From: Salibacteraceae bacterium
GTDB taxonomy: Bacteria > Bacteroidota > Bacteroidia > Flavobacteriales_G > Salibacteraceae
Direction: 5' to 3'
DNA length: 64,000 nt
Assembly (NCBI GenBank): GCA_048267965.1
Contig: JBLWWK010000015.1
Location: 4,661 to 68,660, forward strand
A program made the position numbers and the translations under genes. Of this stretch, positions 1 to 64,000 are shown one piece after another (positions within the stretch are counted from its first letter, which is position 1; every line of letters begins with the position of its first letter). The notes beneath the pieces are model-generated. The model ran no database searches, was not told the origin of the DNA, and saw nothing but the letters and a program-made list of their open reading frames with translations.

Positions 1-552
1 GCGCAAGATGCAGGCATCAATACAGATGGCATTGGCGATAAACTTAAAGTGAAGGTGAAAATTGAAGGCGATATCGCAGATCCTTCTGTAAAACCTGTTT
101 TCGAAGGAACACAAGCCAACTCTGCTAAAGATGCTGTGAAAGATGCCGTAAAAGACAAAGTAGACGAGGCCAAAAAAGAGGCCAAAAAGAAAGCCAAAGA
201 AGAAGCGGATAAACTTTTGGAAGATGCTCAAAAACAAGCCGATAATCTTGTGGCAGAAGCTAAAAAACAGGCCGATAATATTCGTAAAGAAGGTAAAAAA
301 GCCGGAGATCAATTACGAGCAGAAGCTAAAAAGCAAGCCCAATCGTTGGTAGACGAAGCTTCGAATCCTATTGCGAAGAAGTTAGCAGAAACGGCTGCTA
401 AAAAAGTGGAAGAAGAAGCAGATAAAAAAGCCACTCAACTTGAGCAAGAAGCCAACAAAAGAGCCGATGGCGTTGAAACAAAAGCGCAAGAACAAGCCGA
501 TAAAATAATGGAACAAGCAAGACAAAAAGCAGACGAAAAACTAGCCGAATAG
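1..552 (+). CDS. C-terminal fragment of a larger protein (gene starts upstream of the window); AsmA/TamB-like end followed by a Lys/Ala/Glu-rich coiled-coil tail
   Basis: Frame 1 is open from nt 1 (AQDAGINTDGIGDKLKVKVK...) into the listed ORF 49..552. KIEGDIADPSVKP is followed by about 140 aa of AEAKKQA-type repeats. Confidence 0.55.
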   Translation, partial: AQDAGINTDGIGDKLKVKVKIEGDIADPSVKPVFEGTQANSAKDAVKDAVKDKVDEAKKEAKKKAKEEADKLLEDAQKQADNLVAEAKKQADNIRKEGKKAGDQLRAEAKKQAQSLVDEASNPIAKKLAETAAKKVEEEADKKATQLEQEANKRADGVETKAQEQADKIMEQARQKADEKLAE

Positions 553-555
553 TCA

Positions 556-2631
556 ATGAATACATCAACATTTCCATCACAAACATTAAAGAGCAGTTGG
601 TTTCTAACCCTGCTCTTTTTTACTTTATCGTTTTCGATTCTAGCACAAAATAAATGTGAAGGAACCGATAACAAGAAAGCAGAAAAACTCTACAAAAAAG
701 GAATTGACAAAAAGAACAGTAAATCTGAACGGATTGCTTACTTAAAACAAGCCTTACAAGAAGACGAAAACTACATAGATGCCAATTGGAAACTGGCCGA
801 TGTACTCACCAAAACTGCACGATTAAAAGGCGAAAGTTTCATCAAAGCCACCCCTTTCTTAGAAAAAATCGTTGAAAACTGTCCAGATTACCATTCGTCT
901 CCGTATTACTTTTTAGGCCAAATTGCCTTAGATAAAGGTGATTACGAAGAGTCGGTTACTTATTTTAAGCAGTTTATTGATTTCCAATCAGACGATAATT
1001 CAAAATTCGATAGAAGGTACGATGAGTACCTAGAATTGGCTAAGCAAAACTACAAATGGGCGAAATTTTACCACGAACAATATGCAAGTCCTGTTGCGTT
1101 TAAACCCACATTGGTAGCACAAGTTTCTACCCAAAAAGATGAGTATTTACCCCTGGTAACCCCCGATAACGAAAACATGTACTTTACCCGCAGAACGCAG
1201 AAGAAGGCGCAAAACAAAGGCTCTTATTTCGGTTCAACCACTACAGATTTTATCGAATCGTTTTCGGTAGCGCCAAGAAAAGGTCATCAATTCGAGGTAG
1301 GAACCGCTCTACCTGCTCCGTTTAATACCATGAAAGATGTAAACTACGGAGGCGCAACGGTTTCTATCGATAACAAAGAACTGTATTTAACCGTTTGTAC
1401 ACCTGTTGCGGGTTCTATCAATTGCGATTTGTATGGCACCCAGCGTGTTTTCGGTTTTAACCCAGCCACCAATAAAGAAGAGTGGCATTGGACCGAGTTA
1501 AAAAACTTGGGGCCTAATGTAAATACAGACGATGGTTGGGAAGCTCAACCGAGTTTGTCGAAAGATGGTAAAACATTGATTTTTGCCAGTGCTCGTGAAG
1601 GCTCTGAAGGTATCGACATTTACCAAACTACTCGTTTACCCAACGGAAATTGGGCTCCAGCCGAAAGAATTCCTGAGCCCATTAGCACTCCAGAAAACGA
1701 TAAAACGCCTTTTTTTCACAGTGATAGTAAAACCTTGTATTACGCTTCAGAAGGGCATTTGAACCATGGAGGTTACGATGTTTTCTATGCTAAAATGGGA
1801 GAAGATGGAAAATGGCAAGAACCCATTAACTTAGGGTATCCGATCAACTCTAGCGGAGATGAACACGGCTTTGTGGTAAGTACAGATGGCCAACACGTGT
1901 ATTTTACCAGCAATAAAATTGACGGTAAAAATAAAACCGCTTTAAATATCTATTCTTTTCCGCTTTACAAAGAAGCTCGTCCTGAGCAAGTAATAATGGT
2001 TAAAGGAAGTGTAAAAGACGAAAACGGCAAGGCACCTTCGGGAGCAGTAGTTGAAGTGAAAAATCCAGAAACCAACGAAAAAGAAACCTTTAAAGTTGAT
2101 TCGATATCTGGAGATTACACGGCAATTGTTACGGTTCCTACCAAAAATGCCGAAAAAGTAGCCAGTAAATTGGTGGTGAACATTAAATCACCCGATAAGG
2201 CATTCGAAAGTTTTTCGGTAAGTACAGATACAGTAGGGCAGGGCTTCAAAATCAATAAAGAAATAGAAGTAAAAACCATAAAGGTAGGATCCCCTTACCG
2301 CATTAACGATATTTACTACTCTACCAATAGCGCTGATATTACGGTAGATTCAAAACTGATTTTAGATGAATTTGCCGAATGGCTAATTGACAACCCTACG
2401 GTAACTATTGCCATTCACGGCCATACCGATAATGTGGGAGATGCAAGTAGCAATATGGTTTTGAGTACCGATAGAGCGTTTTCGGTAAAACAATACATCG
2501 AGAAAAAAGGTGTGAATGGTAAAAGATTGAAATTCAAAGGTTACGGGGAAGAAAAACCCGTGGCAAGCAATGCTACGCAATCGGGAAGAAACCTAAATAG
2601 AAGAACAGAATTTATAATCTTATCTAAATAA
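556..2631 (+). CDS. OmpA-family protein (signal peptide, TPR-like region, TolB-like beta-propeller repeats, CarboxypepD_reg-like sandwich, C-terminal OmpA peptidoglycan-binding domain)
   Basis: 691-aa ORF. The C-terminus HGHTDNVGDASSNMVLSTDRAFSV...NRRTEFIIL is the OmpA_C signature. Repeated S.DGK.LYF.S blades are present. Confidence 0.85.
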   Translation: MNTSTFPSQTLKSSWFLTLLFFTLSFSILAQNKCEGTDNKKAEKLYKKGIDKKNSKSERIAYLKQALQEDENYIDANWKLADVLTKTARLKGESFIKATPFLEKIVENCPDYHSSPYYFLGQIALDKGDYEESVTYFKQFIDFQSDDNSKFDRRYDEYLELAKQNYKWAKFYHEQYASPVAFKPTLVAQVSTQKDEYLPLVTPDNENMYFTRRTQKKAQNKGSYFGSTTTDFIESFSVAPRKGHQFEVGTALPAPFNTMKDVNYGGATVSIDNKELYLTVCTPVAGSINCDLYGTQRVFGFNPATNKEEWHWTELKNLGPNVNTDDGWEAQPSLSKDGKTLIFASAREGSEGIDIYQTTRLPNGNWAPAERIPEPISTPENDKTPFFHSDSKTLYYASEGHLNHGGYDVFYAKMGEDGKWQEPINLGYPINSSGDEHGFVVSTDGQHVYFTSNKIDGKNKTALNIYSFPLYKEARPEQVIMVKGSVKDENGKAPSGAVVEVKNPETNEKETFKVDSISGDYTAIVTVPTKNAEKVASKLVVNIKSPDKAFESFSVSTDTVGQGFKINKEIEVKTIKVGSPYRINDIYYSTNSADITVDSKLILDEFAEWLIDNPTVTIAIHGHTDNVGDASSNMVLSTDRAFSVKQYIEKKGVNGKRLKFKGYGEEKPVASNATQSGRNLNRRTEFIILSK

Positions 2632-2811
2632 AAAACGGGTTAGCTACTTGCATCGCACCGCTACAACCGTATACCCTTGCTATCTTCCGATCCTGGGGGA
2701 TTCTACAGGAGCTGGTCGTACAAGACTAACCCGGGCGGCAAAAGTATAAAACTCTACATTCTTTGCAAGCAAAGTTTACAAGGTTTCTGTTACATTTGCG
2801 ACTTTCTGCCC

Positions 2812-3351
2812 ATGGAAGAACAAATAGACATAAAAGATTTACTCAATTATTCAGCCATTTTTGGCTTGGGTTTAGTAGCGTTTTCTGTTGGTACAGAGTT
2901 ACTTGGCTTAGACGATAACGTGGTGGTGAGCATCTTACAATTACTCGTAATTGTGTTCGGAGTTTTTTTTGTGGTTCGGTATATTCGAGATCACTTATTA
3001 GAAGGTTACATCTCTTACAGCAAATTGATTCGTCTTTCAGTAATGGTGAGCTTTTTAGGAGGCGTAATTTTAGGGTTTTACACTTACATTTACTTGATTT
3101 ATATTCAACCTGATACAATAGATCAGCTTTTCGATGTGGCTTACAGTCAGTTACAAGAGCAAGGTAAAAGCGAAGAAGAAATAGCAAGTGAAATGACGAT
3201 GTACGAAGAAGTTTACACGCCATCAACATTAGCTATTACTAACGTTTTCATGGTAATCTTTACCGGCTTTTTATCGTCTTTACTTTTTGGATTGCTCTTA
3301 AAGAACGATCCCGAATTACCCATCGAAAACGAAAACGCAAACAATGAGTAA
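2812..3351 (+). CDS. DUF4199-like small multi-pass membrane protein
   Basis: The first ATG at 2812 (MEEQIDIKDLLNY...) gives a protein of about 179 aa with 4 hydrophobic helices. Its end overlaps the downstream GT2 start by 8 nt. The ORF-track start 2677 is a TTG extension. Confidence 0.6.
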   Translation: MEEQIDIKDLLNYSAIFGLGLVAFSVGTELLGLDDNVVVSILQLLVIVFGVFFVVRYIRDHLLEGYISYSKLIRLSVMVSFLGGVILGFYTYIYLIYIQPDTIDQLFDVAYSQLQEQGKSEEEIASEMTMYEEVYTPSTLAITNVFMVIFTGFLSSLLFGLLLKNDPELPIENENANNE

Positions 3352-4309
3352 GAATATTTCAATTGTTGTTCCTCTTTTAAACGAAGAAGAATCTTTGAAA
3401 CCACTCTTTAAGTGGATCAAAGAAGTAATGGAAAAACACGGCTTTTCTTATGAAGTGTTGTTTGTAGACGATGGTAGCACCGACCATTCGTGGAGAATTA
3501 TTACTGAGCTTTCTGCCGAACATTCTGAGGTGAAAGGCATTAAATTTCGAAGAAATTACGGTAAATCTGCCGCTTTAAATACAGGGTTTAAAGCTACCGA
3601 AGGCGAAGTGGTTATTACCATGGATGCAGATTTACAAGATAGCCCTGAAGAAATTCCAGAATTGTTCAAAATGATCAAAAAAGACCATTTTGATTTGGTT
3701 TCTGGTTGGAAAAAGAAAAGATACGATCCCGTTTCAAAAACGGTTCCTACTAAACTCTTTAATTGGGCTACTCGAAAGGCGAGTGGAATTTATCTGCACG
3801 ATTTCAATTGTGGTTTAAAAGCATACCGATCAGAAGTAGTTCACAGCATAAATGTTTACGGTGAAATGCACCGTTATATTCCTGTAATTGCCAAGCAATC
3901 AGGGTTTAATAAAATTGGTGAGAAGGTGGTAGAGCATCGCGCCCGAGAACATGGTAAATCAAAATTTGGCGGCATAGAACGTTTTATTCGCGGTTTTCTC
4001 GATTTACTTTCTATCACATTTGTATCAAAATATGGGCAACGCCCCATGCACTTTTTTGGTCCGCTAGGTACGTTAATGTTCATCGCAGGCTTTGCCATTG
4101 TAGCCTACCTCGGAATCGAAAAGTGGTACTATCTGCAAATTCACGAAAGCAAAAGATTGGTAGCTGAAAACCCACTCTTTTATATTGCGTTAACCACCAT
4201 GATTTTGGGTACTCAACTGTTTTTAGCGGGCTTTTTGGCCGAGCTGATTTCACTCAATTCACCCGAAAGAAATAATTATCAAATCGCTCAAACTTCTAAC
4301 CTCGATTAA
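3344..4309 (+). CDS. GT2 glycosyltransferase, polyprenyl-phosphate sugar transferase type (DPM1/GtrB-like) with C-terminal TM helices
   Basis: Motifs VVPLLNEEE, FVDDGSTD and TMDADLQD (DxD) are present, plus two C-terminal hydrophobic helices. Confidence 0.85.
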   Translation: MSKNISIVVPLLNEEESLKPLFKWIKEVMEKHGFSYEVLFVDDGSTDHSWRIITELSAEHSEVKGIKFRRNYGKSAALNTGFKATEGEVVITMDADLQDSPEEIPELFKMIKKDHFDLVSGWKKKRYDPVSKTVPTKLFNWATRKASGIYLHDFNCGLKAYRSEVVHSINVYGEMHRYIPVIAKQSGFNKIGEKVVEHRAREHGKSKFGGIERFIRGFLDLLSITFVSKYGQRPMHFFGPLGTLMFIAGFAIVAYLGIEKWYYLQIHESKRLVAENPLFYIALTTMILGTQLFLAGFLAELISLNSPERNNYQIAQTSNLD

Positions 4310-5274
4310 TGCGGTATTCTGCGATTATTCCGGTGTATAACCGACCAGACGAAATCAAAGAATTGCTAGAGTCGTTAACCCGACAAACAGTAAAAGATTT
4401 TGAGGTAATTGTGGTAGAAGATGGTTCTTCACAAGATGCAGCCCAAGAAGTTAAGGCGTTTTTCGATGTGCTAGATGTAAAATACTTTGTAAAGCCCAAC
4501 GAAGGTCAAGGTTTTGCTCGCAATTTTGGTTTCGAAAAAGCACAGGGAGATTGGTTAATTGTTTTCGATTCAGACGCTATTATTCCTCCCAATTACTTCG
4601 AAGAAGTGAATGCTTTTTTAGCTAAAAACCCAGAAGTAAAAGCCTTTGGTGGTCCTGATGCATCGCATCCATCATTTACTCCTATGCAGAAAGCCATCAG
4701 TTATTCTATGACATCGTTATTTACTACGGGTGGTATTAGAGGAGGTGAAAATAGAGTAGGGGAGTTTCATCCGCGAAGCTTTAACATGGGAATTGCTCGC
4801 GAGGTTTATCAAAAAATTGGCGGCTATAAAATCACTCGAATGGGTGAAGATATTGAGTTTTCGATCAGAATTATTGAAAACGGATTTAAAACAGCACTTA
4901 TTCCTAAAGCCTTTATTTATCACAAGCGCAGAACCAATTTATCGCAGTTTTACAAGCAGCTGCACTTTTTTGGCCGAGCTCGAATTAACATTGCTCGTTT
5001 TTATCCTAGCGAAATAAAATTAGTACACCTGTTTCCTGCTTTTTTTGTAGCCGCTTGGTTCGTCTATTTACTCAGCTGGGCGGTATTTAGGCCATTAGCA
5101 ACGGTAGGAACCGTAATACTCTTTTTCTATTATTTTGCCATATTTCTAGATAGCACCGTTCGAAATAAATCGATAAAAATTGGCGTTCTCAGTATGGCAA
5201 CATCGTTTGTTCAGCTCTTTGCTTATGGCGTGGGCTTTTATACTGAATGGCTCAACAAAACGTTAAAATCGTAA
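4309..5274 (+). CDS. GT2 family glycosyltransferase with C-terminal membrane region
   Basis: Motifs IIPVYNRPDE, VVEDGSSQD and VFDSDA are present. The start overlaps the upstream stop (TAATG). Confidence 0.8.
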   Translation: MRYSAIIPVYNRPDEIKELLESLTRQTVKDFEVIVVEDGSSQDAAQEVKAFFDVLDVKYFVKPNEGQGFARNFGFEKAQGDWLIVFDSDAIIPPNYFEEVNAFLAKNPEVKAFGGPDASHPSFTPMQKAISYSMTSLFTTGGIRGGENRVGEFHPRSFNMGIAREVYQKIGGYKITRMGEDIEFSIRIIENGFKTALIPKAFIYHKRRTNLSQFYKQLHFFGRARINIARFYPSEIKLVHLFPAFFVAAWFVYLLSWAVFRPLATVGTVILFFYYFAIFLDSTVRNKSIKIGVLSMATSFVQLFAYGVGFYTEWLNKTLKS

Positions 5275-5304
5275 ACTTGGTCTGTAATTTGAACTTGGCT
5301 TACC

Positions 5305-6006
5305 ATGATGAAACTTATTCCATTTACTCTGCTTTTATTGCTTTTTAGCTTTTCTACAATTGCTCAAGATACCTTGAATAAAACCGATGAAAATGGTTTA
5401 AAACAAGGTTATTGGATCAAGAAAAACGAGCGCGGAGTAAAAGTTTACGAAGGCCGATTTTTAAACGATGTTCCCGTAGATACTTTCTTGTATTACGATA
5501 TTAACGGTGATAAAAATGCACGTCTTGTTTGGTTAGATGCTGTAACAAGTATGGCGACTATTTATTATCCAGACGGAACCAAAGCGGGCGAAGGAAAATA
5601 CGTAAACAAGCAAAAAGAAGGCTTGTGGAAGTTATACGATGGAAACGAAATTTTGAGTGCCGAGCAGTATTGGAAAAATGGAAAGAAACACGGTTCCTAC
5701 AAAGTGTATTACGATGATGGCTCTGTTTCTGTTGAATCGCACTTCGAAAACGGTCTAGAGCACGGTTTACGAAAAGAGTTTTGGTTAGATGGAAAGCGCA
5801 AATTTGAAGGCAATTTTGTAGACGGCAACCCAGATGGCGAAGTAAAATACTACAACGAAGAAGGTCAACTTACCGAAAAAGGAACGTATAAGAATGCCGT
5901 TCGTCACGGTAAATGGATGCATTACGGGCAGCATGGCATAGATAAAATCACCATATTTGAGTATGGTAAACAGAAAGAAGTCAAAACAATTAGCAGCGAA
6001 GATTAG
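5305..6006 (+). CDS. MORN-repeat variant protein (YwqK-like), secreted
   Basis: Signal peptide, then repeated G.W..Y...G / NGK.HG.YK.YY.DG units. Confidence 0.6.
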   Translation: MMKLIPFTLLLLLFSFSTIAQDTLNKTDENGLKQGYWIKKNERGVKVYEGRFLNDVPVDTFLYYDINGDKNARLVWLDAVTSMATIYYPDGTKAGEGKYVNKQKEGLWKLYDGNEILSAEQYWKNGKKHGSYKVYYDDGSVSVESHFENGLEHGLRKEFWLDGKRKFEGNFVDGNPDGEVKYYNEEGQLTEKGTYKNAVRHGKWMHYGQHGIDKITIFEYGKQKEVKTISSED

Positions 6007-7645
6007 CCTTTTCGTTGGCTTGCTTAGCAGTTCTTCACTCTACAGCCAAATCGCTCCATCTAAATATTTTGTTCCTTTTAGTAACAAGAGTAACACGCAA
6101 TATTCTACTGAAAAACCCCTAGAATTTCTGAGCAAATCAGCTGTGCTAAGGCGCTTGCAGCAAGGCATCGCTATTACTGCGCAAGATTTTCCGGTTAATA
6201 AAGAATACATTCAAGAAGTAAAAGCACAAGGCCATGTAAAGGTGCTGTATTCGTTAAAATGGTTCAATGGAGTGGTAATTGAAACCGAAGACTCTATCGC
6301 CATCGATAAAATTGAGCAATTGCCTTTTGTAAAAGGCTCTATTCGTCAAGAATTCAACAACTTCATCACCAATCGTAAAAAGCATCAGAAATGGGATATT
6401 CAGCTCGAAATTAGTGAAGAAAGTGAATTTGCAGACACTCTTTATGGGGCGGCTTGGCCTCAAACACAAATGCTCAATTTAATTTCGTTGCATCAAGAAG
6501 GCAATCTCGGCCAAGAGATGAGAATTGGCATTTTCGATTCGGGTTTTGCAGGGGCAGATACCTTAGAAGTTTTTCAACCTTCTTTTGCTAACGGAAGAGT
6601 AGAAGCTACTTTCGATTTAGTAGATGGCGGTGAAATTTTATTCGATAAACACTCTCACGGCACCCATGTTTGGAGCACAATGGCCGGCAACTCAGCCTAT
6701 CGTTTTGTAGGAACCGCTCCTGAAGCTATATACTCACTCTTCAGAACCGAAGATGTTAACTCAGAATACATTATTGAAGAGTTTAACTGGGTGGCTGCCG
6801 CAGAACTGGCCGACAGCATGGGAATAGACATCATCAATACCTCTCTAGGGTACACCGAATTTGACGATCCCAACATGAATCATGTTTATTCAGACCTCGA
6901 TGGCAATCGAACCCCAGCCGCTATCGGTGCAGATATTGCCGCCTCAAAAGGTATGCTGTTAGTGGTAAGTGCAGGTAATAACGGTGACGATTCGTGGGTG
7001 TATATCTCAACCCCTGCAGATGCAGATTCTGTTTTAACGGTAGGAGCCGTAAACAGCCAAGGTGTTTATGCTCCCTTTAGCAGTCTAGGATACGCTGCCG
7101 ATGGAGATGTTAAACCCAATGTAATGGCATTAGGCCAAGGAGCCGCAGTGTGGACGTATGGAAACCAGGCTGCCTTAACTAACGGAACTTCCTTTTCAGG
7201 GCCGATAATGGCAGGAGCCGTTGCCTGCTTATGGCAAAATAACCGCGATAAAACCAATATGGAAATTATTGCAGCCGTAGAACAAAGCGCATCGTTTTAC
7301 AGCGAACCCAACCAACGCTACGGGTATGGAATTCCTGATTTTTCATTAGCACAAGAAATTCTATCTGAAAAGAGAGCAAAAACTTCTGTAAATCAATGGT
7401 CTATCTATCCCAACCCGGGAGCAGCCAGCCCTTTGCAAATTCGCTATACCGGAAAGAGCAACGAAACCGCAAAAATTACCATTCATTCTACTTCGGGCAC
7501 TTTAATGTACAATCGTTCAATAGAAACGAGTTTTAGAGAATTTACTTTACCCACTTCGGTAGAGTGGCCAGCGGGTTCCTACTTGATTGAATTAGATTTT
7601 CGAGGCGAAAAGCAACAGTTTACTTGGATAAAATTGGATAAATAA
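5963..7645 (+). CDS. S8 (subtilisin-family) serine peptidase with T9SS type-A C-terminal sorting domain
   Basis: Catalytic triad contexts are IGIFDSGF (D), HGTHVWST (H) and NGTSFSGP (S). The C-terminus reads SIYPNPGAASPLQIRY...AGSYLIEL. The first ATG is at 5963 and overlaps the MORN gene by 44 nt. Confidence 0.85.
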   Translation: MVNRKKSKQLAAKISLFVGLLSSSSLYSQIAPSKYFVPFSNKSNTQYSTEKPLEFLSKSAVLRRLQQGIAITAQDFPVNKEYIQEVKAQGHVKVLYSLKWFNGVVIETEDSIAIDKIEQLPFVKGSIRQEFNNFITNRKKHQKWDIQLEISEESEFADTLYGAAWPQTQMLNLISLHQEGNLGQEMRIGIFDSGFAGADTLEVFQPSFANGRVEATFDLVDGGEILFDKHSHGTHVWSTMAGNSAYRFVGTAPEAIYSLFRTEDVNSEYIIEEFNWVAAAELADSMGIDIINTSLGYTEFDDPNMNHVYSDLDGNRTPAAIGADIAASKGMLLVVSAGNNGDDSWVYISTPADADSVLTVGAVNSQGVYAPFSSLGYAADGDVKPNVMALGQGAAVWTYGNQAALTNGTSFSGPIMAGAVACLWQNNRDKTNMEIIAAVEQSASFYSEPNQRYGYGIPDFSLAQEILSEKRAKTSVNQWSIYPNPGAASPLQIRYTGKSNETAKITIHSTSGTLMYNRSIETSFREFTLPTSVEWPAGSYLIELDFRGEKQQFTWIKLDK

Positions 7646-8103
7646 TGGCAAAACAAGCGTTTAACTCAGTAGAAGAATACGTAGAATCACTACCTGAAGA
7701 GCGAAGAGAAGCAATCAATAAAATTCGATCAATTATCAACCAAAAGTTAAAAGGTGAGTTTGAAGAAACCTTGAGCTACAATATGTTAGGTTGGGTGGTG
7801 CCTAAAAGTGTATATCCAGCAGGTTACCATTGCACACCAGAATTGCCTTTGCCGTTTATTAATTTGGCCTCTCAAAAAAAATATGTGGCCTTGTACCATT
7901 CAGGAATGTATGCTCAGCCAGAAATACAAGCGTGGTTTCAAGAAGAGTATCCGAAAAGAGCGAAGTACAAACTAGACATGGGAAAAAGCTGTATTCGGTT
8001 TAAACGAATGGACGATATTCCCTATGATTTAATTGAAGAATTAATAGAAAAAATGTCGGTAAACGATTGGATTTCTATCTACGAAGAGAATATAAAGCGT
8101 TAA
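7645..8103 (+). CDS. DUF1801 (YdhG-like) domain protein
   Basis: 152 aa. FNSVEEYVESLPEERREAINKIRSII...LSYNMLGWV matches the DUF1801 pattern as I recall it. Confidence 0.55.
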   Translation: MAKQAFNSVEEYVESLPEERREAINKIRSIINQKLKGEFEETLSYNMLGWVVPKSVYPAGYHCTPELPLPFINLASQKKYVALYHSGMYAQPEIQAWFQEEYPKRAKYKLDMGKSCIRFKRMDDIPYDLIEELIEKMSVNDWISIYEENIKR

Positions 8104-8107
8104 AAAC

Positions 8108-8155
8108 AAAACAGCACTTTCTGGCTGTGTTTACCAAAAAGTGCTGTTTTTCTAT
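8108..8155. terminator. bidirectional Rho-independent terminator between convergent genes
   Basis: AAACAGCACTTT (8108-8120) pairs with AAAGTGCTGTTT (8138-8149). It is flanked by an A-run on the 5' side and a T-run on the 3' side. Confidence 0.75.
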
Positions 8156-8160
8156 TCGTA

Positions 8161-8172
8161 TCGGTAGGAACC
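8161..8172 (+). repeat. intergenic copy of the 12-mer TCGGTAGGAACC
   Basis: Exact 12-mer directly after the bidirectional terminator, between convergent genes. Confidence 0.9.
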
Positions 8173-8182
8173 CATTTCGTTT

Positions 8183-8596
8183 TTATTCAAGTAGAATTTC
8201 AATGATGGTATTTCTCTTCACTTCGAACAGTTGGGAAGAAAAGCTGGGCGGCCCAATTTTACCACGAACATTGTTAGAAAAGCCGTATGGCTCGGTGGGT
8301 ATACCCATCCAATTGGCATTCATTTCGCCATCGTTGTCTATATCGTGGAAAGCTCTTACTGCATAGGTTCCGGCAGGAACTTGATGAAAAGTAATTTGAA
8401 CAAAATTGGCACGAACTTCAACTGTTTTGCCCGTATATACTTTTTGGTTTTCATCGAAAAGTTGAGCAAAAACAGTTCCCTTGTCTTCGGTTAAATTAGG
8501 GAACTTCACCGTTATATCTACCGTAGAAACGGGCTTTTGTGCCCAGGCTAACAAAGGTAAAAAGAGAAATACCCATTGAATCAAATAGCGGTTCAT
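8183..8596 (-). CDS. DUF2141 domain protein, secreted
   Basis: AFHDIDNDGEMNANWMGIPTEPYGFSNN is the typical DUF2141 core. The ATG at 8596 (MNRYLIQWVFLFLPLLAWAQ) gives a signal peptide and removes the overlap with hutI. Confidence 0.7.
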   Translation of the reverse strand: MNRYLIQWVFLFLPLLAWAQKPVSTVDITVKFPNLTEDKGTVFAQLFDENQKVYTGKTVEVRANFVQITFHQVPAGTYAVRAFHDIDNDGEMNANWMGIPTEPYGFSNNVRGKIGPPSFSSQLFEVKRNTIIEILLE

Positions 8597-8621
8597 ACCG
8601 TTTGTGAATTTTAAATGTAGA

Positions 8622-9893
8622 TTAATCAAACGATTTTCCTTTGCGAATTATTTCACCATTCACCACAACCGAATCAATGGTGTCTGTACCAAAAGCATAC
8701 GGCATAAAATCGATGTTTTTCATAGGCGTGCTAATAATAAAACTCGCTTTTTTACCAATGGCAATGGTTCCTACAGAATCTCCCATTTCCATAGCGGCAG
8801 CACCGTTAATGGTTACAGCATTAAGCGCCTGAAAAGGAGTCATTCTTTGTTTAATACAGCCCATGCTAAAAACCAATTTCATATTTCCGTTAGGAGTAGA
8901 ACCCGGGTTGTAATCAGAGGCTAGTGCCACTGGAATATTAGCTTCCATTAAACGATTAACAGGCGTGTACGGTAAACTTAAAAAGAAAGAGCAAGAAGGT
9001 AAGCCTGTGGCAATGGTGGTAGATTTTTTTAGAGCGGTTATGTCTTCTTCTCCTAATTCTTCTAAATGGTCTACAGAAACCGCATTAAAACGAGTGGCCA
9101 ATTCAATACCGCCTTGAATGCTAAACTGATTTACGTGTAATTTAGGTTTTAAGCCATGTTCGGTTCCTGCCGTTAAAATTCTCTCTGCTTGCTCTACGGT
9201 GAAGTAATTGCGCTCAATAAATATGTCGATGTATTCGGCTAGTTCTTCTTTCGCCACCACCGGAATCATCTCTTCAATGATAAGCTCTACGTAAGCATCG
9301 CGGTTTTCTTTGTATTCTGTCGGAAAAGCGTGAGCGCCCAAAAATGTAGCCTTTATGGGAATGTTTCGGGCTGCTTTTAAGCGCTTGATTACTCGCAGCA
9401 TTTTTAGCTCGGCATCTACGGTAAGCCCGTAACCACTTTTAATTTCAATAGCGCCAGTACCTTGATGCATTACTTCGTCTAAGCGTTTTAGAGCGCTTTC
9501 GAATAATTGATCTTCAGTTGCTTGATTCAGCTTTTTAGCTGAGTTGAGAATTCCTCCGCCTTTAAGAGCAATTTCTTCGTAAGTAAGGCCTTTAATGCGG
9601 TCTACAAATTCACCTTCTCGGCTTTCAGCAAAAACCAAATGGGTATGTGAATCACAAAAAGTTGGAATTACAATACCTCCGTTGGCATCAGCAATGGTTA
9701 AATCGTTCCAGTCAGAAATACCTTGTAAATCGGTCATGCTTCCAAAGTCTACAATCACATCGTTTTCGATGGCGAGGTAGGCATTTTCGATAAAAGGCAC
9801 TTGATCCATTTCTAAACCGTTCACTCGTGTTCTGGGAGTGGAAGTATCGGTTTGATATAACTTCTGAATATTCTTGACAAGAATTTTACTCAT
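8622..9893 (-). CDS. hutI: imidazolonepropionase
   Basis: Amidohydrolase fold with FCDSHTHLVF metal motif, KLHVNQFS and ALASDYNPGS, at about 420 aa. The ATG is at 9893; the ORF-track start 9914 is TTG. Confidence 0.85.
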   Translation of the reverse strand: MSKILVKNIQKLYQTDTSTPRTRVNGLEMDQVPFIENAYLAIENDVIVDFGSMTDLQGISDWNDLTIADANGGIVIPTFCDSHTHLVFAESREGEFVDRIKGLTYEEIALKGGGILNSAKKLNQATEDQLFESALKRLDEVMHQGTGAIEIKSGYGLTVDAELKMLRVIKRLKAARNIPIKATFLGAHAFPTEYKENRDAYVELIIEEMIPVVAKEELAEYIDIFIERNYFTVEQAERILTAGTEHGLKPKLHVNQFSIQGGIELATRFNAVSVDHLEELGEEDITALKKSTTIATGLPSCSFFLSLPYTPVNRLMEANIPVALASDYNPGSTPNGNMKLVFSMGCIKQRMTPFQALNAVTINGAAAMEMGDSVGTIAIGKKASFIISTPMKNIDFMPYAFGTDTIDSVVVNGEIIRKGKSFD

Positions 9894-9930
9894 ATTGCTT
9901 GAAGATTTTGGCAAAGATGATAAATCAAAA

Positions 9931-9964
9931 CAAAAAAAGCTGCTCTAAGAAAGAACAGCTTTTT
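9931..9964 (-). terminator. Rho-independent terminator of the SnoaL-like gene
   Basis: On the minus strand: AAAAGCTGTTC-loop-GAGCAGCTTTTTTTG, a 10/11 bp stem followed by a T-run. Confidence 0.7.
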
Positions 9965-9988
9965 GTTGAATATTGAGACGAAAACTCG

Positions 9989-10366
9989 TTAATACATGGA
10001 ATTTTCGTTGGCAGATGTTTTAGGTATTTGCTGAATGGCATCCCAATGTTCACAGATTTTTCCGTTTTCATCGAAGCGGAAAAAATCCATGGTTACATAT
10101 TGGTCGTTGCCTGGCCATATTTGGTGGGTATGCAAAGCCACCAAATCACCTTCAGCAATACAACGAACAAACTCAATTGATTTTTTAGGATATTCTCGAT
10201 GCATTCTCTCGAAATACTCGATGAATCCTTCGGTACCATTGGCCACATCGGGGTTATGTTGAATGTATTCATCACCCAGGTATTTTTCAACTGCTTTTTT
10301 AGGATTTCCTAAATAAGCGGTTTTGTAAAATTCAATTGCGTTTTGCTTGTTTTCTTCTAAACTCAT
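9989..10366 (-). CDS. SnoaL-like / NTF2-fold protein (ester-cyclase-like)
   Basis: 125 aa. NKQNAIEFYKTAY...YIQHNP...VALHTH is the SnoaL-like pattern. Confidence 0.6.
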   Translation of the reverse strand: MSLEENKQNAIEFYKTAYLGNPKKAVEKYLGDEYIQHNPDVANGTEGFIEYFERMHREYPKKSIEFVRCIAEGDLVALHTHQIWPGNDQYVTMDFFRFDENGKICEHWDAIQQIPKTSANENSMY

Positions 10367-10378
10367 TAGAAAATGTTT

Positions 10379-11248
10379 TTACTCTTCTATTGTGATTGAA
10401 GCATCGGTAACTGAATGTACTTTAAAGTAGCCAATGGCTTGCTCCTCTGAGTTGATTTCGAAGATATTTCCTTTAACTTGAGCGGGAGGAGAATCGAAAA
10501 TTCCACCACCGCTTGTTTGGCTATCTAACAAAGAAATGAACTCGTAAAAGCCTTTTGATATTTCAATTTGCTCGATTCTTACGTTAACTTCTGGGTATAC
10601 TTCTAAGAAATCTTCAAAGTCTTCTTGTGGCATAAAGTAAGCCGTAAAAACTAAGGTGTCGTTCTTTACCACTTCATCGCTGGCATAAGCCAAGTCACCC
10701 GAGTTTCCGAGGTAGAAATCGTTTACATAAACTTTCCATTGGTAGTAATCGCCAACGGGTTGAGGCTCTAACGTTCTCAGTTTTACTTCGTAACCTTCAT
10801 CGAAGGGTAAATCATCGTTGAATTCGTAAAAGATAGAATCAATAAGAGGTACTTGGTACATGGTTTCACTTTGTGAAACATATTCTTTACCGTTAACTCC
10901 CGATTTAATGTAAACGCTGTAATCGTTGCCAACGGTTCCTTTCCCTTGTAATTCGAAACGTTGGGTTGCTGTGTTGAAATCAAAAGTATCAATAGGGTTT
11001 CCGTTTTCTCTCAAAACAACCGTTGCACTTTGTTCTGCCGAATAATTGGGCTCGTCTTCGTTAAAGTAATTCGTGCTGTAGCTCAATTTTACGTATTGAA
11101 TTGTATCTCGATCAGAGAATTCACCTTCTACTACTAAAATAGGAGTAGGGTCGTCTAAATCTAAGTCTATTTCGTCTTCACAGGCAGTAAATGCCAACAA
11201 TAGCAAGAAGAAATAAATAGGCGGGTATGAAATTAATTTCTTGTTCAT
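10379..11248 (-). CDS. DUF4249-like lipoprotein, partner of the upstream TonB-dependent receptor
   Basis: Lipobox LLLLAFTAC, 289 aa, located 12 nt downstream of a CarboxypepD_reg-type TonB-dependent receptor. That pairing is the usual Bacteroidota arrangement. Confidence 0.55.
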   Translation of the reverse strand: MNKKLISYPPIYFFLLLLAFTACEDEIDLDLDDPTPILVVEGEFSDRDTIQYVKLSYSTNYFNEDEPNYSAEQSATVVLRENGNPIDTFDFNTATQRFELQGKGTVGNDYSVYIKSGVNGKEYVSQSETMYQVPLIDSIFYEFNDDLPFDEGYEVKLRTLEPQPVGDYYQWKVYVNDFYLGNSGDLAYASDEVVKNDTLVFTAYFMPQEDFEDFLEVYPEVNVRIEQIEISKGFYEFISLLDSQTSGGGIFDSPPAQVKGNIFEINSEEQAIGYFKVHSVTDASITIEE

Positions 11249-11259
11249 TTCAAATGCTT

Positions 11260-13647
11260 TTAAAAGGTGAAGTTATAGGTTACAGAAGGAACCGGAATTC
11301 CAATAATTGATAATTGGTAAGCCTGCGAACTGTTACGTGTAGAAGTATCGGTTACACTTTCTCCTGGAGGAGTTCTAAAGTAAATCGAGTACGGGTTCCT
11401 TCTACCATACAGGTTATAAACGCTAAAAATCCAAGAGCTTTTCCACTTTCTATTTTCATTTTTCTTGGGGGTATACGTTGCCGAAACATCTAAACGGTGT
11501 GTGGCAGGAACACGATTTGAGTTTCTATCAGAAAAGTAAGGAACTACTTTATCGTCATACACAAATCTACTTTCGGGATACGTAATTGGACGACCCGTAG
11601 CAAAAATGAAGTTTAAACCGAAATCCCATTCTTTGTTGTAATCATAAATGGCAACAAGGCTAAAATCGTGCGGTTTATCCCAGTTAGCATTGTACCAATC
11701 GCCACCGTTAATGCCGTCTATTTGTTCAGAACCAAGGTCAATTGCTTTTACTTGACGCTCGGTTTTAGAAAGGGTATAAGAAATCCAACCGGTTAATTTT
11801 CCTTTGGTTTTCTTAAACATAAATTCAGCACCGTAAGCTCTACCGTCTCCTGTTAAAAACTCCGTTTCAACCGTTTCGTTCAAGATCAGTTCAGCACCAT
11901 CTCTGTAATCTAATAAATCGTTCATGGTTTTGTAGTACCCTTCAACAGAGAGTTGGTACATGTTTTTGTTCAGGTTTCTGTAATAACCTAAAGCTACCTG
12001 ATCTGCCGTTCCGGGTTTTACATACTTACCAGCAGGTTTCCAAACATCGATGGGAGTAGCAGCCGTTGTATTCGAAACCAAGTGGATGTATTGTCTCATG
12101 CGGTTGTAGCTCAATTTAAGAGAGCTTACATCGGTTAACTGGTAATTAGCGCCAAAACGAGGTTCAAATCCACCGTAGTCTTTAGTTACGTCAAAATCAT
12201 CGTGCTTGGTAGTTGAGATAATATCGTCTCTATCTGTTGGAGTTCCCGCTTCGTATTCGTTAATAACACCACCCATATTGAAGAAGTGAGAATAACGAAG
12301 TCCGTATTGCAATGTTAAGCGAGCGCCAATTCTTTGCTCGTTACCAACGTAAATGGCCGGTTCGAAAGCATTTTCGTGAGGAACTTCAACTACATCGATT
12401 AACGCTTCGTCACCAACGCCTTTAGCACGGCCTGGTCTAAAGTTGTAAAACAAACCGTTTACACCAAACTCTAGCGTGTTGTTCGGGTTCAGGTAATACG
12501 TTAAATCTGTTTTTAGGTTGTAATTGTAAATGTTCGATTCCCATTCAAAACCGTTACCTCCAAAATCTGCAGAAAGCGCATAACCGTAATCTGCATAAAT
12601 AGCGGTAAAGTTGCTAAATAGCTTTTCGTTAAAAAGGTGATTCCAACGTAAAGAAGCTGTTTTATTTCCCCAATCGTTTTCGAACGTACTACCAAAACCG
12701 AAAACATCACGACCAAGGTAAGTAGACAAGAACAGTCTGTTTTTATCGTTGATGGTGTAATTCACTTTAGCGTTTAAATCGTAGAAATACGCTTTGGTAT
12801 CTTTCAATTCATCGTTAAAGAGCAAGAATAAATCGGCATACGAACGTCTACCCGAAACTAGGAAAGACACTTTGTCTTTAACAATGGGTCCTTCTAAAGT
12901 TAAACGGCTAGAAACAGTACCGATTCCGCCATTCATTTTAAACTTCTTAGAATTTCCTTCTCGTTGGCGAACGTCCATTACAGAAGACAATCTACCACCG
13001 TAACGCGAAGGAATTCCACCTTTGTACAACTGAACATCTTTAACCGCATCAGGATTAAACACAGAGAAAAAGCCAAACAAGTGAGAAGAGTTGTAAACAG
13101 GAGCTTCGTCTAAAAGCAGCAAATTTTGGTCAATGTTACCACCGCGCACGTTAAATCCAGGAGCACCTTCACCAACAGAAGACACACCGGGTAATAGCTG
13201 AATAGAACGAACCACATCGGCTTCACCCATAAACTGAGGGATTTTCTCGATGGTTTTCATCTCCACTTTCTCTACCGACATTTGAACTTCTCGCAGGTTG
13301 GCATCTTCGCGCTCCCCTTTTACTTCAAATTCTTTCAGCATTTGAGACTTAGCACCCAATTCGATGTTTTGCTTCACATCTTGGGTGAGTTCAATGGTTT
13401 TTACAATCGGTTCGTACCCAATAAAAGAAAAAGTTACCTCGTAGGTTCCTTGTTCTAAAGTTAATGAGTAAAAACCGTACAGGTTGGTGGTGGTACCAGA
13501 CGCTAGTTGCGAAATAAAAACGGTAGCACCAATAAGTTCTTCGCCACTTTCTGCATCACTTATAAAACCGCTAAGGGTGTGTTTTTGTGCAGAGGCTGAC
13601 AGGCCAAATAACATGCAAAGTAAAAAGAGCAATCTTTTCCAATTCAT
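11260..13647 (-). CDS. TonB-dependent receptor with N-terminal CarboxypepD_reg-like domain
   Basis: 795 aa with a signal peptide. HTLSGFISDAESGEELIGATV marks the CarboxypepD_reg domain and DVVRSIQLLPGV the plug. It has a long beta-barrel ending in an aromatic residue (...TYNFTF). Confidence 0.9.
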   Translation of the reverse strand: MNWKRLLFLLCMLFGLSASAQKHTLSGFISDAESGEELIGATVFISQLASGTTTNLYGFYSLTLEQGTYEVTFSFIGYEPIVKTIELTQDVKQNIELGAKSQMLKEFEVKGEREDANLREVQMSVEKVEMKTIEKIPQFMGEADVVRSIQLLPGVSSVGEGAPGFNVRGGNIDQNLLLLDEAPVYNSSHLFGFFSVFNPDAVKDVQLYKGGIPSRYGGRLSSVMDVRQREGNSKKFKMNGGIGTVSSRLTLEGPIVKDKVSFLVSGRRSYADLFLLFNDELKDTKAYFYDLNAKVNYTINDKNRLFLSTYLGRDVFGFGSTFENDWGNKTASLRWNHLFNEKLFSNFTAIYADYGYALSADFGGNGFEWESNIYNYNLKTDLTYYLNPNNTLEFGVNGLFYNFRPGRAKGVGDEALIDVVEVPHENAFEPAIYVGNEQRIGARLTLQYGLRYSHFFNMGGVINEYEAGTPTDRDDIISTTKHDDFDVTKDYGGFEPRFGANYQLTDVSSLKLSYNRMRQYIHLVSNTTAATPIDVWKPAGKYVKPGTADQVALGYYRNLNKNMYQLSVEGYYKTMNDLLDYRDGAELILNETVETEFLTGDGRAYGAEFMFKKTKGKLTGWISYTLSKTERQVKAIDLGSEQIDGINGGDWYNANWDKPHDFSLVAIYDYNKEWDFGLNFIFATGRPITYPESRFVYDDKVVPYFSDRNSNRVPATHRLDVSATYTPKKNENRKWKSSWIFSVYNLYGRRNPYSIYFRTPPGESVTDTSTRNSSQAYQLSIIGIPVPSVTYNFTF

Positions 13648-13895
13648 GGGTTTAGGTTTGATTTTAATTTGGGGGCAAAAGTCTGCTCACAAACGTTAAT
13701 AGACAAGCGTCTATTGTTCGAGTGGCATATAAAAGGGGTGAACGGAGATAAACATGTACTGAATTGTATTTTAAAGGAAATCAACCTGAATTTAAAGCGG
13801 TTAAAACAGATGAAAACAAAGAGAAATCATCATTTGAGAAAGATTGAGTAGAAGAGAAGAAGAAAAAGTAGCACAGAAATAGTGAAAGAAAAATA

Positions 13896-13962
13896 TCGGT
13901 AGGAACGCGATTTTGACGGCTTCCGAACAGCACAACAATTGATGAAATCGGGTTCCTACCGA
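13896..13962. repeat. inverted pair of the TCGGTAGGAAC motif forming a long hairpin
   Basis: TCGGTAGGAAC (13896-13906) and CGATTT (13908-13913) pair with AAATCG (13945-13950) and GTTCCTACCGA (13952-13962), giving an 11 + 6 bp stem with a G/G mismatch and a loop of about 29 nt. It lies just downstream of the FAH-family gene. Confidence 0.85.
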
Positions 13963-13969
13963 GAAGAAA

Positions 13970-14581
13970 TTATTTTACGCGAAACGATAAAACTTCTTGA
14001 CCTTGAATAGAGCCTTTAAACTCATCGTTGATGGCTACTTTGCCAACACCCGCTGGGGTTCCTGTAAAAATGAGGTCGCCAATTTTAAGAGTAAAAAACT
14101 GACTAACGTATTCGATTATTTGATCGATTGAAAAGAGCATATCGCTGGTGTTGCCTTTTTGAACAAGCTCGCCATTTTTATGAAGATCAAAATCGATGTT
14201 ATCCATCTGTGGAAGTGATTCTACAGTGATAAATTCACCCATTAAGGCAGAACTATCAAAACCTTTGGCTTTTTCCCAAGGAAGTCCTTTTTCTTTTAGT
14301 TGTTGCTGTAAGTCGCGAGCGGTAAAATCGATACCCAAACCAATTTCGTTGTAATACTTGTGGGCAAACTTGGCTTGTATGTGCTTGCCAATGCGATTAA
14401 TCTTAACAACCAATTCTGCTTCGTAGTGAATGTCAGAAGAAAAATCGGGTAAGAAAAAAGGCTTGTTATGCGGCAATAGAGCGGAGTCTGGCTTGCAAAA
14501 AACAACTGGTTCTGTGGGTACTTCGTTGTTGAGTTCTTTGGCGTGTTGAGCGTAATTACGACCAATGCAAATAATCTTCAT
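13970..14581 (-). CDS. fumarylacetoacetate hydrolase (FAH) family protein
   Basis: 203 aa. MKIICIGRNYAQHAKEL...E.ELVV...GDLIFTGTPAGVG is the typical FAH-family pattern. Confidence 0.8.
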   Translation of the reverse strand: MKIICIGRNYAQHAKELNNEVPTEPVVFCKPDSALLPHNKPFFLPDFSSDIHYEAELVVKINRIGKHIQAKFAHKYYNEIGLGIDFTARDLQQQLKEKGLPWEKAKGFDSSALMGEFITVESLPQMDNIDFDLHKNGELVQKGNTSDMLFSIDQIIEYVSQFFTLKIGDLIFTGTPAGVGKVAINDEFKGSIQGQEVLSFRVK

Positions 14582-14590
14582 AAGTCAGAA

Positions 14591-15355
14591 TTAAGAGTTC
14601 ATTTTCTTTTTGATTCGGGTAAGAATTTGCTTGGTATCGGCTGGGAAATCACCTTTCATCATCCAACTGTAATAACCGGGTTCTTGCGCTAGAACATCTT
14701 CTACCAGCTTGCCCTTGTGTTTACCAAAGTTGAATACAATCTTTTTATCAGAGTTGTAGGCAAATCTCCCCATTAAATCTACGTGATTCGATCTTCTAGA
14801 GAATTGATCAAGAAATTCTACATTGTTTTGAAGTTCTTCGTAACGTTCTAATTGAGCCATTAAAACCTCGAAAGTGGCTGTGTTATCGGCTTCTGCGCTG
14901 TGGGCACCTTCTAATTCTTTGTTGCAATAAAACTGATAAGCGGCCGCTAATGTGCGCTGTTCCATTTTGTGGAAAATATTCTGCACATCTACTAAACTTC
15001 TATCGCTAATATCGAAATCGAAACCAGCGCGTTTAAATTCTTCAATGAGTACAGGTACATCGAATTTATTCGAATTATAACCAGCTAAATCGCAATCGTT
15101 CAAGAAGATATAGAGAATAGGAGCGAGGTCTTTAAAGGTAGGCTCGTCTTTTATGTCTTCGTTGGTAATACCATGAACGGCAGATACTGCAGACGGAATA
15201 GGCATTTCAGGATTAACACGTTGTGTTTTGGTTTCCTTTTTTCCGTTAGGATGAATTTTCAGGATAGAATACTCTACAATTCTATCGGTTCCTACATTTA
15301 CACCCGTAGTTTCTAAATCAAAAAATGCGATTGGCTTTTTCAGGTTCAATTTCAT
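14591..15355 (-). CDS. DEDD 3'-5' exonuclease (DnaQ/epsilon-like)
   Basis: Exo motifs FFDLETTG, NSNKFDVPVL and HSAEADN. The ATG at 15355 (MKLNLKKPIAFFDLETTG) avoids the terminator at 15404-15438. Confidence 0.85.
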   Translation of the reverse strand: MKLNLKKPIAFFDLETTGVNVGTDRIVEYSILKIHPNGKKETKTQRVNPEMPIPSAVSAVHGITNEDIKDEPTFKDLAPILYIFLNDCDLAGYNSNKFDVPVLIEEFKRAGFDFDISDRSLVDVQNIFHKMEQRTLAAAYQFYCNKELEGAHSAEADNTATFEVLMAQLERYEELQNNVEFLDQFSRRSNHVDLMGRFAYNSDKKIVFNFGKHKGKLVEDVLAQEPGYYSWMMKGDFPADTKQILTRIKKKMNS

Positions 15356-15403
15356 AGTTGCAAAAGTATTGATTGCAATAGTTAAATAGTAGCATTTAAA
15401 CAT

Positions 15404-15438
15404 GAAAAAGCCCCGATAATCATCTTATCGAGGCTTTT
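15404..15438 (-). terminator. Rho-independent terminator of the porin-family gene
   Basis: On the minus strand: AAAAGCCTCGATAA-GATGA-TTATCGGGGCTTTTT, one mismatch, followed by a T-run. Confidence 0.7.
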
Positions 15439-15459
15439 GAACCAAAAAGAAGAAAAAGA

Positions 15460-16179
15460 TTATTTCAAGAAGTAATAAGCTACTGAAACGTTAAAGACTC
15501 TATGATTACTTCTGTAGTCTTTACGATCATAAGTGTCTGAACTGTAGTTGGGTGCAAGGTTACCTAAACCGTGAGAATAACCTGCGTTGATTTGTAAATC
15601 ACCTAATTCTACGCCCACTCCAGCACTTAAACCAAAGTCTAATCCCATGTAAGGAGTTTCGTCATCACTGAAGTCAGAATCTTCTACCTCACCGTAAGTG
15701 GGTTTTAAATCGTATTCTTCGTCAAATTCGATTTTAAAGTTATTGTCTTCGTAAGAGTAGTTCTCTTTGTTTTTACCGCCAATACCAGCTGCGATGTAAG
15801 GCCCTAAGTAGGCTTGGAAAATGCTGAACTTCACTACCCCGTGAATAGGCATTTCAATATAATTGTAGGTGTAACGATCGTAGCCATCAATGTTTTCATA
15901 TTCTTCTAAGTCGTCTTCTAAATCTACAGAATAGCCTTTTTGGGTGAATAATAAGGCTGATTGAATAGCGAAGTTATCGGTGATGCCATACTCAAGTGCG
16001 GCACCCACATGAAATAAAGGACGAAATTTAGTAGATGGTTCAAGGTCTGAGTCATCGTAGTTAAAACCTACATTGGCAAGGTTAAGACCACCTTTAACAC
16101 CTACTTTTAACTGCGCAAATGCACTGGTAGTAATAAATGTGGCAATTGCTACTGCTGATAATGTAAATAGTTTACGCAT
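15460..16179 (-). CDS. outer-membrane beta-barrel (porin-family / OmpA-like barrel) protein
   Basis: Signal peptide, alternating amphipathic strands, and a C-terminal aromatic residue context (VAYYFLK). Confidence 0.65.
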   Translation of the reverse strand: MRKLFTLSAVAIATFITTSAFAQLKVGVKGGLNLANVGFNYDDSDLEPSTKFRPLFHVGAALEYGITDNFAIQSALLFTQKGYSVDLEDDLEEYENIDGYDRYTYNYIEMPIHGVVKFSIFQAYLGPYIAAGIGGKNKENYSYEDNNFKIEFDEEYDLKPTYGEVEDSDFSDDETPYMGLDFGLSAGVGVELGDLQINAGYSHGLGNLAPNYSSDTYDRKDYRSNHRVFNVSVAYYFLK

Positions 16180-16309
16180 AATACTTTGGTTAAGTTTACC
16201 TACTCGTTAGGTTTTTCGGTTTACACCCTTACTCTTTTTGTTTCAGGATTTTCAGAAACTCCTATTCAGCAATAGCCAATTAACATGCCAAAAATGAGTT
16301 GGCTAGAAA

Positions 16310-16344
16310 ACAAAAAAGCAAAGCAAATTAATTTGCTTGGCTTT
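16310..16344 (-). terminator. Rho-independent terminator of the E2 gene
   Basis: On the minus strand: AAAGCCAAGCAAAT-TAA-TTTGCTTTGCTTTTTTG. Confidence 0.65.
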
Positions 16345-16369
16345 AAAAAGGTGTATTATAAAGAAGTGA

Positions 16370-17692
16370 TTAAACTTCTCTGGTAACGTCAAAACTTTCT
16401 AGGTAATCTGCCATACGTCTCACAAACATTCCGCCTAAAGCACCGTCAACTATTCGGTGATCGTAAGAGTGTGATAAGTACATCATGTGGCGAATGCCTA
16501 GTGTATCCCCAGCTTCTGTTTCGATTACTGCTGGTTTTTTACGAATGGCTCCTACCGCCATAATAGCTACTTGAGGTTGCGGAATAATAGGGGTGCCCAT
16601 TACGTTTCCGAAAGAACCTACGTTAGAGATGCTATACGTTGCACCTTGAATCTCGTCTGGGCTCAATTTGTTTTCTCTTGCTCTTGTAGCTAGATCGTTT
16701 ACTTTTTTACTTAAACCAACCAAGTTAAGTTGATCAGCATCGTGAATAACTGGTAAAATTAGGTTTCCAGAAGGAAGTGCAGTTGCCATTCCGATATGGA
16801 TACCTTTTTTACGGATAATGTTATCACCATCTACCGAAGCGTTAATCATTGGGAAATCTTTAATGGCTTTTACAGCCGCTTCGATAAAGATAGGAGTAAA
16901 GGTAATTTTGGTTCCTTCACGCTTTTCGAAGTCTTTTTTAATACGATTTCTCCAATTTACGATGTTGGTAACGTCTACTTCAACAAAAGAGGTTACGTGA
17001 GCAGAAGTATGTTTAGAATCTACCATGTTTTTCGCAATGATTTTGCGCATGCGATCCATTTCAATTACTTCTACATCGCTACCGTAAGATTTGGCAGGCT
17101 GTTGTTGTTTAACAGCAGGTTGAGCTTTTGGAGCAGCTGCTTTAGGAGCAGGAGCTGCAGTAGCTTGGCCATTTCTTCCGTTGTTGATGTAATCTAAAAT
17201 ATCGTGCTTGGTAACTCTTCCGTTTTGGCCAGAACCATTAATAGATTCTAACTCTGCAAGAGCAATACCTTCTTCTTTTGCTATGTTTTTTACTAAAGGT
17301 GAGTAAAAACGATCACTAGAGGCAAAGTCAGGAGCGGCAGTTGCTTCTGCAACTGGTTGTGGAGCGCTATTGTTAGCGACAGCCGCTGGTGCAGGAGCAG
17401 CATTTTCGGTAGTAGCAGCGCCAGAATCTCCACCGGCAGATGGTGCTTCACCATCGGTAGAAATAATTGCGATTACGTCACCTACGTTAGCTACTTCGCC
17501 TTCTTGAACTCTAATTTCGTGAATTACTCCATCTGCTGGTGCTGGAACCTCAGAGTCTACTTTATCGGTTGCTATTTCAACTAAAGATTCTTCTGCTTCT
17601 ATAGAATCGCCTTCAGCTTTGAGCCATGTAGTAATGGTTGCTTCGGCAACACTTTCACCCATTTTAGGGAGGAGTACTTCAACTAATGCCAT
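16370..17692 (-). CDS. 2-oxoacid dehydrogenase E2 component (dihydrolipoamide acyltransferase)
   Basis: Lipoyl domain (EIATDKVDSEV), Ala/Pro linkers, a subunit-binding domain and the catalytic SHSYDHRIVDG motif. Confidence 0.9.
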   Translation of the reverse strand: MALVEVLLPKMGESVAEATITTWLKAEGDSIEAEESLVEIATDKVDSEVPAPADGVIHEIRVQEGEVANVGDVIAIISTDGEAPSAGGDSGAATTENAAPAPAAVANNSAPQPVAEATAAPDFASSDRFYSPLVKNIAKEEGIALAELESINGSGQNGRVTKHDILDYINNGRNGQATAAPAPKAAAPKAQPAVKQQQPAKSYGSDVEVIEMDRMRKIIAKNMVDSKHTSAHVTSFVEVDVTNIVNWRNRIKKDFEKREGTKITFTPIFIEAAVKAIKDFPMINASVDGDNIIRKKGIHIGMATALPSGNLILPVIHDADQLNLVGLSKKVNDLATRARENKLSPDEIQGATYSISNVGSFGNVMGTPIIPQPQVAIMAVGAIRKKPAVIETEAGDTLGIRHMMYLSHSYDHRIVDGALGGMFVRRMADYLESFDVTREV

Positions 17693-17790
17693 ATTAAACT
17701 TTGTTTTTCGAGGTGCAAAATTAACTGAAAAAATGGGTTTTCCAACTGGTAACTATTTCTTAAAGTTACGCGTGAGTAGTGAGGTTTGAG

Positions 17791-19752
17791 CTATTTTTTG
17801 GTTCCTAATGCTTGTATATTCTTTAGAATGAACCCTATATCTCGCCACCATTGGTAGGTTCTAGCGTAATTAATGTTGGCAATTTCAGTATTGTTCGAAT
17901 CTTTATTTTGAGAATTTACAGAATTTCCAACTTTTAAAACTGCTGGTTTTATTTTTGGTAAAATATGCTTTTGACTTTCTAATGGTAAAAAGCCTACCCA
18001 CGTTTTACGTCCTACGGCTACCTGAAACAGATTACCTAAAAACTGAATTTTTTCTCGTTGAAATAGAATTAAAATAGGTGAAAAGATGAAAAAGAATAGA
18101 GTAGATAATAAATCTACCGTTCTCTTTGCTCGTTTGTTGTGAGGCGATACAATAGCATTAAGATTATCGATGCTGTAGAGAGAACCAGGAGTATGAATGG
18201 AGCTGCTACCAATAATAAATTCGGTATCTCTTGGCGCAATTTTATACTCCAAATTGGGGTCTTCTAAGTAAGACATCTCGTTAATAATTTGAAAGCTAGA
18301 TGTGCTTTCTCCGCAGAAAATCACCTCGTTGAGCTTAAAGGTTTGTACCACTTCTTTTAATTGACCAATGGTGGCAATAAAGTGATTGGTTTTGTTTTGA
18401 AATTGATTGGTAGGAGCCACTTCAATCATTACCTCAGGCTGCTGAAGAGTTGAGGTGATTAGATGTTTTACACGCGCTAATTCGCTGAATTCTCCCACAA
18501 CGGCCATCCTTTTGGCTGAGCCTGTTTTCCAATGAAATTCTTTTAAACCAACGAGCGTAAGTAATAAGCGAACAATGCTCAACGATAAAATGGGCAAAAC
18601 GGATCCTACCGTGATAATAGCTCTGCTAAAACGCATGTTTTCTGGTAAAAGCGCGTAAGAAACTAGTACAAAAAGGGACGAAAAAGCAATGCCTTTCCAC
18701 AATTTTTTCCATTTAAAAGGTGTGTCGTAACCGCCCGCGTAGAGAATGGTAATGAGGTAAATAACGCCAATACTGATAAACGATGGCCACACCAAATTCT
18801 CTGGATGCTGAATACCAGTTCGCCAACTGTAAAATTGCTGAAGCGCCCAAAAGCTGCCAATTATTGAAGCAAAATCAATGGTAGGAACCCAAATTCTCTC
18901 TGCAAATCGTTTCAGAATGGCGAGTGAAGCTCTAAAATAAATAGCTAAACGAATCAGTATTTCGAATAAACCCGCTTTCGATTTAGAAAAGTGTTTTTGC
19001 GCAAAAATGATCATGGCGTTGTAAAACACAAATACGTAGTTGATGCTACTTTTCTTGGTGCTTTCGCCTTTGTAATGAATTATAGAGGTATCTGAAAAAT
19101 AGTAGTTGTTATAACCGCCTAATTTTATTCTCCACGATAAATCGATGTCTTCTCCGTACATGAAAAAATCTTCATCGAGTAAACCCACTTTATCGAGTGC
19201 TGTTTTACGCATAAGCATATAGGCACCAGCTAGAATGTCGATAGAATGGTTTTCGTGTTCGCTCAGATAAGAAAGGTGATATTGGCCAAAACGCTTTGAT
19301 TTTGGGAAGAAGCTACTTAAACCAAATATTTTATAAAATGCTACTTCTGGCGTTGGTAAACCTCTTTTCGATTCGGGAAGAAAATTGCCTTTTCCATCAA
19401 TCATTCTTACTCCCAAACCGCCTGCATCTGGGTGTTGATCCATAAATTGAAGGCACTTCTCAAAAGTATCTTCCACTACAACCGTATCTGGATTTAAGAG
19501 TAGAATGTATTCGCCTTTTGCAACGCGCATAGCTTGGTTGTTGGCCTTAGAAAAGCCAACGTTGTCTTTGTTTTCGATCAGTTTTACCCACGGAAACTTC
19601 TGCCGAACCATATCGCAACTGCCGTCTCCAGAACGGTTATCTACTACGTATACTTCAGCGTCTATATTTTCAATAGCTCGTTGCACCGAGAGCAAACACT
19701 GCTCTAAAAAGTAGCGCACATTATAATTGACAATTACTACTGTTAATTTCAC
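17791..19752 (-). CDS. GT2 glycosyltransferase fused to a multi-pass membrane / sugar-transferase-like C-terminal region
   Basis: The N-terminus reads VVIVNYNVRYFL...VVDNRSGDGS...LLNPDT. The middle has several TM helices. The C-terminal region KRTVDLLSTLFFFIFSPILILF resembles the bacterial sugar transferase N-region. Confidence 0.7.
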   Translation of the reverse strand: MKLTVVIVNYNVRYFLEQCLLSVQRAIENIDAEVYVVDNRSGDGSCDMVRQKFPWVKLIENKDNVGFSKANNQAMRVAKGEYILLLNPDTVVVEDTFEKCLQFMDQHPDAGGLGVRMIDGKGNFLPESKRGLPTPEVAFYKIFGLSSFFPKSKRFGQYHLSYLSEHENHSIDILAGAYMLMRKTALDKVGLLDEDFFMYGEDIDLSWRIKLGGYNNYYFSDTSIIHYKGESTKKSSINYVFVFYNAMIIFAQKHFSKSKAGLFEILIRLAIYFRASLAILKRFAERIWVPTIDFASIIGSFWALQQFYSWRTGIQHPENLVWPSFISIGVIYLITILYAGGYDTPFKWKKLWKGIAFSSLFVLVSYALLPENMRFSRAIITVGSVLPILSLSIVRLLLTLVGLKEFHWKTGSAKRMAVVGEFSELARVKHLITSTLQQPEVMIEVAPTNQFQNKTNHFIATIGQLKEVVQTFKLNEVIFCGESTSSFQIINEMSYLEDPNLEYKIAPRDTEFIIGSSSIHTPGSLYSIDNLNAIVSPHNKRAKRTVDLLSTLFFFIFSPILILFQREKIQFLGNLFQVAVGRKTWVGFLPLESQKHILPKIKPAVLKVGNSVNSQNKDSNNTEIANINYARTYQWWRDIGFILKNIQALGTKK

Positions 19753-19754
19753 AC

Positions 19755-20372
19755 TTATTGAGATAGAGTAGACGAGTATGGAGTACGGTTCAAAATAGAG
19801 CGACCTAATGTAATTTCATCGGTGTATTCTAGTACATCGCCAACGGCAACACCTCTGGCAATGGTAGAAATATCTACCCCTAAAGGAGATAGTTTTTTAT
19901 ATAAAAAGAAGTTAGTAGTATCCCCTTCCATAGTGGTGCTTAAGGCCAGAATTACTTCTTTAATGCCTGATTCTTTAGTACGTTGTAATAGACTATCGAT
20001 GGTAAGGTCGTTAGGTCCAACTCCATCCATAGGCGAAATATGTCCGCCTAAAACGTGATAAAGTCCGTTAAATTGCCCGGTGTTTTCGAGGGCAATAATG
20101 TCTCGTAAATCTTCTACCACGCAGAGAGTAGATTGGTCTCTTTTGGGGTTCCTACAGATACCACAAATAGAAGCATCGCTAACATTATGGCATTTCTCGC
20201 AAAACTGGATCTCAGAGCGCATGGTAGTAAAAGCGTTGGCAAACTGCTGCACTTCTTCTTCAGATTGATTAAGCAGGTGAAGGGTAAGGCGCAGAGCGGT
20301 TTTTCTGCCAATGCCGGGCAACGAAGCAAATTGCTCTACAGCCTGAGACAATAGTTTAGAAGGTAAATCCAT
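19755..20372 (-). CDS. recR: recombination protein RecR
   Basis: Helix-hairpin-helix [12 protein letters not shown], zinc finger [16 protein letters not shown], and a Toprim domain. Confidence 0.95.
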
Positions 20373-20436
20373 GGGCCAAAAGTAAACTGTTGCAGGGGTA
20401 GAATCAACTGTTGTGAAATTTGATTTTATTTGCGGT

Positions 20437-21900
20437 ATGTCGCCAACATTGATTTTATCTCTTATTGCCGCCTACTTTGTTCTCTTAATCGTAATTGCAA
20501 AATTCACGGCTACGAGCAATGATAATAAGGCTTTCTTTTTAGGTAACCGACAGTCTCCGTGGTATGTGGTAGCCTTCGGAATGATTGGGACCTCACTCAG
20601 CGGAGTCACTTTTATCTCGGTGCCCGGCTGGGTAGAATCTTCTCAGTTTTCTTATATGCAGATGGTTTTAGGCTATTTGGTAGGTTATTTTGTGATTGCC
20701 ACCGTGCTAATGCCTTTGTACTATCGCTTACAACTAACCAGTATTTATAGCTATTTTCAAGAAAGATTTGGCAATGTTTCTTACAAAACCGCAGCCGCTT
20801 GTTTCTTGATTTCTAGGCTGGTAGGAGCCGCTTTTCGACTGTTTTTAGTAGCCGTTGTATTGAATTATGCCGTTTTTGACCAATTAGGGATAGAGGTTCC
20901 GTTTTTTGTTACCGTTCTGGTTACCATTGGTTTAATTTGGTTGTATACTTCGAAAGGGGGAATCAAAACCATTATCTGGACAGATACTTTACAAACTGCT
21001 TTTATGCTCTTGGCGGTAGGAACCACTATCTATATTATCGCAACTCATTTTGGTTGGGGAGTTTTCGATTTAATTGAAGAAATTCAAGAGTCGAAATACA
21101 GTCAAATCTTCTTTTTTGATGATTTTAAAGACAGTCGATTCTTTTTCAAAAATTTTATTGGAGGGGCGTTTATTGCCATTGTGATGACGGGTATGGACCA
21201 AGATATGATGCAAAAAAATCTCAGTTGCAAATCGATTGGCGAAGCCCAGAAAAACATGTTTTGGTTCAGCATTGTATTGGTATTTGTAAATCTTTTATTC
21301 TTGGCTTTAGGTGCTTTATTATATATGTATTCGGAACATCAAGGAATGGCGCTCCCTGAAAAAGCCGATGAGCTGTACCCAATGATTGCCCTCAACGGAG
21401 GTTTGGGAATAGTAGTAGGCGTATTCTTCTTGCTGGGGTTAATAGCTGCAGCTTATTCTTCTGCAGATTCTGCTCTTACCGCTTTAACTACCAGTTTTTG
21501 TGTGGATTTTCTTGACATTGAAAAGCGCTCAAAAGAAATTCAATTGAAATGGAGAAAGTGGGTGCATGTTTCAATCTCTTTGGTGTTAGCAGTAATCATC
21601 ATGATTTTTAGCACTATCAACGAAGAAAGCGTAATAAGCGAATTATTTAAAGCAGCAGGTTATACGTATGGTCCATTGCTAGGCTTGTTTTCTTTTGGTT
21701 TGTTAACCCAACGCACAATTAAAGACAAGTATGCTTTGCTTATTGCAATTGTTGCTCCTCTATTAACTTATGTAATCGCATCGAATGCTCATACTTGGTT
21801 AGGCGGTTATCAAATGGGTTTCGAGTTGATTTTGGTAAATGGCCTTCTGATGTTTTTAGGATTATTCATTATTTCAAATCAAAACAAAACATCAAATTAG
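20437..21900 (+). CDS. sodium:solute symporter (SSF) family transporter
   Basis: About 13 TM helices with the typical SSF N-terminal region ([32 protein letters not shown]). The start is uncertain, either GTG 20413 or ATG 20437. Confidence 0.85.
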
Positions 21901-22012
21901 GAAAAAATCAAAGTTCTTGTAGGTTCTTACAGTAATTTTTCGATATTTAAGGTCATGTTCTCAGTCGTAGAATGTAACCACTCCACATTGTTAAATTTCG
22001 AAAAATCGTTGT

Positions 22013-22783
22013 ATGAAGAAAAATTACTTTGTTTTCTCTGCTGTAGTTACAGCATTGGTTTGTGGAATTGCATCAATAGCATCTAGTAACGGACCAAGTC
22101 AAGCATTAACCAATTCACCTATCGGGAACGAAACGTGTAATCGTTGCCATTCTGGAACCGTTAACGCAGGGCCAGGATCTATTCAATTATCGGGGTTACC
22201 TACTGATTATGTTCCTGGTACTACATATAGTTTAACTCTATCTATAACTGGAGAATCTTCTACAAAGCTGGGTTTTCAAACTGTAGCGCTCAACTCAGCA
22301 AATGCGAATGGTGGTTCCTTCAATAATCTTTCAAGTAATGTAGGAACCTTTACTGCTTCGGGAGCAACATTTATAGAACATACGAGTCCGTCTGCAACTG
22401 GAACGTGGACCTTCGACTGGACGGCACCAACAGCAGGAACGGGTGATGTTTCTATTTACACAGCTATTAATGCCACCAATAATAACGGAAACACTTCCGG
22501 AGACCGAGTTTACAATCAACTGTTTTCGGTTTCAGAAGCGGGAGCTGCATCCGTAGCAAATACTAACGAGAAGGCGATTCGATTATTCCCGAACCCGGCC
22601 ACAGATTGGGTGCTATTAGAAAATGTAAAGCCGAACAGTTGGGTAAGCGTATATAATCTACAAGGTCAACAGGTATTTGAAAACCGCACCAATGCAGATC
22701 AAAAAATTGAATTATCGAGTTGGCCAAAAGGAACCTATTTCATGGTGGTAGAGCAAGAAGTGTATAAATTTGTGAAAAGATAG
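22013..22783 (+). CDS. secreted protein with CxxCH motif, Reeler-like beta-sandwich and T9SS type-A C-terminal sorting domain
   Basis: Signal peptide. ETCNRCHSG is followed by a GFQTVALN...WTFDWTAPTAGTGDVSIYTAINATN layout. The C-terminus reads IRLFPNPATDWV...KGTYFMVV. Confidence 0.6.
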   Translation: MKKNYFVFSAVVTALVCGIASIASSNGPSQALTNSPIGNETCNRCHSGTVNAGPGSIQLSGLPTDYVPGTTYSLTLSITGESSTKLGFQTVALNSANANGGSFNNLSSNVGTFTASGATFIEHTSPSATGTWTFDWTAPTAGTGDVSIYTAINATNNNGNTSGDRVYNQLFSVSEAGAASVANTNEKAIRLFPNPATDWVLLENVKPNSWVSVYNLQGQQVFENRTNADQKIELSSWPKGTYFMVVEQEVYKFVKR

Positions 22784-22922
22784 TTTATAAATAGGTCTAT
22801 TTTGTAGACAGTGTTTCAAATTGGGACGGTTTTTAATGGAATGATATTTATTAACTGTCTGAAAATAAGTAAAATGTAATTCGGGACTGATGCTTGTTTT
22901 AATACTGGCATAATTGAAAATC

Positions 22923-24875
22923 ATGAATCATAACATCACATCAAAAGCACTTTTAGTGCTAGCTCTTTCAGGCCTAGCGTTAACGTCTTGTAAAAAAGAC
23001 GATGACTCTACAACTAAGAAAACACCAACTGTAGTTTCTAACGATTTTAACTACGAAACTGCAATCAAGGCGGGTATTTACTTTGACGTTCCTGAGCATT
23101 TACAAAATGCAACTTTCGAATTGTATACAGCCGATCCGGAAAACGGAGGGGAATTGTTAACGCAAGGGAAGTTTAATACTACAGGTACTTACGAATCTTC
23201 GTATTTGGTTCCTACCAGTATTAGCGAAGTTTACTTTAAGTCTACTTATGTTGGTTTGCCTGGTGGTTTTACCATTCCGGTAGAAAATGGTGTGATTGCT
23301 TACAATTTTGATCAAACACGTGAGTTCAGATCTCAGAGAAGTAAAGGAACTACTCCGTCTGCTCAAGCAATCAATAACGTGGTTTACAATTTCATGGGAT
23401 CTTACAATTACCTAGGAGTTCCTGATTATTTACTGAACCCAGGAGATAATTTAGATCAGTCGTTTATCGATATGGTAAACGCATCTTTACCAGAAAACAA
23501 CCCTGTTCCAACGTCTAATCCACAGTATTTAGCAGGAAGCAATGAAACAAACTTAGTGCTAACTGATAGTGCTGATGTTTGGGTAACTTTTGTTGCTGAA
23601 GGAGCCGGTTACAAAAACGTTTTAGCTTATTACACATACGATGTAAACAACGCGCCAACCAATCCAAGTGATATCGATAGCATTCACTTTATTTTTCCAA
23701 ATGCTTCTTTCGCTGGTTCAGGTGGAGGACTTTACGCTGGAGATAAAGTTTACTTAGGTGCTTTTGGTGCACAAACAGGTATTGGATGGGTGCTTCTACA
23801 AAACGCATGGAACTCAAGCAACAATACAGTTAACTTAAATGCAACTCATTTATACTCAACTACAGAATGGAATCCTGAAAATGATCCTTCTTTAAAACAG
23901 CATAACGTTGCCTTGTACGATCAAGCAAGAGAATTAGTATTGATTGGTTTCGAAGATCAAATTAGAACGAGCAGTGACCAAGATTTTAACGACTGTGTTT
24001 TCTATGCAACTTCAAACCCAATTGAAGCGATTAATACAGGTCAATTACCTCCAATCAACCAAGGTGGAAACGATGGCGATGGCGATGGTATTCCTGATTC
24101 ACAAGATGATTATCCGAACGATGGAAGTAGAGCTTTTAACAACTACATTCCGTTCAATAACGCTTACAGTTCAAATGCATTCGAAGATTTATGGCCATCA
24201 CAAGGTGACTATGACTTCAACGATATGATTGTAAACTACAACTTTAACCACATTACTAATGGCTTAAATGAGTTGGTAGAGTTAGAGTGGAAAATTGTAG
24301 TTCGCCACATTGGAGCTTCTTTCCACAATGGTTTTGGAATTGAGTTACCGTTTCCAGCAAGTCAAGTGTCTAGTGTAACCGGACATCAGTTTACAGATAA
24401 CTTAGTAACATTAAGTGCAAACGGAACAGAAGCCAACCAAACAAATGCAGTAATTATGGTATTTGACGATGCAATGGATGTGTTTGAAGATACAATTACC
24501 ATGAACATTCAATTGGCAAATCCATACAGCTTCAGTGCTTTTAACCAAGCTGGTTGGAACCCGTTCATCTTTGTAAATGGTGTTCGTTCACACGAGGTAC
24601 ACTTACCAAATTATGCACCTACCGATTTAATGAACATGGCATTATTCGGAACCATTGCAGATGATAGTGACCCTGCTACAGGTCGTTACTACAAAAACAC
24701 AGAAAATAAGCCTTGGGCCATCAATGTATCTTACGATTACCAAGCGCCTGTTGAGAAAGTTAGAATTGAAAATGCATATGTACATTTTAACGACTGGGTA
24801 AATAGCAACGGAACATTGTTCTTAGATTGGTATGTAGATCAACCAGGCTTTAGAAATGTATCGAATATTCAGTAG
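22923..24875 (+). CDS. LruC-domain (DUF4842) lipoprotein with thrombospondin type-3-like Ca-binding repeat
   Basis: Lipobox LALTSC, DGDGDGIPDSQDDYPND, and DQDFNDCVF plus GDYDFNDMIVNYNF, which I recall as LruC-domain signatures. The ATG at 22923 is preferred over TTG 22914. Confidence 0.65.
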   Translation: MNHNITSKALLVLALSGLALTSCKKDDDSTTKKTPTVVSNDFNYETAIKAGIYFDVPEHLQNATFELYTADPENGGELLTQGKFNTTGTYESSYLVPTSISEVYFKSTYVGLPGGFTIPVENGVIAYNFDQTREFRSQRSKGTTPSAQAINNVVYNFMGSYNYLGVPDYLLNPGDNLDQSFIDMVNASLPENNPVPTSNPQYLAGSNETNLVLTDSADVWVTFVAEGAGYKNVLAYYTYDVNNAPTNPSDIDSIHFIFPNASFAGSGGGLYAGDKVYLGAFGAQTGIGWVLLQNAWNSSNNTVNLNATHLYSTTEWNPENDPSLKQHNVALYDQARELVLIGFEDQIRTSSDQDFNDCVFYATSNPIEAINTGQLPPINQGGNDGDGDGIPDSQDDYPNDGSRAFNNYIPFNNAYSSNAFEDLWPSQGDYDFNDMIVNYNFNHITNGLNELVELEWKIVVRHIGASFHNGFGIELPFPASQVSSVTGHQFTDNLVTLSANGTEANQTNAVIMVFDDAMDVFEDTITMNIQLANPYSFSAFNQAGWNPFIFVNGVRSHEVHLPNYAPTDLMNMALFGTIADDSDPATGRYYKNTENKPWAINVSYDYQAPVEKVRIENAYVHFNDWVNSNGTLFLDWYVDQPGFRNVSNIQ

Positions 24876-24909
24876 ATTAGGGTTAGAGATAGTTAGATGA
24901 TGATTGAGA

Positions 24910-24937
24910 AAGGGATGCGAAAGCATCCCTTTTTTTG
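24910..24937 (+). terminator. Rho-independent terminator of the LruC-like gene
   Basis: AAGGGATGC-GAAA-GCATCCCTT followed by TTTTTTG. Confidence 0.85.
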
Positions 24938-24953
24938 TTTTGTACAATTGTTT

Positions 24954-24964
24954 TCGGTAGAACC
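24954..24964 (+). repeat. degenerate intergenic motif copy (TCGGTAG-AACC, one G missing)
   Basis: It has the same T-rich 5' flank as the exact copies. Confidence 0.5.
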
Positions 24965-25220
24965 ACACAATCCATTTTATGGAAAATTCAAATTGCCATT
25001 ATCTACCAAGATTTGAGCAATAAATCAGTGAAAAACACCACAAGAAGATGTAGAATGTAGCCGTGCATTGCCAACTGATTCCTGCACATTTTACCTTATT
25101 TTTCTTTCCAAATAGACGCTAAAGATGAAGAAAGGCTACATTCATCTGGGTGAACAAAACTTCAGAATTTTTGGATAGCAATTGCTTGTAAAGATGAGTT
25201 GTGTTTAGTTTGATTCTCTA

Positions 25221-25232
25221 TCGGTAGGAACC
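25221..25232 (+). repeat. intergenic copy of the 12-mer TCGGTAGGAACC
   Basis: Exact 12-mer between the convergent LruC-like and NfeD genes. Confidence 0.9.
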
Positions 25233-25267
25233 AACGTTCGCTTTAATAAAGTTGAAATAAAAATGAA

Positions 25268-26602
25268 TTATTTCTTCCTAACGATTAACTGAGCGGTTTG
25301 ATATTTTACCACTTCAACTTCAGTATTGGCTTCTAAATAACCATCTAGTGCTGTGGCATCGTAATATTCTCCCTCCACCGAAACTGTGCCACCGGGGCGC
25401 ATTACTGTGATGGTAGTTCCTATTTTGCCCACCAGCTGATGTTCATTGGGATCGGTTCCTACAAAGCCTTGCTCTTTCGATTGAACTGCATTAAGTGCAA
25501 AACGACTAAAAAAGCTCGATTTTAATAATTGAACTCCCAAGATAATACTGCCGCCTAAGCCCACGATGGTGGCCACCAAAACGGTAAGTAGCGCTTCTAA
25601 CGCCTTTTCAGAATCAACAAACTCGAAGTCGAAACCCACGTTGCCAATCATGCTCAGGGTTAATCCTGCAACTATCAATACAATTCCAGAAATTCCGGCC
25701 ACTCCAAATCCTGGAATTACAAAAATTTCGACTGCAACGAGCACAATTCCAATGAAGAAGATGATTAACTCCCATTGCTCTGCTAAACCTTCGAGGTAGT
25801 AGGGAGCAAAGAAAACAACAGCTGCAATGGCGCTTGCCAAAATGGGAAAACCTAAGCCCGGTGATTGCAACTCAAAGTAAATTCCGCCCACAATAACCAA
25901 GATTAAAACCCCGCTAATGGCAGGATTAATAAGCCAACCAATAATGTTGTCGATGGTAGAAGGCTGGTACTTTTTGAGCGTATAATTTTTTATTCCGGCT
26001 AGTTCGATAGCTTCAGGAATGGTTTTGGCAACGCCTTCACAAAATCCATTTTTCACAGCATCTTGCGTGGTGAAGGTGAGTACTTTTCCAGAGTCTGAAA
26101 CATTGGGCACGTACTTATCTGGATCGACCATAGCTTCGGCCATATCTGCGTTTCGGTTGGTTTCTTCGGCTGTTGCGCGCATTTTTTGGCGCATATAACT
26201 TTGGTATTTATCGGGCACAGGTTGGCCAGATTGATCTACCACAGTGGCGGCTCCGATGGTAGAACCCGGCATCATGTAAATGCTATCGCAAGCAATAGAA
26301 ATTAATGCGCCAGCTGAAGCCGCGTTGTTATTGATAAGAACAAAAACAGGTATAGGTGACCGTAGGAACCGAGTACGAATACTATCAGCAATATCTACAC
26401 GACCACCATAGGTGTCTAAATCGACAAAAAGAATATCGGCCCCGTAAGTTTGGGCTTCGTCCATAGCTTCTTGAACGGTTCTAAGGGCTGGTGGAGCAAT
26501 TTCAGCCTTAAGATCGAATTGATAGATTTTAATGGTATCTGATTGTGCCCAAATGGAACATACAAATAGTTGAAAGAAGAAAAACAAGAGAGCCTTTTTC
26601 AT
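25268..26602 (-). CDS. NfeD-family membrane-bound serine protease (ClpP-class)
   Basis: ClpP-like N-domain (LDTYGGRVD...NNNAASAGALIS), 5-6 TM helices and a C-terminal NfeD OB-fold. The ATG at 26602 gives the signal peptide MKKALLFFFFQLF. Confidence 0.8.
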   Translation of the reverse strand: MKKALLFFFFQLFVCSIWAQSDTIKIYQFDLKAEIAPPALRTVQEAMDEAQTYGADILFVDLDTYGGRVDIADSIRTRFLRSPIPVFVLINNNAASAGALISIACDSIYMMPGSTIGAATVVDQSGQPVPDKYQSYMRQKMRATAEETNRNADMAEAMVDPDKYVPNVSDSGKVLTFTTQDAVKNGFCEGVAKTIPEAIELAGIKNYTLKKYQPSTIDNIIGWLINPAISGVLILVIVGGIYFELQSPGLGFPILASAIAAVVFFAPYYLEGLAEQWELIIFFIGIVLVAVEIFVIPGFGVAGISGIVLIVAGLTLSMIGNVGFDFEFVDSEKALEALLTVLVATIVGLGGSIILGVQLLKSSFFSRFALNAVQSKEQGFVGTDPNEHQLVGKIGTTITVMRPGGTVSVEGEYYDATALDGYLEANTEVEVVKYQTAQLIVRKK

Positions 26603-26639
26603 ACAGCGAGCAAATAACAAATAACTACACAAATGCGTT

Positions 26640-27434
26640 TTAGAAATACTGTTGAATTCTAGATTCAATAGCTGGATGAACGTTTTTGTTCGAAGCAATT
26701 ATTTCTTTTCCTGAAAGGTAATTAAAACCATTTTTAAAATCAGAAACTTGTCCGCCAGCTTCTTGAACCAGTAAAATACCAGCGGCAACATCCCACGGGT
26801 TTAAGCTGTATTCATAAAAAGCTTCGAAACGGCCACAAGCCACATAAGCTAAGTCTACTGCTGCACTTCCCAGCCTGCGCAAACCACGAGATTCTTTGAG
26901 AAGTAGTTTAAAAACTTCTAGGTATTCGTTAAGTTGAGAATAGTCGTTATACGGAAAACCTGTTGCTAGCAACGATTGATTTAACGCTGTTTCTTTTGAA
27001 ACAGCGATTCGATTACCGTTTAAATAAGCACCGTTTCCTTTGCTGGCATAAAAACACTCTTTTTGAGCAATTTCATAGACCACGCCAATTAATAATTGAT
27101 TGTGTTCATCGGCAAGAGCAATGCTTACTGAGTAGCAAGGTAAGCCGTGAATAAAGTTCGTGGTTCCGTCAATGGGGTCGATAATCCAGTTGTAGCCTTC
27201 TTGGTTTTTAGTTCCGGTTCCTTCTTCAGCAATAAAACCTGCTTCTGGTAACAATTGAGAAAGCTCGTTAACTAATAATTTTTCAGAAGCTTTATCTACA
27301 CTTGTTACAAAATCGTGTTCGCCCTTGGCTTCAATATTTTGAGCAGTTAGCAGTTTGCGTTCTTCAGTAATAAAATTTCCAGCTTTTTCAGCAATTCTAC
27401 ACACCTCTTGGGTAAGAGAAGAAAGGTTAAGCAT
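26640..27434 (-). CDS. inositol monophosphatase family protein (SuhB-like)
   Basis: Motifs FIAEEG, WIIDPIDGTTNF and WDVAAG. The ATG at 27434 is preferred over the ORF-track start 27467. Confidence 0.85.
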   Translation of the reverse strand: MLNLSSLTQEVCRIAEKAGNFITEERKLLTAQNIEAKGEHDFVTSVDKASEKLLVNELSQLLPEAGFIAEEGTGTKNQEGYNWIIDPIDGTTNFIHGLPCYSVSIALADEHNQLLIGVVYEIAQKECFYASKGNGAYLNGNRIAVSKETALNQSLLATGFPYNDYSQLNEYLEVFKLLLKESRGLRRLGSAAVDLAYVACGRFEAFYEYSLNPWDVAAGILLVQEAGGQVSDFKNGFNYLSGKEIIASNKNVHPAIESRIQQYF

Positions 27435-28740
27435 AAGTCGAGTTATTAACAATCTCCACAGAAGCAATTTCTTCGGCTCCTGTTTTAATTAGTTTTACTC
27501 GTTCAAAGGTATTGGCTTTTGAAGAATCGTAAGGTGTTTTAACACGAACATAATTTTCAGTATAACCGTGAAGAAAACCATCGTTGTCTTCAGTTTCCCA
27601 CAAAACGGTTTTTTCTTTTTGAAGTTGAGACTCGTAGAAAGCACGTTTCTTTTTAGTCGATAAAATTCGGAGCATTTTATTGCGTTCCTGCCGAACAGAA
27701 ACGGGCACAATTTCGTCCATTTTATCGGCTAGGGTATTGGCTCTTTCACTGTAGGTAAACACGTGAAAGTAAGATACATCTAAATCTTTTAAGAAGTTGT
27801 AAGTAAGTAGAAAATCTTCTTCTGTTTCTCCCGGAAAACCAACAATCACATCTACACCAATGCAGGCATCTGGCATCAATTTTTTAATGGTAGCTACACG
27901 ATTGGCGTAAAGTTCGCTCACGTATTTTCTCTTCATGTTTTTGAGAATACGGTCGGAACCCGATTGCAGTGGGATATGAAAATGCGGAACAAATTTTTGA
28001 CTTTCTGCGCTAAAAGCAATGATTTCGTCTGAAAGAAGGTTAGGTTCAATCGATGAAATTCTAAATCTAGGAATGGCCAATTGATCGAGTTCTTGGCAAA
28101 GTTGGAAGAAGTTTTCATGGGTTCCTGCCCCGAAATCTCCCGTATTTACCCCCGTTAATACTACCTCTTTAATTTCGGAGTTTTCAATTTCTTTCGCCTT
28201 TTCGATGGTTTGAGCGATGGTGTTACTTCTGCTTTTACCTCTAGCTAACGGAATGGTACAAAAAGTACAGTAGTAATCGCAGCCATCTTGAACTTTGAAA
28301 AAAGTTCGGGTTCTATCCTTTAGCGAAAATGACGGAAAAAATTCTTTAACGCGACCAATTTTGCCATGAATGATTTTTCCTTCACCATTAGTTGGTAAAT
28401 CTTCTAAATGCTCAACAACATTGAATTTTTCATTGGCTCCGAGCACCAAATCTACTCCAGGGATGGAAACAATCTCTTCTGGTTTCAATTGAGCGTAACA
28501 TCCTACCACAATAATTTTGGCTGCGGCATTGGTTCGCTTGGCGCGATTCACAAAATTTCTACATTTTTTATCGGCCATATCGGTTACAGAACACGTGTTG
28601 ATTACGTAAACATCTGCAAATTCTGTAAAACCCACACGGGCATAACCAGCCTCTTCAAAACTTCTCGCTATGGTAGAAGTTTCAGAGAAATTGAGCTTGC
28701 AGCCCAATGTATAAAAAGCAACTTTTTTGTACGGATTCAT
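27427..28740 (-). CDS. mtaB: radical-SAM tRNA methylthiotransferase, MtaB-like
   Basis: UPF0004 N-domain (KVAFYTLGCKLNFSE), radical SAM motif CDYYCTFCTIP and a TRAM-like C-terminus, 437 aa. Confidence 0.75.
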   Translation of the reverse strand: MNPYKKVAFYTLGCKLNFSETSTIARSFEEAGYARVGFTEFADVYVINTCSVTDMADKKCRNFVNRAKRTNAAAKIIVVGCYAQLKPEEIVSIPGVDLVLGANEKFNVVEHLEDLPTNGEGKIIHGKIGRVKEFFPSFSLKDRTRTFFKVQDGCDYYCTFCTIPLARGKSRSNTIAQTIEKAKEIENSEIKEVVLTGVNTGDFGAGTHENFFQLCQELDQLAIPRFRISSIEPNLLSDEIIAFSAESQKFVPHFHIPLQSGSDRILKNMKRKYVSELYANRVATIKKLMPDACIGVDVIVGFPGETEEDFLLTYNFLKDLDVSYFHVFTYSERANTLADKMDEIVPVSVRQERNKMLRILSTKKKRAFYESQLQKEKTVLWETEDNDGFLHGYTENYVRVKTPYDSSKANTFERVKLIKTGAEEIASVEIVNNSTYA

Positions 28741-28763
28741 TGAACGCGCAAAAGTACAAAAGA

Positions 28764-29891
28764 TTACTCTTCTTTCGAGCGAGTTAACAGCATGGTAAGC
28801 GGAATGTGGTCAGAGAGTTGAATATCTGAGTGGGTGGTAAAAGCCTTTACTGTTAAATCAGGGCTCGACATCAGGTAATCGATGCGGTAAGGAGGGAGGT
28901 AACCGGTTCCTTCGTAAGTGAAACCAAAGCCATTTCCCGATTCTTTAAAGCCATCGTTGAGCAGCGGAAAAAACTGATAGTAAGAATAAGTGTAAGGCGG
29001 ATCGTTAAAATCACCACCAAGTACTATAGGATACGGACAAGCTTCTATGTGTTTTACAATGGTTTCACTTTCGATAGCTCGGTCTATAAATGCATCTCGC
29101 AGTTTTTTAATGATCTCTTTTGAACGAATCACTTGATCATTAGAGTTTAGCTTGTTGGGATCTTCTAAAAAATTATAATCAGAGCCTTGAAAACGAAGAG
29201 ATCTTAAATGCAGATTATAGGCGCGAATCGTATCTTTTTCAATTACGATGTCGGCAAAAGTAGCACGAGCCTTTCCTTTTACGTGTGAAGCTACAACGAT
29301 GCCAGAATTGATTATAGGATGTTTTGAGAATATTGCCAAACCAAAAAAGCGCTTATCTATTTGAGGTTCGAAACGTTCAAAGAAGTAAAAAGGAGCTTGG
29401 GAATGTTCAATCACTTCTTCGATAGCTTTGTAATCTGGGTGATCACTCACATGGTAAAACTCTTGAAAAAGTAAAATGTCGGCTCGTTCATCTTTAATAA
29501 AGTTGAATATTTTTTGTTTGGCTTCCGTGTCGGGTTTCCAGCCGTATTTATTGAATAAACGAACGTTGTAAGATAGCACTTTGATATCGTTTTCTTCTTT
29601 TTTCCACTCTGAATGGTCAATGACTTGAAACTGCTGCCAATGTCTTGGGAAATAAAGTGAGATGATAATAAGCGAAAACCATGCTTTTTTCGATTTCTTG
29701 AAAACATAATAAAGAAAAAACAAAAGATTACCCAGTAGCAAATAGGGGTAAAGCATACCAAACACAGCAATGGGCCAAAAAACCGCTGGCGAAATAGCGG
29801 TAGTTAGGTAGCTCATAAGTAGCATGAGACCTAAAAGCACATTTAGGGTAAAGAAAGTGAGGCGAAGTAAACTCTTCAAGAAGGCTTTCAA
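28764..29891 (-). CDS. endonuclease/exonuclease/phosphatase (EEP) family protein with N-terminal TM helices
   Basis: VLSYNVRLFN...LLFQEF...GGDFND...SDHIPL is the EEP pattern. The apparent TTG start lies 6 nt after the upstream rhomboid stop. Confidence 0.8.
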   Translation of the reverse strand: MKAFLKSLLRLTFFTLNVLLGLMLLMSYLTTAISPAVFWPIAVFGMLYPYLLLGNLLFFLYYVFKKSKKAWFSLIIISLYFPRHWQQFQVIDHSEWKKEENDIKVLSYNVRLFNKYGWKPDTEAKQKIFNFIKDERADILLFQEFYHVSDHPDYKAIEEVIEHSQAPFYFFERFEPQIDKRFFGLAIFSKHPIINSGIVVASHVKGKARATFADIVIEKDTIRAYNLHLRSLRFQGSDYNFLEDPNKLNSNDQVIRSKEIIKKLRDAFIDRAIESETIVKHIEACPYPIVLGGDFNDPPYTYSYYQFFPLLNDGFKESGNGFGFTYEGTGYLPPYRIDYLMSSPDLTVKAFTTHSDIQLSDHIPLTMLLTRSKEE

Positions 29892-29896
29892 GTTGT

Positions 29897-30772
29897 TCAG
29901 TTTTTGCTCATGCGAAACAAGAAATCTTTTTCTTCTTTTGAAAGACTATCGTAACCAGATTTAGAAATTTTATCTAAAATTTCGTCAACACGCTCTTGGT
30001 CGTTCGAAGAAGATTTAGCGGCTCTTTGTTGCGTATTCGATGGTTTTTTACCGCCAGAATGAACCGTCATCTTAGGTTCTCTTTTTAGCGTACTTTTTAA
30101 TCGGGCAAAAAACTTTTCGAAAGGAGCTCCTAGATTGACCCCTTTTTGGAGTTGACGTATAAATATGTATCCGAAAATTGCTCCACCGAGGTGGGCCATT
30201 TTACCGCCTGTATTTTGGTTTAAGTTGAGTAAAGTAGTTAAAATGATGGCTCCTACTGCTAAGTATTTCATTTTTACAGGGCCAAGGAGTAATAAGCGAA
30301 TTGTGTAATCAGGCACCAATGTAGCCGTAGCTACAACAATAGCTAGAACAGCACCAGAAGCACCAATTAAATAAGTAGGGCCGTTATAAACACCAGGTAT
30401 TAAACCCATTAAAATGTAAACTAAACCACCAATTAAGCCTCCTAAAAGGTAAATAGTTAGAAAGCGTTTACCACCTTGAAAGTCGATTAAAATTCGTCCA
30501 ATCCAATAGAGCCACAATAGATTAGAAATAAGGTGAAATAGACCTTCGTGCGTAAACTGGTAGGTAAGAATAGTCCAAAAATGGGTGAGTACATCAAGCG
30601 GAGCCGAAGGTAGCGCCAGTGCATTCAGCATAAATCGATCAACACTGTCGTTGCCAAAAACCAGAATTAGATTTAAACCAACAAATACGATTACGTTGAT
30701 TAATAATATTTTAGAGAGGTAATCGTCTCCTCTAAATACTCTTTTAATGTCATCAACAATGAAATTGGCCAT
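29897..30772 (-). CDS. rhomboid-family intramembrane serine protease (with charged cytosolic tail)
   Basis: Motifs THEGLFHLISN, GASGAV (catalytic Ser) and AHLGGA (catalytic His). Confidence 0.85.
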   Translation of the reverse strand: MANFIVDDIKRVFRGDDYLSKILLINVIVFVGLNLILVFGNDSVDRFMLNALALPSAPLDVLTHFWTILTYQFTHEGLFHLISNLLWLYWIGRILIDFQGGKRFLTIYLLGGLIGGLVYILMGLIPGVYNGPTYLIGASGAVLAIVVATATLVPDYTIRLLLLGPVKMKYLAVGAIILTTLLNLNQNTGGKMAHLGGAIFGYIFIRQLQKGVNLGAPFEKFFARLKSTLKREPKMTVHSGGKKPSNTQQRAAKSSSNDQERVDEILDKISKSGYDSLSKEEKDFLFRMSKN

Positions 30773-30774
30773 AT

Positions 30775-31647
30775 TTAAAATTGTTGAAAATTGTTTCGGT
30801 TATAGTTCTTCCAAATTTTAATCAAGATAAAACCAAAAATCATACCTCCTAAGTGAGCAAAGTGTGCCACATTATCGCCCGGATTCATGGCTAATCCTTG
30901 AAATAGTTCAATGGCGCCATAGCCAGCAACAAAGTATTTTGCTTTGATTGGGAAGGGAACAAAAATTAAGAATAACCTCGCATTTGGGAAAAGCATACCA
31001 AATGCCAGAAGAATACCGAACAACGAGCCTGAGGCTCCTACCACATTGGGTAAGCTTTTGTAAAACTCACGATAGCTCAGCATAAATTCCCTTGCCGTAT
31101 CAATTTCAATCGGTGAAGCAGTGCCTGCTAATACTGCATTTAAACTGTCTTTACTCGTAGTGTATAATTCGTACATTCCAGGGTAACCACTCGATATTTG
31201 AAAAGGCCCAAACTCATCTAAAAAGTGAGTAAATGTATCGGTGTTTGGGTTGTTGATAAAACCATTCATTACTTCGATTGCAGGTGCTAAATCGAAAAAA
31301 TAAACAACAACATAATGGGTGAAAGCGGCTCCTAAACCGGTGAGTAGGTAGTAGGTGAGAAAACGTTTTTGGCCCCAAGTATTTTCAATAGCAGCGCCAA
31401 ACATCCAAACGGCAAACATGTTAAAAAACAAGTGCCCAAAATCACCATGCATAAACATGTAAGTGACCAATTGGTAAGGCTCAAATTTCTCAGAACCAAT
31501 CCAATGCAACCCAAACTGATCCCAAAGATTAATCCCAAAAGAAGAGATTAATACATTCGATGCTAAAAACATTAATCCGTTAATAATGAGTAAGTTCTTT
31601 ACTACATCAGGAAGTAATTTGAAACCGGTAGGTCTATATTGTTGCAT
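30775..31647 (-). CDS. rhomboid-family intramembrane serine protease
   Basis: Motifs HGDFGHLFFN, GASGSLFG and AHLGGMIFG. The start overlaps the mutL stop. Confidence 0.85.
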   Translation of the reverse strand: MQQYRPTGFKLLPDVVKNLLIINGLMFLASNVLISSFGINLWDQFGLHWIGSEKFEPYQLVTYMFMHGDFGHLFFNMFAVWMFGAAIENTWGQKRFLTYYLLTGLGAAFTHYVVVYFFDLAPAIEVMNGFINNPNTDTFTHFLDEFGPFQISSGYPGMYELYTTSKDSLNAVLAGTASPIEIDTAREFMLSYREFYKSLPNVVGASGSLFGILLAFGMLFPNARLFLIFVPFPIKAKYFVAGYGAIELFQGLAMNPGDNVAHFAHLGGMIFGFILIKIWKNYNRNNFQQF

Positions 31648-33539
31648 TAATTGAATCTTTTATTCAGTTCATCTAACGTAATGGTAGATACAATAGTTTT
31701 TCCAGAAGGTGTGGTATACGGATTTTCGCAACCAAAAAGCTCATCGATAAGTGCTTTCATTTCTTCTTGACTAAGTACTTTTCCGCTTTTAATAGCTGTT
31801 TTCTTAGCGAGTGCTCGAGCAAAGCTCTCTTTCTTTTCGAGGTTGAGCTTCTGTTGGTTAAGTTTAAAACTTTCAATCACTCCTTCGAGTAATTCTTTAG
31901 GGTCTTGATCTACCGCATAACTAGGTAAACCTTGAATTACAAAGGCATTTTTACCAAACTCATTGATATCGAAACCTATAGCGTGTAACTCTTCCATTAA
32001 ATTGCGAATCATTTCAGCATCTCCTGAAGAAAACTCAACTGTTTGAGGGAAAAGCTGCTGCTGGCTCCAACCTGAATTTCTGCTTAAAGCCTGTATGTAT
32101 TGCTCAAATAAAATACGTTCGTGCGCTCTACTTTGGTGAATAATAACAAAACCAGAACGAATCTGTGCCAAAAGGTATTTTTTGTGAAGCTGTATGGTTT
32201 TGGTCTCGGTAGGATCCGTTTTTTCACTCGTTTGAGAAAAATCACTCGTTACTCGAGAGGCTCCTTCCGTAGGTTGAAATAGATCTCCATTTGAAGTTCC
32301 TAAATCTGCTGATGCCTTTTCCTTTTCCATAAAAGGATGTTGTGCATAGAGCTTTTCCCAATTTTCACGGTTCGATCTTTCTTGAGGCGTTTCAGTAGGA
32401 GTGCTATACGTTCCTTTGAATTTCTTCTCTTCTTCGAACGGATTGTAATTCGGATTCACCTTTACTTCTGGCATCCGAACAGGAGTTCCTTCTTTCAATG
32501 GCAGTGTGTCGAAACTGGTTTCTCGATCAAAGTCGAGAGAAGGAGCCACGTTAAACTTGCCAATGGCTTGTTTGATAGAGCTGTTCAAAATGGCATAAAT
32601 AGCCCGCTCATCTTCAAATTTGATTTCAGTTTTGGTGGGGTGAATGTTAATATCAATAAAATCGGGTTCAACCTCTAAGTGTAAAAAATACCCTGCATGA
32701 AAACCTTTTGGAATAAGCTCGCTTAGCGCATCTTGAATAGCGTGATGCAGATAAGCCGACTTTATAAATCGGTTATTAACAAAGAAAAATTGCTCGCCTC
32801 GTGTTTTCTTTGCAGCTTCTGGTTTTACCAAAAAACCAGAAATTTTCACCAAGTTGGTAGCTTCTTCAACTGGCACCAACAACTGATTGTATTTCTTGCC
32901 AAAAACGGCAACAACTCGCTGTCTAAAGTTACTTTTTGGTAACCGAAACAACTCATTTTCGTTATGATGAAAGGTGAATGCTACTTCTGGGTGTACTAGG
33001 GCTACTCGCTCAAACTCATCAATTATATGTCGAGTTTCTACATTGTGCGATTTCAAGAATTTTCTTCTTGCAGGCACATTGAAAAACAAGTTTTTTACCG
33101 AGATACTGGTTCCTACCGGGCATTGCTCAGGTTCTTGAGTTTTTACCTCAGAAGCTTCAACTTCAATTTTACAGCCGAGGTCGGCATCTTGCTTTCGGGT
33201 TTTAATTTCGAGTTGACTAATAGATGCAATAGAAGCAAGTGCCTCTCCACGAAATCCCATTGTTTTTAAAGCAAATAAATCGTCAGCCTTTCGAATTTTC
33301 GAAGTGGCGTGTCTTTCTAAGCAAAGTCGAGCGTCTGTTTCGCTCATACCGCTTCCATTGTCGATTACTTGAATAAGGGTTTTGCCGGCATCTTTCACAA
33401 TTAATTGAATAGACTGTGCGCCAGCATCTACGCTGTTTTCAAGAAGTTCTTTTACAACAGATGCAGGGCGTTGAATAACCTCACCAGCCGCAATCTGATT
33501 GGCAATAGAATCGGGTAATAGTTGTATTATGTCGGGCAT
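31647..33539 (-). CDS. mutL: DNA mismatch repair protein MutL
   Basis: The N-terminus is IQLLPDSIANQIAAGEVIQRPASVVKELLENSVDAG (GHKL ATPase). 630 aa with a C-terminal dimerisation domain. Confidence 0.95.
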   Translation of the reverse strand: MPDIIQLLPDSIANQIAAGEVIQRPASVVKELLENSVDAGAQSIQLIVKDAGKTLIQVIDNGSGMSETDARLCLERHATSKIRKADDLFALKTMGFRGEALASIASISQLEIKTRKQDADLGCKIEVEASEVKTQEPEQCPVGTSISVKNLFFNVPARRKFLKSHNVETRHIIDEFERVALVHPEVAFTFHHNENELFRLPKSNFRQRVVAVFGKKYNQLLVPVEEATNLVKISGFLVKPEAAKKTRGEQFFFVNNRFIKSAYLHHAIQDALSELIPKGFHAGYFLHLEVEPDFIDINIHPTKTEIKFEDERAIYAILNSSIKQAIGKFNVAPSLDFDRETSFDTLPLKEGTPVRMPEVKVNPNYNPFEEEKKFKGTYSTPTETPQERSNRENWEKLYAQHPFMEKEKASADLGTSNGDLFQPTEGASRVTSDFSQTSEKTDPTETKTIQLHKKYLLAQIRSGFVIIHQSRAHERILFEQYIQALSRNSGWSQQQLFPQTVEFSSGDAEMIRNLMEELHAIGFDINEFGKNAFVIQGLPSYAVDQDPKELLEGVIESFKLNQQKLNLEKKESFARALAKKTAIKSGKVLSQEEMKALIDELFGCENPYTTPSGKTIVSTITLDELNKRFN

Positions 33540-33554
33540 AAAAACTCTAAGGAG

Positions 33555-33857
33555 TTAAGCAAAAAAATCGGTGTACAAATAGAGATACATAGCAGCAAAA
33601 AGGGTGAGGGCAATAATGGCCACTCGGTAAGTTGAGATTTTGGCTGCTGTTTTAGAATCGTGTTGATTTCGCCACTCAGCGCGTAATTTCTCACGTAACT
33701 CATCGGTACTTAAACCCGTTTTTTGCTCCAGCTTGTATTCTCGAATCGACTGCTCTTTTCGAGCTTCAAATTCTTCACGCTGAGCATTGTAATAACGAGC
33801 TTTAAAATTAAAGCCACGGGGCTGATTGGTTTTAAAAGAGGTAATCTTCATAATCAA
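33555..33857 (-). CDS. hypothetical small protein, charged N-region plus one C-terminal TM helix
   Basis: 100-aa ORF located 15 nt upstream of mutL on the same strand. I recognise no family. Confidence 0.45.
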   Translation of the reverse strand: MIMKITSFKTNQPRGFNFKARYYNAQREEFEARKEQSIREYKLEQKTGLSTDELREKLRAEWRNQHDSKTAAKISTYRVAIIALTLFAAMYLYLYTDFFA

Positions 33858-34004
33858 AGTTCAAAAGTACTACTAAAGGTTAAATTTTAGGGCACCTTCT
33901 TGGTTTTACAAGTTGATAATTTCTGTTAATAATTCACTAAATCTAACGTAAACTAAACCGGTGTAAATAATAATTTCGTTATTCGAATTTGTTACAACCC
34001 GCTC

Positions 34005-36836
34005 ATGATAAAAACTGTAGTAGGAACCATATTACTCTTCCTTTTTACTTCTTTTTACTTTTGGAATCCAACCCCGACCGCTCCTGTTTATAACCAAGAG
34101 AACAAAGTGGCCAAAGAATGGGTAGATTCTGTTTACTCCCATTTGTCTGCATCAGATCGGTTAGCTCAACTCTTTGTAATAGAGACGAGTAGTGAAGAAG
34201 ACAACAATAAGTTAGCCAAATTTTTAAACGAATATTCAGTAGGCATTGTTACACATGCGAATTTTGAAGTCCTAGAAGTTGAAAATACTGATTTAGATGC
34301 TTTTGAAGCATTTTCGCTCCCTCAAATTGAGTCGGAATTAGCAAAAGGAAAATGGCCCTTGCAAACTCCTTTAAGCCTAGCAGCCATTGAAAATGATTCT
34401 ATTTCGATGAACTACGGTCAATCAGTAGGCAAGTGGTTAAAAAGCAAAGGCGTTGATTTTGTAACTGGTGTAGATGGTAGTTTGCTCAATGGCAGTAACC
34501 AGTCGTTAAATCACTATTTTGGTGAAGATAAGCGAAACGTATATCGCACATTAAAAGCCTTTTATCAAGGGCTAGAAAAGGAAGGAGTACTTACCGTATT
34601 GGGTGGCTTTCCCGGAGTTTCTATTCATTCATTAGCAGAACAACCCAGTTACAATTTCTTGCAATCTGAGCCCTTTTTTGTGTATCAATCTTTGCTAGAA
34701 GATGGAATTGCGGCTCTTTCATTGAGCAACGCTCGGGTAATGGCTTTAGATTCTCAACAAGTAATGAATCAATCTGAAAAAGCCATTCAAGATTTAATTC
34801 GCACTAAGTGGCATTATCAAGGATTTGTTATTGCGAACGAAGAACCAAACCAAGCAACAAAAAATCAAACGTATTTAAATCGGTTGTTGGCCGGAGCCGA
34901 TTTGCTTGTTGTTCATCAAAATCCGAAAAATCTCCTCGATTTTTTAGAAAAATCGCTAGAAGATAGCACACTATCTATCCAACTTATAGAAGAAAAGTGC
35001 AAGAAAGTATTGCGAGCAAAGTATTGGAGAAATCATTACGAAAATCCTGAAAAAGATGAAATTTCTTTCGAAAGGATTCAGCGCGAGGTGATTAAAAACT
35101 CTGCTGTGCTTATTCAGAATAATCACGAATTTTTACCGATTCAGCGGTTAGATACTACCCAAATTGCACTTGTAACGATAGGCGAATCTTCTGCAGACAG
35201 CTCGCTGCTAAAGTCGATGCGTTTGTATGCACCAACGGCTCACTTTTCGGTAGGAGCCGCTGCCACTTCGTATGAGCAAATAGAATTGTTTAAGCACCTC
35301 GACAGCTTTAACTTATTGGTAATTTCTGTTCAAGAAGTGGCCAATGGTTCGGCTACAGAAACCTACGATTTGCTGAGGAATTTAGAGAAGAACTACAGAA
35401 CGGTCTTGCTTTGGAACACTTCAACCGCTGATTTACTTCCCTATTCTGATGCTTTCAACCATTCTTCAGTTCTGCTTGCCTGGGGTAAAGATGATCTTTC
35501 AAAATCAATTATGGGGCAACTTTTATTTGGAGGTTGTGTTCCTACCGGTAAATTACCTTTTACCCTCTCTGAAACATGGCCAAACGGCTTGGGAGCTAGC
35601 TACCGTGAAAAAATTCGATTAGCCTACGCTTCACCAAAAGCCATTCAATTTGACGAAAAATACATACGTAGAATCGACAGTATAGCCCTGCGCGGTATCG
35701 AAGAACAAGCCTATCCGGGGTGCCAGATAATTGTGGCTAAAGAAGGAACCGTTTTTTATCAAAAGCAGTTTGGTCACCATACCTATGAAGAAAACCAAGC
35801 GGTTCGAGAAAATGATATTTACGATTTAGCATCGATTACTAAAATTGCTTCTTCGATGATTTCGGTAATGCACTTGCAAGATTTAGGGAAACTCAATCTT
35901 GAGCAAACCTTGGGGGAATTAATTCCTGATTGGGTAGAATCTACCGAATACGAAAACATTGTTTTACGAGACATGTTGGCCCACCAAGCCGGGTTAAAAG
36001 CTTGGATTCCGTTTTACCAAAAAACGCTTGAAAATGGCGTTCCTCGTTTCGATATCTATTCAAAAGCACAAAACGAAACCTATCCGTATAGAGTGGCAGA
36101 AGGGTTGTTTATTGATAAGAATTACCCAGATTCTATTGTTAAAACCATTGTAAACACACCTTTAGGAGAAAAAGGAAATTATAAATACAGCGATTTAGGC
36201 TATTATTTTATTCAGAAAATTGTAGAAAAGCACAGTGGTAAATCGCTCGACAGGTTTGTAGAAGATACTTTTTACGAACCTATGGGGTTGCACAGAATGG
36301 GATACAAGCCGAGAGAAAAATTTCCGTTAGAAGAAATTGTACCTACTGAATACGATGTGTTTTTTAGAAAGCAATTGGTACATGGAGATGTTCATGATCC
36401 AGGTGCGGCTATGATGGGTGGCGTTGGCGGACACGCAGGATTGTTTTCTACTGCTAATGATTTAGCCAAATTAATGCACATGTACATGAATTTTGGCTAT
36501 TACGGAGGCGAACGTTTCTTAAAAGCTGAAACCGTAGAAGAATATACAAAATGCCAATTTTGCTCAGACCCATCGAGTAGTAACCGAAGAGGAGCTGGCT
36601 TTGACAAGCCAGTAAGAGACGGAGGCGGTGGCCCTACCTGTGATTGCGTATCTTACTCAAGTTTTGGTCATACTGGTTTTACAGGAACCATCGCTTGGGC
36701 CGATCCTGAAGAAGAAATTGTTTTTGTGTTTTTATCGAACCGTGTTTATCCCAACGCTGCCAATAAGAAACTAATAAAAATGGGCATAAGAACCGATATT
36801 ATGCAAGCCATTTACGATGGTATAAATGATTATTAA
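34005..36836 (+). CDS. bifunctional-looking GH3-like N-terminal domain / serine hydrolase (class C beta-lactamase-related) fusion protein
   Basis: 943 aa. The C-terminal half has SxxK (ASITKIAS), a YSD motif and HTGFTG (KTG-equivalent). The N-terminal half is GH3/NagZ-like (GGFPG), a weaker match. Confidence 0.7.
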   Translation: MIKTVVGTILLFLFTSFYFWNPTPTAPVYNQENKVAKEWVDSVYSHLSASDRLAQLFVIETSSEEDNNKLAKFLNEYSVGIVTHANFEVLEVENTDLDAFEAFSLPQIESELAKGKWPLQTPLSLAAIENDSISMNYGQSVGKWLKSKGVDFVTGVDGSLLNGSNQSLNHYFGEDKRNVYRTLKAFYQGLEKEGVLTVLGGFPGVSIHSLAEQPSYNFLQSEPFFVYQSLLEDGIAALSLSNARVMALDSQQVMNQSEKAIQDLIRTKWHYQGFVIANEEPNQATKNQTYLNRLLAGADLLVVHQNPKNLLDFLEKSLEDSTLSIQLIEEKCKKVLRAKYWRNHYENPEKDEISFERIQREVIKNSAVLIQNNHEFLPIQRLDTTQIALVTIGESSADSSLLKSMRLYAPTAHFSVGAAATSYEQIELFKHLDSFNLLVISVQEVANGSATETYDLLRNLEKNYRTVLLWNTSTADLLPYSDAFNHSSVLLAWGKDDLSKSIMGQLLFGGCVPTGKLPFTLSETWPNGLGASYREKIRLAYASPKAIQFDEKYIRRIDSIALRGIEEQAYPGCQIIVAKEGTVFYQKQFGHHTYEENQAVRENDIYDLASITKIASSMISVMHLQDLGKLNLEQTLGELIPDWVESTEYENIVLRDMLAHQAGLKAWIPFYQKTLENGVPRFDIYSKAQNETYPYRVAEGLFIDKNYPDSIVKTIVNTPLGEKGNYKYSDLGYYFIQKIVEKHSGKSLDRFVEDTFYEPMGLHRMGYKPREKFPLEEIVPTEYDVFFRKQLVHGDVHDPGAAMMGGVGGHAGLFSTANDLAKLMHMYMNFGYYGGERFLKAETVEEYTKCQFCSDPSSSNRRGAGFDKPVRDGGGGPTCDCVSYSSFGHTGFTGTIAWADPEEEIVFVFLSNRVYPNAANKKLIKMGIRTDIMQAIYDGINDY

Positions 36837-36847
36837 AAAAGAATAAA

Positions 36848-37978
36848 ATGCGAATAGGTATTGTTTGTTATCCGACTTTTGGTGGTAGTGGTGTAGTAGC
36901 TACAGAGTTAGGCCAAGCACTTGCTGAAAAAGGTCATGAAATACACTTTATTACTTACAATCAACCTGTTCGGCTTGATTTAGTAAACGAAAACCTCTTT
37001 TACCACGAAGTAAACGTTTCTAATTATCCACTTTTCGATTACCAACCGTACGAACTCGTTCTCACTTCGAAATTGGTAGATGTTGTGAAATATGAGAAGC
37101 TGGAATTGCTTCATGTGCATTACGCAATTCCCCATGCAAGCGCAGCTTACATGGCCAAGAAAATCTTGGCTTCTCAAGGGATTTCCATTCCATTTATCAC
37201 TACCCTACACGGTACAGATATTACATTAGTAGGAAAAGATTCTTCTTTTGAACCGGTAATTACTTTCGCTATTAATAAAAGCGATGCTGTTACAGCTGTG
37301 TCAGAAGACTTAAGAAAAGAAACCTTTACGCACTTTGATGTAAAGCGAGAAATTGAAGTGATTCACAACTTTGTTTGTTTAGAGCGCCATCAAGATACCG
37401 ACCGCGAAGCAGTAAAAGCTCGCTATGCCAAGAATGGTGAATACTTGGTGGCACACATTTCTAATTTTAGAAAAATAAAACGTGTGCAAGATGTAATGTA
37501 CACGTTTAAAAAGTTGCTCGATAATGGTGTAAAAGCCAAGCTTTTAATGGTAGGGGATGGACCCGAGCGTCACAACATGGAAATGTTATGCAGAGAATTA
37601 CAAACTTGTCCCCACGTTCTTTTCTTAGGTAAATTGAAAAATACCGAAGCCATTCTTTCTGGTGTTGATTTGTTTATGTTGCCATCAGAAACAGAAAGTT
37701 TTGGTTTGGCTGCGTTAGAAGCAATGGCGAGTGGAGTGCCTGTAATCTCTTCGAATACAGGTGGTCTGCCAGAAGTGAACGAACACGGTGTTACTGGCTT
37801 TTTGAGTAATGTTGGCGATATTGACGACATGGCCAATAATGCCATGAAAATCTTAAAAGACGAAGAAACCCTCAAGAGTTTTAAAGTAAGAGCACGAGAT
37901 AAAGCAAAGCAATTTGCTATTCAGTCGATCTTACCGAAATACGAAGAATTGTACAGACGAGTGTTAGAGAAGAAATAA
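36848..37978 (+). CDS. bshA: GT4 glycosyltransferase, BshA-like (N-acetyl-alpha-D-glucosaminyl L-malate synthase)
   Basis: MRIGIVCYPTFGGSGVVATELGQALAEKGHEIHFITY is the typical BshA N-terminus. The C-terminal E..G....EAMA.G.PV motif is present. Confidence 0.7.
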   Translation: MRIGIVCYPTFGGSGVVATELGQALAEKGHEIHFITYNQPVRLDLVNENLFYHEVNVSNYPLFDYQPYELVLTSKLVDVVKYEKLELLHVHYAIPHASAAYMAKKILASQGISIPFITTLHGTDITLVGKDSSFEPVITFAINKSDAVTAVSEDLRKETFTHFDVKREIEVIHNFVCLERHQDTDREAVKARYAKNGEYLVAHISNFRKIKRVQDVMYTFKKLLDNGVKAKLLMVGDGPERHNMEMLCRELQTCPHVLFLGKLKNTEAILSGVDLFMLPSETESFGLAALEAMASGVPVISSNTGGLPEVNEHGVTGFLSNVGDIDDMANNAMKILKDEETLKSFKVRARDKAKQFAIQSILPKYEELYRRVLEKK

Positions 37979-37979
37979 A

Positions 37980-38432
37980 TTACTTCACCAGCTGGTAATC
38001 GTAAGTTACCCCTTTTTTAAACTGATTAATTCGAGCGCTTTGGTGAATCAACAATGAATCATCAAAACGTTCGATATTCATGTTTTGAGGGTATTGCTCT
38101 GGTAAAGGATTCACAAAATGTAATGAATGAGAAGCAGAATTTTCTAATTCTAAGGTTTGTGCAATATCATTCTCTGGATTGGCAATTTCCAAAACGATTT
38201 TTCCATCAACCGTGTAAATCGATTTTATTTCAGTAACAGTAGTGTCTTCAAAAGCAATGTAATAAAACTCACCGCGAAGTGTATCTTGCTGAAAGGTCCA
38301 TTCTTCGAATTGAATGGTTTCGTTAAAATCCCTTTTCCATTTACCTTCAAGCCATTGAAAATCAGAAATTGATGGTGTGCAAGCAGATAAAACTAAGAAA
38401 GCTAAGACAGAGAGACCTAAAGTGAATTTCAT
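37980..38432 (-). CDS. hypothetical lipoprotein (DUF6265-like WL.GKW motif)
   Basis: The ATG at 38432 gives MKFTLGLSVLAFLVLSAC (lipobox), followed by FQWLEGKWK. Confidence 0.5.
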   Translation of the reverse strand: MKFTLGLSVLAFLVLSACTPSISDFQWLEGKWKRDFNETIQFEEWTFQQDTLRGEFYYIAFEDTTVTEIKSIYTVDGKIVLEIANPENDIAQTLELENSASHSLHFVNPLPEQYPQNMNIERFDDSLLIHQSARINQFKKGVTYDYQLVK

Positions 38433-38490
38433 TCTGTTAAATTTGTGGTACACTAATTGAATAATCCATTGAAACTATAAACCTGAAGGC

Positions 38491-38694
38491 ATGAACAAAA
38501 AATTATTATTCGCTTTAGCCATTGTTAGTTTGTTAGGTGCATCGTGTTCGAAATGTTACGATTGCCGAACTCAAGTAGAAATCACCGATGGCAACGGTAA
38601 TGTAATCAGTACCGAAGAGCGCACCGAAGAAGTGTGTACGGCTAGTAAAGACGAAGTAGACGACAAAGAATCAGAAGGTTACGATTGCTCTTGA
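38491..38694 (+). CDS. small Cys-rich acidic lipoprotein
   Basis: 67 aa with lipobox LLGASC and 6 further Cys in pairs. It is followed by a strong terminator. Confidence 0.5.
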   Translation: MNKKLLFALAIVSLLGASCSKCYDCRTQVEITDGNGNVISTEERTEEVCTASKDEVDDKESEGYDCS

Positions 38695-38712
38695 TCGAAG
38701 AGCAATTTTTTA
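38684..38712 (+). terminator. Rho-independent terminator overlapping the stop codon of the small Cys-rich lipoprotein gene
   Basis: ATTGCTCTT-GATCG-AAGAGCAAT followed by TTTTTT. Confidence 0.75.
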
Positions 38713-39054
38713 ACCACCCGCTTTTTTCACATTGTATCCTTTTTTGGTGAGTAATTGTACCATCTTGTCTCGGTGATCGCCTTGAATAAGAATTTCTCCA
38801 TCCTTGGCAGAACCGCCCACTCCACAGCTCGATTTTAACTCTTTCGAAAGGTCTTTTAAGTCGTCTTGGGTTCCTACAAAACCTTTTACAACAGAAACTA
38901 TTTTATTGCCTCCTTTGCGATCTAACCATATTTTAAGGTGCTGTTCGCTAGGTTCTAATGTGATTTCTTCTTCTTCTTCGTTAAAAGCATACGAGAAGTT
39001 AGAATTGGTAGAATAGACTACACCCTCTCTGTTTTTTTTGCTTTTTTTAGCCAT
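38710..39054 (-). CDS. SUI1/YciH-family translation initiation factor
   Basis: 114 aa. RKGGNKIVSVVKGF...LKSSCGVGGSAKDGEILIQGDHRDKMVQLL is the SUI1 fold pattern. Confidence 0.85.
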   Translation of the reverse strand: MAKKSKKNREGVVYSTNSNFSYAFNEEEEEITLEPSEQHLKIWLDRKGGNKIVSVVKGFVGTQDDLKDLSKELKSSCGVGGSAKDGEILIQGDHRDKMVQLLTKKGYNVKKAGG

Positions 39055-39094
39055 GCGACAAAGGTATTATAAGTTGAAAAAAGCCAAAAACTAT

Positions 39095-39724
39095 CTACGG
39101 TTTTGTCAATATCGCAGTGCACTGACTGGTGCCGAAAATATTCGAATAATCAATTACCATCGTAATTTCATTCCGCAAAGAGTTAATCTCTCCCGCAGCA
39201 GAAAAAGTGATAAAACCAGCGCCAGCAGTTTGCTCAACTAAGAAAATAGAATCTTGGTTTACAAAACCGGCAACGGGTGTGTTGCCAAAAGCTAAAAACG
39301 GTTGTATGTAAATGCTGTCTTCTATTTGGGGAGGAAACGAAACTATTTGTTCTTGAGCTAACGAAAACTGAATTCCACAATCAGAAGTAGCTTGCCAAGT
39401 GCCAGCGAATTTTTCTCGCACATCAATGCAGCTGCCATCATCTTGGGTAGCTTCGGGGTTGTAATTTTCAGATTTAGGATTAGTACATCCTTCAATGATG
39501 CAACTGCCATCATCTAGGGTCGCTTGCGGATTATAGTTGGTAGAGTTCGGGTTCATGCATCCGCGAATATCGGTGGCATAAACACAATTATTGCTATTTT
39601 CGGTAGCGTTTCCGTCAAAATTTAACGCAAAAGGGTCGGTGCATCCCTCTTGATTTTTGGAGCATGCGGTAATCAATAAAAAACCGAATAAAACCGCTAA
39701 AAGATGAAATTTGACTGTTTTCAT
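39095..39724 (-). CDS. lipoprotein with three tandem Cys-bounded repeats of about 22 aa (C.[DN]P....N[YF][ND]..AT..D[GN][SN]C) plus a C-terminal beta-rich domain
   Basis: Lipobox LLITAC. The repeats are CTDPFALNFDGNATENSNNC, CMNPNSTNYNPQATLDDGSC and CTNPKSENYNPEATQDDGSC. Confidence 0.6.
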   Translation of the reverse strand: MKTVKFHLLAVLFGFLLITACSKNQEGCTDPFALNFDGNATENSNNCVYATDIRGCMNPNSTNYNPQATLDDGSCIIEGCTNPKSENYNPEATQDDGSCIDVREKFAGTWQATSDCGIQFSLAQEQIVSFPPQIEDSIYIQPFLAFGNTPVAGFVNQDSIFLVEQTAGAGFITFSAAGEINSLRNEITMVIDYSNIFGTSQCTAILTKP

Positions 39725-40206
39725 TACGGTAGATTTATTTTTTCACCAGTTGCCGAACAATTGTTTACTGCGCCATCCAATTCGAACGTGTATTCAAGAG
39801 TTAATACTTCGTTTTGGTAGGAACCCGATCCTGATATAAAACCAAATTGATAGGTCTGTTTTGGAATTTCAAACCCAGTTCTAGAGGCCATGGCCATTAC
39901 GGAAATAGGTTCGTTTAGAAGGTTGTTAATATATAGATAGTCTCCCCGATTGGCATTTCTTGAAATATGGATAAAGGACGATGGATTTTCGCATTCTCCA
40001 TCTAAAGAAAATGTTCCTAGGAAATTAGCTCGAAATTCTTGTTCGCATTCTGCACCCGAAAAGCCAATGGGACAATCGCATTCGCCATCAAAACAAACGC
40101 TGCCGTTAACGCAACTTACATCTTTACAATTGTTTGTGCATTGAGTAAACAAAAGTACGCAAGCAGTAATAAGGGCTTTGTGAAGTAGAAGTTTCCCTAT
40201 GCTCAT
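39724..40206 (-). CDS. lipoprotein with an EGF-like domain plus the same C-terminal domain as the downstream gene
   Basis: CKDVSCVNGSVCFDGECDCPIGFSGAEC fits the six-Cys EGF pattern including CxCxxGFxGxxC. Its stop abuts the downstream gene start (39724). Confidence 0.6.
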   Translation of the reverse strand: MSIGKLLLHKALITACVLLFTQCTNNCKDVSCVNGSVCFDGECDCPIGFSGAECEQEFRANFLGTFSLDGECENPSSFIHISRNANRGDYLYINNLLNEPISVMAMASRTGFEIPKQTYQFGFISGSGSYQNEVLTLEYTFELDGAVNNCSATGEKINLP

Positions 40207-40272
40207 TATTAAAGGTTCAATTTACTTTCGAAGATAGGCTATTTTTAAGAGAATTATAACCACTATAAATGC

Positions 40273-40302
40273 TTTGAAGCCCTACTTATAATGCTAATTT
40301 TG
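40273..40302 (+). promoter_or_regulatory. candidate Bacteroidetes-type promoter for the fused E1 gene
   Basis: TTTG at 40273-40276, an 18-nt spacer, then TAATTTTG at 40295-40302 (fits TAnnTTTG). The ATG is 24 nt downstream. Confidence 0.4.
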
Positions 40303-40325
40303 GAACCCGATTTAAGAAAATAAAC

Positions 40326-42305
40326 ATGATAAAGTTTGATCGATCTGGTTTCTCAGATACCGAATTAAAAGATATTTACAAGCAGATTTTGCTTCCTCGA
40401 ATGATTGAAGAAAAAATGTTGATTCTTCTTCGTCAAGGTAAAATCTCAAAATGGTTTTCTGGCTATGGACAAGAAGCGGTTTCTGTAGGAGCCACTTTAG
40501 CCATGGAAAAAGAAGAATTTATTCTTCCGATGCACAGAAATTTAGGCGTTTTCACAGCGCGTGAATTACCGTTAGACCGATTATTCGCACAATTTCAAGG
40601 AAAGCCACATGGGTTTACCAATGGCCGTGATCGTTCTTTTCACTTTGGTGCAAAAGACTACAACATTGTAGGGATGATTTCTCATTTGGGACCACAAATG
40701 GGCGTGGCTGATGGTATTGGTTTATCTGATCTTTTAGATAAGAAAGAAAGCGCTACCCTTGTAGTTACAGGCGATGGTGGAGCCAGTGAGGGTGATTTTC
40801 ACGAGTCGTTAAATGTAGCTGCTGTTTGGAATTTGCCCGTTATTTTTATGGTTGAAAATAACTCTTGGGGGTTAAGTACACCTAGTAAAGAGCAGTTTAA
40901 CCACAACCAATTTGTTGATAAGGCCATTGGCTACGGAATTGAAGGCGTTCAAGTAAATGGCAATAATATTCTTGAAGTAATCAAAACCATGAAAACGGTA
41001 GCGGAAGATATTCGTAAGAACCCGAAACCGGTAATAGTGGAGATGATGACTTTCAGAATGCGCGGCCATGAAGAAGCGTCTGGAACCAAATACTATCCTG
41101 AAGGTATTCAAGATGAATGGTCGAAAAAAGATCCGGTCAATAATTTTGAGCATTTCTTGCTAGAAACCAAGGTGATTTCGCAAGAAGAAGTTGATGCTTT
41201 AAAAGCCGATATTAAAGAGCAGATTAACAAGGGGTTAGAAGTGGCTACAGCTGCCGAAGAGGTCACTTTTAATAAGGAGAAAGAACTTGCAGATTTATAT
41301 GCTCCTTTTTCTTTTCAAGAGCAAAAACCAGAAGGCAAGGTTGAAGATATGCGCTTGATAGATGCCATTTCTGATGGCTTAAAGCATGCTATGCTTAAGC
41401 ACGATAATTTGGTGCTAATGGGCCAAGATATTGCTGAGTATGGAGGCGTTTTTAAAATTACCGATGGTTTTGTGAGCCAATTTGGGAAAGACCGCGTTAG
41501 AAATACTCCATTGTGTGAATCGGCCATTTTAGGAACCGCACTCGGTTTATCGATAAAAGGCAAGAAAGCGATGATGGAAATGCAATTTGCTGATTTTGTC
41601 TCAGAAGGAATTACCCAAATTTGTAACAACTTAGCTAAGATTCATTACCGTTGGGGCCAAAATGCAGATGTAGTTGTGCGTATGCCAACGGGCGCTGGAG
41701 TAGGAGCGGGGCCGTTCCACTCTCAATCGAACGAAGCTTGGTTTACCCATGTTCCTGGTTTAAAAATTGCCTATCCTGCTTTCCCAGAAGATGCGAAAGG
41801 TTTGTTGTTAACCGCCTTTGAAGATCCCAATCCGGTGATGTTTTTCGAGCACAAAGCCTTGTATAGAAGCTTGTCAGGATCGGTTCCTACCGAGTATTAT
41901 AACTTGCCTTTTGGTAAGGCTAGAGTGGTTTCTGAAGGAACCGATTTGTCTATTATTACGTACGGAATGGGTGTGCATTGGGCATTGCAACTTGAAGAAA
42001 AGCATCCAGAGTGGAATTTAGAGATTGTTGATTTGCGCACACTGGCTCCGTTAGATTATGCAACTATTGAGCAATCAGTAGAAAAAACGGGCAAGGTATT
42101 GGTATTGCACGAAGACACACTTTTTGGCGGAATTGGTGGTGAAATTGCTGCTTATATTGGAGAAAACTGTTTTGAACATTTAGATGCTCCAGTTATGAGA
42201 AGTGGAAGCTTAGATATTCCGGTTCCGTTTCACCCAACCTTAGAGGCTGGTTTCTTGGCCAATGCAGAGTTAGAAGAAAAATTAACGAAGCTAATGACTT
42301 ACTAA
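40326..42305 (+). CDS. fused E1 alpha/beta subunits of a 2-oxoacid (branched-chain-type) dehydrogenase
   Basis: 659 aa. The N-terminal half is a TPP-binding E1-alpha (GDGGASEGDFHESLN) and the C-terminal half a transketolase-like E1-beta (VFKITDGF...RVRNTPLCE). Confidence 0.85.
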   Translation: MIKFDRSGFSDTELKDIYKQILLPRMIEEKMLILLRQGKISKWFSGYGQEAVSVGATLAMEKEEFILPMHRNLGVFTARELPLDRLFAQFQGKPHGFTNGRDRSFHFGAKDYNIVGMISHLGPQMGVADGIGLSDLLDKKESATLVVTGDGGASEGDFHESLNVAAVWNLPVIFMVENNSWGLSTPSKEQFNHNQFVDKAIGYGIEGVQVNGNNILEVIKTMKTVAEDIRKNPKPVIVEMMTFRMRGHEEASGTKYYPEGIQDEWSKKDPVNNFEHFLLETKVISQEEVDALKADIKEQINKGLEVATAAEEVTFNKEKELADLYAPFSFQEQKPEGKVEDMRLIDAISDGLKHAMLKHDNLVLMGQDIAEYGGVFKITDGFVSQFGKDRVRNTPLCESAILGTALGLSIKGKKAMMEMQFADFVSEGITQICNNLAKIHYRWGQNADVVVRMPTGAGVGAGPFHSQSNEAWFTHVPGLKIAYPAFPEDAKGLLLTAFEDPNPVMFFEHKALYRSLSGSVPTEYYNLPFGKARVVSEGTDLSIITYGMGVHWALQLEEKHPEWNLEIVDLRTLAPLDYATIEQSVEKTGKVLVLHEDTLFGGIGGEIAAYIGENCFEHLDAPVMRSGSLDIPVPFHPTLEAGFLANAELEEKLTKLMTY

Positions 42306-42379
42306 TATCGTTTGTCAAGTATCTGTATCTTTACCCTAACAGATTGCTTTTTTGGAAAGAAATTTGTTGTTATTCAGAT

Positions 42380-42970
42380 ATGCGATACGCTTTCATCATA
42401 CTATTTACTTTATTCGTGGCTGGTTCGTTTGCTCAAGAAAACGAACCAGCTACTGGTTCTAGCGTATATCGAGGTACCGTTTATCAAGGCGATACCATTG
42501 CTAACATTACTTTACGAACTCATCAGCTAACAGAACGCAGAACGTGGAAAGACCGTAGAGCGTATGTTCGTTACACTAAGCTTTCTAAAAAGGTGAAAAA
42601 GGTGTATCCGTATGCTCAATTAGCTGGGCAGAAGTTAGAGGCATATGCGCATCAACTAGATTCGGTTAAGACTGAAAGAGAAAGAAAAGTCTTTTACAAG
42701 AAGGTAGAGAAAGAACTACGAGAAGAGTACGAAGGCGAACTTAAAAAACTAACCATCTCAGAGGGGAGAATCTTGGTAAAACTAATCGATAGAGAAACCG
42801 GAAACACCAGTTATCAATTAGTAGAAGATTTGAGAGGTAAGTTTAGTGCCTTTTTTTGGCAAGGCTTAGCGCGCGTTTTCGGTCAAAATTTAAAATCAAA
42901 TTACGATCCGCAAGGTGAAGATCGAGAAATTGAGTTTATTGTTCAGCAAATAGAAGCGGGTTTGATTTAA
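42380..42970 (+). CDS. DUF4294-like secreted protein
   Basis: The ATG at 42380 gives the signal peptide MRYAFIILFTLFVAGSFAQ. KLTISEGRILVKLIDRETGNTSYQLVEDLRG resembles DUF4294 as I recall it. Confidence 0.5.
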   Translation: MRYAFIILFTLFVAGSFAQENEPATGSSVYRGTVYQGDTIANITLRTHQLTERRTWKDRRAYVRYTKLSKKVKKVYPYAQLAGQKLEAYAHQLDSVKTERERKVFYKKVEKELREEYEGELKKLTISEGRILVKLIDRETGNTSYQLVEDLRGKFSAFFWQGLARVFGQNLKSNYDPQGEDREIEFIVQQIEAGLI

Positions 42971-42978
42971 CCGATTGT

Positions 42979-43443
42979 TTAGTCTAACAATTTCTGGCGT
43001 AATAAAAATTCTAATTGCTGATTCGCTTTTTTCAACTTCTCTAGCAATTCTTTATTTTCTTTACGTAGGCTAAAAACTTCGTAAGCATTTTCGATGTTCA
43101 TGCGTAACTCTTGCTCATTCCAAGGTTTGGTAATATAACGGTAAATCTGCCCTTGGTTAATGGCGTTTATTACGGCCTCGATATCTGTATAACCTGTTAG
43201 TAGAATACGGATAGGGTCTGGATACTTATCTAAGATAGATACCAAAAACTCTACACCAGATTCATCGGGCATACGTTGATCAGTGATAATAATATCTACT
43301 GATTCTTTTTCGAGTAGTTTGCGGCCTTCTGCCGCAGAAATGGCTAGATGAATTTTATAATCTCTTCTAAAGGTAGCTTTAAAAGCGGTGAGATTGTTTT
43401 CTTCATCGTCAATATAAAGGATTGAAATTTTAGAATCTCCCAT
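42979..43443 (-). CDS. stand-alone response-regulator receiver (REC) protein with C-terminal coiled coil
   Basis: ILYIDDEENNL, ITDQRMP (phospho-acceptor Asp) and YITKPW. It is a clear paralog of the REC domain at 47656. Confidence 0.85.
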   Translation of the reverse strand: MGDSKISILYIDDEENNLTAFKATFRRDYKIHLAISAAEGRKLLEKESVDIIITDQRMPDESGVEFLVSILDKYPDPIRILLTGYTDIEAVINAINQGQIYRYITKPWNEQELRMNIENAYEVFSLRKENKELLEKLKKANQQLEFLLRQKLLD

Positions 43444-43664
43444 TAGTCATTTTGAATTATCGCGAGCGAATATAAATATAAAAAATAGGCTTGGATTCAT
43501 TCATCCACCGTATTTTCTGAACATTGTCTCAAGATGAGTATAAGTTAAAAAAGATGATTAAATGATAAAACACAAGCTTTATTATTATTTCTATTTTTCG
43601 CCCCATTCAGAATTACCCTGTTAAAAGAACAAACCTTAAATTACACCTACCATAATTCATTGTT

Positions 43665-44762
43665 ATGCTAGAAAATTCAACTCAATCCCCAGAGTGTAAA
43701 GATTCGGCTTTTGAACCTTTGGTTCTCAATCCAAAAGACGAGAGTGCATTTAAAACGATATCAGAATACAGAGAACAAGCAAAAGTTCGAGTTGTTGACT
43801 CAATTCGTTCACAAATTCGCGAGTTATTAAAATTGCGTAACCCAGCAGAGTTTGGTTCCTACCAAGATTTAGACGAAAGAATTACCCGTTATCTGGGAGA
43901 AAACCCCGATGAATATGGAGTTTGGGTTTTTTACCCTTGGAGAAACACGCTCGTTCACATTGTGGGCGAAGCAGAATTTATTGAACTGCGAACCAACCGA
44001 AATCAGTATAAGATAACAGTAGAAGAACAGCGATTATTAGCGAAGAAAACCATTGGAGTTATTGGTTTATCGGTGGGTAATTCTGTAGCGATTACCTTAG
44101 CTATGGAGCGCATTGGTGGCCATTTAGTTCTTGCTGATTTTGACCACCTTGAAGTGAGCAACTTGAATAGAATTCGCAGTGGATTGCCAGATTTAGACCT
44201 GAGTAAAGCAGTAATTGCAGCTCGACAAATTGCCGAAATAGATCCTTTTATAAAAATCACATTATTTTCTGATGGTCTTACCGAAGACAATATGCAAAAC
44301 TTTTTTACTGGTGATGGAACCCGTAAATTAGATGCAGTAGTTGAGGTTTGCGACAGCATCCATCTGAAAATAAAAAGTCGTTTCAAAGCGCGCGAACTGG
44401 GAGTTCCGGTGGTTATGGATACCAACGATAAAGGAATGGTAGACATAGAACGGTTCGATTTAGAACCTGACCGACCTATTTTTCACGGCTACTTAGAAGA
44501 AGAACAAGTAAAAAATATTGATGCAGTGGCTGGAGATGAAATGCTCAAAATTGTGTCACAAATTATTAGTTTAGGCGATGTGTCTGAACGATTGAAACTT
44601 TCGATGCCAGAAATTGGGAAAACGATTACCTCTTGGCCTCAGCTCGCTTCAGGTGTTTCTTTAGGAGGAGCTATCTCTGCCAATGTTGTTAGAAGAATGA
44701 TGCTGAATCAGTTTTCTAAAAGCGGAAGGTTTTATGTTGATCTCGATGGTTTAATTAAGTAG
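43665..44762 (+). CDS. ThiF/MoeB/HesA-family (E1-like) adenylyltransferase with an N-terminal extension of about 120 aa; no CxxC zinc motif, rhodanese domain or catalytic-Cys domain seen
   Basis: Rossmann segment KKTIGVIGLSVGNSVAITLA, E1 motif LADFDHLEVSNLNRI and VVEVCDSIHLK. The N-terminal layout recalls the first half of Rv1355c/MoeY-type proteins. Confidence 0.7.
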   Translation: MLENSTQSPECKDSAFEPLVLNPKDESAFKTISEYREQAKVRVVDSIRSQIRELLKLRNPAEFGSYQDLDERITRYLGENPDEYGVWVFYPWRNTLVHIVGEAEFIELRTNRNQYKITVEEQRLLAKKTIGVIGLSVGNSVAITLAMERIGGHLVLADFDHLEVSNLNRIRSGLPDLDLSKAVIAARQIAEIDPFIKITLFSDGLTEDNMQNFFTGDGTRKLDAVVEVCDSIHLKIKSRFKARELGVPVVMDTNDKGMVDIERFDLEPDRPIFHGYLEEEQVKNIDAVAGDEMLKIVSQIISLGDVSERLKLSMPEIGKTITSWPQLASGVSLGGAISANVVRRMMLNQFSKSGRFYVDLDGLIK

Positions 44763-44772
44763 TAGTTGAGCA

Positions 44773-45483
44773 ATGATTCGAATTAGAGCATTTAAAGCAA
44801 CCAGTGATCAAGAGTCTTGTGAACTTTTTGCTTCTGGACACGAGCAGGTGTTAAGAGATTTTGGGGTAATAAAAGTAACCTCTTCGAATAAAGAGTGGTT
44901 TGGAGATCCTAATGTTTATGTAATTTTAGTTGAGAATGAAGATGGCAGCCAGGTTTATGGCGGTGCTCGAATTCATTTGGCGGGTTCTGGAAATCCGCTT
45001 CCGGTAGAAAATGCCGTGGGCGAGATGGATCCAAAAATCTACGAACGCATTGCATCTGACATGAAAGATGGAGTAGGCGAAATGTGTGGATTATGGAATG
45101 CCAAAGAGGTGAGAGGTTCTGGCGTGAGTAAATTACTTACAAAAGCGAGCGTTGCTAAGGCAGGAGCCCATATTGCCAATCTCTTGAAGATTAAAACACT
45201 TTGGGTACTTTGTGCTCCGTATACCGTGAAAATGGTGCAAAAAGCAGGTTTTAAAATCGAAGAAGATTTAGGAGACAATGGTACGTTTCCGTATCCGAAG
45301 CCCGATTGGTTGGCTACTGTTTTGGCTTTGAGAGATACCGACACGTTAAATTCTGCCGACTCTGACGAAAGAGCCGAAATTTTTGACCTACGCACTACCC
45401 CAAAGCAAAATAGGGTTGAGAAAGGTCCCAAAGGTGAATTGATAATCGAATATGATCTTTACATTGAAGATTTAGTTGATTGA
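44773..45483 (+). CDS. GNAT-fold (acyl/acetyl-transferase-like) protein of unknown specificity
   Basis: 236 aa. GEMCGLWNAKEVRGSGVSKLLTKASVA resembles GNAT motif A (R-x-x-G-x-G/A) and LWVLCAPYTVKMVQKAGFKIEE resembles motif B. It lies 10 nt after the ThiF-like gene. Confidence 0.5.
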   Translation: MIRIRAFKATSDQESCELFASGHEQVLRDFGVIKVTSSNKEWFGDPNVYVILVENEDGSQVYGGARIHLAGSGNPLPVENAVGEMDPKIYERIASDMKDGVGEMCGLWNAKEVRGSGVSKLLTKASVAKAGAHIANLLKIKTLWVLCAPYTVKMVQKAGFKIEEDLGDNGTFPYPKPDWLATVLALRDTDTLNSADSDERAEIFDLRTTPKQNRVEKGPKGELIIEYDLYIEDLVD

Positions 45484-45505
45484 TTTCTTACAACCACGTT
45501 TACAA

Positions 45506-47650
45506 ATGAGAAAAATACTTACAACCCTTATCGTACTCTTCTTTAGTCTGGCTGGTTTTAGCAAAGACATTGTTGTTGAACCCAATACGTTGAATAAGCT
45601 TGGGGAAGGCATGCAAGTGTTCAGTACCGAAGAAGATTTAACGGTTCATCAGGTTCTGATAAAAGGCTCTTTTATGCCGATTGATTCGGAAGTGCCTAAT
45701 CTCGGGGTGTCGAATAAAACCCATTGGATTAAATTTTCTATCCATAATAAAGAATCGATCGATAATATCTTAATTGATATTAATAACCCCATCTTAGATG
45801 TTGTTAACCTTTATACAGAGTCTTCTTCTGGCTACGATTTGGTAGTTTCAGGAGAACAAGTACCGATTAGTGATCGCTATTTAGAACATCAAGATTTTAT
45901 TTTTCCATTAGACTTAGCACCGGGTGAAAAGAAAAACTACTTACTGCAAGTAAAAAGCGGTGAGCAAGTACTTTTACCTGTTTTAGCAGGCGAGTCGGGG
46001 GTTGTAATGCAAAACCTGTTACTGAGAAACGTAATTATGGGCCTTTATTTCGGGCTTATTTTGGTGATGTTTTTCTACAACTTGTTTATTTACTTCACAA
46101 CAAAAGATCGTTCGTATTTAACGTATGTTGTTTACATCTTGAGTGTGGGGTTGGTTCAAGCGAATTTACAAGGTTTCACGTATAAGTTTCTTTGGCCAAA
46201 TAGTCCTTGGTTGGCGGCTAATAGCGTATATATATTGAACACAACCACAGCTATTTTAGCGGTTACCTTCATGAGGGGGTTCGTTCATATTAAAGATTAT
46301 TTGCCTAAGCTCAACAGAGTGTTAGACGTGTTCCTACTACTATACGTAGTAAGTTTATTGGTGGCTATTTTGGGCAATTACAACTTTGCTTACATGTTAA
46401 TGAATTTCACAGCGTTGGCGTTGTCTTTTTATATGCTGGTGATTTTAGGCATGGCAGTGCAAAGAGGTTCTCGACCTGCAAAATTCTTTATGTTAGCATG
46501 GTCGGTATTTTTGGTAGGCGTTATCTTGTTTGTATTAAAAGACGCTTCGATTATTCCTCACAACAATTTAACAGCGGCCATTTTGCAAATTGGCTCTGGT
46601 GGAGAGGTAATTCTTCTTTCTTTTGGTTTGGCCGATAAAATCAATACACTGAAAAAAGAAAAAGAAGAATCGCAGAAAATGGCCCTTGAAGCTTCGAAAG
46701 AAAATGAAAGAATCGTACGTGAGCAAAATATGATTCTCGAAGCCAAAGTAAGCGAAAGAACCAAAGAATTAAGAGATGCTAATACCGATTTAGAGTCAGC
46801 ACTCACCAACTTGAAAAATGCTCAAACTCAACTGGTAGATCAAGAGAAAATGGCCAGCTTAGGGCAGCTAACTGCTGGTATTGCTCACGAAATAAACAAT
46901 CCCATCAACTTTGTAACCAGTAATGTAAGTCCGCTTAAACGCGATGTTGCCGATGTTTTTGAAGTGTTAGACAAATACGGGAATCTTCAATCTGGAGAGC
47001 AATTCGATACCGAAAAAGAGGCGATAGAAGAGCTAAAAGAAGAAGTAGAACTCGATTTTGTACGAACCGAAATCAATTCACTTTTAAAAGGTATTGAAGA
47101 AGGAGCCAGCAGAACCGCAGAAATTGTACGCGGTCTAAAGGTGTTTTCTCGTATGGATGAGCAAGATTTAAAACGAGTAGATCTTCGAGAAGGAATCAAT
47201 TCTACACTTACTCTTTTGCGCAGTAGCATGCACGGTAAAATAGACGTAGAAAGAAACTACGAAGTGGTAGGGAATGTAGAATGTTACGCTGGGAAACTCA
47301 ATCAAGTTTTTATGAATATCTTGAGTAACAGTATTCATGCGATTTTAGACGCCAACCGAGAGCAAGGCTCGCTAAAAATTGCCATTCTAAATAAAGATGC
47401 CGATAATGTGTTAATTACCATTGAAGATAACGGAACGGGTATGCCAGACCACGTAAAACAACGTATTTTTGAACCGTTTTTTACTACGAAAAAGGTAGGT
47501 GAAGGAACCGGACTCGGCATGTCGATTTCTTACAGCATCATTGAAAAACACAATGGTTCTATAGAAGTAGAAACCAAAAACGGAGAAGGAACCAAATTTT
47601 TAATAACACTGCCCAAACTACAAACTGAAGAGAACACCACAGAAGATTGA
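45506..47650 (+). CDS. 7TMR-DISM sensor histidine kinase (7TMR-DISMED2 extracellular domain, 7 TM, coiled coil, HisKA, HATPase_c)
   Basis: Signal peptide, HWIKFSIHNK...NPILDVVNLY, seven hydrophobic helices, H-box AGIAHEINNPINF, N-box NILSNSIHA, then DNGTGM and GEGTGLGMS. Confidence 0.85.
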   Translation: MRKILTTLIVLFFSLAGFSKDIVVEPNTLNKLGEGMQVFSTEEDLTVHQVLIKGSFMPIDSEVPNLGVSNKTHWIKFSIHNKESIDNILIDINNPILDVVNLYTESSSGYDLVVSGEQVPISDRYLEHQDFIFPLDLAPGEKKNYLLQVKSGEQVLLPVLAGESGVVMQNLLLRNVIMGLYFGLILVMFFYNLFIYFTTKDRSYLTYVVYILSVGLVQANLQGFTYKFLWPNSPWLAANSVYILNTTTAILAVTFMRGFVHIKDYLPKLNRVLDVFLLLYVVSLLVAILGNYNFAYMLMNFTALALSFYMLVILGMAVQRGSRPAKFFMLAWSVFLVGVILFVLKDASIIPHNNLTAAILQIGSGGEVILLSFGLADKINTLKKEKEESQKMALEASKENERIVREQNMILEAKVSERTKELRDANTDLESALTNLKNAQTQLVDQEKMASLGQLTAGIAHEINNPINFVTSNVSPLKRDVADVFEVLDKYGNLQSGEQFDTEKEAIEELKEEVELDFVRTEINSLLKGIEEGASRTAEIVRGLKVFSRMDEQDLKRVDLREGINSTLTLLRSSMHGKIDVERNYEVVGNVECYAGKLNQVFMNILSNSIHAILDANREQGSLKIAILNKDADNVLITIEDNGTGMPDHVKQRIFEPFFTTKKVGEGTGLGMSISYSIIEKHNGSIEVETKNGEGTKFLITLPKLQTEENTTED

Positions 47651-47655
47651 GACTA

Positions 47656-48750
47656 ATGAAAGAAAGCAAGCCAAGAATTCTTATAGTAGATGATGAAGAA
47701 AACAACTTGAACTCGTTTAAGTCGTGTTTTCGCAGACATTATAAAATATTCGCAGCTGTTCACGTTGACGATGCCTTCAAAATTCTCGAGAAAGAAGACA
47801 TTGAAATTGTGCTTACCGATCAACGAATGCCTAAAATCTCTGGAGTAGAATTTCTTGAGCAAGTAGTTGAGAAATACCCTCATACCATTAGAATGTTACT
47901 TACTGGTTTCGATGACTTTAAACCAGCCATTCAAGCAGTAAACCAAGGTGCTATCTATAAATATATCTCGAAACCTTGGAACGAAGACGAACTAAAAAAC
48001 ACCATTGATAATGCGGTAGAAACTTATAGAAACCGCATGTTACTTCAGAAAAGAAATCAAGAACTAAAGAAAGCTTATAACGAGCTAGATTCTTTTGTAT
48101 ACCGGGCTTCTCACGATATTCGTGGTCCTTTAATGAGTATTTTGGGAATTACCAATTTGGCCAAATTAGAAGGAGCCAATGAAGAAATGACCAACTACTT
48201 TAACTTGATTGAAAAAAGCATTCACCAGTTAGATGTTTTTGTGAGAAATATGGTCGATTACTCACGAAACTCGCGTTTAGAAGATCGATACGAACACATT
48301 AGTCTATCCATCATGCTCAAAGAGGTGCTAGAGCATTTGGCATTTGTTGAGCCAAGAAGTACTCAGCTAAATGTGATGCAAAAAATCGAAGGAGACGATG
48401 AGGTGTACACCGATCGCGACCGACTGAAAATCATTGTACAAAACTTGCTTTCCAATGCCGTACGCTTTCAGCGAGAAGGTGTACAAGGCGAGGTCTCTAT
48501 TCACATCCAAAACACCAAGAACGAACTGCTGATAGAGGTAGAAGACAACGGAATTGGCATAAAACCTTCTCAATTCGAGAGCATTTTCGATATTTTCTAT
48601 AGAGGTTCAGATATGAGCCAAGGCTCCGGCATAGGACTTTATGTTTGCCGAGAAGCAGTAAGCAAACTAAATGGAGAAATAAAAGTTGACTCAACGGTAG
48701 GAACCGGCTCCATCTTTAATGTGAATCTGCCGCATCCTTCAGAAAAATAA
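47656..48750 (+). CDS. hybrid response regulator - histidine kinase (REC + HisKA + HATPase_c)
   Basis: REC domain (ILIVDDEENNL, LTDQRMP, YISKPW), H-box RASHDIRGPL, N-box NLLSNAVRF, then DNGIGI and GSGIGL. It starts 5 nt after the upstream stop. Confidence 0.85.
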   Translation: MKESKPRILIVDDEENNLNSFKSCFRRHYKIFAAVHVDDAFKILEKEDIEIVLTDQRMPKISGVEFLEQVVEKYPHTIRMLLTGFDDFKPAIQAVNQGAIYKYISKPWNEDELKNTIDNAVETYRNRMLLQKRNQELKKAYNELDSFVYRASHDIRGPLMSILGITNLAKLEGANEEMTNYFNLIEKSIHQLDVFVRNMVDYSRNSRLEDRYEHISLSIMLKEVLEHLAFVEPRSTQLNVMQKIEGDDEVYTDRDRLKIIVQNLLSNAVRFQREGVQGEVSIHIQNTKNELLIEVEDNGIGIKPSQFESIFDIFYRGSDMSQGSGIGLYVCREAVSKLNGEIKVDSTVGTGSIFNVNLPHPSEK

Positions 48751-48777
48751 ATACAACGTAAAGCAGAAAAGCGTTTA

Positions 48778-49602
48778 TTATGAAGCTGAAGAAAGGTCTC
48801 TTAAGGCAGATTTTACCATATTTAGCTTCGAAAGATTCCCGTTAGATAGAATTTTTACAAATCGATTTTCTTTTAACTTCATGGCTTTAAAAATGGCCAT
48901 ATCAGAGTATCCTTTTTGGTTCCAACTGCTTACTTGCTCCATAAATTGTTCAAGAAACTGAAGTTTGTTTTTCAGTTTTTCTTTACCATCTTTCAATTGC
49001 GGATTGTGAGCGCAAAAGAGCACATCGAAATCCAAGGTTAAAATTCGTTGAATAGATTCAATTTGTTGCTGAATGCTTTCATCTTTCAGCATAAATCCTA
49101 TGTGTGTGTTGATGAATAAATCGGCACTAAATAGCCATTTCTTAATGGGTTCGTACAGGGCTACCATATCAGCAGCATGACCCGGAACCGCAATCAACTG
49201 AAACCGATATTTAGGAGTTTCTAACCAATCAGAATTAATTGCTTTGATATTAAAATTAGCACCACGAGAAGCGTACATCACTTTCTGAATACAACTTAAA
49301 GAAGGCGGCTTTTGCATTATTTCACGAGTAAGGGAAGACGAAAAAGCTTCGCATCCATGTTTTGCGCATATTTCATCAATATTTCCTGTATGATCTTCGT
49401 GATGGTGGGTTATAAAAACTTGTTGGATGGGCAAAGAATGCGTTGCAGATAAAATGGAAGGTTGCATTCTTCGTTGACCTGTATCAATCAATAATCCATC
49501 AACAAAATAGAGGTAAACAAACAAATTGGGTTTCTTAAAAGGATGATACCCAAATCGAAAAGCCTGTATTTCTTCAAATTGAAAAGAGCTCGTAGACTTC
49601 AC
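48778..49602 (-). CDS. MBL-fold metallo-hydrolase
   Basis: ITHHHEDHTG (HxHxDH), with later His/Asp ligands. The apparent GTG start lies 16 nt after the adhesin gene stop. Confidence 0.8.
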   Translation of the reverse strand: MKSTSSFQFEEIQAFRFGYHPFKKPNLFVYLYFVDGLLIDTGQRRMQPSILSATHSLPIQQVFITHHHEDHTGNIDEICAKHGCEAFSSSLTREIMQKPPSLSCIQKVMYASRGANFNIKAINSDWLETPKYRFQLIAVPGHAADMVALYEPIKKWLFSADLFINTHIGFMLKDESIQQQIESIQRILTLDFDVLFCAHNPQLKDGKEKLKNKLQFLEQFMEQVSSWNQKGYSDMAIFKAMKLKENRFVKILSNGNLSKLNMVKSALRDLSSAS

Positions 49603-49617
49603 AAAAAAAGTGTTTAA

Positions 49618-52278
49618 TTACTTAATCAAAGTCACTTTTCCTTGGTATTCATGGCTTTCAAAATCGATGTCGTTATACGTTACCTTCCACCAAAAGAAAT
49701 CTTGGCCAGACATGGCGCCACTGTTATCTCTTTTACCGTTCCAATACACGGTAGGATCCGAGGTGGAAAACACCAAATCTCCTAATCGGTTAAACACTAA
49801 AAACTCATAATTGGCCACCACGCGCTCGTTGATAACAGGCCCAAACTCATCGTTTAATCCATCGCCATTGGGTGTAAAAGAGTTCGGAATAAAGAAATTA
49901 GGATACTCGTATCCAACGCGCACTTCTTGAGAAGTAGTATCTGCGCACCCCAATGCATTAAAGGCAATTAATTCAACGTTGTATGTTCCGCTATCTCTAA
50001 AATCGAAGAAGAACGAAGGCTGGTCAGAAGTTCTAATTCCATCTATCGACCATATCCAATTGGTGGCGTTAACTGTAGTCGAATTAAAAGTAGCCAGCGG
50101 ATTAGAAATGGTGAAAACCTCATCAGGTAATACATCAAATCTGGCTCTCGGAACCGGTTGAACTACCACTAAATCGGTGTCGGTTCTAATACTATCACAA
50201 TAATCGGTTCGTACCTCTAACGTAACATCAAACGTATCAATGGTGTTGTACGTGTGACTAATCGTAGATGAGTTGGCAATTCCTAAGATTCCATCCCCAA
50301 AGTTGAACAAGTAAAATGCCTCTGGATCGTACTCATCGAGCACAAACGTAGCAGGTTGGCCAATGCAAATCGGATTTTCTACTGAATAGGTATGGGTAGG
50401 GAAGGTGTCTACTTGCACGGTGATAGAATCTACAAAAGGTGTAGAACCGCAGCCGTCTGTAATGGTAACAGTGTAGACTCCAGAAGTATCAGGCGTTAAA
50501 TTTTGAGTGGCTCCACCAGCACCATTACTCCAATTAAACGTATAATTTCCGTCTCCACCAGAAGCATAGGCAGAAAAAGAAACAGAACCACCTATACAAG
50601 TACCAATATTTTGGTCAACACTTCCCGCAAAAGGAGGAAGAACCGAAACAGTAGCCGTTTCTACAATTACGGGGCAGTTATTGGCATCGGTGGCGGTCAC
50701 CGAATAAGTACTGCTTACAGAAGGAGAAACCGTAATATTCTGCGTATTGTCTCCAGTGCTCCAGTTGTAGTTGTATGGAGGTGTGCCACCGAATAGAGTT
50801 AAACTAAGGGTCTCGGTAGTTCCAGGGCAAATAGAAACATCGGGTAGTGGAGCGTTGGTAATCACACTGGGTTCAGTTACCACTATATTAACCACCTCGC
50901 TGCAACCACCTCCATTGGTTATCGTAACATCGTAATTGCCAGCGCATAAATTGGTGGCTGTGGTTCCTATATCTCCGTTCGACCAGAAGAAATTGTATGA
51001 ACCGTTATCGTGTGGAATTTGAACTTGGGCTGAGCCGTTGCACAATCCATTACAAGTAGGTTCATTAATGGTGGTTTGAATACCCGCTAAGATATCCGAA
51101 TCTACCGTTACGGTTCCTGTGGCAGCTCCACCACATCCGAATTCATTCGTGATAGAGAACACATTGTAGGTTGATGAACCGGCTCCTACCGGAAACTGAG
51201 GAGGTAAATTGGTAGTAGTATCTATGCCATTAGAATCGAGCACATAGTTGTACAAATTGGTTCCATCAAAAAGACTCACCAAAAAGAGCGAATTTCCGCT
51301 GGTGAAGTTTACGTTAACCGGCACCACAGTTCCGGGGCAAGAAATAGTATCGCCAGAAAGGGTGGCAATAACGCTATCTAAAACAGTGTAGGTGAAAGAA
51401 TCTTGACGCGTAACACCGCAATTATCGGTAACTGTAACTGTGTAATTAGTTGTGGTAGAAGGCGTGGCTGTTGGCGATTGAGCCGTTGCAGAAGATAAAC
51501 CCGCTGTGGGCGACCACTGAAAAGTGTTCCCAATTCCGGCACTGGCTAAATGCGGTGTTCCTTCACAAAGGGTAACATCCGTCATTTGATCGTCTTGGTT
51601 AAAAAAGTCGATGCAAACATCTTGTAAATTGGTGTTAGCTCCAGAACTTGCAGAAAAACCCCAAAATACATTCGGATCACCTGAAAAGAAAGTATTGATA
51701 ATGTCTCCAGTATAGCTGATGCGCAAATCACAATCTACCCAAACTTGAAAAAGCTGAGAAGTAGGATTCCAACGAATATGTACCTCGTGATCCATTCCCG
51801 TTTCAACATTCGCGTTGGTAGGCGTAATTCCTACAGGCCCTACTAAGTTGTTGGGAGAAGAATGGTTTAAAGCTCCATTTCTAGAAAGTGCCATGTGGTC
51901 AAAAGCGGGGTCGTTCAAGGCGGCATCTTGATCGGTATCGAATTCTACTACCAAAGAAGGTGTGGTTCCTTCTATACCTAATCCACTGCCACCCGGCTGC
52001 ACTACAGCCGTGCTAAATTGTTGAAAACTAAACGCAACACCGCTGCCACCTGTAGCATCATTAAAACCAAAATCGATGCGGGTATATAAATCAAAAGGCT
52101 CGTTAAGGTTTATTTGCTGAGTAGCGAAAAAACTTCCTTCTTGATTAGCCATATTGCTAGTTAGTCTAAAGCATTCGTTGGCCAACGCAATTGCAGAACC
52201 GTTTACGTTGTACTGGCCTAAAGTGGTAAACCAACCCAAAAAGAGGAAGAATGTAAAGTATATTCTATGCAAAATCAC
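49618..52278 (-). CDS. large surface adhesin-like protein: N-terminal L-type (legume-like) lectin domain, multiple Ig-like/SprB/PKD repeats, T9SS type-B (gliding-motility-associated) C-terminal domain
   Basis: N-terminus: GGSGVAFSFQ...GGSGLGIEGTTPSLVVEFDTDQD. Repeated CNG.CNGSA / Y.F.WS.G units are present. C-terminus: IPNSFTPNGDGLNDEF...WNGK. The apparent start is GTG. Confidence 0.8.
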   Translation of the reverse strand: MILHRIYFTFFLFLGWFTTLGQYNVNGSAIALANECFRLTSNMANQEGSFFATQQINLNEPFDLYTRIDFGFNDATGGSGVAFSFQQFSTAVVQPGGSGLGIEGTTPSLVVEFDTDQDAALNDPAFDHMALSRNGALNHSSPNNLVGPVGITPTNANVETGMDHEVHIRWNPTSQLFQVWVDCDLRISYTGDIINTFFSGDPNVFWGFSASSGANTNLQDVCIDFFNQDDQMTDVTLCEGTPHLASAGIGNTFQWSPTAGLSSATAQSPTATPSTTTNYTVTVTDNCGVTRQDSFTYTVLDSVIATLSGDTISCPGTVVPVNVNFTSGNSLFLVSLFDGTNLYNYVLDSNGIDTTTNLPPQFPVGAGSSTYNVFSITNEFGCGGAATGTVTVDSDILAGIQTTINEPTCNGLCNGSAQVQIPHDNGSYNFFWSNGDIGTTATNLCAGNYDVTITNGGGCSEVVNIVVTEPSVITNAPLPDVSICPGTTETLSLTLFGGTPPYNYNWSTGDNTQNITVSPSVSSTYSVTATDANNCPVIVETATVSVLPPFAGSVDQNIGTCIGGSVSFSAYASGGDGNYTFNWSNGAGGATQNLTPDTSGVYTVTITDGCGSTPFVDSITVQVDTFPTHTYSVENPICIGQPATFVLDEYDPEAFYLFNFGDGILGIANSSTISHTYNTIDTFDVTLEVRTDYCDSIRTDTDLVVVQPVPRARFDVLPDEVFTISNPLATFNSTTVNATNWIWSIDGIRTSDQPSFFFDFRDSGTYNVELIAFNALGCADTTSQEVRVGYEYPNFFIPNSFTPNGDGLNDEFGPVINERVVANYEFLVFNRLGDLVFSTSDPTVYWNGKRDNSGAMSGQDFFWWKVTYNDIDFESHEYQGKVTLIK

Positions 52279-52605
52279 GTTATATTAAAACCTGCAAAAT
52301 AATAAAAAGCGACCCTTAAATCTAATTCAATTTATTGTTTTATTAACATCAACTTACCGCATTGATAAACAATACCAAATGCACCCCATAAATCATCGTA
52401 ATTTCTTAACTGTAATGCCCAAAAATTGCTCGAAAAGTTGGGTTGGATCATTTTCCACTTCAGATTATTAAAAGTTTAAAATCGGAGGTTTTGACAGATA
52501 TCTTTCTAAATTTAAAGGCCATTTTACACGAAATAGCGCAAAACCTTGAAAATTTCATCTTTTGGTGAGAGGCAAAACATGGGGTCGCTTTTGAATTGCT
52601 GTTTA

Positions 52606-52619
52606 TCGGTAGGAACCGA
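52606..52619 (+). repeat. intergenic copy, extended quasi-palindromic 14-mer TCGGTAGGAACCGA
   Basis: Exact. Its reverse complement TCGGTTCCTACCGA recurs inside the E1 gene at 41880-41893. Confidence 0.9.
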
Positions 52620-52717
52620 TTTTCAGCTTTATTCAACTTCCCACCAGCTTTTATGCTTAAAGATGAATTTACACCGAAACGATACACAAATACATAAAAC
52701 CGTAAAACAAGAAACGC

Positions 52718-54613
52718 ATGGATCTACGAATTAAATCACTCGAAGAATACAAAGAGAAATACGCTCAAAGCGTTGAAAATCCTGAAAACTTTTGGGACGA
52801 AATAGCACAAACTTTTCATTGGAGAAAACCGTATTCAAAAGTACTCGATTGGGATTTTAATGAACCAGATGTAAAGTGGTTTCAGAACGGAAAACTAAAC
52901 ATTACTGAAAATGCATTAGATCGTCACTTAGAAAAACGAGGCAATAAATTAGCCTTGATTTGGGAACCCAACGATCCCAAAGAAAGATTTGTTCGATGGA
53001 CTTACAAAGAGTTGCACGAAAAAGTATGCGAGTTTGCCAATGGATTAAAAAACCAAGGAATTGCTAAAGGAGATAGAGTAGTTATTTATATGCCTATGAT
53101 TCCTGAACTAACAGTGGCTGTGTTAGCCTGTGCTAGAATCGGAGCCGTTCATTCAGTAGTCTTTGCGGGCTTCTCTGCTCATGCTATGGCCGATCGAATT
53201 AACGATGCCGAAGCAAAAATGGTGATTACCTCTGATGGGCTTAACCGTGGAGCCAAGCAAATTCCTGTAAAACGCGTGGTGAACGAAGCACTAAACAACT
53301 GCCCTTGTGTAGAAAAAGTAATTGTTTACGATTGCCTTGGCTGGGCCCCTGAAATGAAAGAAGGCCGAGATATTTGGTGGCAAGATGTGGTAAAAGACAT
53401 GAGCAAAGAATGTGAAGCCGAAGAAATGGACGCAGAAGATATGTTGTTCATTTTGTACACTTCTGGCTCCACGGGCAAACCAAAAGGTGTAGTTCATACC
53501 TGCGGAGGCTACATGGTGTATGCAGCGTATTCTTTTCAAAATGTTTTTCAGACAGAAGAAAGTGATATTTATTGGTGCACTGCCGATGTAGGCTGGATTA
53601 CCGGACATACATACATTATTTATGGACCGTTAATTTCTGGTGCAACTACCATGATGTTCGAAGGGGTTCCTACCTATCCAGATGCGGGAAGATTTTGGCA
53701 AGTTTGTGATAAACACGGTGTAAATCAGTTTTATACGGCTCCTACCGCTATTCGTGCATTAATGGCTCATGGCGAAGATCACGTGCTTTCTTACAGCCTT
53801 GATTCTCTAAAGGTATTAGGAACCGTAGGCGAACCCATTAATGATGAAGCATGGAAGTGGTATTACATTCACGTAGGTAAAGAAAAATGCCCCATTGTAG
53901 ATACTTGGTGGCAAACAGAAACGGGCGGAATTATGATTTCTGGGTTAGGAGCACACTCCCCCATGAAACCAGCCCACGCTGGGTATCCGTTGCCAGGAAT
54001 ACAACCTGTTTTGTTAGATCAAGAAGGGAAAGAAATTACAGAAAACAATGTAGAAGGCTACTTGTGCATGAAATATCCATGGCCTTCTATTTTAAGAACC
54101 ACTTACGGAGATCACGAGCGCTGTAGAGTAACTTATTTCAGTCATTATAAGAATCATTACTTTACTGGAGATGGAGCCAAGCGAGACGAAAATGGTATGT
54201 ACCGCATTATCGGTAGAGTAGACGATGTAATTAATGTTTCGGGTCACCGTTTCGGAACAGCAGAAATAGAAGAAGCCATTAACTCAAATGGCAAAGTAGT
54301 AGAATCAGCTGTGGTGGGGTATCCGCACGATATTAAAGGACAAGGAATTTATGCTTACGTGGTTTGCGAAATGTTACCAGAAGATGAAGAAACGGCCAGA
54401 GCAGAAGTGGTAGAAACCGTTGTTGAAGAAATTGGGAAAATTGCCAAACCCGAAAAAATACAATTTGTATCGGCTTTACCAAAGACTAGATCGGGTAAAA
54501 TTATGCGTAGAATATTGCGTAAAATCGCTGAAGGTGAACCAGATAAGCTGGGAGATACTTCTACCTTATTAGATCCAGAGGTGGTAGACGAAATTGTGGC
54601 GGGCGCCCTTTAA
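52718..54613 (+). CDS. acs: acetyl-CoA synthetase (AMP-forming)
   Basis: 631 aa with YTSGSTGKPKGV, YWCTADVGWITGHTY, TGDGAKRDENGMYRIIGRVDDV and PKTRSGKIMRR. Confidence 0.95.
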   Translation: MDLRIKSLEEYKEKYAQSVENPENFWDEIAQTFHWRKPYSKVLDWDFNEPDVKWFQNGKLNITENALDRHLEKRGNKLALIWEPNDPKERFVRWTYKELHEKVCEFANGLKNQGIAKGDRVVIYMPMIPELTVAVLACARIGAVHSVVFAGFSAHAMADRINDAEAKMVITSDGLNRGAKQIPVKRVVNEALNNCPCVEKVIVYDCLGWAPEMKEGRDIWWQDVVKDMSKECEAEEMDAEDMLFILYTSGSTGKPKGVVHTCGGYMVYAAYSFQNVFQTEESDIYWCTADVGWITGHTYIIYGPLISGATTMMFEGVPTYPDAGRFWQVCDKHGVNQFYTAPTAIRALMAHGEDHVLSYSLDSLKVLGTVGEPINDEAWKWYYIHVGKEKCPIVDTWWQTETGGIMISGLGAHSPMKPAHAGYPLPGIQPVLLDQEGKEITENNVEGYLCMKYPWPSILRTTYGDHERCRVTYFSHYKNHYFTGDGAKRDENGMYRIIGRVDDVINVSGHRFGTAEIEEAINSNGKVVESAVVGYPHDIKGQGIYAYVVCEMLPEDEETARAEVVETVVEEIGKIAKPEKIQFVSALPKTRSGKIMRRILRKIAEGEPDKLGDTSTLLDPEVVDEIVAGAL

Positions 54614-54633
54614 ATTCGATTAACTTATTAATA

Positions 54634-54667
54634 ATAGTGCTGTATTCTTCTTACAGCACTATTTTTG
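54634..54667 (+). terminator. Rho-independent terminator of acs
   Basis: ATAGTGCTGTA-TTCTTCT-TACAGCACTAT followed by TTTTTG. Confidence 0.85.
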
Positions 54668-54686
54668 CGCGAAAATTACCGTAGAT

Positions 54687-55412
54687 ATGCATAATGAACT
54701 TTCTAAACTTTGGAAGAAAATCGGGATGCGCTACAAATCTCATCCATGGCATGGAGTAGATATAGGAGATAAAGCACCCCAAATAGTAACGGCTTTTATA
54801 GAAGTGGTTCCTTCCGATACGGTGAAGTATGAAGTTGACAAACAAACCGGATACCTTACCATCGATCGTCCTCAAAAATTCTCTAACGTAATGCCTGCTT
54901 TGTATGGCTTTATTCCAAGAACGTATTGCGCAGATAATATTGCTCAGTTCTGTATGAGCCGTTCTAAAAAAGAAGGAATTGTAGGCGATTACGATCCTCT
55001 TGATATTTGTGTTCTTACAGAAAAAGAAGTTACTCACGGAGATATTCTAGTGCAAGCAATACCCATTGGTGGCTTTAGAATGATTGACGGTGGCGAAGCA
55101 GACGATAAAATTTTAGCTGTACTAAAAGGCGATAGCGTGTATGGCGAAATGGAAGATATTGAAGATGTGCCTAAAGGAGTAGTAGACCGTTTACATCACT
55201 ACTTTTTAACCTATAAAGGATACTCTACCGATAGTAACCGCGAGGTTGAAATTACCGACATTTATGGTAAAGCAGATGCCCTAGAAGTTATTTCTAGAGC
55301 ACGCATGGATTACCAAAACGATTTCGGAACCATTGAAGAAGAAATGGCGATTCAAGCTGCTAGAGCTTTATCAGGAGTTGGTGTAAGAGCCAATGGTTCT
55401 CAAAAACAGTAG
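54687..55412 (+). CDS. ppa: family I inorganic pyrophosphatase (long form)
   Basis: Motifs HPWHGVDIG, YGFIPRT and DYDPLDICVL. The start is uncertain (ATG 54687 or 54726). Confidence 0.8.
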   Translation: MHNELSKLWKKIGMRYKSHPWHGVDIGDKAPQIVTAFIEVVPSDTVKYEVDKQTGYLTIDRPQKFSNVMPALYGFIPRTYCADNIAQFCMSRSKKEGIVGDYDPLDICVLTEKEVTHGDILVQAIPIGGFRMIDGGEADDKILAVLKGDSVYGEMEDIEDVPKGVVDRLHHYFLTYKGYSTDSNREVEITDIYGKADALEVISRARMDYQNDFGTIEEEMAIQAARALSGVGVRANGSQKQ

Positions 55413-55426
55413 ATGCAGAATAAACC

Positions 55427-55852
55427 TTATTGAGGTTTATCTACTATAGCCATTGTTAACCTGCACACGCAAACGAGTTTTTCCGACTCGTTTTTTATTT
55501 CAATGCTCCAAACATGTGAGCGTTTTCCGATGTGAACAGGTGTACAAGTTCCATACACAAATCCATTAACGCCAGGCCGAATGTGGTTGGCGTTAATGCT
55601 TTGTCCTACTGCTATTAATGCCGTATTGTCTATTATTAAGTTAGAAGCTACACTTCCTAAAGATTCTGCTAAAACTACAGAAGCACCTCCGTGCAAAATA
55701 CCAGCTGGCTGTATTGTACTTTGGTTAACGGGCATTTTGGCTTGTAGCAAGTCGGTTCCTACCGTGGTAAATTCTATGCTTAGCGAATCGTGAATCGTGT
55801 TTTTGCACAGCGAATTGAGCTCTTCAACGGTATAATCTCTTTTCCAAATCAT
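55427..55852 (-). CDS. PaaI/YbdB-type hotdog-fold thioesterase
   Basis: 141 aa. GILHGGASVVLAESLGS is the PaaI-family signature. Confidence 0.8.
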   Translation of the reverse strand: MIWKRDYTVEELNSLCKNTIHDSLSIEFTTVGTDLLQAKMPVNQSTIQPAGILHGGASVVLAESLGSVASNLIIDNTALIAVGQSINANHIRPGVNGFVYGTCTPVHIGKRSHVWSIEIKNESEKLVCVCRLTMAIVDKPQ

Positions 55853-55884
55853 TTTGTTATGTTAAAGTGTAACATTGGTTACAG

Positions 55885-55912
55885 TTGAAACTTTGGGTTC
55901 ACCGTAACTTTG
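55885..55912 (+). promoter_or_regulatory. candidate Bacteroidetes-type promoter for the thioredoxin gene
   Basis: TTG at 55885-55887, a 17-nt spacer, then TAACTTTG at 55905-55912 (fits TAnnTTTG). The ATG is 26 nt downstream. Confidence 0.35.
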
Positions 55913-55937
55913 CAAAGCAATAGAAAAGGAAAGAATT

Positions 55938-56297
55938 ATGGCAACAATTAAGCTCACTACTGAAGAATTTAAAAAAGAATTTTTCGATTATAACGAAGGA
56001 ACCGATTGGAAATACGAATCGGAAACACCGGCTATAATCGATTTTTATGCAGATTGGTGCGGGCCATGTAAAGCGGTAGCGCCTATTCTTGAAGAGCTTT
56101 CAGAAGAATACGGAGAAAAGTTGAAAATATACAAAGTAGATACAGAGGTAGAACAAGAATTATCGGCTGTTTTTGGCATCCGATCAATACCTAGTTTGCT
56201 ATTTGTACCTAAAAATAGTGGTCAGCCAATGATGCAGGCCGGAGCATTACCTAAAGAAGCGATGAAAGAGGTTATTGATAAAGAGCTGGTAGATTAG
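55938..56297 (+). CDS. thioredoxin
   Basis: The WCGPC active site is in FYADWCGPCKAVAP, 119 aa. Confidence 0.9.
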   Translation: MATIKLTTEEFKKEFFDYNEGTDWKYESETPAIIDFYADWCGPCKAVAPILEELSEEYGEKLKIYKVDTEVEQELSAVFGIRSIPSLLFVPKNSGQPMMQAGALPKEAMKEVIDKELVD

Positions 56298-56321
56298 TGA
56301 AGATTGAGTTTGTTAGGTTAG

Positions 56322-56357
56322 AAAGAGCCGCTGATTAGTTTCAGCGGCTTTTTTTTA
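56322..56357 (+). terminator. Rho-independent terminator of the thioredoxin gene (hairpin shared with the convergent PhzF-like gene)
   Basis: AGCCGCTGA-TTAGTT-TCAGCGGCT followed by TTTTTTTT. Confidence 0.85.
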
Positions 56358-57155
56358 TTAAATACGTAAAATTCCGCTGGCCCAAAGGGTAAAATTACCT
56401 TCTAAACGAACAACATTGTTCTCTATTGAGCAATTAAATTCACCTCCACGAGCGCTTAATTGGCGAGCTGTTAATGTGTTTTTATGTAATCGGTTGGCCC
56501 AAAAGTGCGTAAGAGCCGCATGAGAAGAACCCGTTGCAAAATCTTCTAGTTGGCCCACGTGCGGCACAAACGTTCGGCTTACAAAATCGTGTTGAATTCC
56601 TTGAGCAGTCACCGCATACCCAAAAAATTTGGAGTCTCTTAAACGAGAAAAATTCGGTTGAATTGATTTTACGGTAGTTTCATCTTTCACCACCACAATG
56701 TGCTTGTTGTCGGTTTCGTGCATTTCTAAAATCTCTACCCCCAAACCTTCTTCTATTTCGGTAGGAACCACAATCGATTGCTTTACAGGCAGTGCATCTA
56801 ATTCGATAAAACAACGTTGGTCGGTAACCGAACCACCGTTTACTACAGCCGAACTTGCCGATAACTGAGAAGTAGAGTGAAAGTTAGAGTGATTTCTACA
56901 CGCTGCAAAAGCGGCTAAACTTCCGTGTCCGCATAAACCAATTTCTGCATCGGGAGCCATCCAGCGAACGTTCACCTGGTTATTTTCTTTCCATAAAAAA
57001 GTGGTGGCGGGTTGGTTAAAGTCAGCAGCAATTTTTTGCAACCTTTCGGTTTCTAAAGCGTGAGGTAAGAAAACCACAGCAGAAGGATTACCCAAAATTC
57101 CCAGCTCTGGGGCATCAAATACCGATATTATCTCAAAAGGAACTTTCATCATCAT
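56358..57155 (-). CDS. PhzF-family isomerase-like protein
   Basis: 265 aa. GNPSAVVF...FNQPATTFL...ICGHGSLAA is the PhzF-family layout. Confidence 0.75.
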   Translation of the reverse strand: MMMKVPFEIISVFDAPELGILGNPSAVVFLPHALETERLQKIAADFNQPATTFLWKENNQVNVRWMAPDAEIGLCGHGSLAAFAACRNHSNFHSTSQLSASSAVVNGGSVTDQRCFIELDALPVKQSIVVPTEIEEGLGVEILEMHETDNKHIVVVKDETTVKSIQPNFSRLRDSKFFGYAVTAQGIQHDFVSRTFVPHVGQLEDFATGSSHAALTHFWANRLHKNTLTARQLSARGGEFNCSIENNVVRLEGNFTLWASGILRI

Positions 57156-57177
57156 TTGTTTTTAGCAAGTTTGTGCC

Positions 57178-57807
57178 ATGAATTACTCGTTGGTCGAAAT
57201 TATGGAAATACTGGGAACTTTAGCCTTTGCAAGTTCTGGTACTACACGCGCCATCAGAAAACAATACGATTTGTTTGGCTTATTTGTGCTTTCGTTTACC
57301 ACAGCCATAGGTGGTGGTACATTGCGCGATTTGTTAATTGGCAATACGCCTGTGAATTGGCTTAACGATTTTACTTTGATTAGCGTAATAATTGTTGGAA
57401 CCGTGCTTACGTATCTGTTTTATGGATTTATGAACCGATTAAAATGGTGGGTGTTTTTCTTCGATGCCATTGGTTTGGGTTTATTCACTATAACCGGAGT
57501 GAAAATTGGCATAGACATGGAATATTCCGTTTTTATCACCTTGTTGTTAGGTGTGCTTTCGGCCTCTTTTGGTGGTGTTCTACGCGATATTCTCAGCGAT
57601 GAAAAACCCCTTTTACTTCAAAACGAAATTTACGCAACAGCGAGTATTGGCGGTGGTATTATTTACTTGGTAGGAACGCAATTTACCTGGATAGACCACA
57701 TTGTGGTAGAGTTAATAGCTGTCACCTTTATTATTTTGCTGCGTGTATTGTCTTACAAATACAAATGGAGTGTAAGATTACCTTTAAAACAACCTACCGA
57801 AGACTAG
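57178..57807 (+). CDS. trimeric intracellular cation channel family protein (UPF0126/YadS-like)
   Basis: Two UPF0126 repeats with GGGTLRDLL and FGGVLRDIL motifs, and 7 TM helices. Confidence 0.8.
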   Translation: MNYSLVEIMEILGTLAFASSGTTRAIRKQYDLFGLFVLSFTTAIGGGTLRDLLIGNTPVNWLNDFTLISVIIVGTVLTYLFYGFMNRLKWWVFFFDAIGLGLFTITGVKIGIDMEYSVFITLLLGVLSASFGGVLRDILSDEKPLLLQNEIYATASIGGGIIYLVGTQFTWIDHIVVELIAVTFIILLRVLSYKYKWSVRLPLKQPTED

Positions 57808-58283
57808 GCAATTAACTGGTTCAGCTGAGAGAATATTCGATCATCTGCCATATAAGCGCCAGACTGTATTACCTCGAACATTTCTTGTTCTCTCAACTTC
57901 TTGTATTCTTTTTTGGCGTGAAAAAGCTCAATGTCATCAGGTGAATCGGCAAGTAAGCTTTTCAAGTTATTACCCAATTCGCCTTCTGTTAAGTTGATGT
58001 TTTCTTGAGGTTGCACTTTTACAACAATCAGTTTTACAAAGTTCTCGTAAAACTTATACGATCTAAATTCAAAAGGAGAAACCTTTTCTAAGCAATTACA
58101 TTTCGATAATGCTTTTTCTATTACAATGTCGCTAAACAATTCAATAAGCAACTCTGCTCGTTTTCGGTCTTCTTGTTTAAGCTGAGTCCACTCATCTGCG
58201 GTTACACTGTTAGATGCTAAAAAGGTGATAAATTCTTTTTCTACTTGTTGTAGTTCTTCGTTGGTAAGCCTTCTGAATTTCAA
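57804..58283 (-). CDS. conserved hypothetical cytoplasmic protein (DUF6495-like)
   Basis: 159 aa. The pattern MKFRRLTNEELQQVEKEFITFLASNSVTADEWTQLK is one I recall from Flavobacteriia hypotheticals. It overlaps the convergent TRIC gene by 4 nt. Confidence 0.45.
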   Translation of the reverse strand: MKFRRLTNEELQQVEKEFITFLASNSVTADEWTQLKQEDRKRAELLIELFSDIVIEKALSKCNCLEKVSPFEFRSYKFYENFVKLIVVKVQPQENINLTEGELGNNLKSLLADSPDDIELFHAKKEYKKLREQEMFEVIQSGAYMADDRIFSQLNQLIA

Positions 58284-58388
58284 AATTGTTGCGTTTTCAG
58301 TATAACTGGGAATAGTTAAACTAAATAACGTAAATAATTGATGTTTCGTTCAAGAAAATATGTTTTTAATGCAAAAACGCCCTTTTCG

Positions 58389-59615
58389 TTATTCAATTTT
58401 AATTAATCGTTGAGTGGCATTTTCAGTTTTTACCAAATAGGTTCCTACCGGTAAATTTAAACGAAGCGAAGTATGGGTTGCGTGTTCTCCCAAAAATTCG
58501 CCACCAATAGAGAAAAGCTGAAAAGTAGAAGAGGCAGATTTTACTTCGAACTGATTTTTTGTTGGATTAGGAAAAACAGTAAGTGATTTTTCCGTATTTC
58601 TTAAATCTTGAACAGCAAGTACACGAACTTCAACTGTATCTTTATGTGTGCTAGAGCGGTTACAATAGGTGGCAGTTAATTCAATAATAAAATCACCAGA
58701 AGTTGTGTAGTTATAAGTTGGTTCAAAAGCAGTAGAAGTGAAACCATCGCCAAAAGACCAAGAATAGGTAAAAGCATGTTTTGAGTGGTTTTCTACGGTT
58801 ACCATCGAAGTATTTTGTTGAAACTCAAAATCAGCCAACGGAATGGCAAAGTTGCTCTCTATTGAATCTACATTGTTGAGTACGTGATTGGCTACCGTTT
58901 GTAAATATTCGGCTTGATTGGCGTTGATAGCATTCGGGCGAAAGGTGTTGCCTACAGAGCTTTCTGCAAAAAGACTCTCGTAAAAAACACAGGCGGCTAA
59001 ATAGCTTCCGAAACTAGATGGGTGGCTGCCATCTGGAGAATACAATTGATGAAAGGTAACTACTGCCGCAGGATCTTGTTTAATGTGCTTAAAAGCCATA
59101 CCGATGGGAGCAAGTAGAGTCGAATTTTGCTCTGCCATGTACGCGTATGCTCTAAAAAGACGATCGTTCATTTTTTCGAACGTGTTGATAGAATCCCACT
59201 GAGGGTCTCCATTTTGTCTTCCCCAAGTATTAAAGAATACAGGAATAGCGCAAGCATTGGCACTTCTAATTGAGTCTACTAACGTTTCAGCAAACGGAAA
59301 AACTTCGGTTTGAACTTGTGCCCAAGGAAAAGAGGGAACTTGACTTTGATCTTGCAAAACCACAAAATCCCACGATTGAGCCTTTATTTTTTGAAGTGAA
59401 GTTGCATTGGTAGAGTGGCTTTGTAAGGTGTAACCGCCCGGCACATTTGCATCGAAAGTAAGGGTGTTTCCATCGGCCATGGCAAGACTCTGAATCATGC
59501 TGGGCATGTTGTTAGAGTAAGTGTAACTGTTCCCGAGAAAAAGTACATTTTTAGTTGTTTGACCGTAACAAAGTGCCGTTAAGAAGCAGAAAAGCGCAAC
59601 AAGATTGATCTTCAT
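58389..59615 (-). CDS. secreted SGNH/DUF4886-like hydrolase + PKD domain + T9SS type-A C-terminal sorting domain
   Basis: The ATG at 59615 gives the signal peptide MKINLVALFCFLTALCYGQ. VLFLGNSYTYSNNMP is SGNH block I-like, YSWSFGDG marks the PKD domain, and the C-terminus is LTVFPNPTKNQF...VGTYLV. Confidence 0.75.
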   Translation of the reverse strand: MKINLVALFCFLTALCYGQTTKNVLFLGNSYTYSNNMPSMIQSLAMADGNTLTFDANVPGGYTLQSHSTNATSLQKIKAQSWDFVVLQDQSQVPSFPWAQVQTEVFPFAETLVDSIRSANACAIPVFFNTWGRQNGDPQWDSINTFEKMNDRLFRAYAYMAEQNSTLLAPIGMAFKHIKQDPAAVVTFHQLYSPDGSHPSSFGSYLAACVFYESLFAESSVGNTFRPNAINANQAEYLQTVANHVLNNVDSIESNFAIPLADFEFQQNTSMVTVENHSKHAFTYSWSFGDGFTSTAFEPTYNYTTSGDFIIELTATYCNRSSTHKDTVEVRVLAVQDLRNTEKSLTVFPNPTKNQFEVKSASSTFQLFSIGGEFLGEHATHTSLRLNLPVGTYLVKTENATQRLIKIE

Positions 59616-59690
59616 TTCAAAGTGTGTTTGGTCACAAAACGAGGCGCTTCGGTTGAGGTTGCTTAAAAAAAGCATCTTTATCAAAGAAAT

Positions 59691-59737
59691 TGGTGTTTTC
59701 TGTAGGAACACAATTCGCGTTCCTACAGAAAACACCA
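59691..59737. repeat. perfect 19-bp inverted repeat built around a variant motif (CTGTAGGAAC / GTTCCTACAG), 9-nt loop
   Basis: TGGTGTTTTCTGTAGGAAC (59691-59709), loop ACAATTCGC, then GTTCCTACAGAAAACACCA (59719-59737). It lies between the VOC-family gene and the SGNH/T9SS gene. Confidence 0.9.
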
Positions 59738-59829
59738 CTAAAGATTAGCTTTTACTGCTAAGTGTCAATTTCGTAACGATTTGAAATCGAAAGTATTGAG
59801 ATTGATAATTTGCATAATTTCAATGATTT

Positions 59830-60018
59830 TTAACCGTTTAACCGATTAAAATCAATGTTTTTTCCTCTTTCGGTAGGAGCCGTAGAATTTTCATCTGTGC
59901 TCGAAGAAAGATGGCAACTAAGGTGAAGACCCACCGCTAAAGCGTAAATCAACAATAAAGTGGCCGAACGTTTAAGCGTGCTACTTTTGGTAGGCGCCTG
60001 AAGAGTACGTAAGTTCAT
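59830..60018 (-). CDS. tentative small lipoprotein (62 aa)
   Basis: An internal ATG of ORF 59830..60051 gives MNLRTLQAPTKSSTLKRSATLLLIYALAVGLHLSC (n-region, h-region, lipobox-like LSC). It overlaps the 3' end of the VOC gene by 38 nt in another frame. No other support. Confidence 0.25.
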   Translation of the reverse strand: MNLRTLQAPTKSSTLKRSATLLLIYALAVGLHLSCHLSSSTDENSTAPTERGKNIDFNRLNG

Positions 60019-60493
60019 AACTGTGCGTATATATTTCGAAAACCACTCCAAATGGATCTTCTACGTAAACCATTTTAAAAGGCTTTTCACCTGGATAATA
60101 TTCACGAATAGGCATACGTTGTTTACCCCCTGCAGCCACAATTTTTTCGGTGAGTTCTTCAATGGCTGGGTCTTGAATACAGAAATGGAATAATCCGGTT
60201 TGAAAAGGATTAAACGCTGGTTTCTTATCTTCCATTTCTGGAAACGAAAACAACTCAACACCAACTCCATCGCTAGTAGAAAGGTGAGCTATTTCGAATT
60301 CTTCCCAATCGTCACCAAAAACATCGATGCACATTTGACCAATGGCTGTTTCGCGTTCTTTTTTAATAACAGAAGGTTCCATAATTACATACCAGCCCAT
60401 GGTATTGGCGTAGAAATTGACCGCTTTTTGTAAATCGGGAACGGTGATTCCGATGTGAGAAAAAGATTTTGGATAAGGTTTTTTATCTGACAT
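59981..60493 (-). CDS. VOC (glyoxalase/bleomycin-resistance/dioxygenase) family protein
   Basis: 170 aa. FSHIGITVPDLQKAVNFY ... GLFHFCIQ ... has the paired beta-alpha-beta-beta-beta module layout. Confidence 0.75.
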   Translation of the reverse strand: MSDKKPYPKSFSHIGITVPDLQKAVNFYANTMGWYVIMEPSVIKKERETAIGQMCIDVFGDDWEEFEIAHLSTSDGVGVELFSFPEMEDKKPAFNPFQTGLFHFCIQDPAIEELTEKIVAAGGKQRMPIREYYPGEKPFKMVYVEDPFGVVFEIYTHSYELTYSSGAYQK

Positions 60494-60715
60494 AATTTTA
60501 TGGGATTGTAATCCGATTAAGCAGGTCTAGTAAAGTGTTTATAGGGGAGTAGGGTAAGAAGCTCTCGTTACAAAGAATTATCGATAACGAATAAAGCGAA
60601 TTTATGCACTGTTTCTAGACTTATCGGCTTTACTTATTACCATAACAAAAAGGTAAGCTTTTAGTTGAGGCGCATCAATGCGCGCCAAGAATCTATGCGC
60701 AAAATCGAAAACAAT

Positions 60716-62047
60716 TTATGGCATTTTAGCAGTTGAAAAATCAACGAGATAGGGAATCATCGGGATTTCAGAAGTAGAGGCAAAGTGAGATTGAATTAGA
60801 AACTGGTAATGAGTGTTGGGTTGCAGTCGAACTTCGAGTTGGTAGGTGGTTGAATCTTCGCTCCAATTTTGACCGATTATTTCAGGAAAAGCTTCTTCTC
60901 CCAATTCACTGTAAAAAACATCGATTCGATGATTTTTCATGTTTTCGGCAAATTGAAACGATAGAAGTTCAGGTAAATCAGAAGGTACTAAAGTATCTGA
61001 ATCAGAAACTGAAGAAGAGATGATTTTTGGTCGTTTCGATGCGTCTTCAGTTTTTAACTCATCAATAGGTTGAGTGAAAATATGGGTAGAATTAATAAGC
61101 GAATCTACTTGTTGAGGTTGGTTGTAATCAATGTGCAGTAAATCTGCAATGGCTTGGGTTTTATCGGTTGCATTCTGATAATAGCGTTGAGCAAATTCAT
61201 AACCAACGTAATAGCCTAAATCTCTTACGCCAAACTGATTAGGGTAATTGCTCCACAGCCATTCATGCGTTTTTTCAAAAAACATTTCCTCTTCAAATTT
61301 TCTCAACACCTCTGGATGCGTTTCTCCAAATTCTATGGCAGGGGTTGTAGAAGGAACCGACAACGCTAACGTAGAAATATATTCTGCAATTCCTTCGTAA
61401 ATAACTTGATAAAGCAATTGATTCGGAATTTCGTTTTGTTGCGTATGAACGTATTCGTGAATATTTAAGAGTACAATATTTTCTTTCGGATGAGTAGCAA
61501 AGTAAGAAGAAAGCCACTCATGCGTTTTACCGGTAAACTCAGAAATATCGGTAGTAGAAGAAGCCAGGGCTAACTCAGACCCAATGAGAACAGCGCTGTC
61601 TAAAGTAGTGCCGTTGGTGCGCATAGCACCTATTGAAAAGTAGATTTTAGCAGGAGAAAGTTCGGGATATAGTTTTTTTAGTTTTTCAATTCCCGCTTCC
61701 ATTTCATGAGAAATATTCGACAAATCTTGTGAGTTGGCGCGAATGGAGGTTAAGAATTTTGGATAATTTTTGATTAGCTCAATGTATTCGTGAGGTTGGT
61801 AATTACGTACTTGCATTAAGCTTTTTAGCCCAAATGTTCCAGGTTGAAGATAGAGAGAATCGAGAAGTTGAATTTGACGAAGGGAATCGTTTTCAGCTAA
61901 AATAGCATCAAAAGCTTTCCAAAAATTTTCTACATCTGTGGTAACAATCAACTGAGTTTGATCAGATTTTTTGTGGCAGCTGATCACGGCCACCGTGGTA
62001 ATAATAGCAACCAAAAAAAGATGAAGTAAACGTTTTAATTGAATCAT
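60716..62047 (-). CDS. lipoprotein with HExxH motif (putative zinc peptidase, DUF2268-like) plus a C-terminal beta domain
   Basis: Lipobox AVISC. NIHEYVHTQQ (HExxH) is followed by YEGIAEY, 443 aa. Confidence 0.5.
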   Translation of the reverse strand: MIQLKRLLHLFLVAIITTVAVISCHKKSDQTQLIVTTDVENFWKAFDAILAENDSLRQIQLLDSLYLQPGTFGLKSLMQVRNYQPHEYIELIKNYPKFLTSIRANSQDLSNISHEMEAGIEKLKKLYPELSPAKIYFSIGAMRTNGTTLDSAVLIGSELALASSTTDISEFTGKTHEWLSSYFATHPKENIVLLNIHEYVHTQQNEIPNQLLYQVIYEGIAEYISTLALSVPSTTPAIEFGETHPEVLRKFEEEMFFEKTHEWLWSNYPNQFGVRDLGYYVGYEFAQRYYQNATDKTQAIADLLHIDYNQPQQVDSLINSTHIFTQPIDELKTEDASKRPKIISSSVSDSDTLVPSDLPELLSFQFAENMKNHRIDVFYSELGEEAFPEIIGQNWSEDSTTYQLEVRLQPNTHYQFLIQSHFASTSEIPMIPYLVDFSTAKMP

Positions 62048-62688
62048 CAGTGGGTAGATTTTTTACGATAGGCATCTTGCATTCCTTCGCCACGTAAAAT
62101 ATGAGGCGTGTATTTGGCAATTCTCTGGATTTTGGTTTCGCTCTTTTTAGGTGCAGAAAAATAGAGAAGATATCCGCGTTGTTTTCCGGGTGTTAAGCTG
62201 TAAAAAGCATCTTTTAGCTCAGGTTGCAACTCAAATTGATCTATTAATTCTGTAGGAATGGATTCTGGTTCCTTCTTAAAATGAACTTTTAACCCCAATT
62301 TTTCAATCTCAATGGCTTCGTAGATATAGGCTTTTATTTGAGGTTCAATTTCTTGAATTTCAGCTACCTGAGTAAAGTTGAACATTCGAGTAGCTTGAGA
62401 GTTTTTTCCGGGCTTTTCAAGCAGCTTTTTTTCATCTTTTAAGAGAGAGCCTTTAAAAAAACTAAGAGTGCACCGGTTTTTAAAGGCGCTTACGATAAGT
62501 ACATTTTTACCCTGATAGGTATAACAAGGAATGCCCCATTTTCGCTCTTCGGTAAGAGAAGTACTTAAAACCAAATTACGCAAATAGAGCAATTCTTTTT
62601 GCCAAGTGTGAACTTTACAATCAGGGGTTTTCGCGAGTGAACACCTGCCGCAACCGTTTTCGAAGTAATCTCTAATTTCAAGATTCAT
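62047..62688 (-). CDS. YdeI/OmpD-associated family protein with DUF1801-like N-domain
   Basis: The N-terminus is FENGCGRCSLAKTPDCKVHTWQKELLYLRNLVL. The C-terminus LTPGKQRGYLLYFSAPKKSETKIQRI is the YdeI pattern. Confidence 0.6.
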   Translation of the reverse strand: MNLEIRDYFENGCGRCSLAKTPDCKVHTWQKELLYLRNLVLSTSLTEERKWGIPCYTYQGKNVLIVSAFKNRCTLSFFKGSLLKDEKKLLEKPGKNSQATRMFNFTQVAEIQEIEPQIKAYIYEAIEIEKLGLKVHFKKEPESIPTELIDQFELQPELKDAFYSLTPGKQRGYLLYFSAPKKSETKIQRIAKYTPHILRGEGMQDAYRKKSTH

Positions 62689-62732
62689 AGCAGCTAAATG
62701 TAGCTAAAATTCTACAATTCTAGAAAGAAGAT

Positions 62733-63812
62733 TTAAGCCACTTGCTCAAGTTCGGGTACATGAACAATGGGTAGTTTAATGGTAAAGGTAGCTCCTAATC
62801 CTGCGCCATCGCTGTGTGCGGTGATTTCTCCCTTAGCCCTAGAAACCAGTTTCTGACAAAGGTGTAAACCAATGCCATGAGAATCTTCTTTAGCGTTAAA
62901 ATTGCGGTCTAACGTGGCGTTGTATTTAAAGATTTTGTCTTTGTCTTTGGGCGAAAATCCATCTCCTTTATCCGTAATAGACAAGCGAATAAACTGATTA
63001 CAAACGGTAGACTGAATGGCAATTGTTTTGTGGTTTGGACTGTATTTTATAGCGTTGCTAAGTACGTTAATGGCACTTCTGTAAAGCGGTAATTCAGCTA
63101 CTTCGATATGAGAAGAAGTGTCTCCCGAAATACTTAAATCTAGGTTTTTCTCACGCAGTGATAGGCGAAATTTATCGTTAATTTTCTGAAAAAAGTCATC
63201 TAGACGAATAACGGAAACCTCTATTTCGTTCTGCAAATTATTCTTCTTCTTTTTGATAGAGTTGATTAAGTATTCCATCTCTGCTATTTGAGAACGGATC
63301 GATTGTTCCATTAAATCAAGAGAGCTTTTTATATTTTCAGGACTCTGATCAATTTTTAAAACTTCGATTAAACCCAGCACATTTTTAGCAGGTCGTTGCA
63401 AGTCATGAGAAAGTAATTGAACACTGCTTAAACGTTGTTCTTCAAACTCTTCTAGCTTTAAAATGGTAGATTGTACATCGCTCATTAATTGCCCAACTTC
63501 GTCTGTGTGTTGGCTCGGTAAGGTGGGTATTTTAGAGTGATTTATGTAATTTTTTAACGCCTGATTGGTAATTAATATAGGTTGTAACAACCCGTTTAAA
63601 GCATACAGAGTGAGGCTGGTAGCCACTAATGTAAGAACTAGAGTGAGCCCGCCCATCCATAACGGATTTTGCTGAGCTTGAGGAGAACTAAGTAGAAATA
63701 AGATGATGCCAACGAGTGGAATATGGGTTCCAACAAAGGCAATAAAGAAAGTTTTTAGGGTAAAACTCCTCTTTAAAAAAGGGATTTTACTCAAGAATGA
63801 GTAAGATTTCAT
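62733..63812 (-). CDS. membrane sensor histidine kinase (2 TM, HAMP-like linker, HisKA, HATPase_c)
   Basis: H-box LLSHDLQRPA, N-box NVLSNAIKYS, then DKGDGF and SHGIGLHL. No cognate regulator lies within the window. Confidence 0.85.
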   Translation of the reverse strand: MKSYSFLSKIPFLKRSFTLKTFFIAFVGTHIPLVGIILFLLSSPQAQQNPLWMGGLTLVLTLVATSLTLYALNGLLQPILITNQALKNYINHSKIPTLPSQHTDEVGQLMSDVQSTILKLEEFEEQRLSSVQLLSHDLQRPAKNVLGLIEVLKIDQSPENIKSSLDLMEQSIRSQIAEMEYLINSIKKKKNNLQNEIEVSVIRLDDFFQKINDKFRLSLREKNLDLSISGDTSSHIEVAELPLYRSAINVLSNAIKYSPNHKTIAIQSTVCNQFIRLSITDKGDGFSPKDKDKIFKYNATLDRNFNAKEDSHGIGLHLCQKLVSRAKGEITAHSDGAGLGATFTIKLPIVHVPELEQVA

Positions 63813-63934
63813 ACGTCAAAAAATTTGGGTTTCGGTACCGCTAACATACGGAATATACTGTGATGGTGTTTTTAAATTCGAGTTAAATGAGACAACGCTG
63901 TGTTAAATTCAGGTAGTTAAATGCCCTTGTTTTT

Positions 63935-63946
63935 TCGGTAGGAACC
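63935..63946 (+). repeat. intergenic copy of the 12-mer TCGGTAGGAACC
   Basis: Exact 12-mer upstream of the histidine kinase gene, with a T-rich 5' flank. Confidence 0.9.
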
Positions 63947-64000
63947 ACTTATGATTCTCTATTAGGAAATCTTCAAATTTTGTGGTTGTTTGTTATATTT

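What the first reader, a model, noticed from the sequence alone, without database searches (positions are those of the whole stretch)
1..64000. Hyper-abundant oligonucleotide TCGGTAGGAACC (core GTAGGAACC): a DNA-uptake-sequence-like signature
By eye the exact 9-mer occurs at least 32 times. Fifteen are GTAGGAACC, starting at 1297, 5104, 6707, 8164, 18881, 21016, 22340, 25224, 26362, 34020, 39817, 48697, 52609, 56761 and 63938. Seventeen are GGTTCCTAC, starting at 2133, 3742, 5692, 7574, 8766, 13951, 15287, 20147, 23207, 25454, 33108, 38869, 41882, 43854, 53665, 55754 and 58440. There are also many one-mismatch copies (e.g. 7038, 13899, 24954, 35247, 35538, 46330, 57670, 59702, 59719, 59869). 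A rough base-composition estimate, assuming about 40% GC (not computed exactly), predicts well under one copy of such a 9-mer on both strands of 64 kb. About 20 copies extend to the 10-mer GGTAGGAACC. Seven are the exact 12-mer TCGGTAGGAACC (8161, 25221, 52606, 56758, 63935, and as reverse complement 13951-13962 and 41882-41893). Intergenic copies are the best conserved. They share a T-rich 5' flank and often a GATTT-like 3' flank, and they sit in convergent, divergent and tandem spacers alike, which argues against a promoter or operator role. Orientation is balanced (15 versus 17), and density is roughly one per 2 kb. High density, both orientations, presence in both CDS and spacers, inverted pairs near gene ends: this is the established pattern of the Neisseria DUS and Pasteurellaceae USS. 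I am not aware of an uptake signal described for Bacteroidota.
Basis: partly seen in the sequence, partly recalled or inferred. Interest (0 to 1): 0.8.

Follow-up and report, generated by a model that had tools for sequence, protein, structure and literature searches.

The report
Candidate DNA-uptake word in a flavobacterium
A 9-12 base word (TCG)GTAGGAACC is scattered about once every 2 kb through the genes of an uncultured Flavobacteriales genus, with the statistical and evolutionary marks of the DNA-uptake signals known so far only from Neisseria and Haemophilus relatives, so it may be the first such signal outside Proteobacteria, though uptake itself is untested.

Summary
GTAGGAACC occurs 32 times (15+/17-) at the stated coordinates, against 0.15-0.7 expected, and it is the top over-represented word at every k from 6 to 12. 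It is not a repeat element, because the flanks are unrelated. It is not a coding artefact: 14 of 19 Val-Gly-Thr tripeptides use exactly GTA-GGA-ACC, against 0.9 expected. It shows no strand bias, so it is not Chi- or KOPS-like.

All five intergenic copies carry the full 12-mer TCGGTAGGAACC with a T-rich 5' flank; only 2 of 27 coding copies do.

The word is clade-specific. It has the same density in a conspecific strain and in two metagenomic relatives (MutL 95% and 80% identical). It is absent from the syntenic locus of sister lineages (MutL 62-73%) and nearly absent from 2.4 Mb of other, mostly Bacteroidota, DNA (7 copies). Copies are conserved above background, and each lineage also has private gains.

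Best reading (about 0.5): a transformation uptake signal that accumulated by molecular drive, independent of DUS and USS. Competence, receptor and uptake bias could not be tested. The main rival is a HIP1-like word kept by another DNA-level process.

The parts
1297..1305 (+). core 9-mer, in CDS 556-2631 (PD40/OmpA), sense, reads Val-Gly-Thr
2133..2141 (-). core 9-mer, in CDS 556-2631, antisense (gene reads x-Val-Pro-Thr)
3742..3750 (-). core 9-mer, in CDS 3344-4309 (glycosyltransferase 2), antisense (Val-Pro-Thr)
5104..5112 (+). core 9-mer, in CDS 4309-5274 (glycosyltransferase 2), sense Val-Gly-Thr
5692..5700 (-). core 9-mer, in CDS 5305-6006 (MORN repeats), antisense (Gly-Ser-Tyr)
6707..6715 (+). 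core 9-mer, in CDS 5957-7645 (S8 peptidase), sense Val-Gly-Thr
7574..7582 (-). core 9-mer, in CDS 5957-7645, antisense (Gly-Ser-Tyr)
8161..8172 (+). full 12-mer TCGGTAGGAACC, intergenic, in the spacer between convergent genes; lies next to (not inside) a strong terminator hairpin at about 8108-8150
8766..8774 (-). core 9-mer, in CDS 8622-9914 (amidohydrolase), sense Val-Gly-Thr
13896..13907 (+). one-mismatch 12-mer TCGGTAGGAACG, the inverted partner of 13951-13962; together they form a long hairpin (-27 kcal/mol) just 3' of gene 13970-14581(-)
13951..13962 (-). full 12-mer, intergenic (tandem spacer), second arm of the inverted pair
15287..15295 (-). core 9-mer, in CDS 14591-15403 (RNase T/ExoX-like exonuclease), sense Val-Gly-Thr
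18881..18889 (+). core 9-mer, in CDS 17791-19752 (glycosyltransferase), antisense (Val-Pro-Thr)
20147..20155 (-). core 9-mer, in CDS 19755-20372 (RecR), sense, rare frame (Cys-Arg-Asn-Pro)
21016..21024 (+). core 9-mer, in CDS 20413-21900 (sodium:solute symporter), sense Val-Gly-Thr; the motif-free sister lineage L086 has GTTGGAGTT here
22340..22348 (+). core 9-mer, in CDS 22013-22783, sense Val-Gly-Thr; conserved in L081 and L083
23207..23215 (-). core 9-mer, in CDS 22914-24875, antisense; L081 has the variant GAAGGAACC here
25221..25232 (+). full 12-mer, intergenic (convergent spacer), 36 nt beyond the stop of gene 25268-26698(-)
25454..25462 (-). core 9-mer, in CDS 25268-26698 (NfeD), sense Val-Gly-Thr; conserved in L081, L082 and L083
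26362..26370 (+). core 9-mer, in CDS 25268-26698, antisense, rare frame; L082/L083 have GGAGGAAGC here
33108..33116 (-). core 9-mer, in mutL (31647-33539), sense Val-Gly-Thr; L082 has GTAGGTACT and L086 has ACAGGAACC
34020..34028 (+). core 9-mer, in CDS 34005-36836 (GH3/beta-lactamase), sense Val-Gly-Thr
38869..38877 (-). core 9-mer, in CDS 38710-39054 (SUI1), sense Val-Gly-Thr; conserved in L081 and L082; L086 has ATTGGTGAT
39817..39825 (+). core 9-mer, in CDS 39724-40206, antisense (Gly-Ser-Tyr)
41882..41893 (-). full 12-mer inside CDS 40326-42305 (2-oxoacid dehydrogenase E1), antisense
43854..43862 (-). core 9-mer, in CDS 43665-44762 (ThiF family), antisense (Gly-Ser-Tyr)
48697..48705 (+). 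core 9-mer, in CDS 47647-48750 (response regulator-histidine kinase), sense Val-Gly-Thr
52606..52617 (+). full 12-mer, intergenic (divergent spacer upstream of the acetyl-CoA synthetase gene)
53665..53673 (-). core 9-mer, in the acetyl-CoA synthetase gene (52718-54613), antisense (Val-Pro-Thr)
55754..55762 (-). core 9-mer, in CDS 55427-55852 (thioesterase), sense Val-Gly-Thr
56758..56769 (+). full 12-mer inside CDS 56358-57155 (PhzF family), antisense
58440..58448 (-). core 9-mer, in CDS 58389-59738 (DUF4886/PKD), sense Val-Gly-Thr
59691..59737 (.). near-perfect hairpin whose arms carry one-mismatch copies of the word (TGTAGGAAC / GTTCCTACA); -32 to -36 kcal/mol; probably intergenic, because the mechanical GTG start at 59738 is likely too far upstream
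59870..59881 (+). variant 12-mer TCGGTAGGAGCC with a T-rich 5' flank, intergenic
63935..63946 (+). full 12-mer, intergenic (beyond the start of gene 62733-63812(-))

Best explanation
The word (T)CG-GTAGGAACC is most likely a species-group-specific DNA uptake signal in an uncultured genus of Flavobacteriales (Bacteroidota).

Inferred mechanism: the cells are naturally transformable, and a surface DNA receptor (unknown; not ComP or the Pasteurellaceae system by descent) binds double-stranded DNA carrying the 12-mer preferentially. Conspecific fragments with the word are therefore taken up and recombined more often than alleles without it. Mutations that create the word then spread by this transmission bias (molecular drive) until selection on proteins stops them.

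Shown here: the genomic footprint such a process leaves. This includes hyper-abundance on both strands without replication or transcription bias, an excess of one-off variants, and distortion of codon and tripeptide usage. It also includes full-length copies only outside coding constraint, conservation above background, lineage-specific gains, and restriction to one narrow clade.

Inferred, not shown: competence, the receptor, and the uptake bias itself.
For: - **Abundance.** 32 copies against 0.15-0.7 expected. It is the top word at every k from 6 to 12. The 12-mer is about 500 fold over an order-3 expectation. Density is 0.50/kb, of the same order as DUS and USS from my own recollection (about 0.8-0.9/kb).
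- **No polarity.** 15+/17- in a window whose GC skew keeps one sign. 15 sense against 12 antisense in genes.
- **Not a repeat element.** Outside positions -3 to +1, information content at flank positions is at most about 0.27 bits. The repeat finder recovers only the word itself plus a T-rich 5' tract.
- **DNA-level force.** 14 of 19 Val-Gly-Thr tripeptides are encoded by GTAGGAACC, against 0.94 expected from codon usage (p = 5e-15). VGT and VPT tripeptides are 3.5 fold over-represented. The frame that contains TAG is never used.
- **Constraint pattern.** 5 of 5 intergenic copies are the full 12-mer, against 2 of 27 coding copies. Intergenic copies have a T-rich 5' flank, like the core-plus-flank build of USS.
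- **One-off variants.** 59 against about 13 expected, concentrated at positions 2 and 7 and never at positions 6 or 8.
- **Clade specificity.** A conspecific strain has 12 copies in 18.4 kb, two of them outside the window, and 5 in 13.6 kb. The MutL-95% relative has 8 in 21.9 kb. The MutL-80% relatives have 5-6 in 16-19 kb. Syntenic loci of lineages at MutL 62-73% have 0. Pooled controls have 7 copies in 2.42 Mb.
- **Evolution.** 8 of 10 aligned sites are identical in the relative with 87% nucleotide identity, against 35% of all 9-mers (p = 0.005). Each lineage has private copies where the other has a near-word, and the motif-free outgroup has non-words at all these sites.
- **Plausibility.** Riemerella anatipestifer and R. 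columbina (same order) are naturally competent and prefer their own DNA, by an undefined mechanism (PMC7965970).
Against: - No competence, pilus or DNA-receptor gene lies in the 64 kb. The rest of the genome could not be fetched.
- The organism is uncultured, so there is no evidence that it is transformable.
- Only two inverted pairs are present. Most intergenic copies sit beside terminators, not in them, whereas about half of DUS/USS lie in predicted terminators (bioRxiv 10.1101/2025.10.24.684340).
- No related 'dialect' was seen in sister lineages.
- The footprint would look the same for any process that favours transmission or retention of the word. HIP1 of cyanobacteria shows that a hyper-abundant, conserved word need not be a proven uptake signal.
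- Only about 70 kb of this species and about 20 kb of each relative were sampled.
Confidence: 0.5

Rival explanations
1. HIP1-like word. The sequence is kept at high density by a chromosomal process unrelated to DNA uptake. Examples are a genome-wide DNA-binding protein (nucleoid organisation or a self-marking function), or a modification-and-repair system that converts near-words into the word.
For: Sites are conserved above background. The word occurs in genes and spacers alike, in both orientations. HIP1 (GCGATCGC) in cyanobacteria is, from my own recollection, a case of kb-scale density with conservation and no proven uptake role. The core has a small internal dyad (GGT-AGGA-ACC), compatible with protein binding (read directly from the sequence).
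Against: The word is not palindromic and is specific over 9-12 contiguous bases. From my own knowledge, that is longer than the recognition sites of known methyltransferases or very-short-patch repair systems. Known repair biases give changes of a few fold, not 50-500 fold. A housekeeping chromosomal function would not be expected to be missing from syntenic sister lineages with the same gene order and GC content.
Confidence: 0.25
2. A signal for another sequence-biased route of DNA exchange. Examples are packaging into a gene-transfer-agent-like particle or vesicles, or dispersed nick/entry sites for chromosomal mobilisation by a conjugative element. Such a route would cause the same molecular drive.
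For: Any transmission bias predicts the same footprint. Conjugative elements are common in Bacteroidota (general knowledge).
Against: No transfer, packaging or relaxase genes are in the window or in the related loci. No precedent exists for a transfer origin at 0.5/kb.
Confidence: 0.1
3. A polar chromosomal signal of the Chi (RecBCD/AddAB) or KOPS (FtsK) type.
For: These are also short, over-represented, non-palindromic words found inside genes (general knowledge).
Against: Such signals are co-oriented with replication. Here the split is 15+/17- across a window with a single GC-skew sign. From my own knowledge, their enrichment is a few fold and their length 5-8 bases, against 50-500 fold and 9-12 bases here.
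Confidence: 0.03
4. Remnants of a miniature mobile element or a REP-type repeat.
For: Intergenic copies share a pyrimidine-rich 5' tract of about 10 bases. Two inverted pairs exist.
Against: 27 of 32 copies lie in frame inside conserved housekeeping genes, with no insertion relative to orthologues. Flanks carry no information. No copy is longer than about 22 bases.
Confidence: 0.02
5. A by-product of protein sequence or codon usage (a common peptide motif).
For: 14 copies read Val-Gly-Thr in frame.
Against: The word is used in five of six frames and in spacers. Codon usage predicts 0.94 of the 14 observed. Orthologous residues differ in the motif-free sister lineage. Controls of the same GC content lack the word.
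Confidence: 0.01

Closest known systems
DNA uptake sequence (DUS) of Neisseriaceae, 10-12-mer (AT)GCCGTCTGAA and its dialects, bound by the minor pilin ComP
   Same: A non-palindromic 9-12-base word at kb-scale density on both strands, inside genes and spacers. It has a strong core with a weaker 5' extension and an excess of one-off variants. It is clade-restricted. Occasional inverted pairs form hairpins at gene ends. Reading-frame bias occurs in genes.
   Different: The sequence is unrelated and the phylum is different (Bacteroidota). No ComP homologue or any pilin lies in the sequence available. Inverted pairs are rare (2), and most copies (84%) are in genes. No dialects were seen in sister lineages. 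Uptake function is untested.
Uptake signal sequence (USS) of Pasteurellaceae, 9-base core AAGTGCGGT or ACAAGCGGT with AT-rich flanks
   Same: A 9-base core plus flanking low-information T-rich tract that is seen best in unconstrained (intergenic) copies. Most copies are in coding sequence, in a few tolerated frames. There is measurable distortion of tripeptide usage, as Findlay and Redfield reported for USS (cited in bioRxiv 10.1101/2025.10.24.684340).
   Different: The sequence and taxon are unrelated, and the receptor is unknown. Density is somewhat lower than my recollection for USS (0.5 against about 0.8 per kb). No experimental uptake data exist.
HIP1, the highly iterated palindrome GCGATCGC of cyanobacteria
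   Same: A hyper-abundant short word in genes and spacers, conserved above background, with no settled function.
   Different: HIP1 is a perfect palindrome of 8 bases linked to cognate methyltransferases. The present word is asymmetric, 9-12 bases long, and confined to one genus-level clade.
Self-DNA preference in natural transformation of Riemerella anatipestifer and R. columbina (Flavobacteriales), PMC7965970
   Same: Same bacterial order. It is experimental evidence that Flavobacteriales can be naturally competent and can discriminate in favour of their own DNA.
   Different: No sequence signal has been defined in Riemerella. Those authors suggest restriction-modification or other systems. 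Riemerella genomes could not be screened here. Riemerella belongs to a different family from the organism of this window.

Membership tests
Neisseriaceae DUS | Sequence GCCGTCTGAA or a dialect of it | tested here: not met
   The word is TCGGTAGGAACC, with no resemblance to any DUS dialect.
Neisseriaceae DUS | Genome-wide density near 1 per kb, both strands, no replication-strand bias | tested here: met
   0.50/kb over 64 kb, 15+/17-, GC skew of one sign. The same density continues 4 kb beyond the window in a conspecific contig. The whole genome was not available.
Neisseriaceae DUS | Frequent inverted pairs forming transcription terminators | tested here: inconclusive
   Two inverted pairs form strong hairpins at gene ends (13896/13951 and 59691-59737). 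Three other intergenic copies are single, and two of these lie beside, not in, a terminator hairpin.
Neisseriaceae DUS | Cognate receptor ComP (minor type IV pilin) encoded in the genome | not testable with these tools
   No pilin or pilus gene is in the window or the related loci. The remaining genome could not be retrieved.
Neisseriaceae DUS / Pasteurellaceae USS | The word increases DNA uptake and transformation | not testable with these tools
   This needs an experiment, and the organism is known only from metagenomes.
Pasteurellaceae USS | Core AAGTGCGGT or ACAAGCGGT | tested here: not met
   Different sequence.
Pasteurellaceae USS | Strong core with weak AT-rich flanks; coding copies restricted to tolerated frames; proteome distortion | tested here: met
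   Sequence logo. T-rich 5' flank in intergenic copies. Frame use is 14/7/4/1/1/0, and the TAG-containing frame is unused. The VGT codon test gives p = 5e-15, and VGT and VPT are 3.5 fold over-represented.
Uptake signals in general (molecular-drive footprint) | Restricted to one clade; sites conserved above background, with lineage-specific gains from near-words | tested here: met
HIP1-type iterated palindrome | Perfect palindrome recognised by a cognate methyltransferase | tested here: not met
   The word is not its own reverse complement (read directly from the sequence). No methyltransferase is in the window. Methylation itself is not testable.
Chi / KOPS polar sequences | Strong co-orientation with replication | tested here: not met
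   15+/17- with uniform GC-skew sign.
REP / MITE repeats | Units of tens of bases with conserved flanks, intergenic | tested here: not met
   Flanks are uninformative, the longest shared stretch is about 22 bases, and 27 of 32 copies lie in frame in genes.

The most novel reading that the evidence does not exclude
The word may not be a transformation signal at all. It could be the readout of an undescribed genome-wide system in Bacteroidota: a 12-base asymmetric 'self' tag that is written or favoured by a clade-specific protein (a recombination, repair or defence factor, or a non-transformation DNA-exchange vehicle). That system would have arisen within one genus and reshaped its proteome within a short evolutionary time.
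Probability: 0.2. Interest if true: 0.9.

Novelty: new variant of a known kind. Interest (0 to 1): 0.72.

Why it matters
Sequence-specific DNA uptake is documented only in two proteobacterial families, Neisseriaceae and Pasteurellaceae (bioRxiv 10.1101/2025.10.24.684340). Arguments about why such signals exist, molecular drive against selection for 'sex with kin', rest on those two cases.

A third, independent case would show that the phenomenon evolves repeatedly. Here it sits in another phylum, in a free-living uncultured flavobacterium, and appears to have arisen within one genus: it is present at MutL 80% identity and absent at 73%.

The young age gives a rare before-and-after comparison, because syntenic sister genomes lack the word. 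That comparison could identify the receptor by gene presence and absence, and could measure how fast a genome and its proteins are reshaped. It would also offer a candidate explanation for the unexplained self-DNA preference of competent Riemerella. If the word is not an uptake signal, then a 50-500 fold over-represented asymmetric 12-mer still needs a new explanation.

Tried and rejected
- **Repeat or mobile element: rejected.** Flanks are unrelated, and copies lie in frame in conserved genes.
- **Peptide or codon artefact: rejected** by the VGT codon test and the frame spread.
- **Chi/KOPS: rejected** on orientation.
- **RNA-level signal: rejected.** There is no sense/antisense bias, and the only Rfam hit is an SRP RNA.
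- **Assembly artefact: rejected.** The same word is found in independent assemblies from five or more samples.
- **Dialects in sister lineages: looked for, none found.** L086, L087, L088 and L090 have no dispersed hyper-abundant word. Apparent hits in L212, L228, L040 and L068 are local tandem repeats.
- **Fetching the source genome or more of it: mostly failed.** The NCBI contig (70,460 bp) is not retrievable. One conspecific Logan contig added 4 kb.
- **Genome-collection scan with MutL.** These served as negative controls.
- **Metagenome scan with acetyl-CoA synthetase.** No clade member was found (best 75% identity), so these also served as negative controls.
- **Literature.** The 9-mer appears only in primers and the like. 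No uptake sequence is reported for Bacteroidota or Flavobacteria.
- **Not attempted.** Competence-gene and receptor searches (genome not available), and structure prediction (no candidate protein).

Full report
**1. The observation**

Dinucleotide-preserving shuffles give a mean of 0.15 and never more than 1. An order-3 Markov estimate gives 0.6, and order-3 simulations give 0.7.

- The 10-mer GGTAGGAACC occurs 20 times.
- The 12-mer TCGGTAGGAACC occurs 7 times exactly and 24 times with at most one mismatch, against 0.16 expected.
- In an unbiased ranking of all words, this word and its sub-words rank first at every length from 6 to 12.
- One-mismatch copies of the 9-mer number 59 against about 13 expected. 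They are concentrated at position 2 (GAAGGAACC, 16 copies) and position 7 (GTAGGAGCC, 11 copies). None differ at positions 6 or 8.
- GC content is 0.37-0.41, and GC skew keeps one sign across the window.

**2. What the copies look like**

Outside the core, the information is three weakly conserved 5' bases (T, C/T, G) and avoidance of T at +1. Every other flank position carries at most about 0.27 bits. The repeat finder recovers nothing longer than about 22 bases. The copies are therefore not pieces of a repeated element.

With long ORFs taken as genes (about 94% of the window), 27 copies lie in genes and 5 between them. The 5 intergenic copies are about 2.6 times what the intergenic fraction would give.

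In genes the word is sense 15 times and antisense 12 times. It is used in five of the six frames:

| Orientation and reading | Copies |
|---|---|
| sense, Val-Gly-Thr | 14 |
| antisense, x-Val-Pro-Thr | 7 |
| antisense, Gly-Ser-Tyr | 4 |
| two other frames | 1 each |
| frame that would read TAG | 0 |

All five intergenic copies are the full 12-mer, against only 2 of the 27 coding copies. The intergenic copies are preceded by a T-rich tract (T 0.53 against 0.30 background). The intergenic copies lie in convergent, divergent and tandem spacers.

Two inverted pairs form strong hairpins. One is 13896/13951, at -27 kcal/mol, just beyond the end of gene 13970-14581. The other is 59691-59737, at -32 to -36 kcal/mol. 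At 8164 and 25224 the word lies beside a classical terminator hairpin, not in it.

Spacing averages 2.0 kb with a coefficient of variation of 0.84.

**3. The force acts on DNA, not on protein**

The window's genes contain 19 Val-Gly-Thr tripeptides. Fourteen are spelled GTA-GGA-ACC, whereas the window's own codon usage predicts 0.94 (binomial p = 5e-15). Val-Gly-Thr and Val-Pro-Thr are each 3.5 fold more frequent than amino-acid composition predicts. The word is bending protein sequences, as reported for USS and DUS (bioRxiv 10.1101/2025.10.24.684340).

**4. The organism and its surroundings**

The genes are ordinary chromosomal ones:

- RecR, MutL and an ExoX-like exonuclease;
- acetyl-CoA synthetase, pyrophosphatase, thioredoxin and 2-oxoacid dehydrogenase E1 and E2;
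- a TonB-dependent receptor, glycosyltransferases and histidine kinases;
- several type-IX-secretion cargo proteins.

A Bacteroidales-type small SRP RNA lies at 2633-2739.

The best named MutL relative is Salibacter halophilus, at 61% identity. The organism is therefore an uncultured member of Flavobacteriales near Salibacteraceae/Cryomorphaceae. The source is an NCBI contig of 70,460 bp that could not be retrieved. No competence or pilus gene lies in the window.

**5. Distribution among relatives**

| Lineage (locus) | Relation to the window | Copies of the word |
|---|---|---|
| Conspecific strain, L291 | 99.1% nucleotide identity, different sample | 5 in 13.6 kb |
| Conspecific strain, L292 | same sample as L291 | 12 in 18.4 kb; all 10 window copies it overlaps are kept, and 2 more lie in the 4 kb beyond the window |
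| L081 | MutL 95%, DNA 87% identical, syntenic | 8 in 21.9 kb |
| L082-L085 | MutL 80%, DNA 72% identical; four assemblies | 5-6 in the two longest loci (16-19 kb), fewer in the shorter ones |
| L086 (Tara Oceans scaffold) | MutL 73%, syntenic, 38% GC | 0; AGGAACC occurs once |
| L087, L088, L090 | MutL 64-65% | 0; no other dispersed hyper-abundant word |
| 160 control loci (2.42 Mb, mostly Bacteroidota) | distant | 7 (0.003/kb against 0.50/kb in the window) |

In a blind screen of all fetched loci except the viral contigs, only the clade members showed a dispersed 9-mer enriched more than 30 fold. The other apparent hits were local tandem repeats or weak (about 15-25 fold). The word is therefore a genus-level signature, and I saw no dialects.

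**6. Evolution of the sites**

Against L081, 8 of 10 aligned sites are identical over all nine bases, whereas only 35% of all aligned 9-mers are (p = 0.005). Per-base identity is 97.8% inside the word against 86.8% overall.

Against the 72%-identical lineage, only 3-4 sites are shared. Each lineage has private copies where the other has a near-word, for example GTAGGAACC against GTAGGTACT, or against GGAGGAAGC. At the same positions the word-free outgroup has unrelated sequence and different amino acids.

This is what gain by point mutation followed by retention looks like. The word became abundant after the split from the 73% lineage.

**7. Explanation**

The best-supported reading is a DNA uptake signal that accumulated by transmission bias. 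A receptor on competent cells would prefer DNA with the 12-mer. Alleles that gain the word would then be recombined into other cells more often. The word would spread until protein constraints stop it.

This accounts for each of the following:

- the lack of strand and transcription polarity;
- the one-off variants;
- the frame bias and proteome distortion;
- the full motif appearing only in unconstrained DNA;
- the conservation;
- the private gains;
- the narrow clade.

Natural competence with an unexplained preference for self DNA is documented in the same order, in Riemerella (PMC7965970).

Competence, the receptor and the uptake bias are inferred. None could be tested, so I put this reading at about 0.5.

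The main rival, at about 0.25, is a HIP1-like word maintained by another DNA-level process. It is weakened by the asymmetry and length of the word and by its absence from syntenic sister genomes.

The other rivals:

- Another biased transfer route: about 0.1.
- Chi/KOPS: rejected on orientation.
- A repeat element: rejected on flanks and in-frame position.
- A coding artefact: rejected by the codon test.

**8. Comparison with known systems**

The word works like, or at least looks like, DUS and USS. It is a member of neither, because the sequences are unrelated and the cognate receptors could not be looked for. It differs in having few terminator-type inverted pairs and a higher share of coding copies.

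The literature held here names uptake signals only in Neisseriaceae and Pasteurellaceae. It contains no report of one in Bacteroidota, and it does not contain this word as a motif.

**9. Verdict**

I rate it a new variant of a known kind, with high interest because of the new phylum, the apparent recent origin, and the availability of word-free sister genomes for finding the receptor.

Noticed in passing
window 2633-2739 (-): Bacteroidales-type small SRP RNA (104 bits). The mechanical ORF 2677-3351 (TTG start) overlaps it. The conspecific contig calls the DUF4199 gene 45 residues shorter, so the true start is probably further downstream.
   Followed up: partly
window 49-552 (+); L292 1663-4596: The window begins inside a 977-residue Scy-like coiled-coil protein built of 33-base (11-residue) Lys/Ala/Glu-rich repeats. 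Seven copies were detected at 193-533.
   Followed up: no
window 59691-59737: Near-perfect stem of about 19-21 bp whose arms are one-mismatch copies of the word. It lies inside the first codons of the mechanical ORF 58389-59738. That ORF's real start is probably the signal peptide further downstream, which would make the hairpin intergenic.
   Followed up: partly
window 24950-24964: TTTTCGGTAG-AACCA, a one-base-deletion version of the 12-mer, lies just after the terminator of gene 22914-24875. It may be a decaying copy.
   Followed up: no
window 13648-13969, 24876-25267, 52279-52717: Unusually long spacers (320-440 bases) for a genome that is about 94% coding. Each contains a full 12-mer, and none has an Rfam match at gathering threshold.
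   Followed up: no
window 39426-39562: Two adjacent 65-base copies (74% identical, start-to-start spacing 72) inside the Pfam-less gene 39095-39724. The protein is Cys-rich and repetitive. The neighbouring gene 39724-40206 also has no Pfam match.
   Followed up: no
L212 19800-20200; L228 about 7000-7900; L040; L068: Local tandem arrays in unrelated loci: 21-base units in L212, GCGTTAA heptamers in L228, and 7-base units in two Daejeonella loci. They mimic 'enriched words' in a k-mer screen but are not dispersed.
   Followed up: partly
L016, L045, L074, L075 (Sphingobacteriaceae-like loci): AT-rich words such as CTTCTTTTA, AAAAGAAGC and AAAAAAGCA are the most frequent 9-mers (about 10-18 copies per 22 kb). 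None of them passed the enrichment screen. They were not examined further.
   Followed up: no

Follow-up and report, generated by a model that had tools for sequence, protein, structure and literature searches.

The locus analysed here lies within a 64-kb stretch of DNA from a Salibacteraceae bacterium (hereafter the window), and carries an enzyme pair that is a relative of the OxzAB, TyzACB and TrzAS N-acyl-oxazolone pathways published between 2020 and 2025. The enzyme pathway itself is thus already known; what appears to be new is its recurrent pairing in Bacteroidota with a sensor-kinase relay, and the existence of a form that lacks the usual oxidase. An earlier note on this DNA had regarded the combination of genes as a system not previously described, which does not hold for the enzymes, since reports of a ThiF-like protein paired with an acyltransferase go back to 2020, and in 2025 Rv1355c was itself characterised, as TrzS. 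The E1-like gene, which the note had treated as the anchor of the module, also proved not to be so. Across the loci compared, the invariant core comprises the predicted 236-aa synthase (P236) and the 7TMR-DISM kinase, with the ThiF enzyme belonging to a set of tailoring enzymes that replace one another between loci.

The five open reading frames claimed in the earlier note are all present in the ORF list (Table 1), and the domains that it assigned to the ThiF-like protein, the two kinases and the lone receiver are matched by Pfam. The tight spacing of 10, 22 and 5 nt, or overlap where TTG starts are used, is also evident from the ORF coordinates: the ThiF-like and P236 genes are 10 nt apart, the P236 and 7TM kinase genes either overlap by 8 nt (TTG at 45476) or are separated by 22 nt (ATG at 45506), and the 7TM and hybrid kinase genes either overlap by 4 nt (TTG at 47647) or are separated by 5 nt (ATG at 47656). 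Promoters for the REC gene and the four-gene operon are placed between the divergent genes from the gene layout. A search of this intergenic region for a strict -7 motif of the Bacteroidota type (TAnnTTTG) gave no match, and comparison of 56 homologous intergenic regions revealed only AT-rich k-mers in common. The neighbouring genes encode a 2-oxoacid dehydrogenase E1, a DUF4294 protein, an MBL-fold protein, a T9SS lectin/PKD protein, an acetyl-CoA synthetase and SUI1; as had been claimed, thiamine, molybdopterin, rhodanese and JAB genes are absent among them, as is a ThiS/MoaD gene, and the annotation of the neighbours likewise revealed no E2 or ubiquitin-like gene near the ThiF-like gene.

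Table 1. Features of the locus, with positions numbered from the first nucleotide of the window.
Feature	Position	Strand	Basis
Stand-alone receiver (REC), 154 aa	42979..43443	- (divergent)	Pfam Response_reg E=1.6e-19
Divergent intergenic region, 221 bp, AT-rich, presumed promoters both ways	43444..43664		Gene layout
ThiF-like ATP-dependent cyclase (predicted), Rv1355c/TrzS family, 365 aa	43665..44762	+	Pfam ThiF E=3.7e-14; NF005901
236-aa protein (P236), predicted FeeM/BjaI-like synthase	44773..45483	+	AF2 model, Foldseek
7TMR-DISM sensor histidine kinase, 724 aa	45476..47650; likely ATG 45506	+	Pfam
Soluble REC-HisKA-HATPase hybrid, 367 aa	47647..48750; likely ATG 47656	+	Pfam

Whether these genes are adjacent only in this genome was examined by comparing 80 related Bacteroidota loci, 68 of which were informative in that they include DNA downstream of the synthase. 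Of the 68, 67 encode an orthologue of the 7TMR-DISM kinase downstream of the synthase. In 64 of 66 loci the gene after this kinase encodes a REC-kinase or another receiver/kinase protein, and this second kinase was read as REC-PAS-HisKA_3 in five, on the basis of a Pfam run on L011 only. A stand-alone REC homologue is present in 71 of the 80. The gene order recurs in dozens of species belonging to several Bacteroidota orders, and is retained at 40% P236 identity, with flanking genes that differ from case to case; the clustering is far beyond chance. The cassette is present in all or nearly all of the approximately 80 genomes examined, including those of the cultivable genera Chitinophaga, Pedobacter, Parapedobacter and Thermaurantimonas. 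It is the tailoring enzyme that varies: a ThiF-oxidase fusion is encoded at 47 of the 80 loci, ThiF alone at 19, a methyltransferase at six, an FAD oxidase at one and none at a few. The 19 ThiF-only loci are dispersed among the fused forms on a neighbour-joining tree, and include one with the same gene order, and without an oxidase, in a complete Chitinophaga genome.

The ThiF-like protein itself matched the NF005901 'Rv1355c family' model with an E-value of 1.1e-133 (447.1 bits), residues 11-364 aligning with positions 6-339 of the 722-position profile. That the score falls just short of 476, the cut-off set for the whole protein, is due to the C-terminal half of the profile having no counterpart in this protein. 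Since the match begins at residue 11, the N-terminal extension, which had been said to recall Rv1355c, appears indeed to belong to that family. The E1-like adenylation core proposed previously was also confirmed, with its motifs intact. Positions G134-L-S-V-G138, D158/D160, N166xNR169, K181, C229-D230, K235 and D255 are common to all or nearly all of 72 aligned sequences, three actinobacterial TrzS homologues among them. D230 aligns with the ThiF aspartate in 'DCTDN' and with 'AIDS' of TcdA, and from this motif is probably the counterpart of TrzS D217, mutation of which (D217A) abolishes cyclisation (PMC12856293). Additionally, a full-length Bacteroidota orthologue can be aligned over 85-96% of its length with 'Rv1355c family' proteins from Actinobacteria, at 33-36% identity.

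A point missed by the earlier note is that the protein, as judged from its sequence, represents only the adenylating half of the usual ThiF-oxidase fusion. Its end coincides exactly with the domain boundary seen in the fused proteins, the C-terminal flavin-dependent oxidase (nitroreductase-fold) domain being absent, and no oxidase homologue was found anywhere within the 64-kb window. The best 120 database relatives listed consist almost entirely of stand-alone proteins, 353-395 aa in length (one has 479 aa) and 48-70% identical, and a Streptomyces plasmid carries a ThiF-only gene and a GNAT gene without an oxidase. P0491, a natural fusion of ThiF to P236, scores 482 bits against NF005901 and similarly has a ThiF domain without the oxidase. 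These observations, together with the intact adenylation motifs and the recurrence of ThiF-only loci across the tree, render it improbable that the ThiF-only gene is a decaying and catalytically irrelevant remnant of the fusion at a locus that simply makes an N-acyl amino acid, despite the fused form being the majority state, L043 and the methyltransferase-type loci retaining synthase and kinases with no ThiF gene, and TrzAS N-acyl intermediates being described as building up mainly in the culture supernatant (PMC12856293).

Assignment of the ThiF-like protein to PF00899 would also accord with an ordinary MoeB or ThiF whose sulfur-carrier partner is encoded elsewhere. However, the NCBIfam models for ThiF, MoeB, MoeZ and TcdA returned scores of 20-59 bits against cut-offs of 152-647, as opposed to 447 bits for the Rv1355c model, and the gene is conserved beside the synthase and kinases rather than cofactor genes, with none of the latter, nor a ThiS/MoaD gene, nearby. 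Cys11 and Cys229 are the sole cysteines, so that the zinc-site cysteines are missing and the previous statement that there is no CxxC was right. A canonical MoeB/ThiF was rejected on these grounds, and it would be extraordinary were the gene to prove to be one.

Searches with P236 against Pfam (E<=0.01) and NCBIfam returned no match, and the GNAT core suggested previously therefore drew no support from sequence searches; it was borne out instead by structural modelling. The AF2 model (pLDDT 90.4) retrieved BjaI (5w8a, E=4e-7) and FeeM (2g0b, E=9e-7, TM up to 0.60/0.78) as the top Foldseek matches in the PDB, with RpaI also among the best and TM-scores against LuxI/FeeM-type structures of 0.5-0.6. 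A model of the TrzA family (pLDDT 90.5), which was recognised by its genes lying immediately 5' of one for a 710-aa ThiF protein, with a GAF-GGDEF-EAL protein encoded next, gave the same result, with BjaI the top match and FeeM chains close behind, and FeeM and BjaI are also the structural neighbours given for TyzA (PMC10404671). Alignment of the P236 and TrzA families with hhalign was not significant (E=0.12 over 183 columns), with GGxR, E-x-[C/K]-x-x-W and YP motifs nevertheless colinear. The synthase assignment thus rests on fold and gene context, from which P236 is confidently modelled as a FeeM/BjaI-like N-acyl amino acid synthase. Of the species genomes scanned, 560 contain relatives of P236, and there are 640 representatives at 50% identity. 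E103, C105, W108, N109, G115 and G117 are invariant; at the sequence level, P236 founds a Bacteroidota family for which there is no Pfam or NCBIfam model. A Pfam scan of 43 family members (E<=5) retrieved Acetyltransf_1 in 12 (best 0.014) and FeeM in two (best 0.069), but never Autoind_synth (PF00765). On the Pfam evidence P236 was not assigned to the LuxI-type AHL synthases, its own search also giving no Autoind_synth match.

The Foldseek list for P236 includes many protein acetyltransferases (GCN5, NatD and Naa80), as might be expected if P236 were a protein acyl- or acetyltransferase acting on a relay component, and the ThiF-like enzyme a classical E1 that adenylates a protein C-terminus. 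We consider this very unlikely, the best structural matches (BjaI, FeeM and RpaI) being small-molecule acyltransferases and the ThiF-like protein falling in a biochemically characterised family of small-molecule cyclases, while the locus lacks the ubiquitin-like, ThiS/MoaD-like, E2 or JAB gene, and the protein the zinc-binding CxxC, that such an activity would suggest.

The 724-aa kinase comprises a periplasmic DISMED2 domain (E=1.6e-25), seven transmembrane helices (7TMR-DISM_7TM, E=1.6e-50), HisKA and HATPase_c (6e-25), and is least conserved in the DISMED2 (28%) and 7TM (42%) regions, as mean identity. The hybrid kinase has Response_reg (2.5e-20), HisKA (7e-09) and HATPase_c (1.1e-26) domains, and its receiver is, as had been noticed, a close paralogue of the lone REC protein (52% identity over 152 aa, E=1e-50). 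The latter has a C-terminal tail, NxQLEF[LM]xRQxLL[SD], that is conserved across orders. Neither Pfam nor locus comparison pointed to a DNA-binding output, a transcription factor or any other obvious effector among the genes of the module, so that its output is presumably exerted through protein-protein interaction. When independent losses of the oxidase were compared, no residues of either P236 or the 7TM kinase were found to correlate with whether it is retained, and the sensor therefore shows no visible co-variation with the predicted end product. This, like the low conservation of the DISMED2 and 7TM regions, counts against the signalling scheme proposed below.

The earlier proposal of a small-molecule pathway linked to the kinases is upheld in part: formation of an amide by the GNAT-fold protein and activation of a carboxylate by the E1-like protein are very likely, and the kinase link is conserved. 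A three-step scheme, which we judge to have an even chance of being correct as a whole, can be envisaged. Firstly, P236 would move an acyl group from acyl-CoA or acyl-ACP to the amino group of an amino acid, yielding an N-acyl amino acid, as suggested by its modelled fold and by genomic analogy to TrzA, TyzA and OxzA. Secondly, the ThiF-like enzyme would use ATP to adenylate the free carboxylate, permitting the amide oxygen to close a 5(4H)-oxazolone ring, a reaction to which membership of the TrzS family and the intact adenylation motifs point. In TrzS, cyclisation comes before oxidation, and disabling the oxidase leads to a build-up of the saturated cyclised intermediate (PMC12856293). Since the fused flavin oxidase has been lost in this lineage, the product, unless an unlinked oxidase is encoded elsewhere in the genome, should be a saturated, more reactive oxazolone (azlactone) or a derivative thereof, as opposed to a conjugated tyrazolone or tryptazolone. 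Finally, the lipophilic product, or the N-acyl amino acid from which it is formed, may serve as a cue for the 7TMR-DISM kinase, which would phosphorylate the receiver of the soluble REC-kinase, and the latter would then signal to the stand-alone REC protein. That the relay senses the product is suggested by the conserved gene order and by analogy with the architecture of Ralstonia phcBSRQ.

Taken further, the Bacteroidota cassette, made up of synthase, variable tailoring enzyme, 7TMR-DISM kinase, REC-kinase and at least one REC protein, could be a native system for cell-cell or autocrine signalling, in which N-acyl amino acid-derived signals are perceived by the adjacent 7TM kinase as cognate receptor; we advance this tentatively, as somewhat short of probable. 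Because saturated oxazolones are readily hydrolysed, a role for such a product as a diffusible signal is uncertain. The candidate signals would differ with lineage, comprising oxazolones, saturated azlactones, methyl esters and oxidised forms.

It is also possible, though on balance unlikely, that the relay controls rather than senses, with the 7TMR-DISM kinase reading an external cue and switching on the synthesis or activity of an N-acyl amino acid lipid, protective, antimicrobial or membrane-active, as output. RetS and LadS, which are 7TMR-DISM kinases, react to external cues, and no co-variation is seen between the sensor domains and the kind of tailoring enzyme. Moreover, sub-lethal antibiotics induce oxazolone production in proteobacteria (bioRxiv 10.1101/2020.06.11.147165), and the M. 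tuberculosis tyz genes are tied to oxidative-stress resistance (PMC12856293; PMC10404671). However, the module has no transcription factor or evident effector through which a kinase could act on the enzymes, and these are co-transcribed upstream of the kinases, an arrangement typical of synthase-receptor pairs such as phcBSRQ. Possible cues for such control would be a surface or carbohydrate signal, calcium, or antibiotic or envelope stress.

No synthase-receptor pair for quorum sensing is known to us to have been genetically defined in Bacteroidota, and the literature searched gave none; nor was a paper found that links an N-acyl amino acid or oxazolone synthase to a 7TMR-DISM kinase relay. 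If the signalling role proves correct, the cassette would provide Bacteroidota with a Phc/Cqs-like system, and would constitute the first physiological role for the oxazolone lipids of Mycobacterium tuberculosis and marine bacteria. The papers describing the oxazolone pathways (2020-2025) left the biological role unexplained, although their authors already suspected signalling (PMC12856293; bioRxiv 10.1101/2020.06.11.147165). With a synthase genetically tied to a membrane kinase and phosphorelay, the purpose of these lipids becomes open to direct experiment, and the oxidase-less, methyltransferase and FAD-oxidase forms point to chemistry not yet described.

Of the known systems, TrzAS (Rv1356c/Rv1355c), which makes N-acyl tryptazolone in M. 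tuberculosis and relatives (PMC12856293), shares with the window locus a ThiF-like protein that matches NF005901 (in the window just under the cut-off) with all adenylation motifs and the N-terminal extension, an adjacent acyltransferase of approximately 240 aa modelled with a FeeM/BjaI-like fold, genes packed on one strand, and adjoining signalling genes, which in M. tuberculosis are c-di-GMP turnover genes. The window protein differs in lacking the flavin-oxidase half, and the locus alone could not therefore make a conjugated oxazolone; its order, ThiF then synthase, is the reverse of trzA-trzS, its acyltransferase has no significant similarity to TrzA, and its partner, in another phylum, is a 7TMR-DISM phosphorelay as opposed to a GGDEF/EAL protein. 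OxzAB of Pseudoalteromonas rubra and TyzACB of M. tuberculosis, which make tyrazolone/phenazolone, similarly employ an N-acyltransferase and then a ThiF-like ATP-dependent cyclisation, TyzB being a stand-alone cyclase (bioRxiv 10.1101/2020.06.11.147165; PMC10404671). However, they retain the oxidase (fused in OxzB, adjacent as TyzC), no sensor kinase is reported beside either, and their ThiF sub-cluster differs from that of TrzS (PMC12856293). The NAS/ThiF/nitroreductase (+ methyltransferase) clusters for N-acyl dehydrotyrosines (stieleriacines, thalassotalic acids and kyonggic acids) also include methyltransferases among their tailoring enzymes, and a naturally occurring variant that has neither ThiF nor nitroreductase makes saturated compounds only; these are reported solely from Pseudomonadota, Actinomycetota and Planctomycetota, with no kinase linkage described (PMC12479983). 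TcdA (CsdL), the tRNA t6A cyclodehydratase, is the nearest solved relative of the ThiF-like protein by sequence (E=9e-8), but acts on a tRNA nucleoside, and lacks the N-terminal extension and a clustered acyltransferase. P236 resembles the LuxI/FeeM-type synthases in its GNAT core, an invariant acidic residue on strand beta-4 and the Gly-rich loop that follows, while having an extra C-terminal helix and hairpin and no significant Autoind_synth or FeeM match. The Ralstonia phc system differs in that its synthase, PhcB, is not a GNAT protein but a methyltransferase whose substrate is a 3-hydroxy fatty acid, and PhcS is not of the 7TMR-DISM type (PMC8578825). The phcBSRQ operon presents the same parts in the same order, in a likeness that is architectural only, namely a signal synthase, a membrane histidine kinase, a soluble protein that combines REC and kinase but has no DNA-binding domain, and a protein consisting of REC only, and its carboxyl-masked fatty-acyl signal parallels the methyltransferase-type Bacteroidota loci (PMC8578825).

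An ORF check of the window returned all five genes at the coordinates given in the earlier note, with 10 nt separating the ThiF-like gene from that encoding the 236-aa protein (P236), as had been reported. The next two junctions depend on the start codons chosen, the P236 and 7TMR-DISM kinase (7TM kinase) genes overlapping by 8 nt, or lying 22 nt apart with ATG at 45506, and the 7TM kinase and REC-kinase genes overlapping by 4 nt, or lying 5 nt apart with ATG at 47656. The earlier domain assignments agreed with Pfam (ThiF; 7TMR-DISMED2, 7TMR-DISM_7TM, HisKA and HATPase_c; REC, HisKA and HATPase_c; lone REC), and the proposed paralogy between the stand-alone REC protein and the REC domain of the REC-kinase is reflected in 52% identity over 152 residues. 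Base composition is even throughout the region. A sigma-70 promoter and terminator scan was uninformative, since the method is unsuited to Bacteroidota promoters, and shuffled sequence gave more sites than the native one. The strict TAnnTTTG motif is absent from the REC/ThiF intergenic region of the window, and a search for an operator common to 56 homologous REC/ThiF intergenic regions returned only shared AT-rich k-mers.

Positions of cassette genes, their neighbours in the window and alternative tailoring genes in related loci
Feature	Location	Strand	Remark
2-oxoacid dehydrogenase E1, fused alpha/beta, 659 aa	window 40326-42305	+	just upstream of cassette
DUF4294 protein	window 42344-42970	+	just upstream of cassette
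Stand-alone REC protein	window 42979-43443	-	
ThiF-like protein	window 43665-44762	+	
P236, 236 aa	window 44773-45483	+	proposed synthase
7TMR-DISM kinase	window 45476-47650	+	
REC-kinase	window 47647-48750	+	
Metallo-beta-lactamase-fold (MBL) protein, 274 aa	window 48778-49602	-	converges on operon end
Secreted protein, 886 aa	window 49618-52278	-	legume-lectin domain, PKD and SprB repeats, CHU_C type IX secretion signal
Histidine-kinase-like ORF, 359 aa	window 62733-63812	-	weak similarity to catalytic part of REC-kinase
SAM-dependent methyltransferase, 254 aa	L030 ~8825-9589		between synthase and kinase; Mucilaginibacter, other Sphingobacteriales
FAD_binding_4 oxidase, 542 aa	L063 1205-2833 (Cytophaga sp.)		between synthase and 7TM kinase; alternative tailoring enzyme, 1/80 loci

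Relatives of P236 were found in 560 of 185,579 species genomes scanned, and ORFs were classified in the best 80 of these 560 genome loci (L numbers denote related loci in other genomes), which are essentially all from Bacteroidota. The consensus cassette comprises a REC gene on the opposite strand, followed by genes for a ThiF-oxidase fusion, P236, the 7TM kinase, the REC-kinase and a small REC protein. Conservation of the neighbourhood across Bacteroidota was upheld for the synthase and kinase: among the 68 loci with sufficient DNA downstream of P236, 67 have a 7TM kinase there, no more than 3 kb away. In the single exception, L026, the kinase is fragmented. A REC-kinase or other receiver/kinase protein comes next in 64/66 loci, being read as REC-PAS-HisKA_3 in five Vicingaceae/Brumimicrobium loci (ORFs and Pfam domains checked for L011 only), and the divergent stand-alone REC gene is present in 71/80. 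Identical gene order was observed at only 40% P236 identity, with flanking genes unrelated to those of the window.

The C-terminal 14 residues of the stand-alone REC protein form a tail, NxQLEF[LM]xRQxLL[S/D], that is kept across orders in the related loci. This tail lines up with the first part of the REC-kinase DHp helix ('YNELDSFVYRASHD'), stopping short of the phospho-accepting His. From these alignments the protein looks like a truncated REC-kinase paralogue, and it might pair with the dimerisation helix of the REC-kinase. Six Pedobacter loci (L060, L070, L071, L072, L075 and L078) carry the stand-alone REC gene in two tandem copies upstream of the ThiF-oxidase gene.

AHL lactonases share the MBL fold, and the MBL-fold gene of the window was considered as encoding a signal-degrading lactonase. 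This candidate was dropped, as none of the 80 related loci has a counterpart and the adjacency is thus probably coincidental. The closest relative, L001, likewise has the dehydrogenase E1 and DUF4294 genes upstream, and no other locus does; the dehydrogenase could supply branched acyl-CoA, but nothing links its gene to the cassette.

The ThiF-like protein matched the 'Rv1355c family' (NCBIfam NF005901, E=1.1e-133), which confirms the likeness to Rv1355c noted earlier for its ~120-aa N-terminal extension. Since only positions 6-339 of the 722 in the model were matched, the N-terminal 120 residues are a family feature, and it is the C-terminal half that is missing. In most relatives the orthologue carries a flavin-dependent, nitroreductase-fold second half, referred to here as the oxidase (e.g. 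772 aa in Owenweeksia L003), and the window protein ends, '...DLDGLIK', precisely where this domain begins in the fused relatives. Compared with actinobacterial 'Rv1355c family' proteins, the full-length Bacteroidota form shows 33-36% identity across 85-96% of its sequence. In an alignment of 72 sequences, three of them actinobacterial homologues, each adenylation motif (GxSxG, ADFD, NxNR, K181, C-D230, K235 and D255) is kept without exception or almost so, and the nearest solved structure by sequence is that of TcdA, an E1-like cyclodehydratase. The protein has only two cysteines and thus no zinc site, as the reported lack of CxxC had implied; thiamine, molybdopterin, sulfur-carrier, E2 and JAB genes are likewise absent among the neighbours. 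Assignment as the canonical MoeB or ThiF was rejected on the lack of zinc-site cysteines and of thiamine, molybdopterin or sulfur-carrier genes nearby.

A constant association of the ThiF-like gene with the synthase did not hold, since the tailoring position, beside the synthase, varies. The ThiF-oxidase fusion occurs in 47/80 loci and ThiF alone (325-382 aa) in 19/80, the latter arrangement being that of the window and also of a complete Chitinophaga genome. A SAM methyltransferase replaces ThiF in six loci (L030, L048, L053, L059, L061 and L065), which suggests a product of methyl-ester type, recalling PhcB signals; one locus has a FAD_binding_4 oxidase instead, and in L043 the position is empty. 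No oxidase homologue was found in the whole 64-kb window. The contig index has no exact entry for the window ThiF-like protein; the best 120 database relatives listed for it are nearly all of 353-395 aa, with one of 479 aa. In a neighbour-joining tree of ThiF domains, the support for which is weak, ThiF-only forms are interspersed with fused forms, suggesting from sequence that the oxidase was lost several times independently. Additionally, protein P0491 (632 aa) has a ThiF-only domain joined directly to a P236 domain. Given this interspersion, the stand-alone relatives and the P0491 fusion, the oxidase-less form is an established, recurrent variant and no local accident. On a plasmid of Streptomyces sp. 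NBC_01471 (L083, 3917-5715), a 388-aa ThiF-only Rv1355c-like gene overlaps that of a 211-aa 'GNAT family protein', after a MerR regulator and without an oxidase, and may represent an independent oxidase-less pair in Actinomycetota.

The GNAT-like core proposed for P236 was borne out by its predicted structure, with no match in Pfam or NCBIfam. Single-sequence and profile searches of the PDB gave nothing meaningful, and tblastn against plasmids gave only spurious Bacillus matches (28% identity over half of the query). The AlphaFold model, built from 43 sequences (pLDDT 90.4, pTM 0.88), best matched BjaI and RpaI, which are CoA-dependent AHL synthases, and the N-acyl amino acid synthase FeeM (E 4e-7 to 1e-6, TM 0.5-0.78), with generic GNATs ranking lower. 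Weak, sub-threshold Pfam matches to Acetyltransf_1 (12/43 family members) and FeeM (2/43) point the same way as the predicted FeeM/BjaI-like fold. Membership of LuxI was rejected, there being no Pfam match, as was a protein-modifying E1/GNAT pair with the ThiF-like protein, given the lack of E2/JAB genes nearby and the identity of the best structural matches. The family comprises 124 clusters at 90% identity, every one unnamed or 'hypothetical', and 640 representatives at 50%. Among the residues that do not vary in the family are E103, C105, W108 and N109, which share a single strand, with a G115-x-G117 loop coming after it. Other fusion partners of the P236 domain are an N-terminal TIR-like domain (P0395, 570 aa) and leucine-rich repeats (P0394, 662 aa), which hint at uses beyond the cassette; two stretches of P0364 (479 aa) match the P236 profile, and L064 has two P236 genes side by side.

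The earlier note did not recognise the combination as a described system; the logic of ThiF plus acyltransferase is, however, already published (bioRxiv 10.1101/2020.06.11.147165; PMC10404671; PMC12856293). In Pseudoalteromonas rubra, OxzA uses acyl-CoA to N-acylate Tyr or Phe, and OxzB, a ThiF-nitroreductase fusion, conducts ATP-dependent cyclisation and oxidation to the oxazolone (bioRxiv 10.1101/2020.06.11.147165). The closest structural homologues of TyzA, from TyzACB of M. tuberculosis, are reportedly FeeM (2G0B) and BjaI (5W8C) (PMC10404671). In TrzAS (Rv1356c/Rv1355c), cyclisation must precede desaturation, and a crippled oxidase causes the saturated cyclised intermediate to build up (PMC12856293). 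The TrzA family was also identified independently here, as ~250-aa 'hypothetical proteins' adjoining Rv1355c-family genes on a Rhodococcus plasmid; on a Mycobacterium chromosome the gene is directly upstream of that for a 710-aa ThiF protein, followed by that for a GAF-GGDEF-EAL protein. The TrzA-family model (pLDDT 90.5) has BjaI as its top match, with FeeM chains close behind. Profile-profile comparison of P236 with the TrzA family was not significant (E=0.12), with colinear alignment over 183 columns and corresponding GGxR, E-x-[C/K]-x-x-W and YP motifs; comparisons with two unrelated neighbours of ThiF genes were also not significant. Given the similar models and gene contexts, P236 is equivalent to TrzA in predicted fold and in genomic role, without demonstrable sequence homology. 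Methyltransferase-tailored variants and variants lacking ThiF/nitroreductase are described from Planctomycetota and Pseudomonadota, and only three producing phyla are named, Bacteroidota not among them (PMC12479983); the very large ThiF-oxidase clusters in published networks probably contain the present proteins implicitly.

By analogy with these pathways, and from its model, P236 would form an N-acyl amino acid, the carboxylate of which the ThiF-like enzyme would adenylate before closing the oxazolone ring. Without the oxidase, the product would be a saturated 5(4H)-oxazolone; since this is reactive, the final product may be the ring itself, a racemised N-acyl amino acid or an adduct. The enzymatic assignment of the P236/ThiF-like pair is considered highly probable.

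Conserved synteny suggests that the product or its precursor could be the ligand of the adjacent kinase, the signal of which would pass via the REC-kinase to the REC proteins. That the relay senses a pathway product is a tentative proposal, given somewhat less than an even chance. Neither P236 nor the 7TM kinase was found to have residues by which loci with and without the oxidase could be told apart; such residues would have favoured a kinase reading the end product. The sensor regions of the 7TM kinase are its least conserved, diverging more than the catalytic core, but this is usual in most kinases and provides no argument either way. Alternatively, the relay may answer an outside cue, with the lipid as output, and proteobacterial oxazolone production is indeed antibiotic-inducible (bioRxiv 10.1101/2020.06.11.147165); this arrangement is a viable reading, with a lower probability than sensing.

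As regards sensing of a pathway product, the literature searched contains no description of an oxazolone or N-acyl amino acid synthase linked to a 7TMR-DISM histidine kinase in Bacteroidota. The enzyme logic is already known; the synthase sequence family and the recurrent oxidase-less form are new, as is the phylum-wide coupling to a dedicated phosphorelay, which is apparently unreported. CqsA/CqsS and LqsA/LqsS are examples of synthase-kinase pairs with lipophilic signals. The cassette shares its architecture with the Ralstonia quorum-sensing operon phcBSRQ, with its synthase, membrane kinase, REC and kinase protein lacking a DNA-binding domain, and REC-only protein (PMC8578825).
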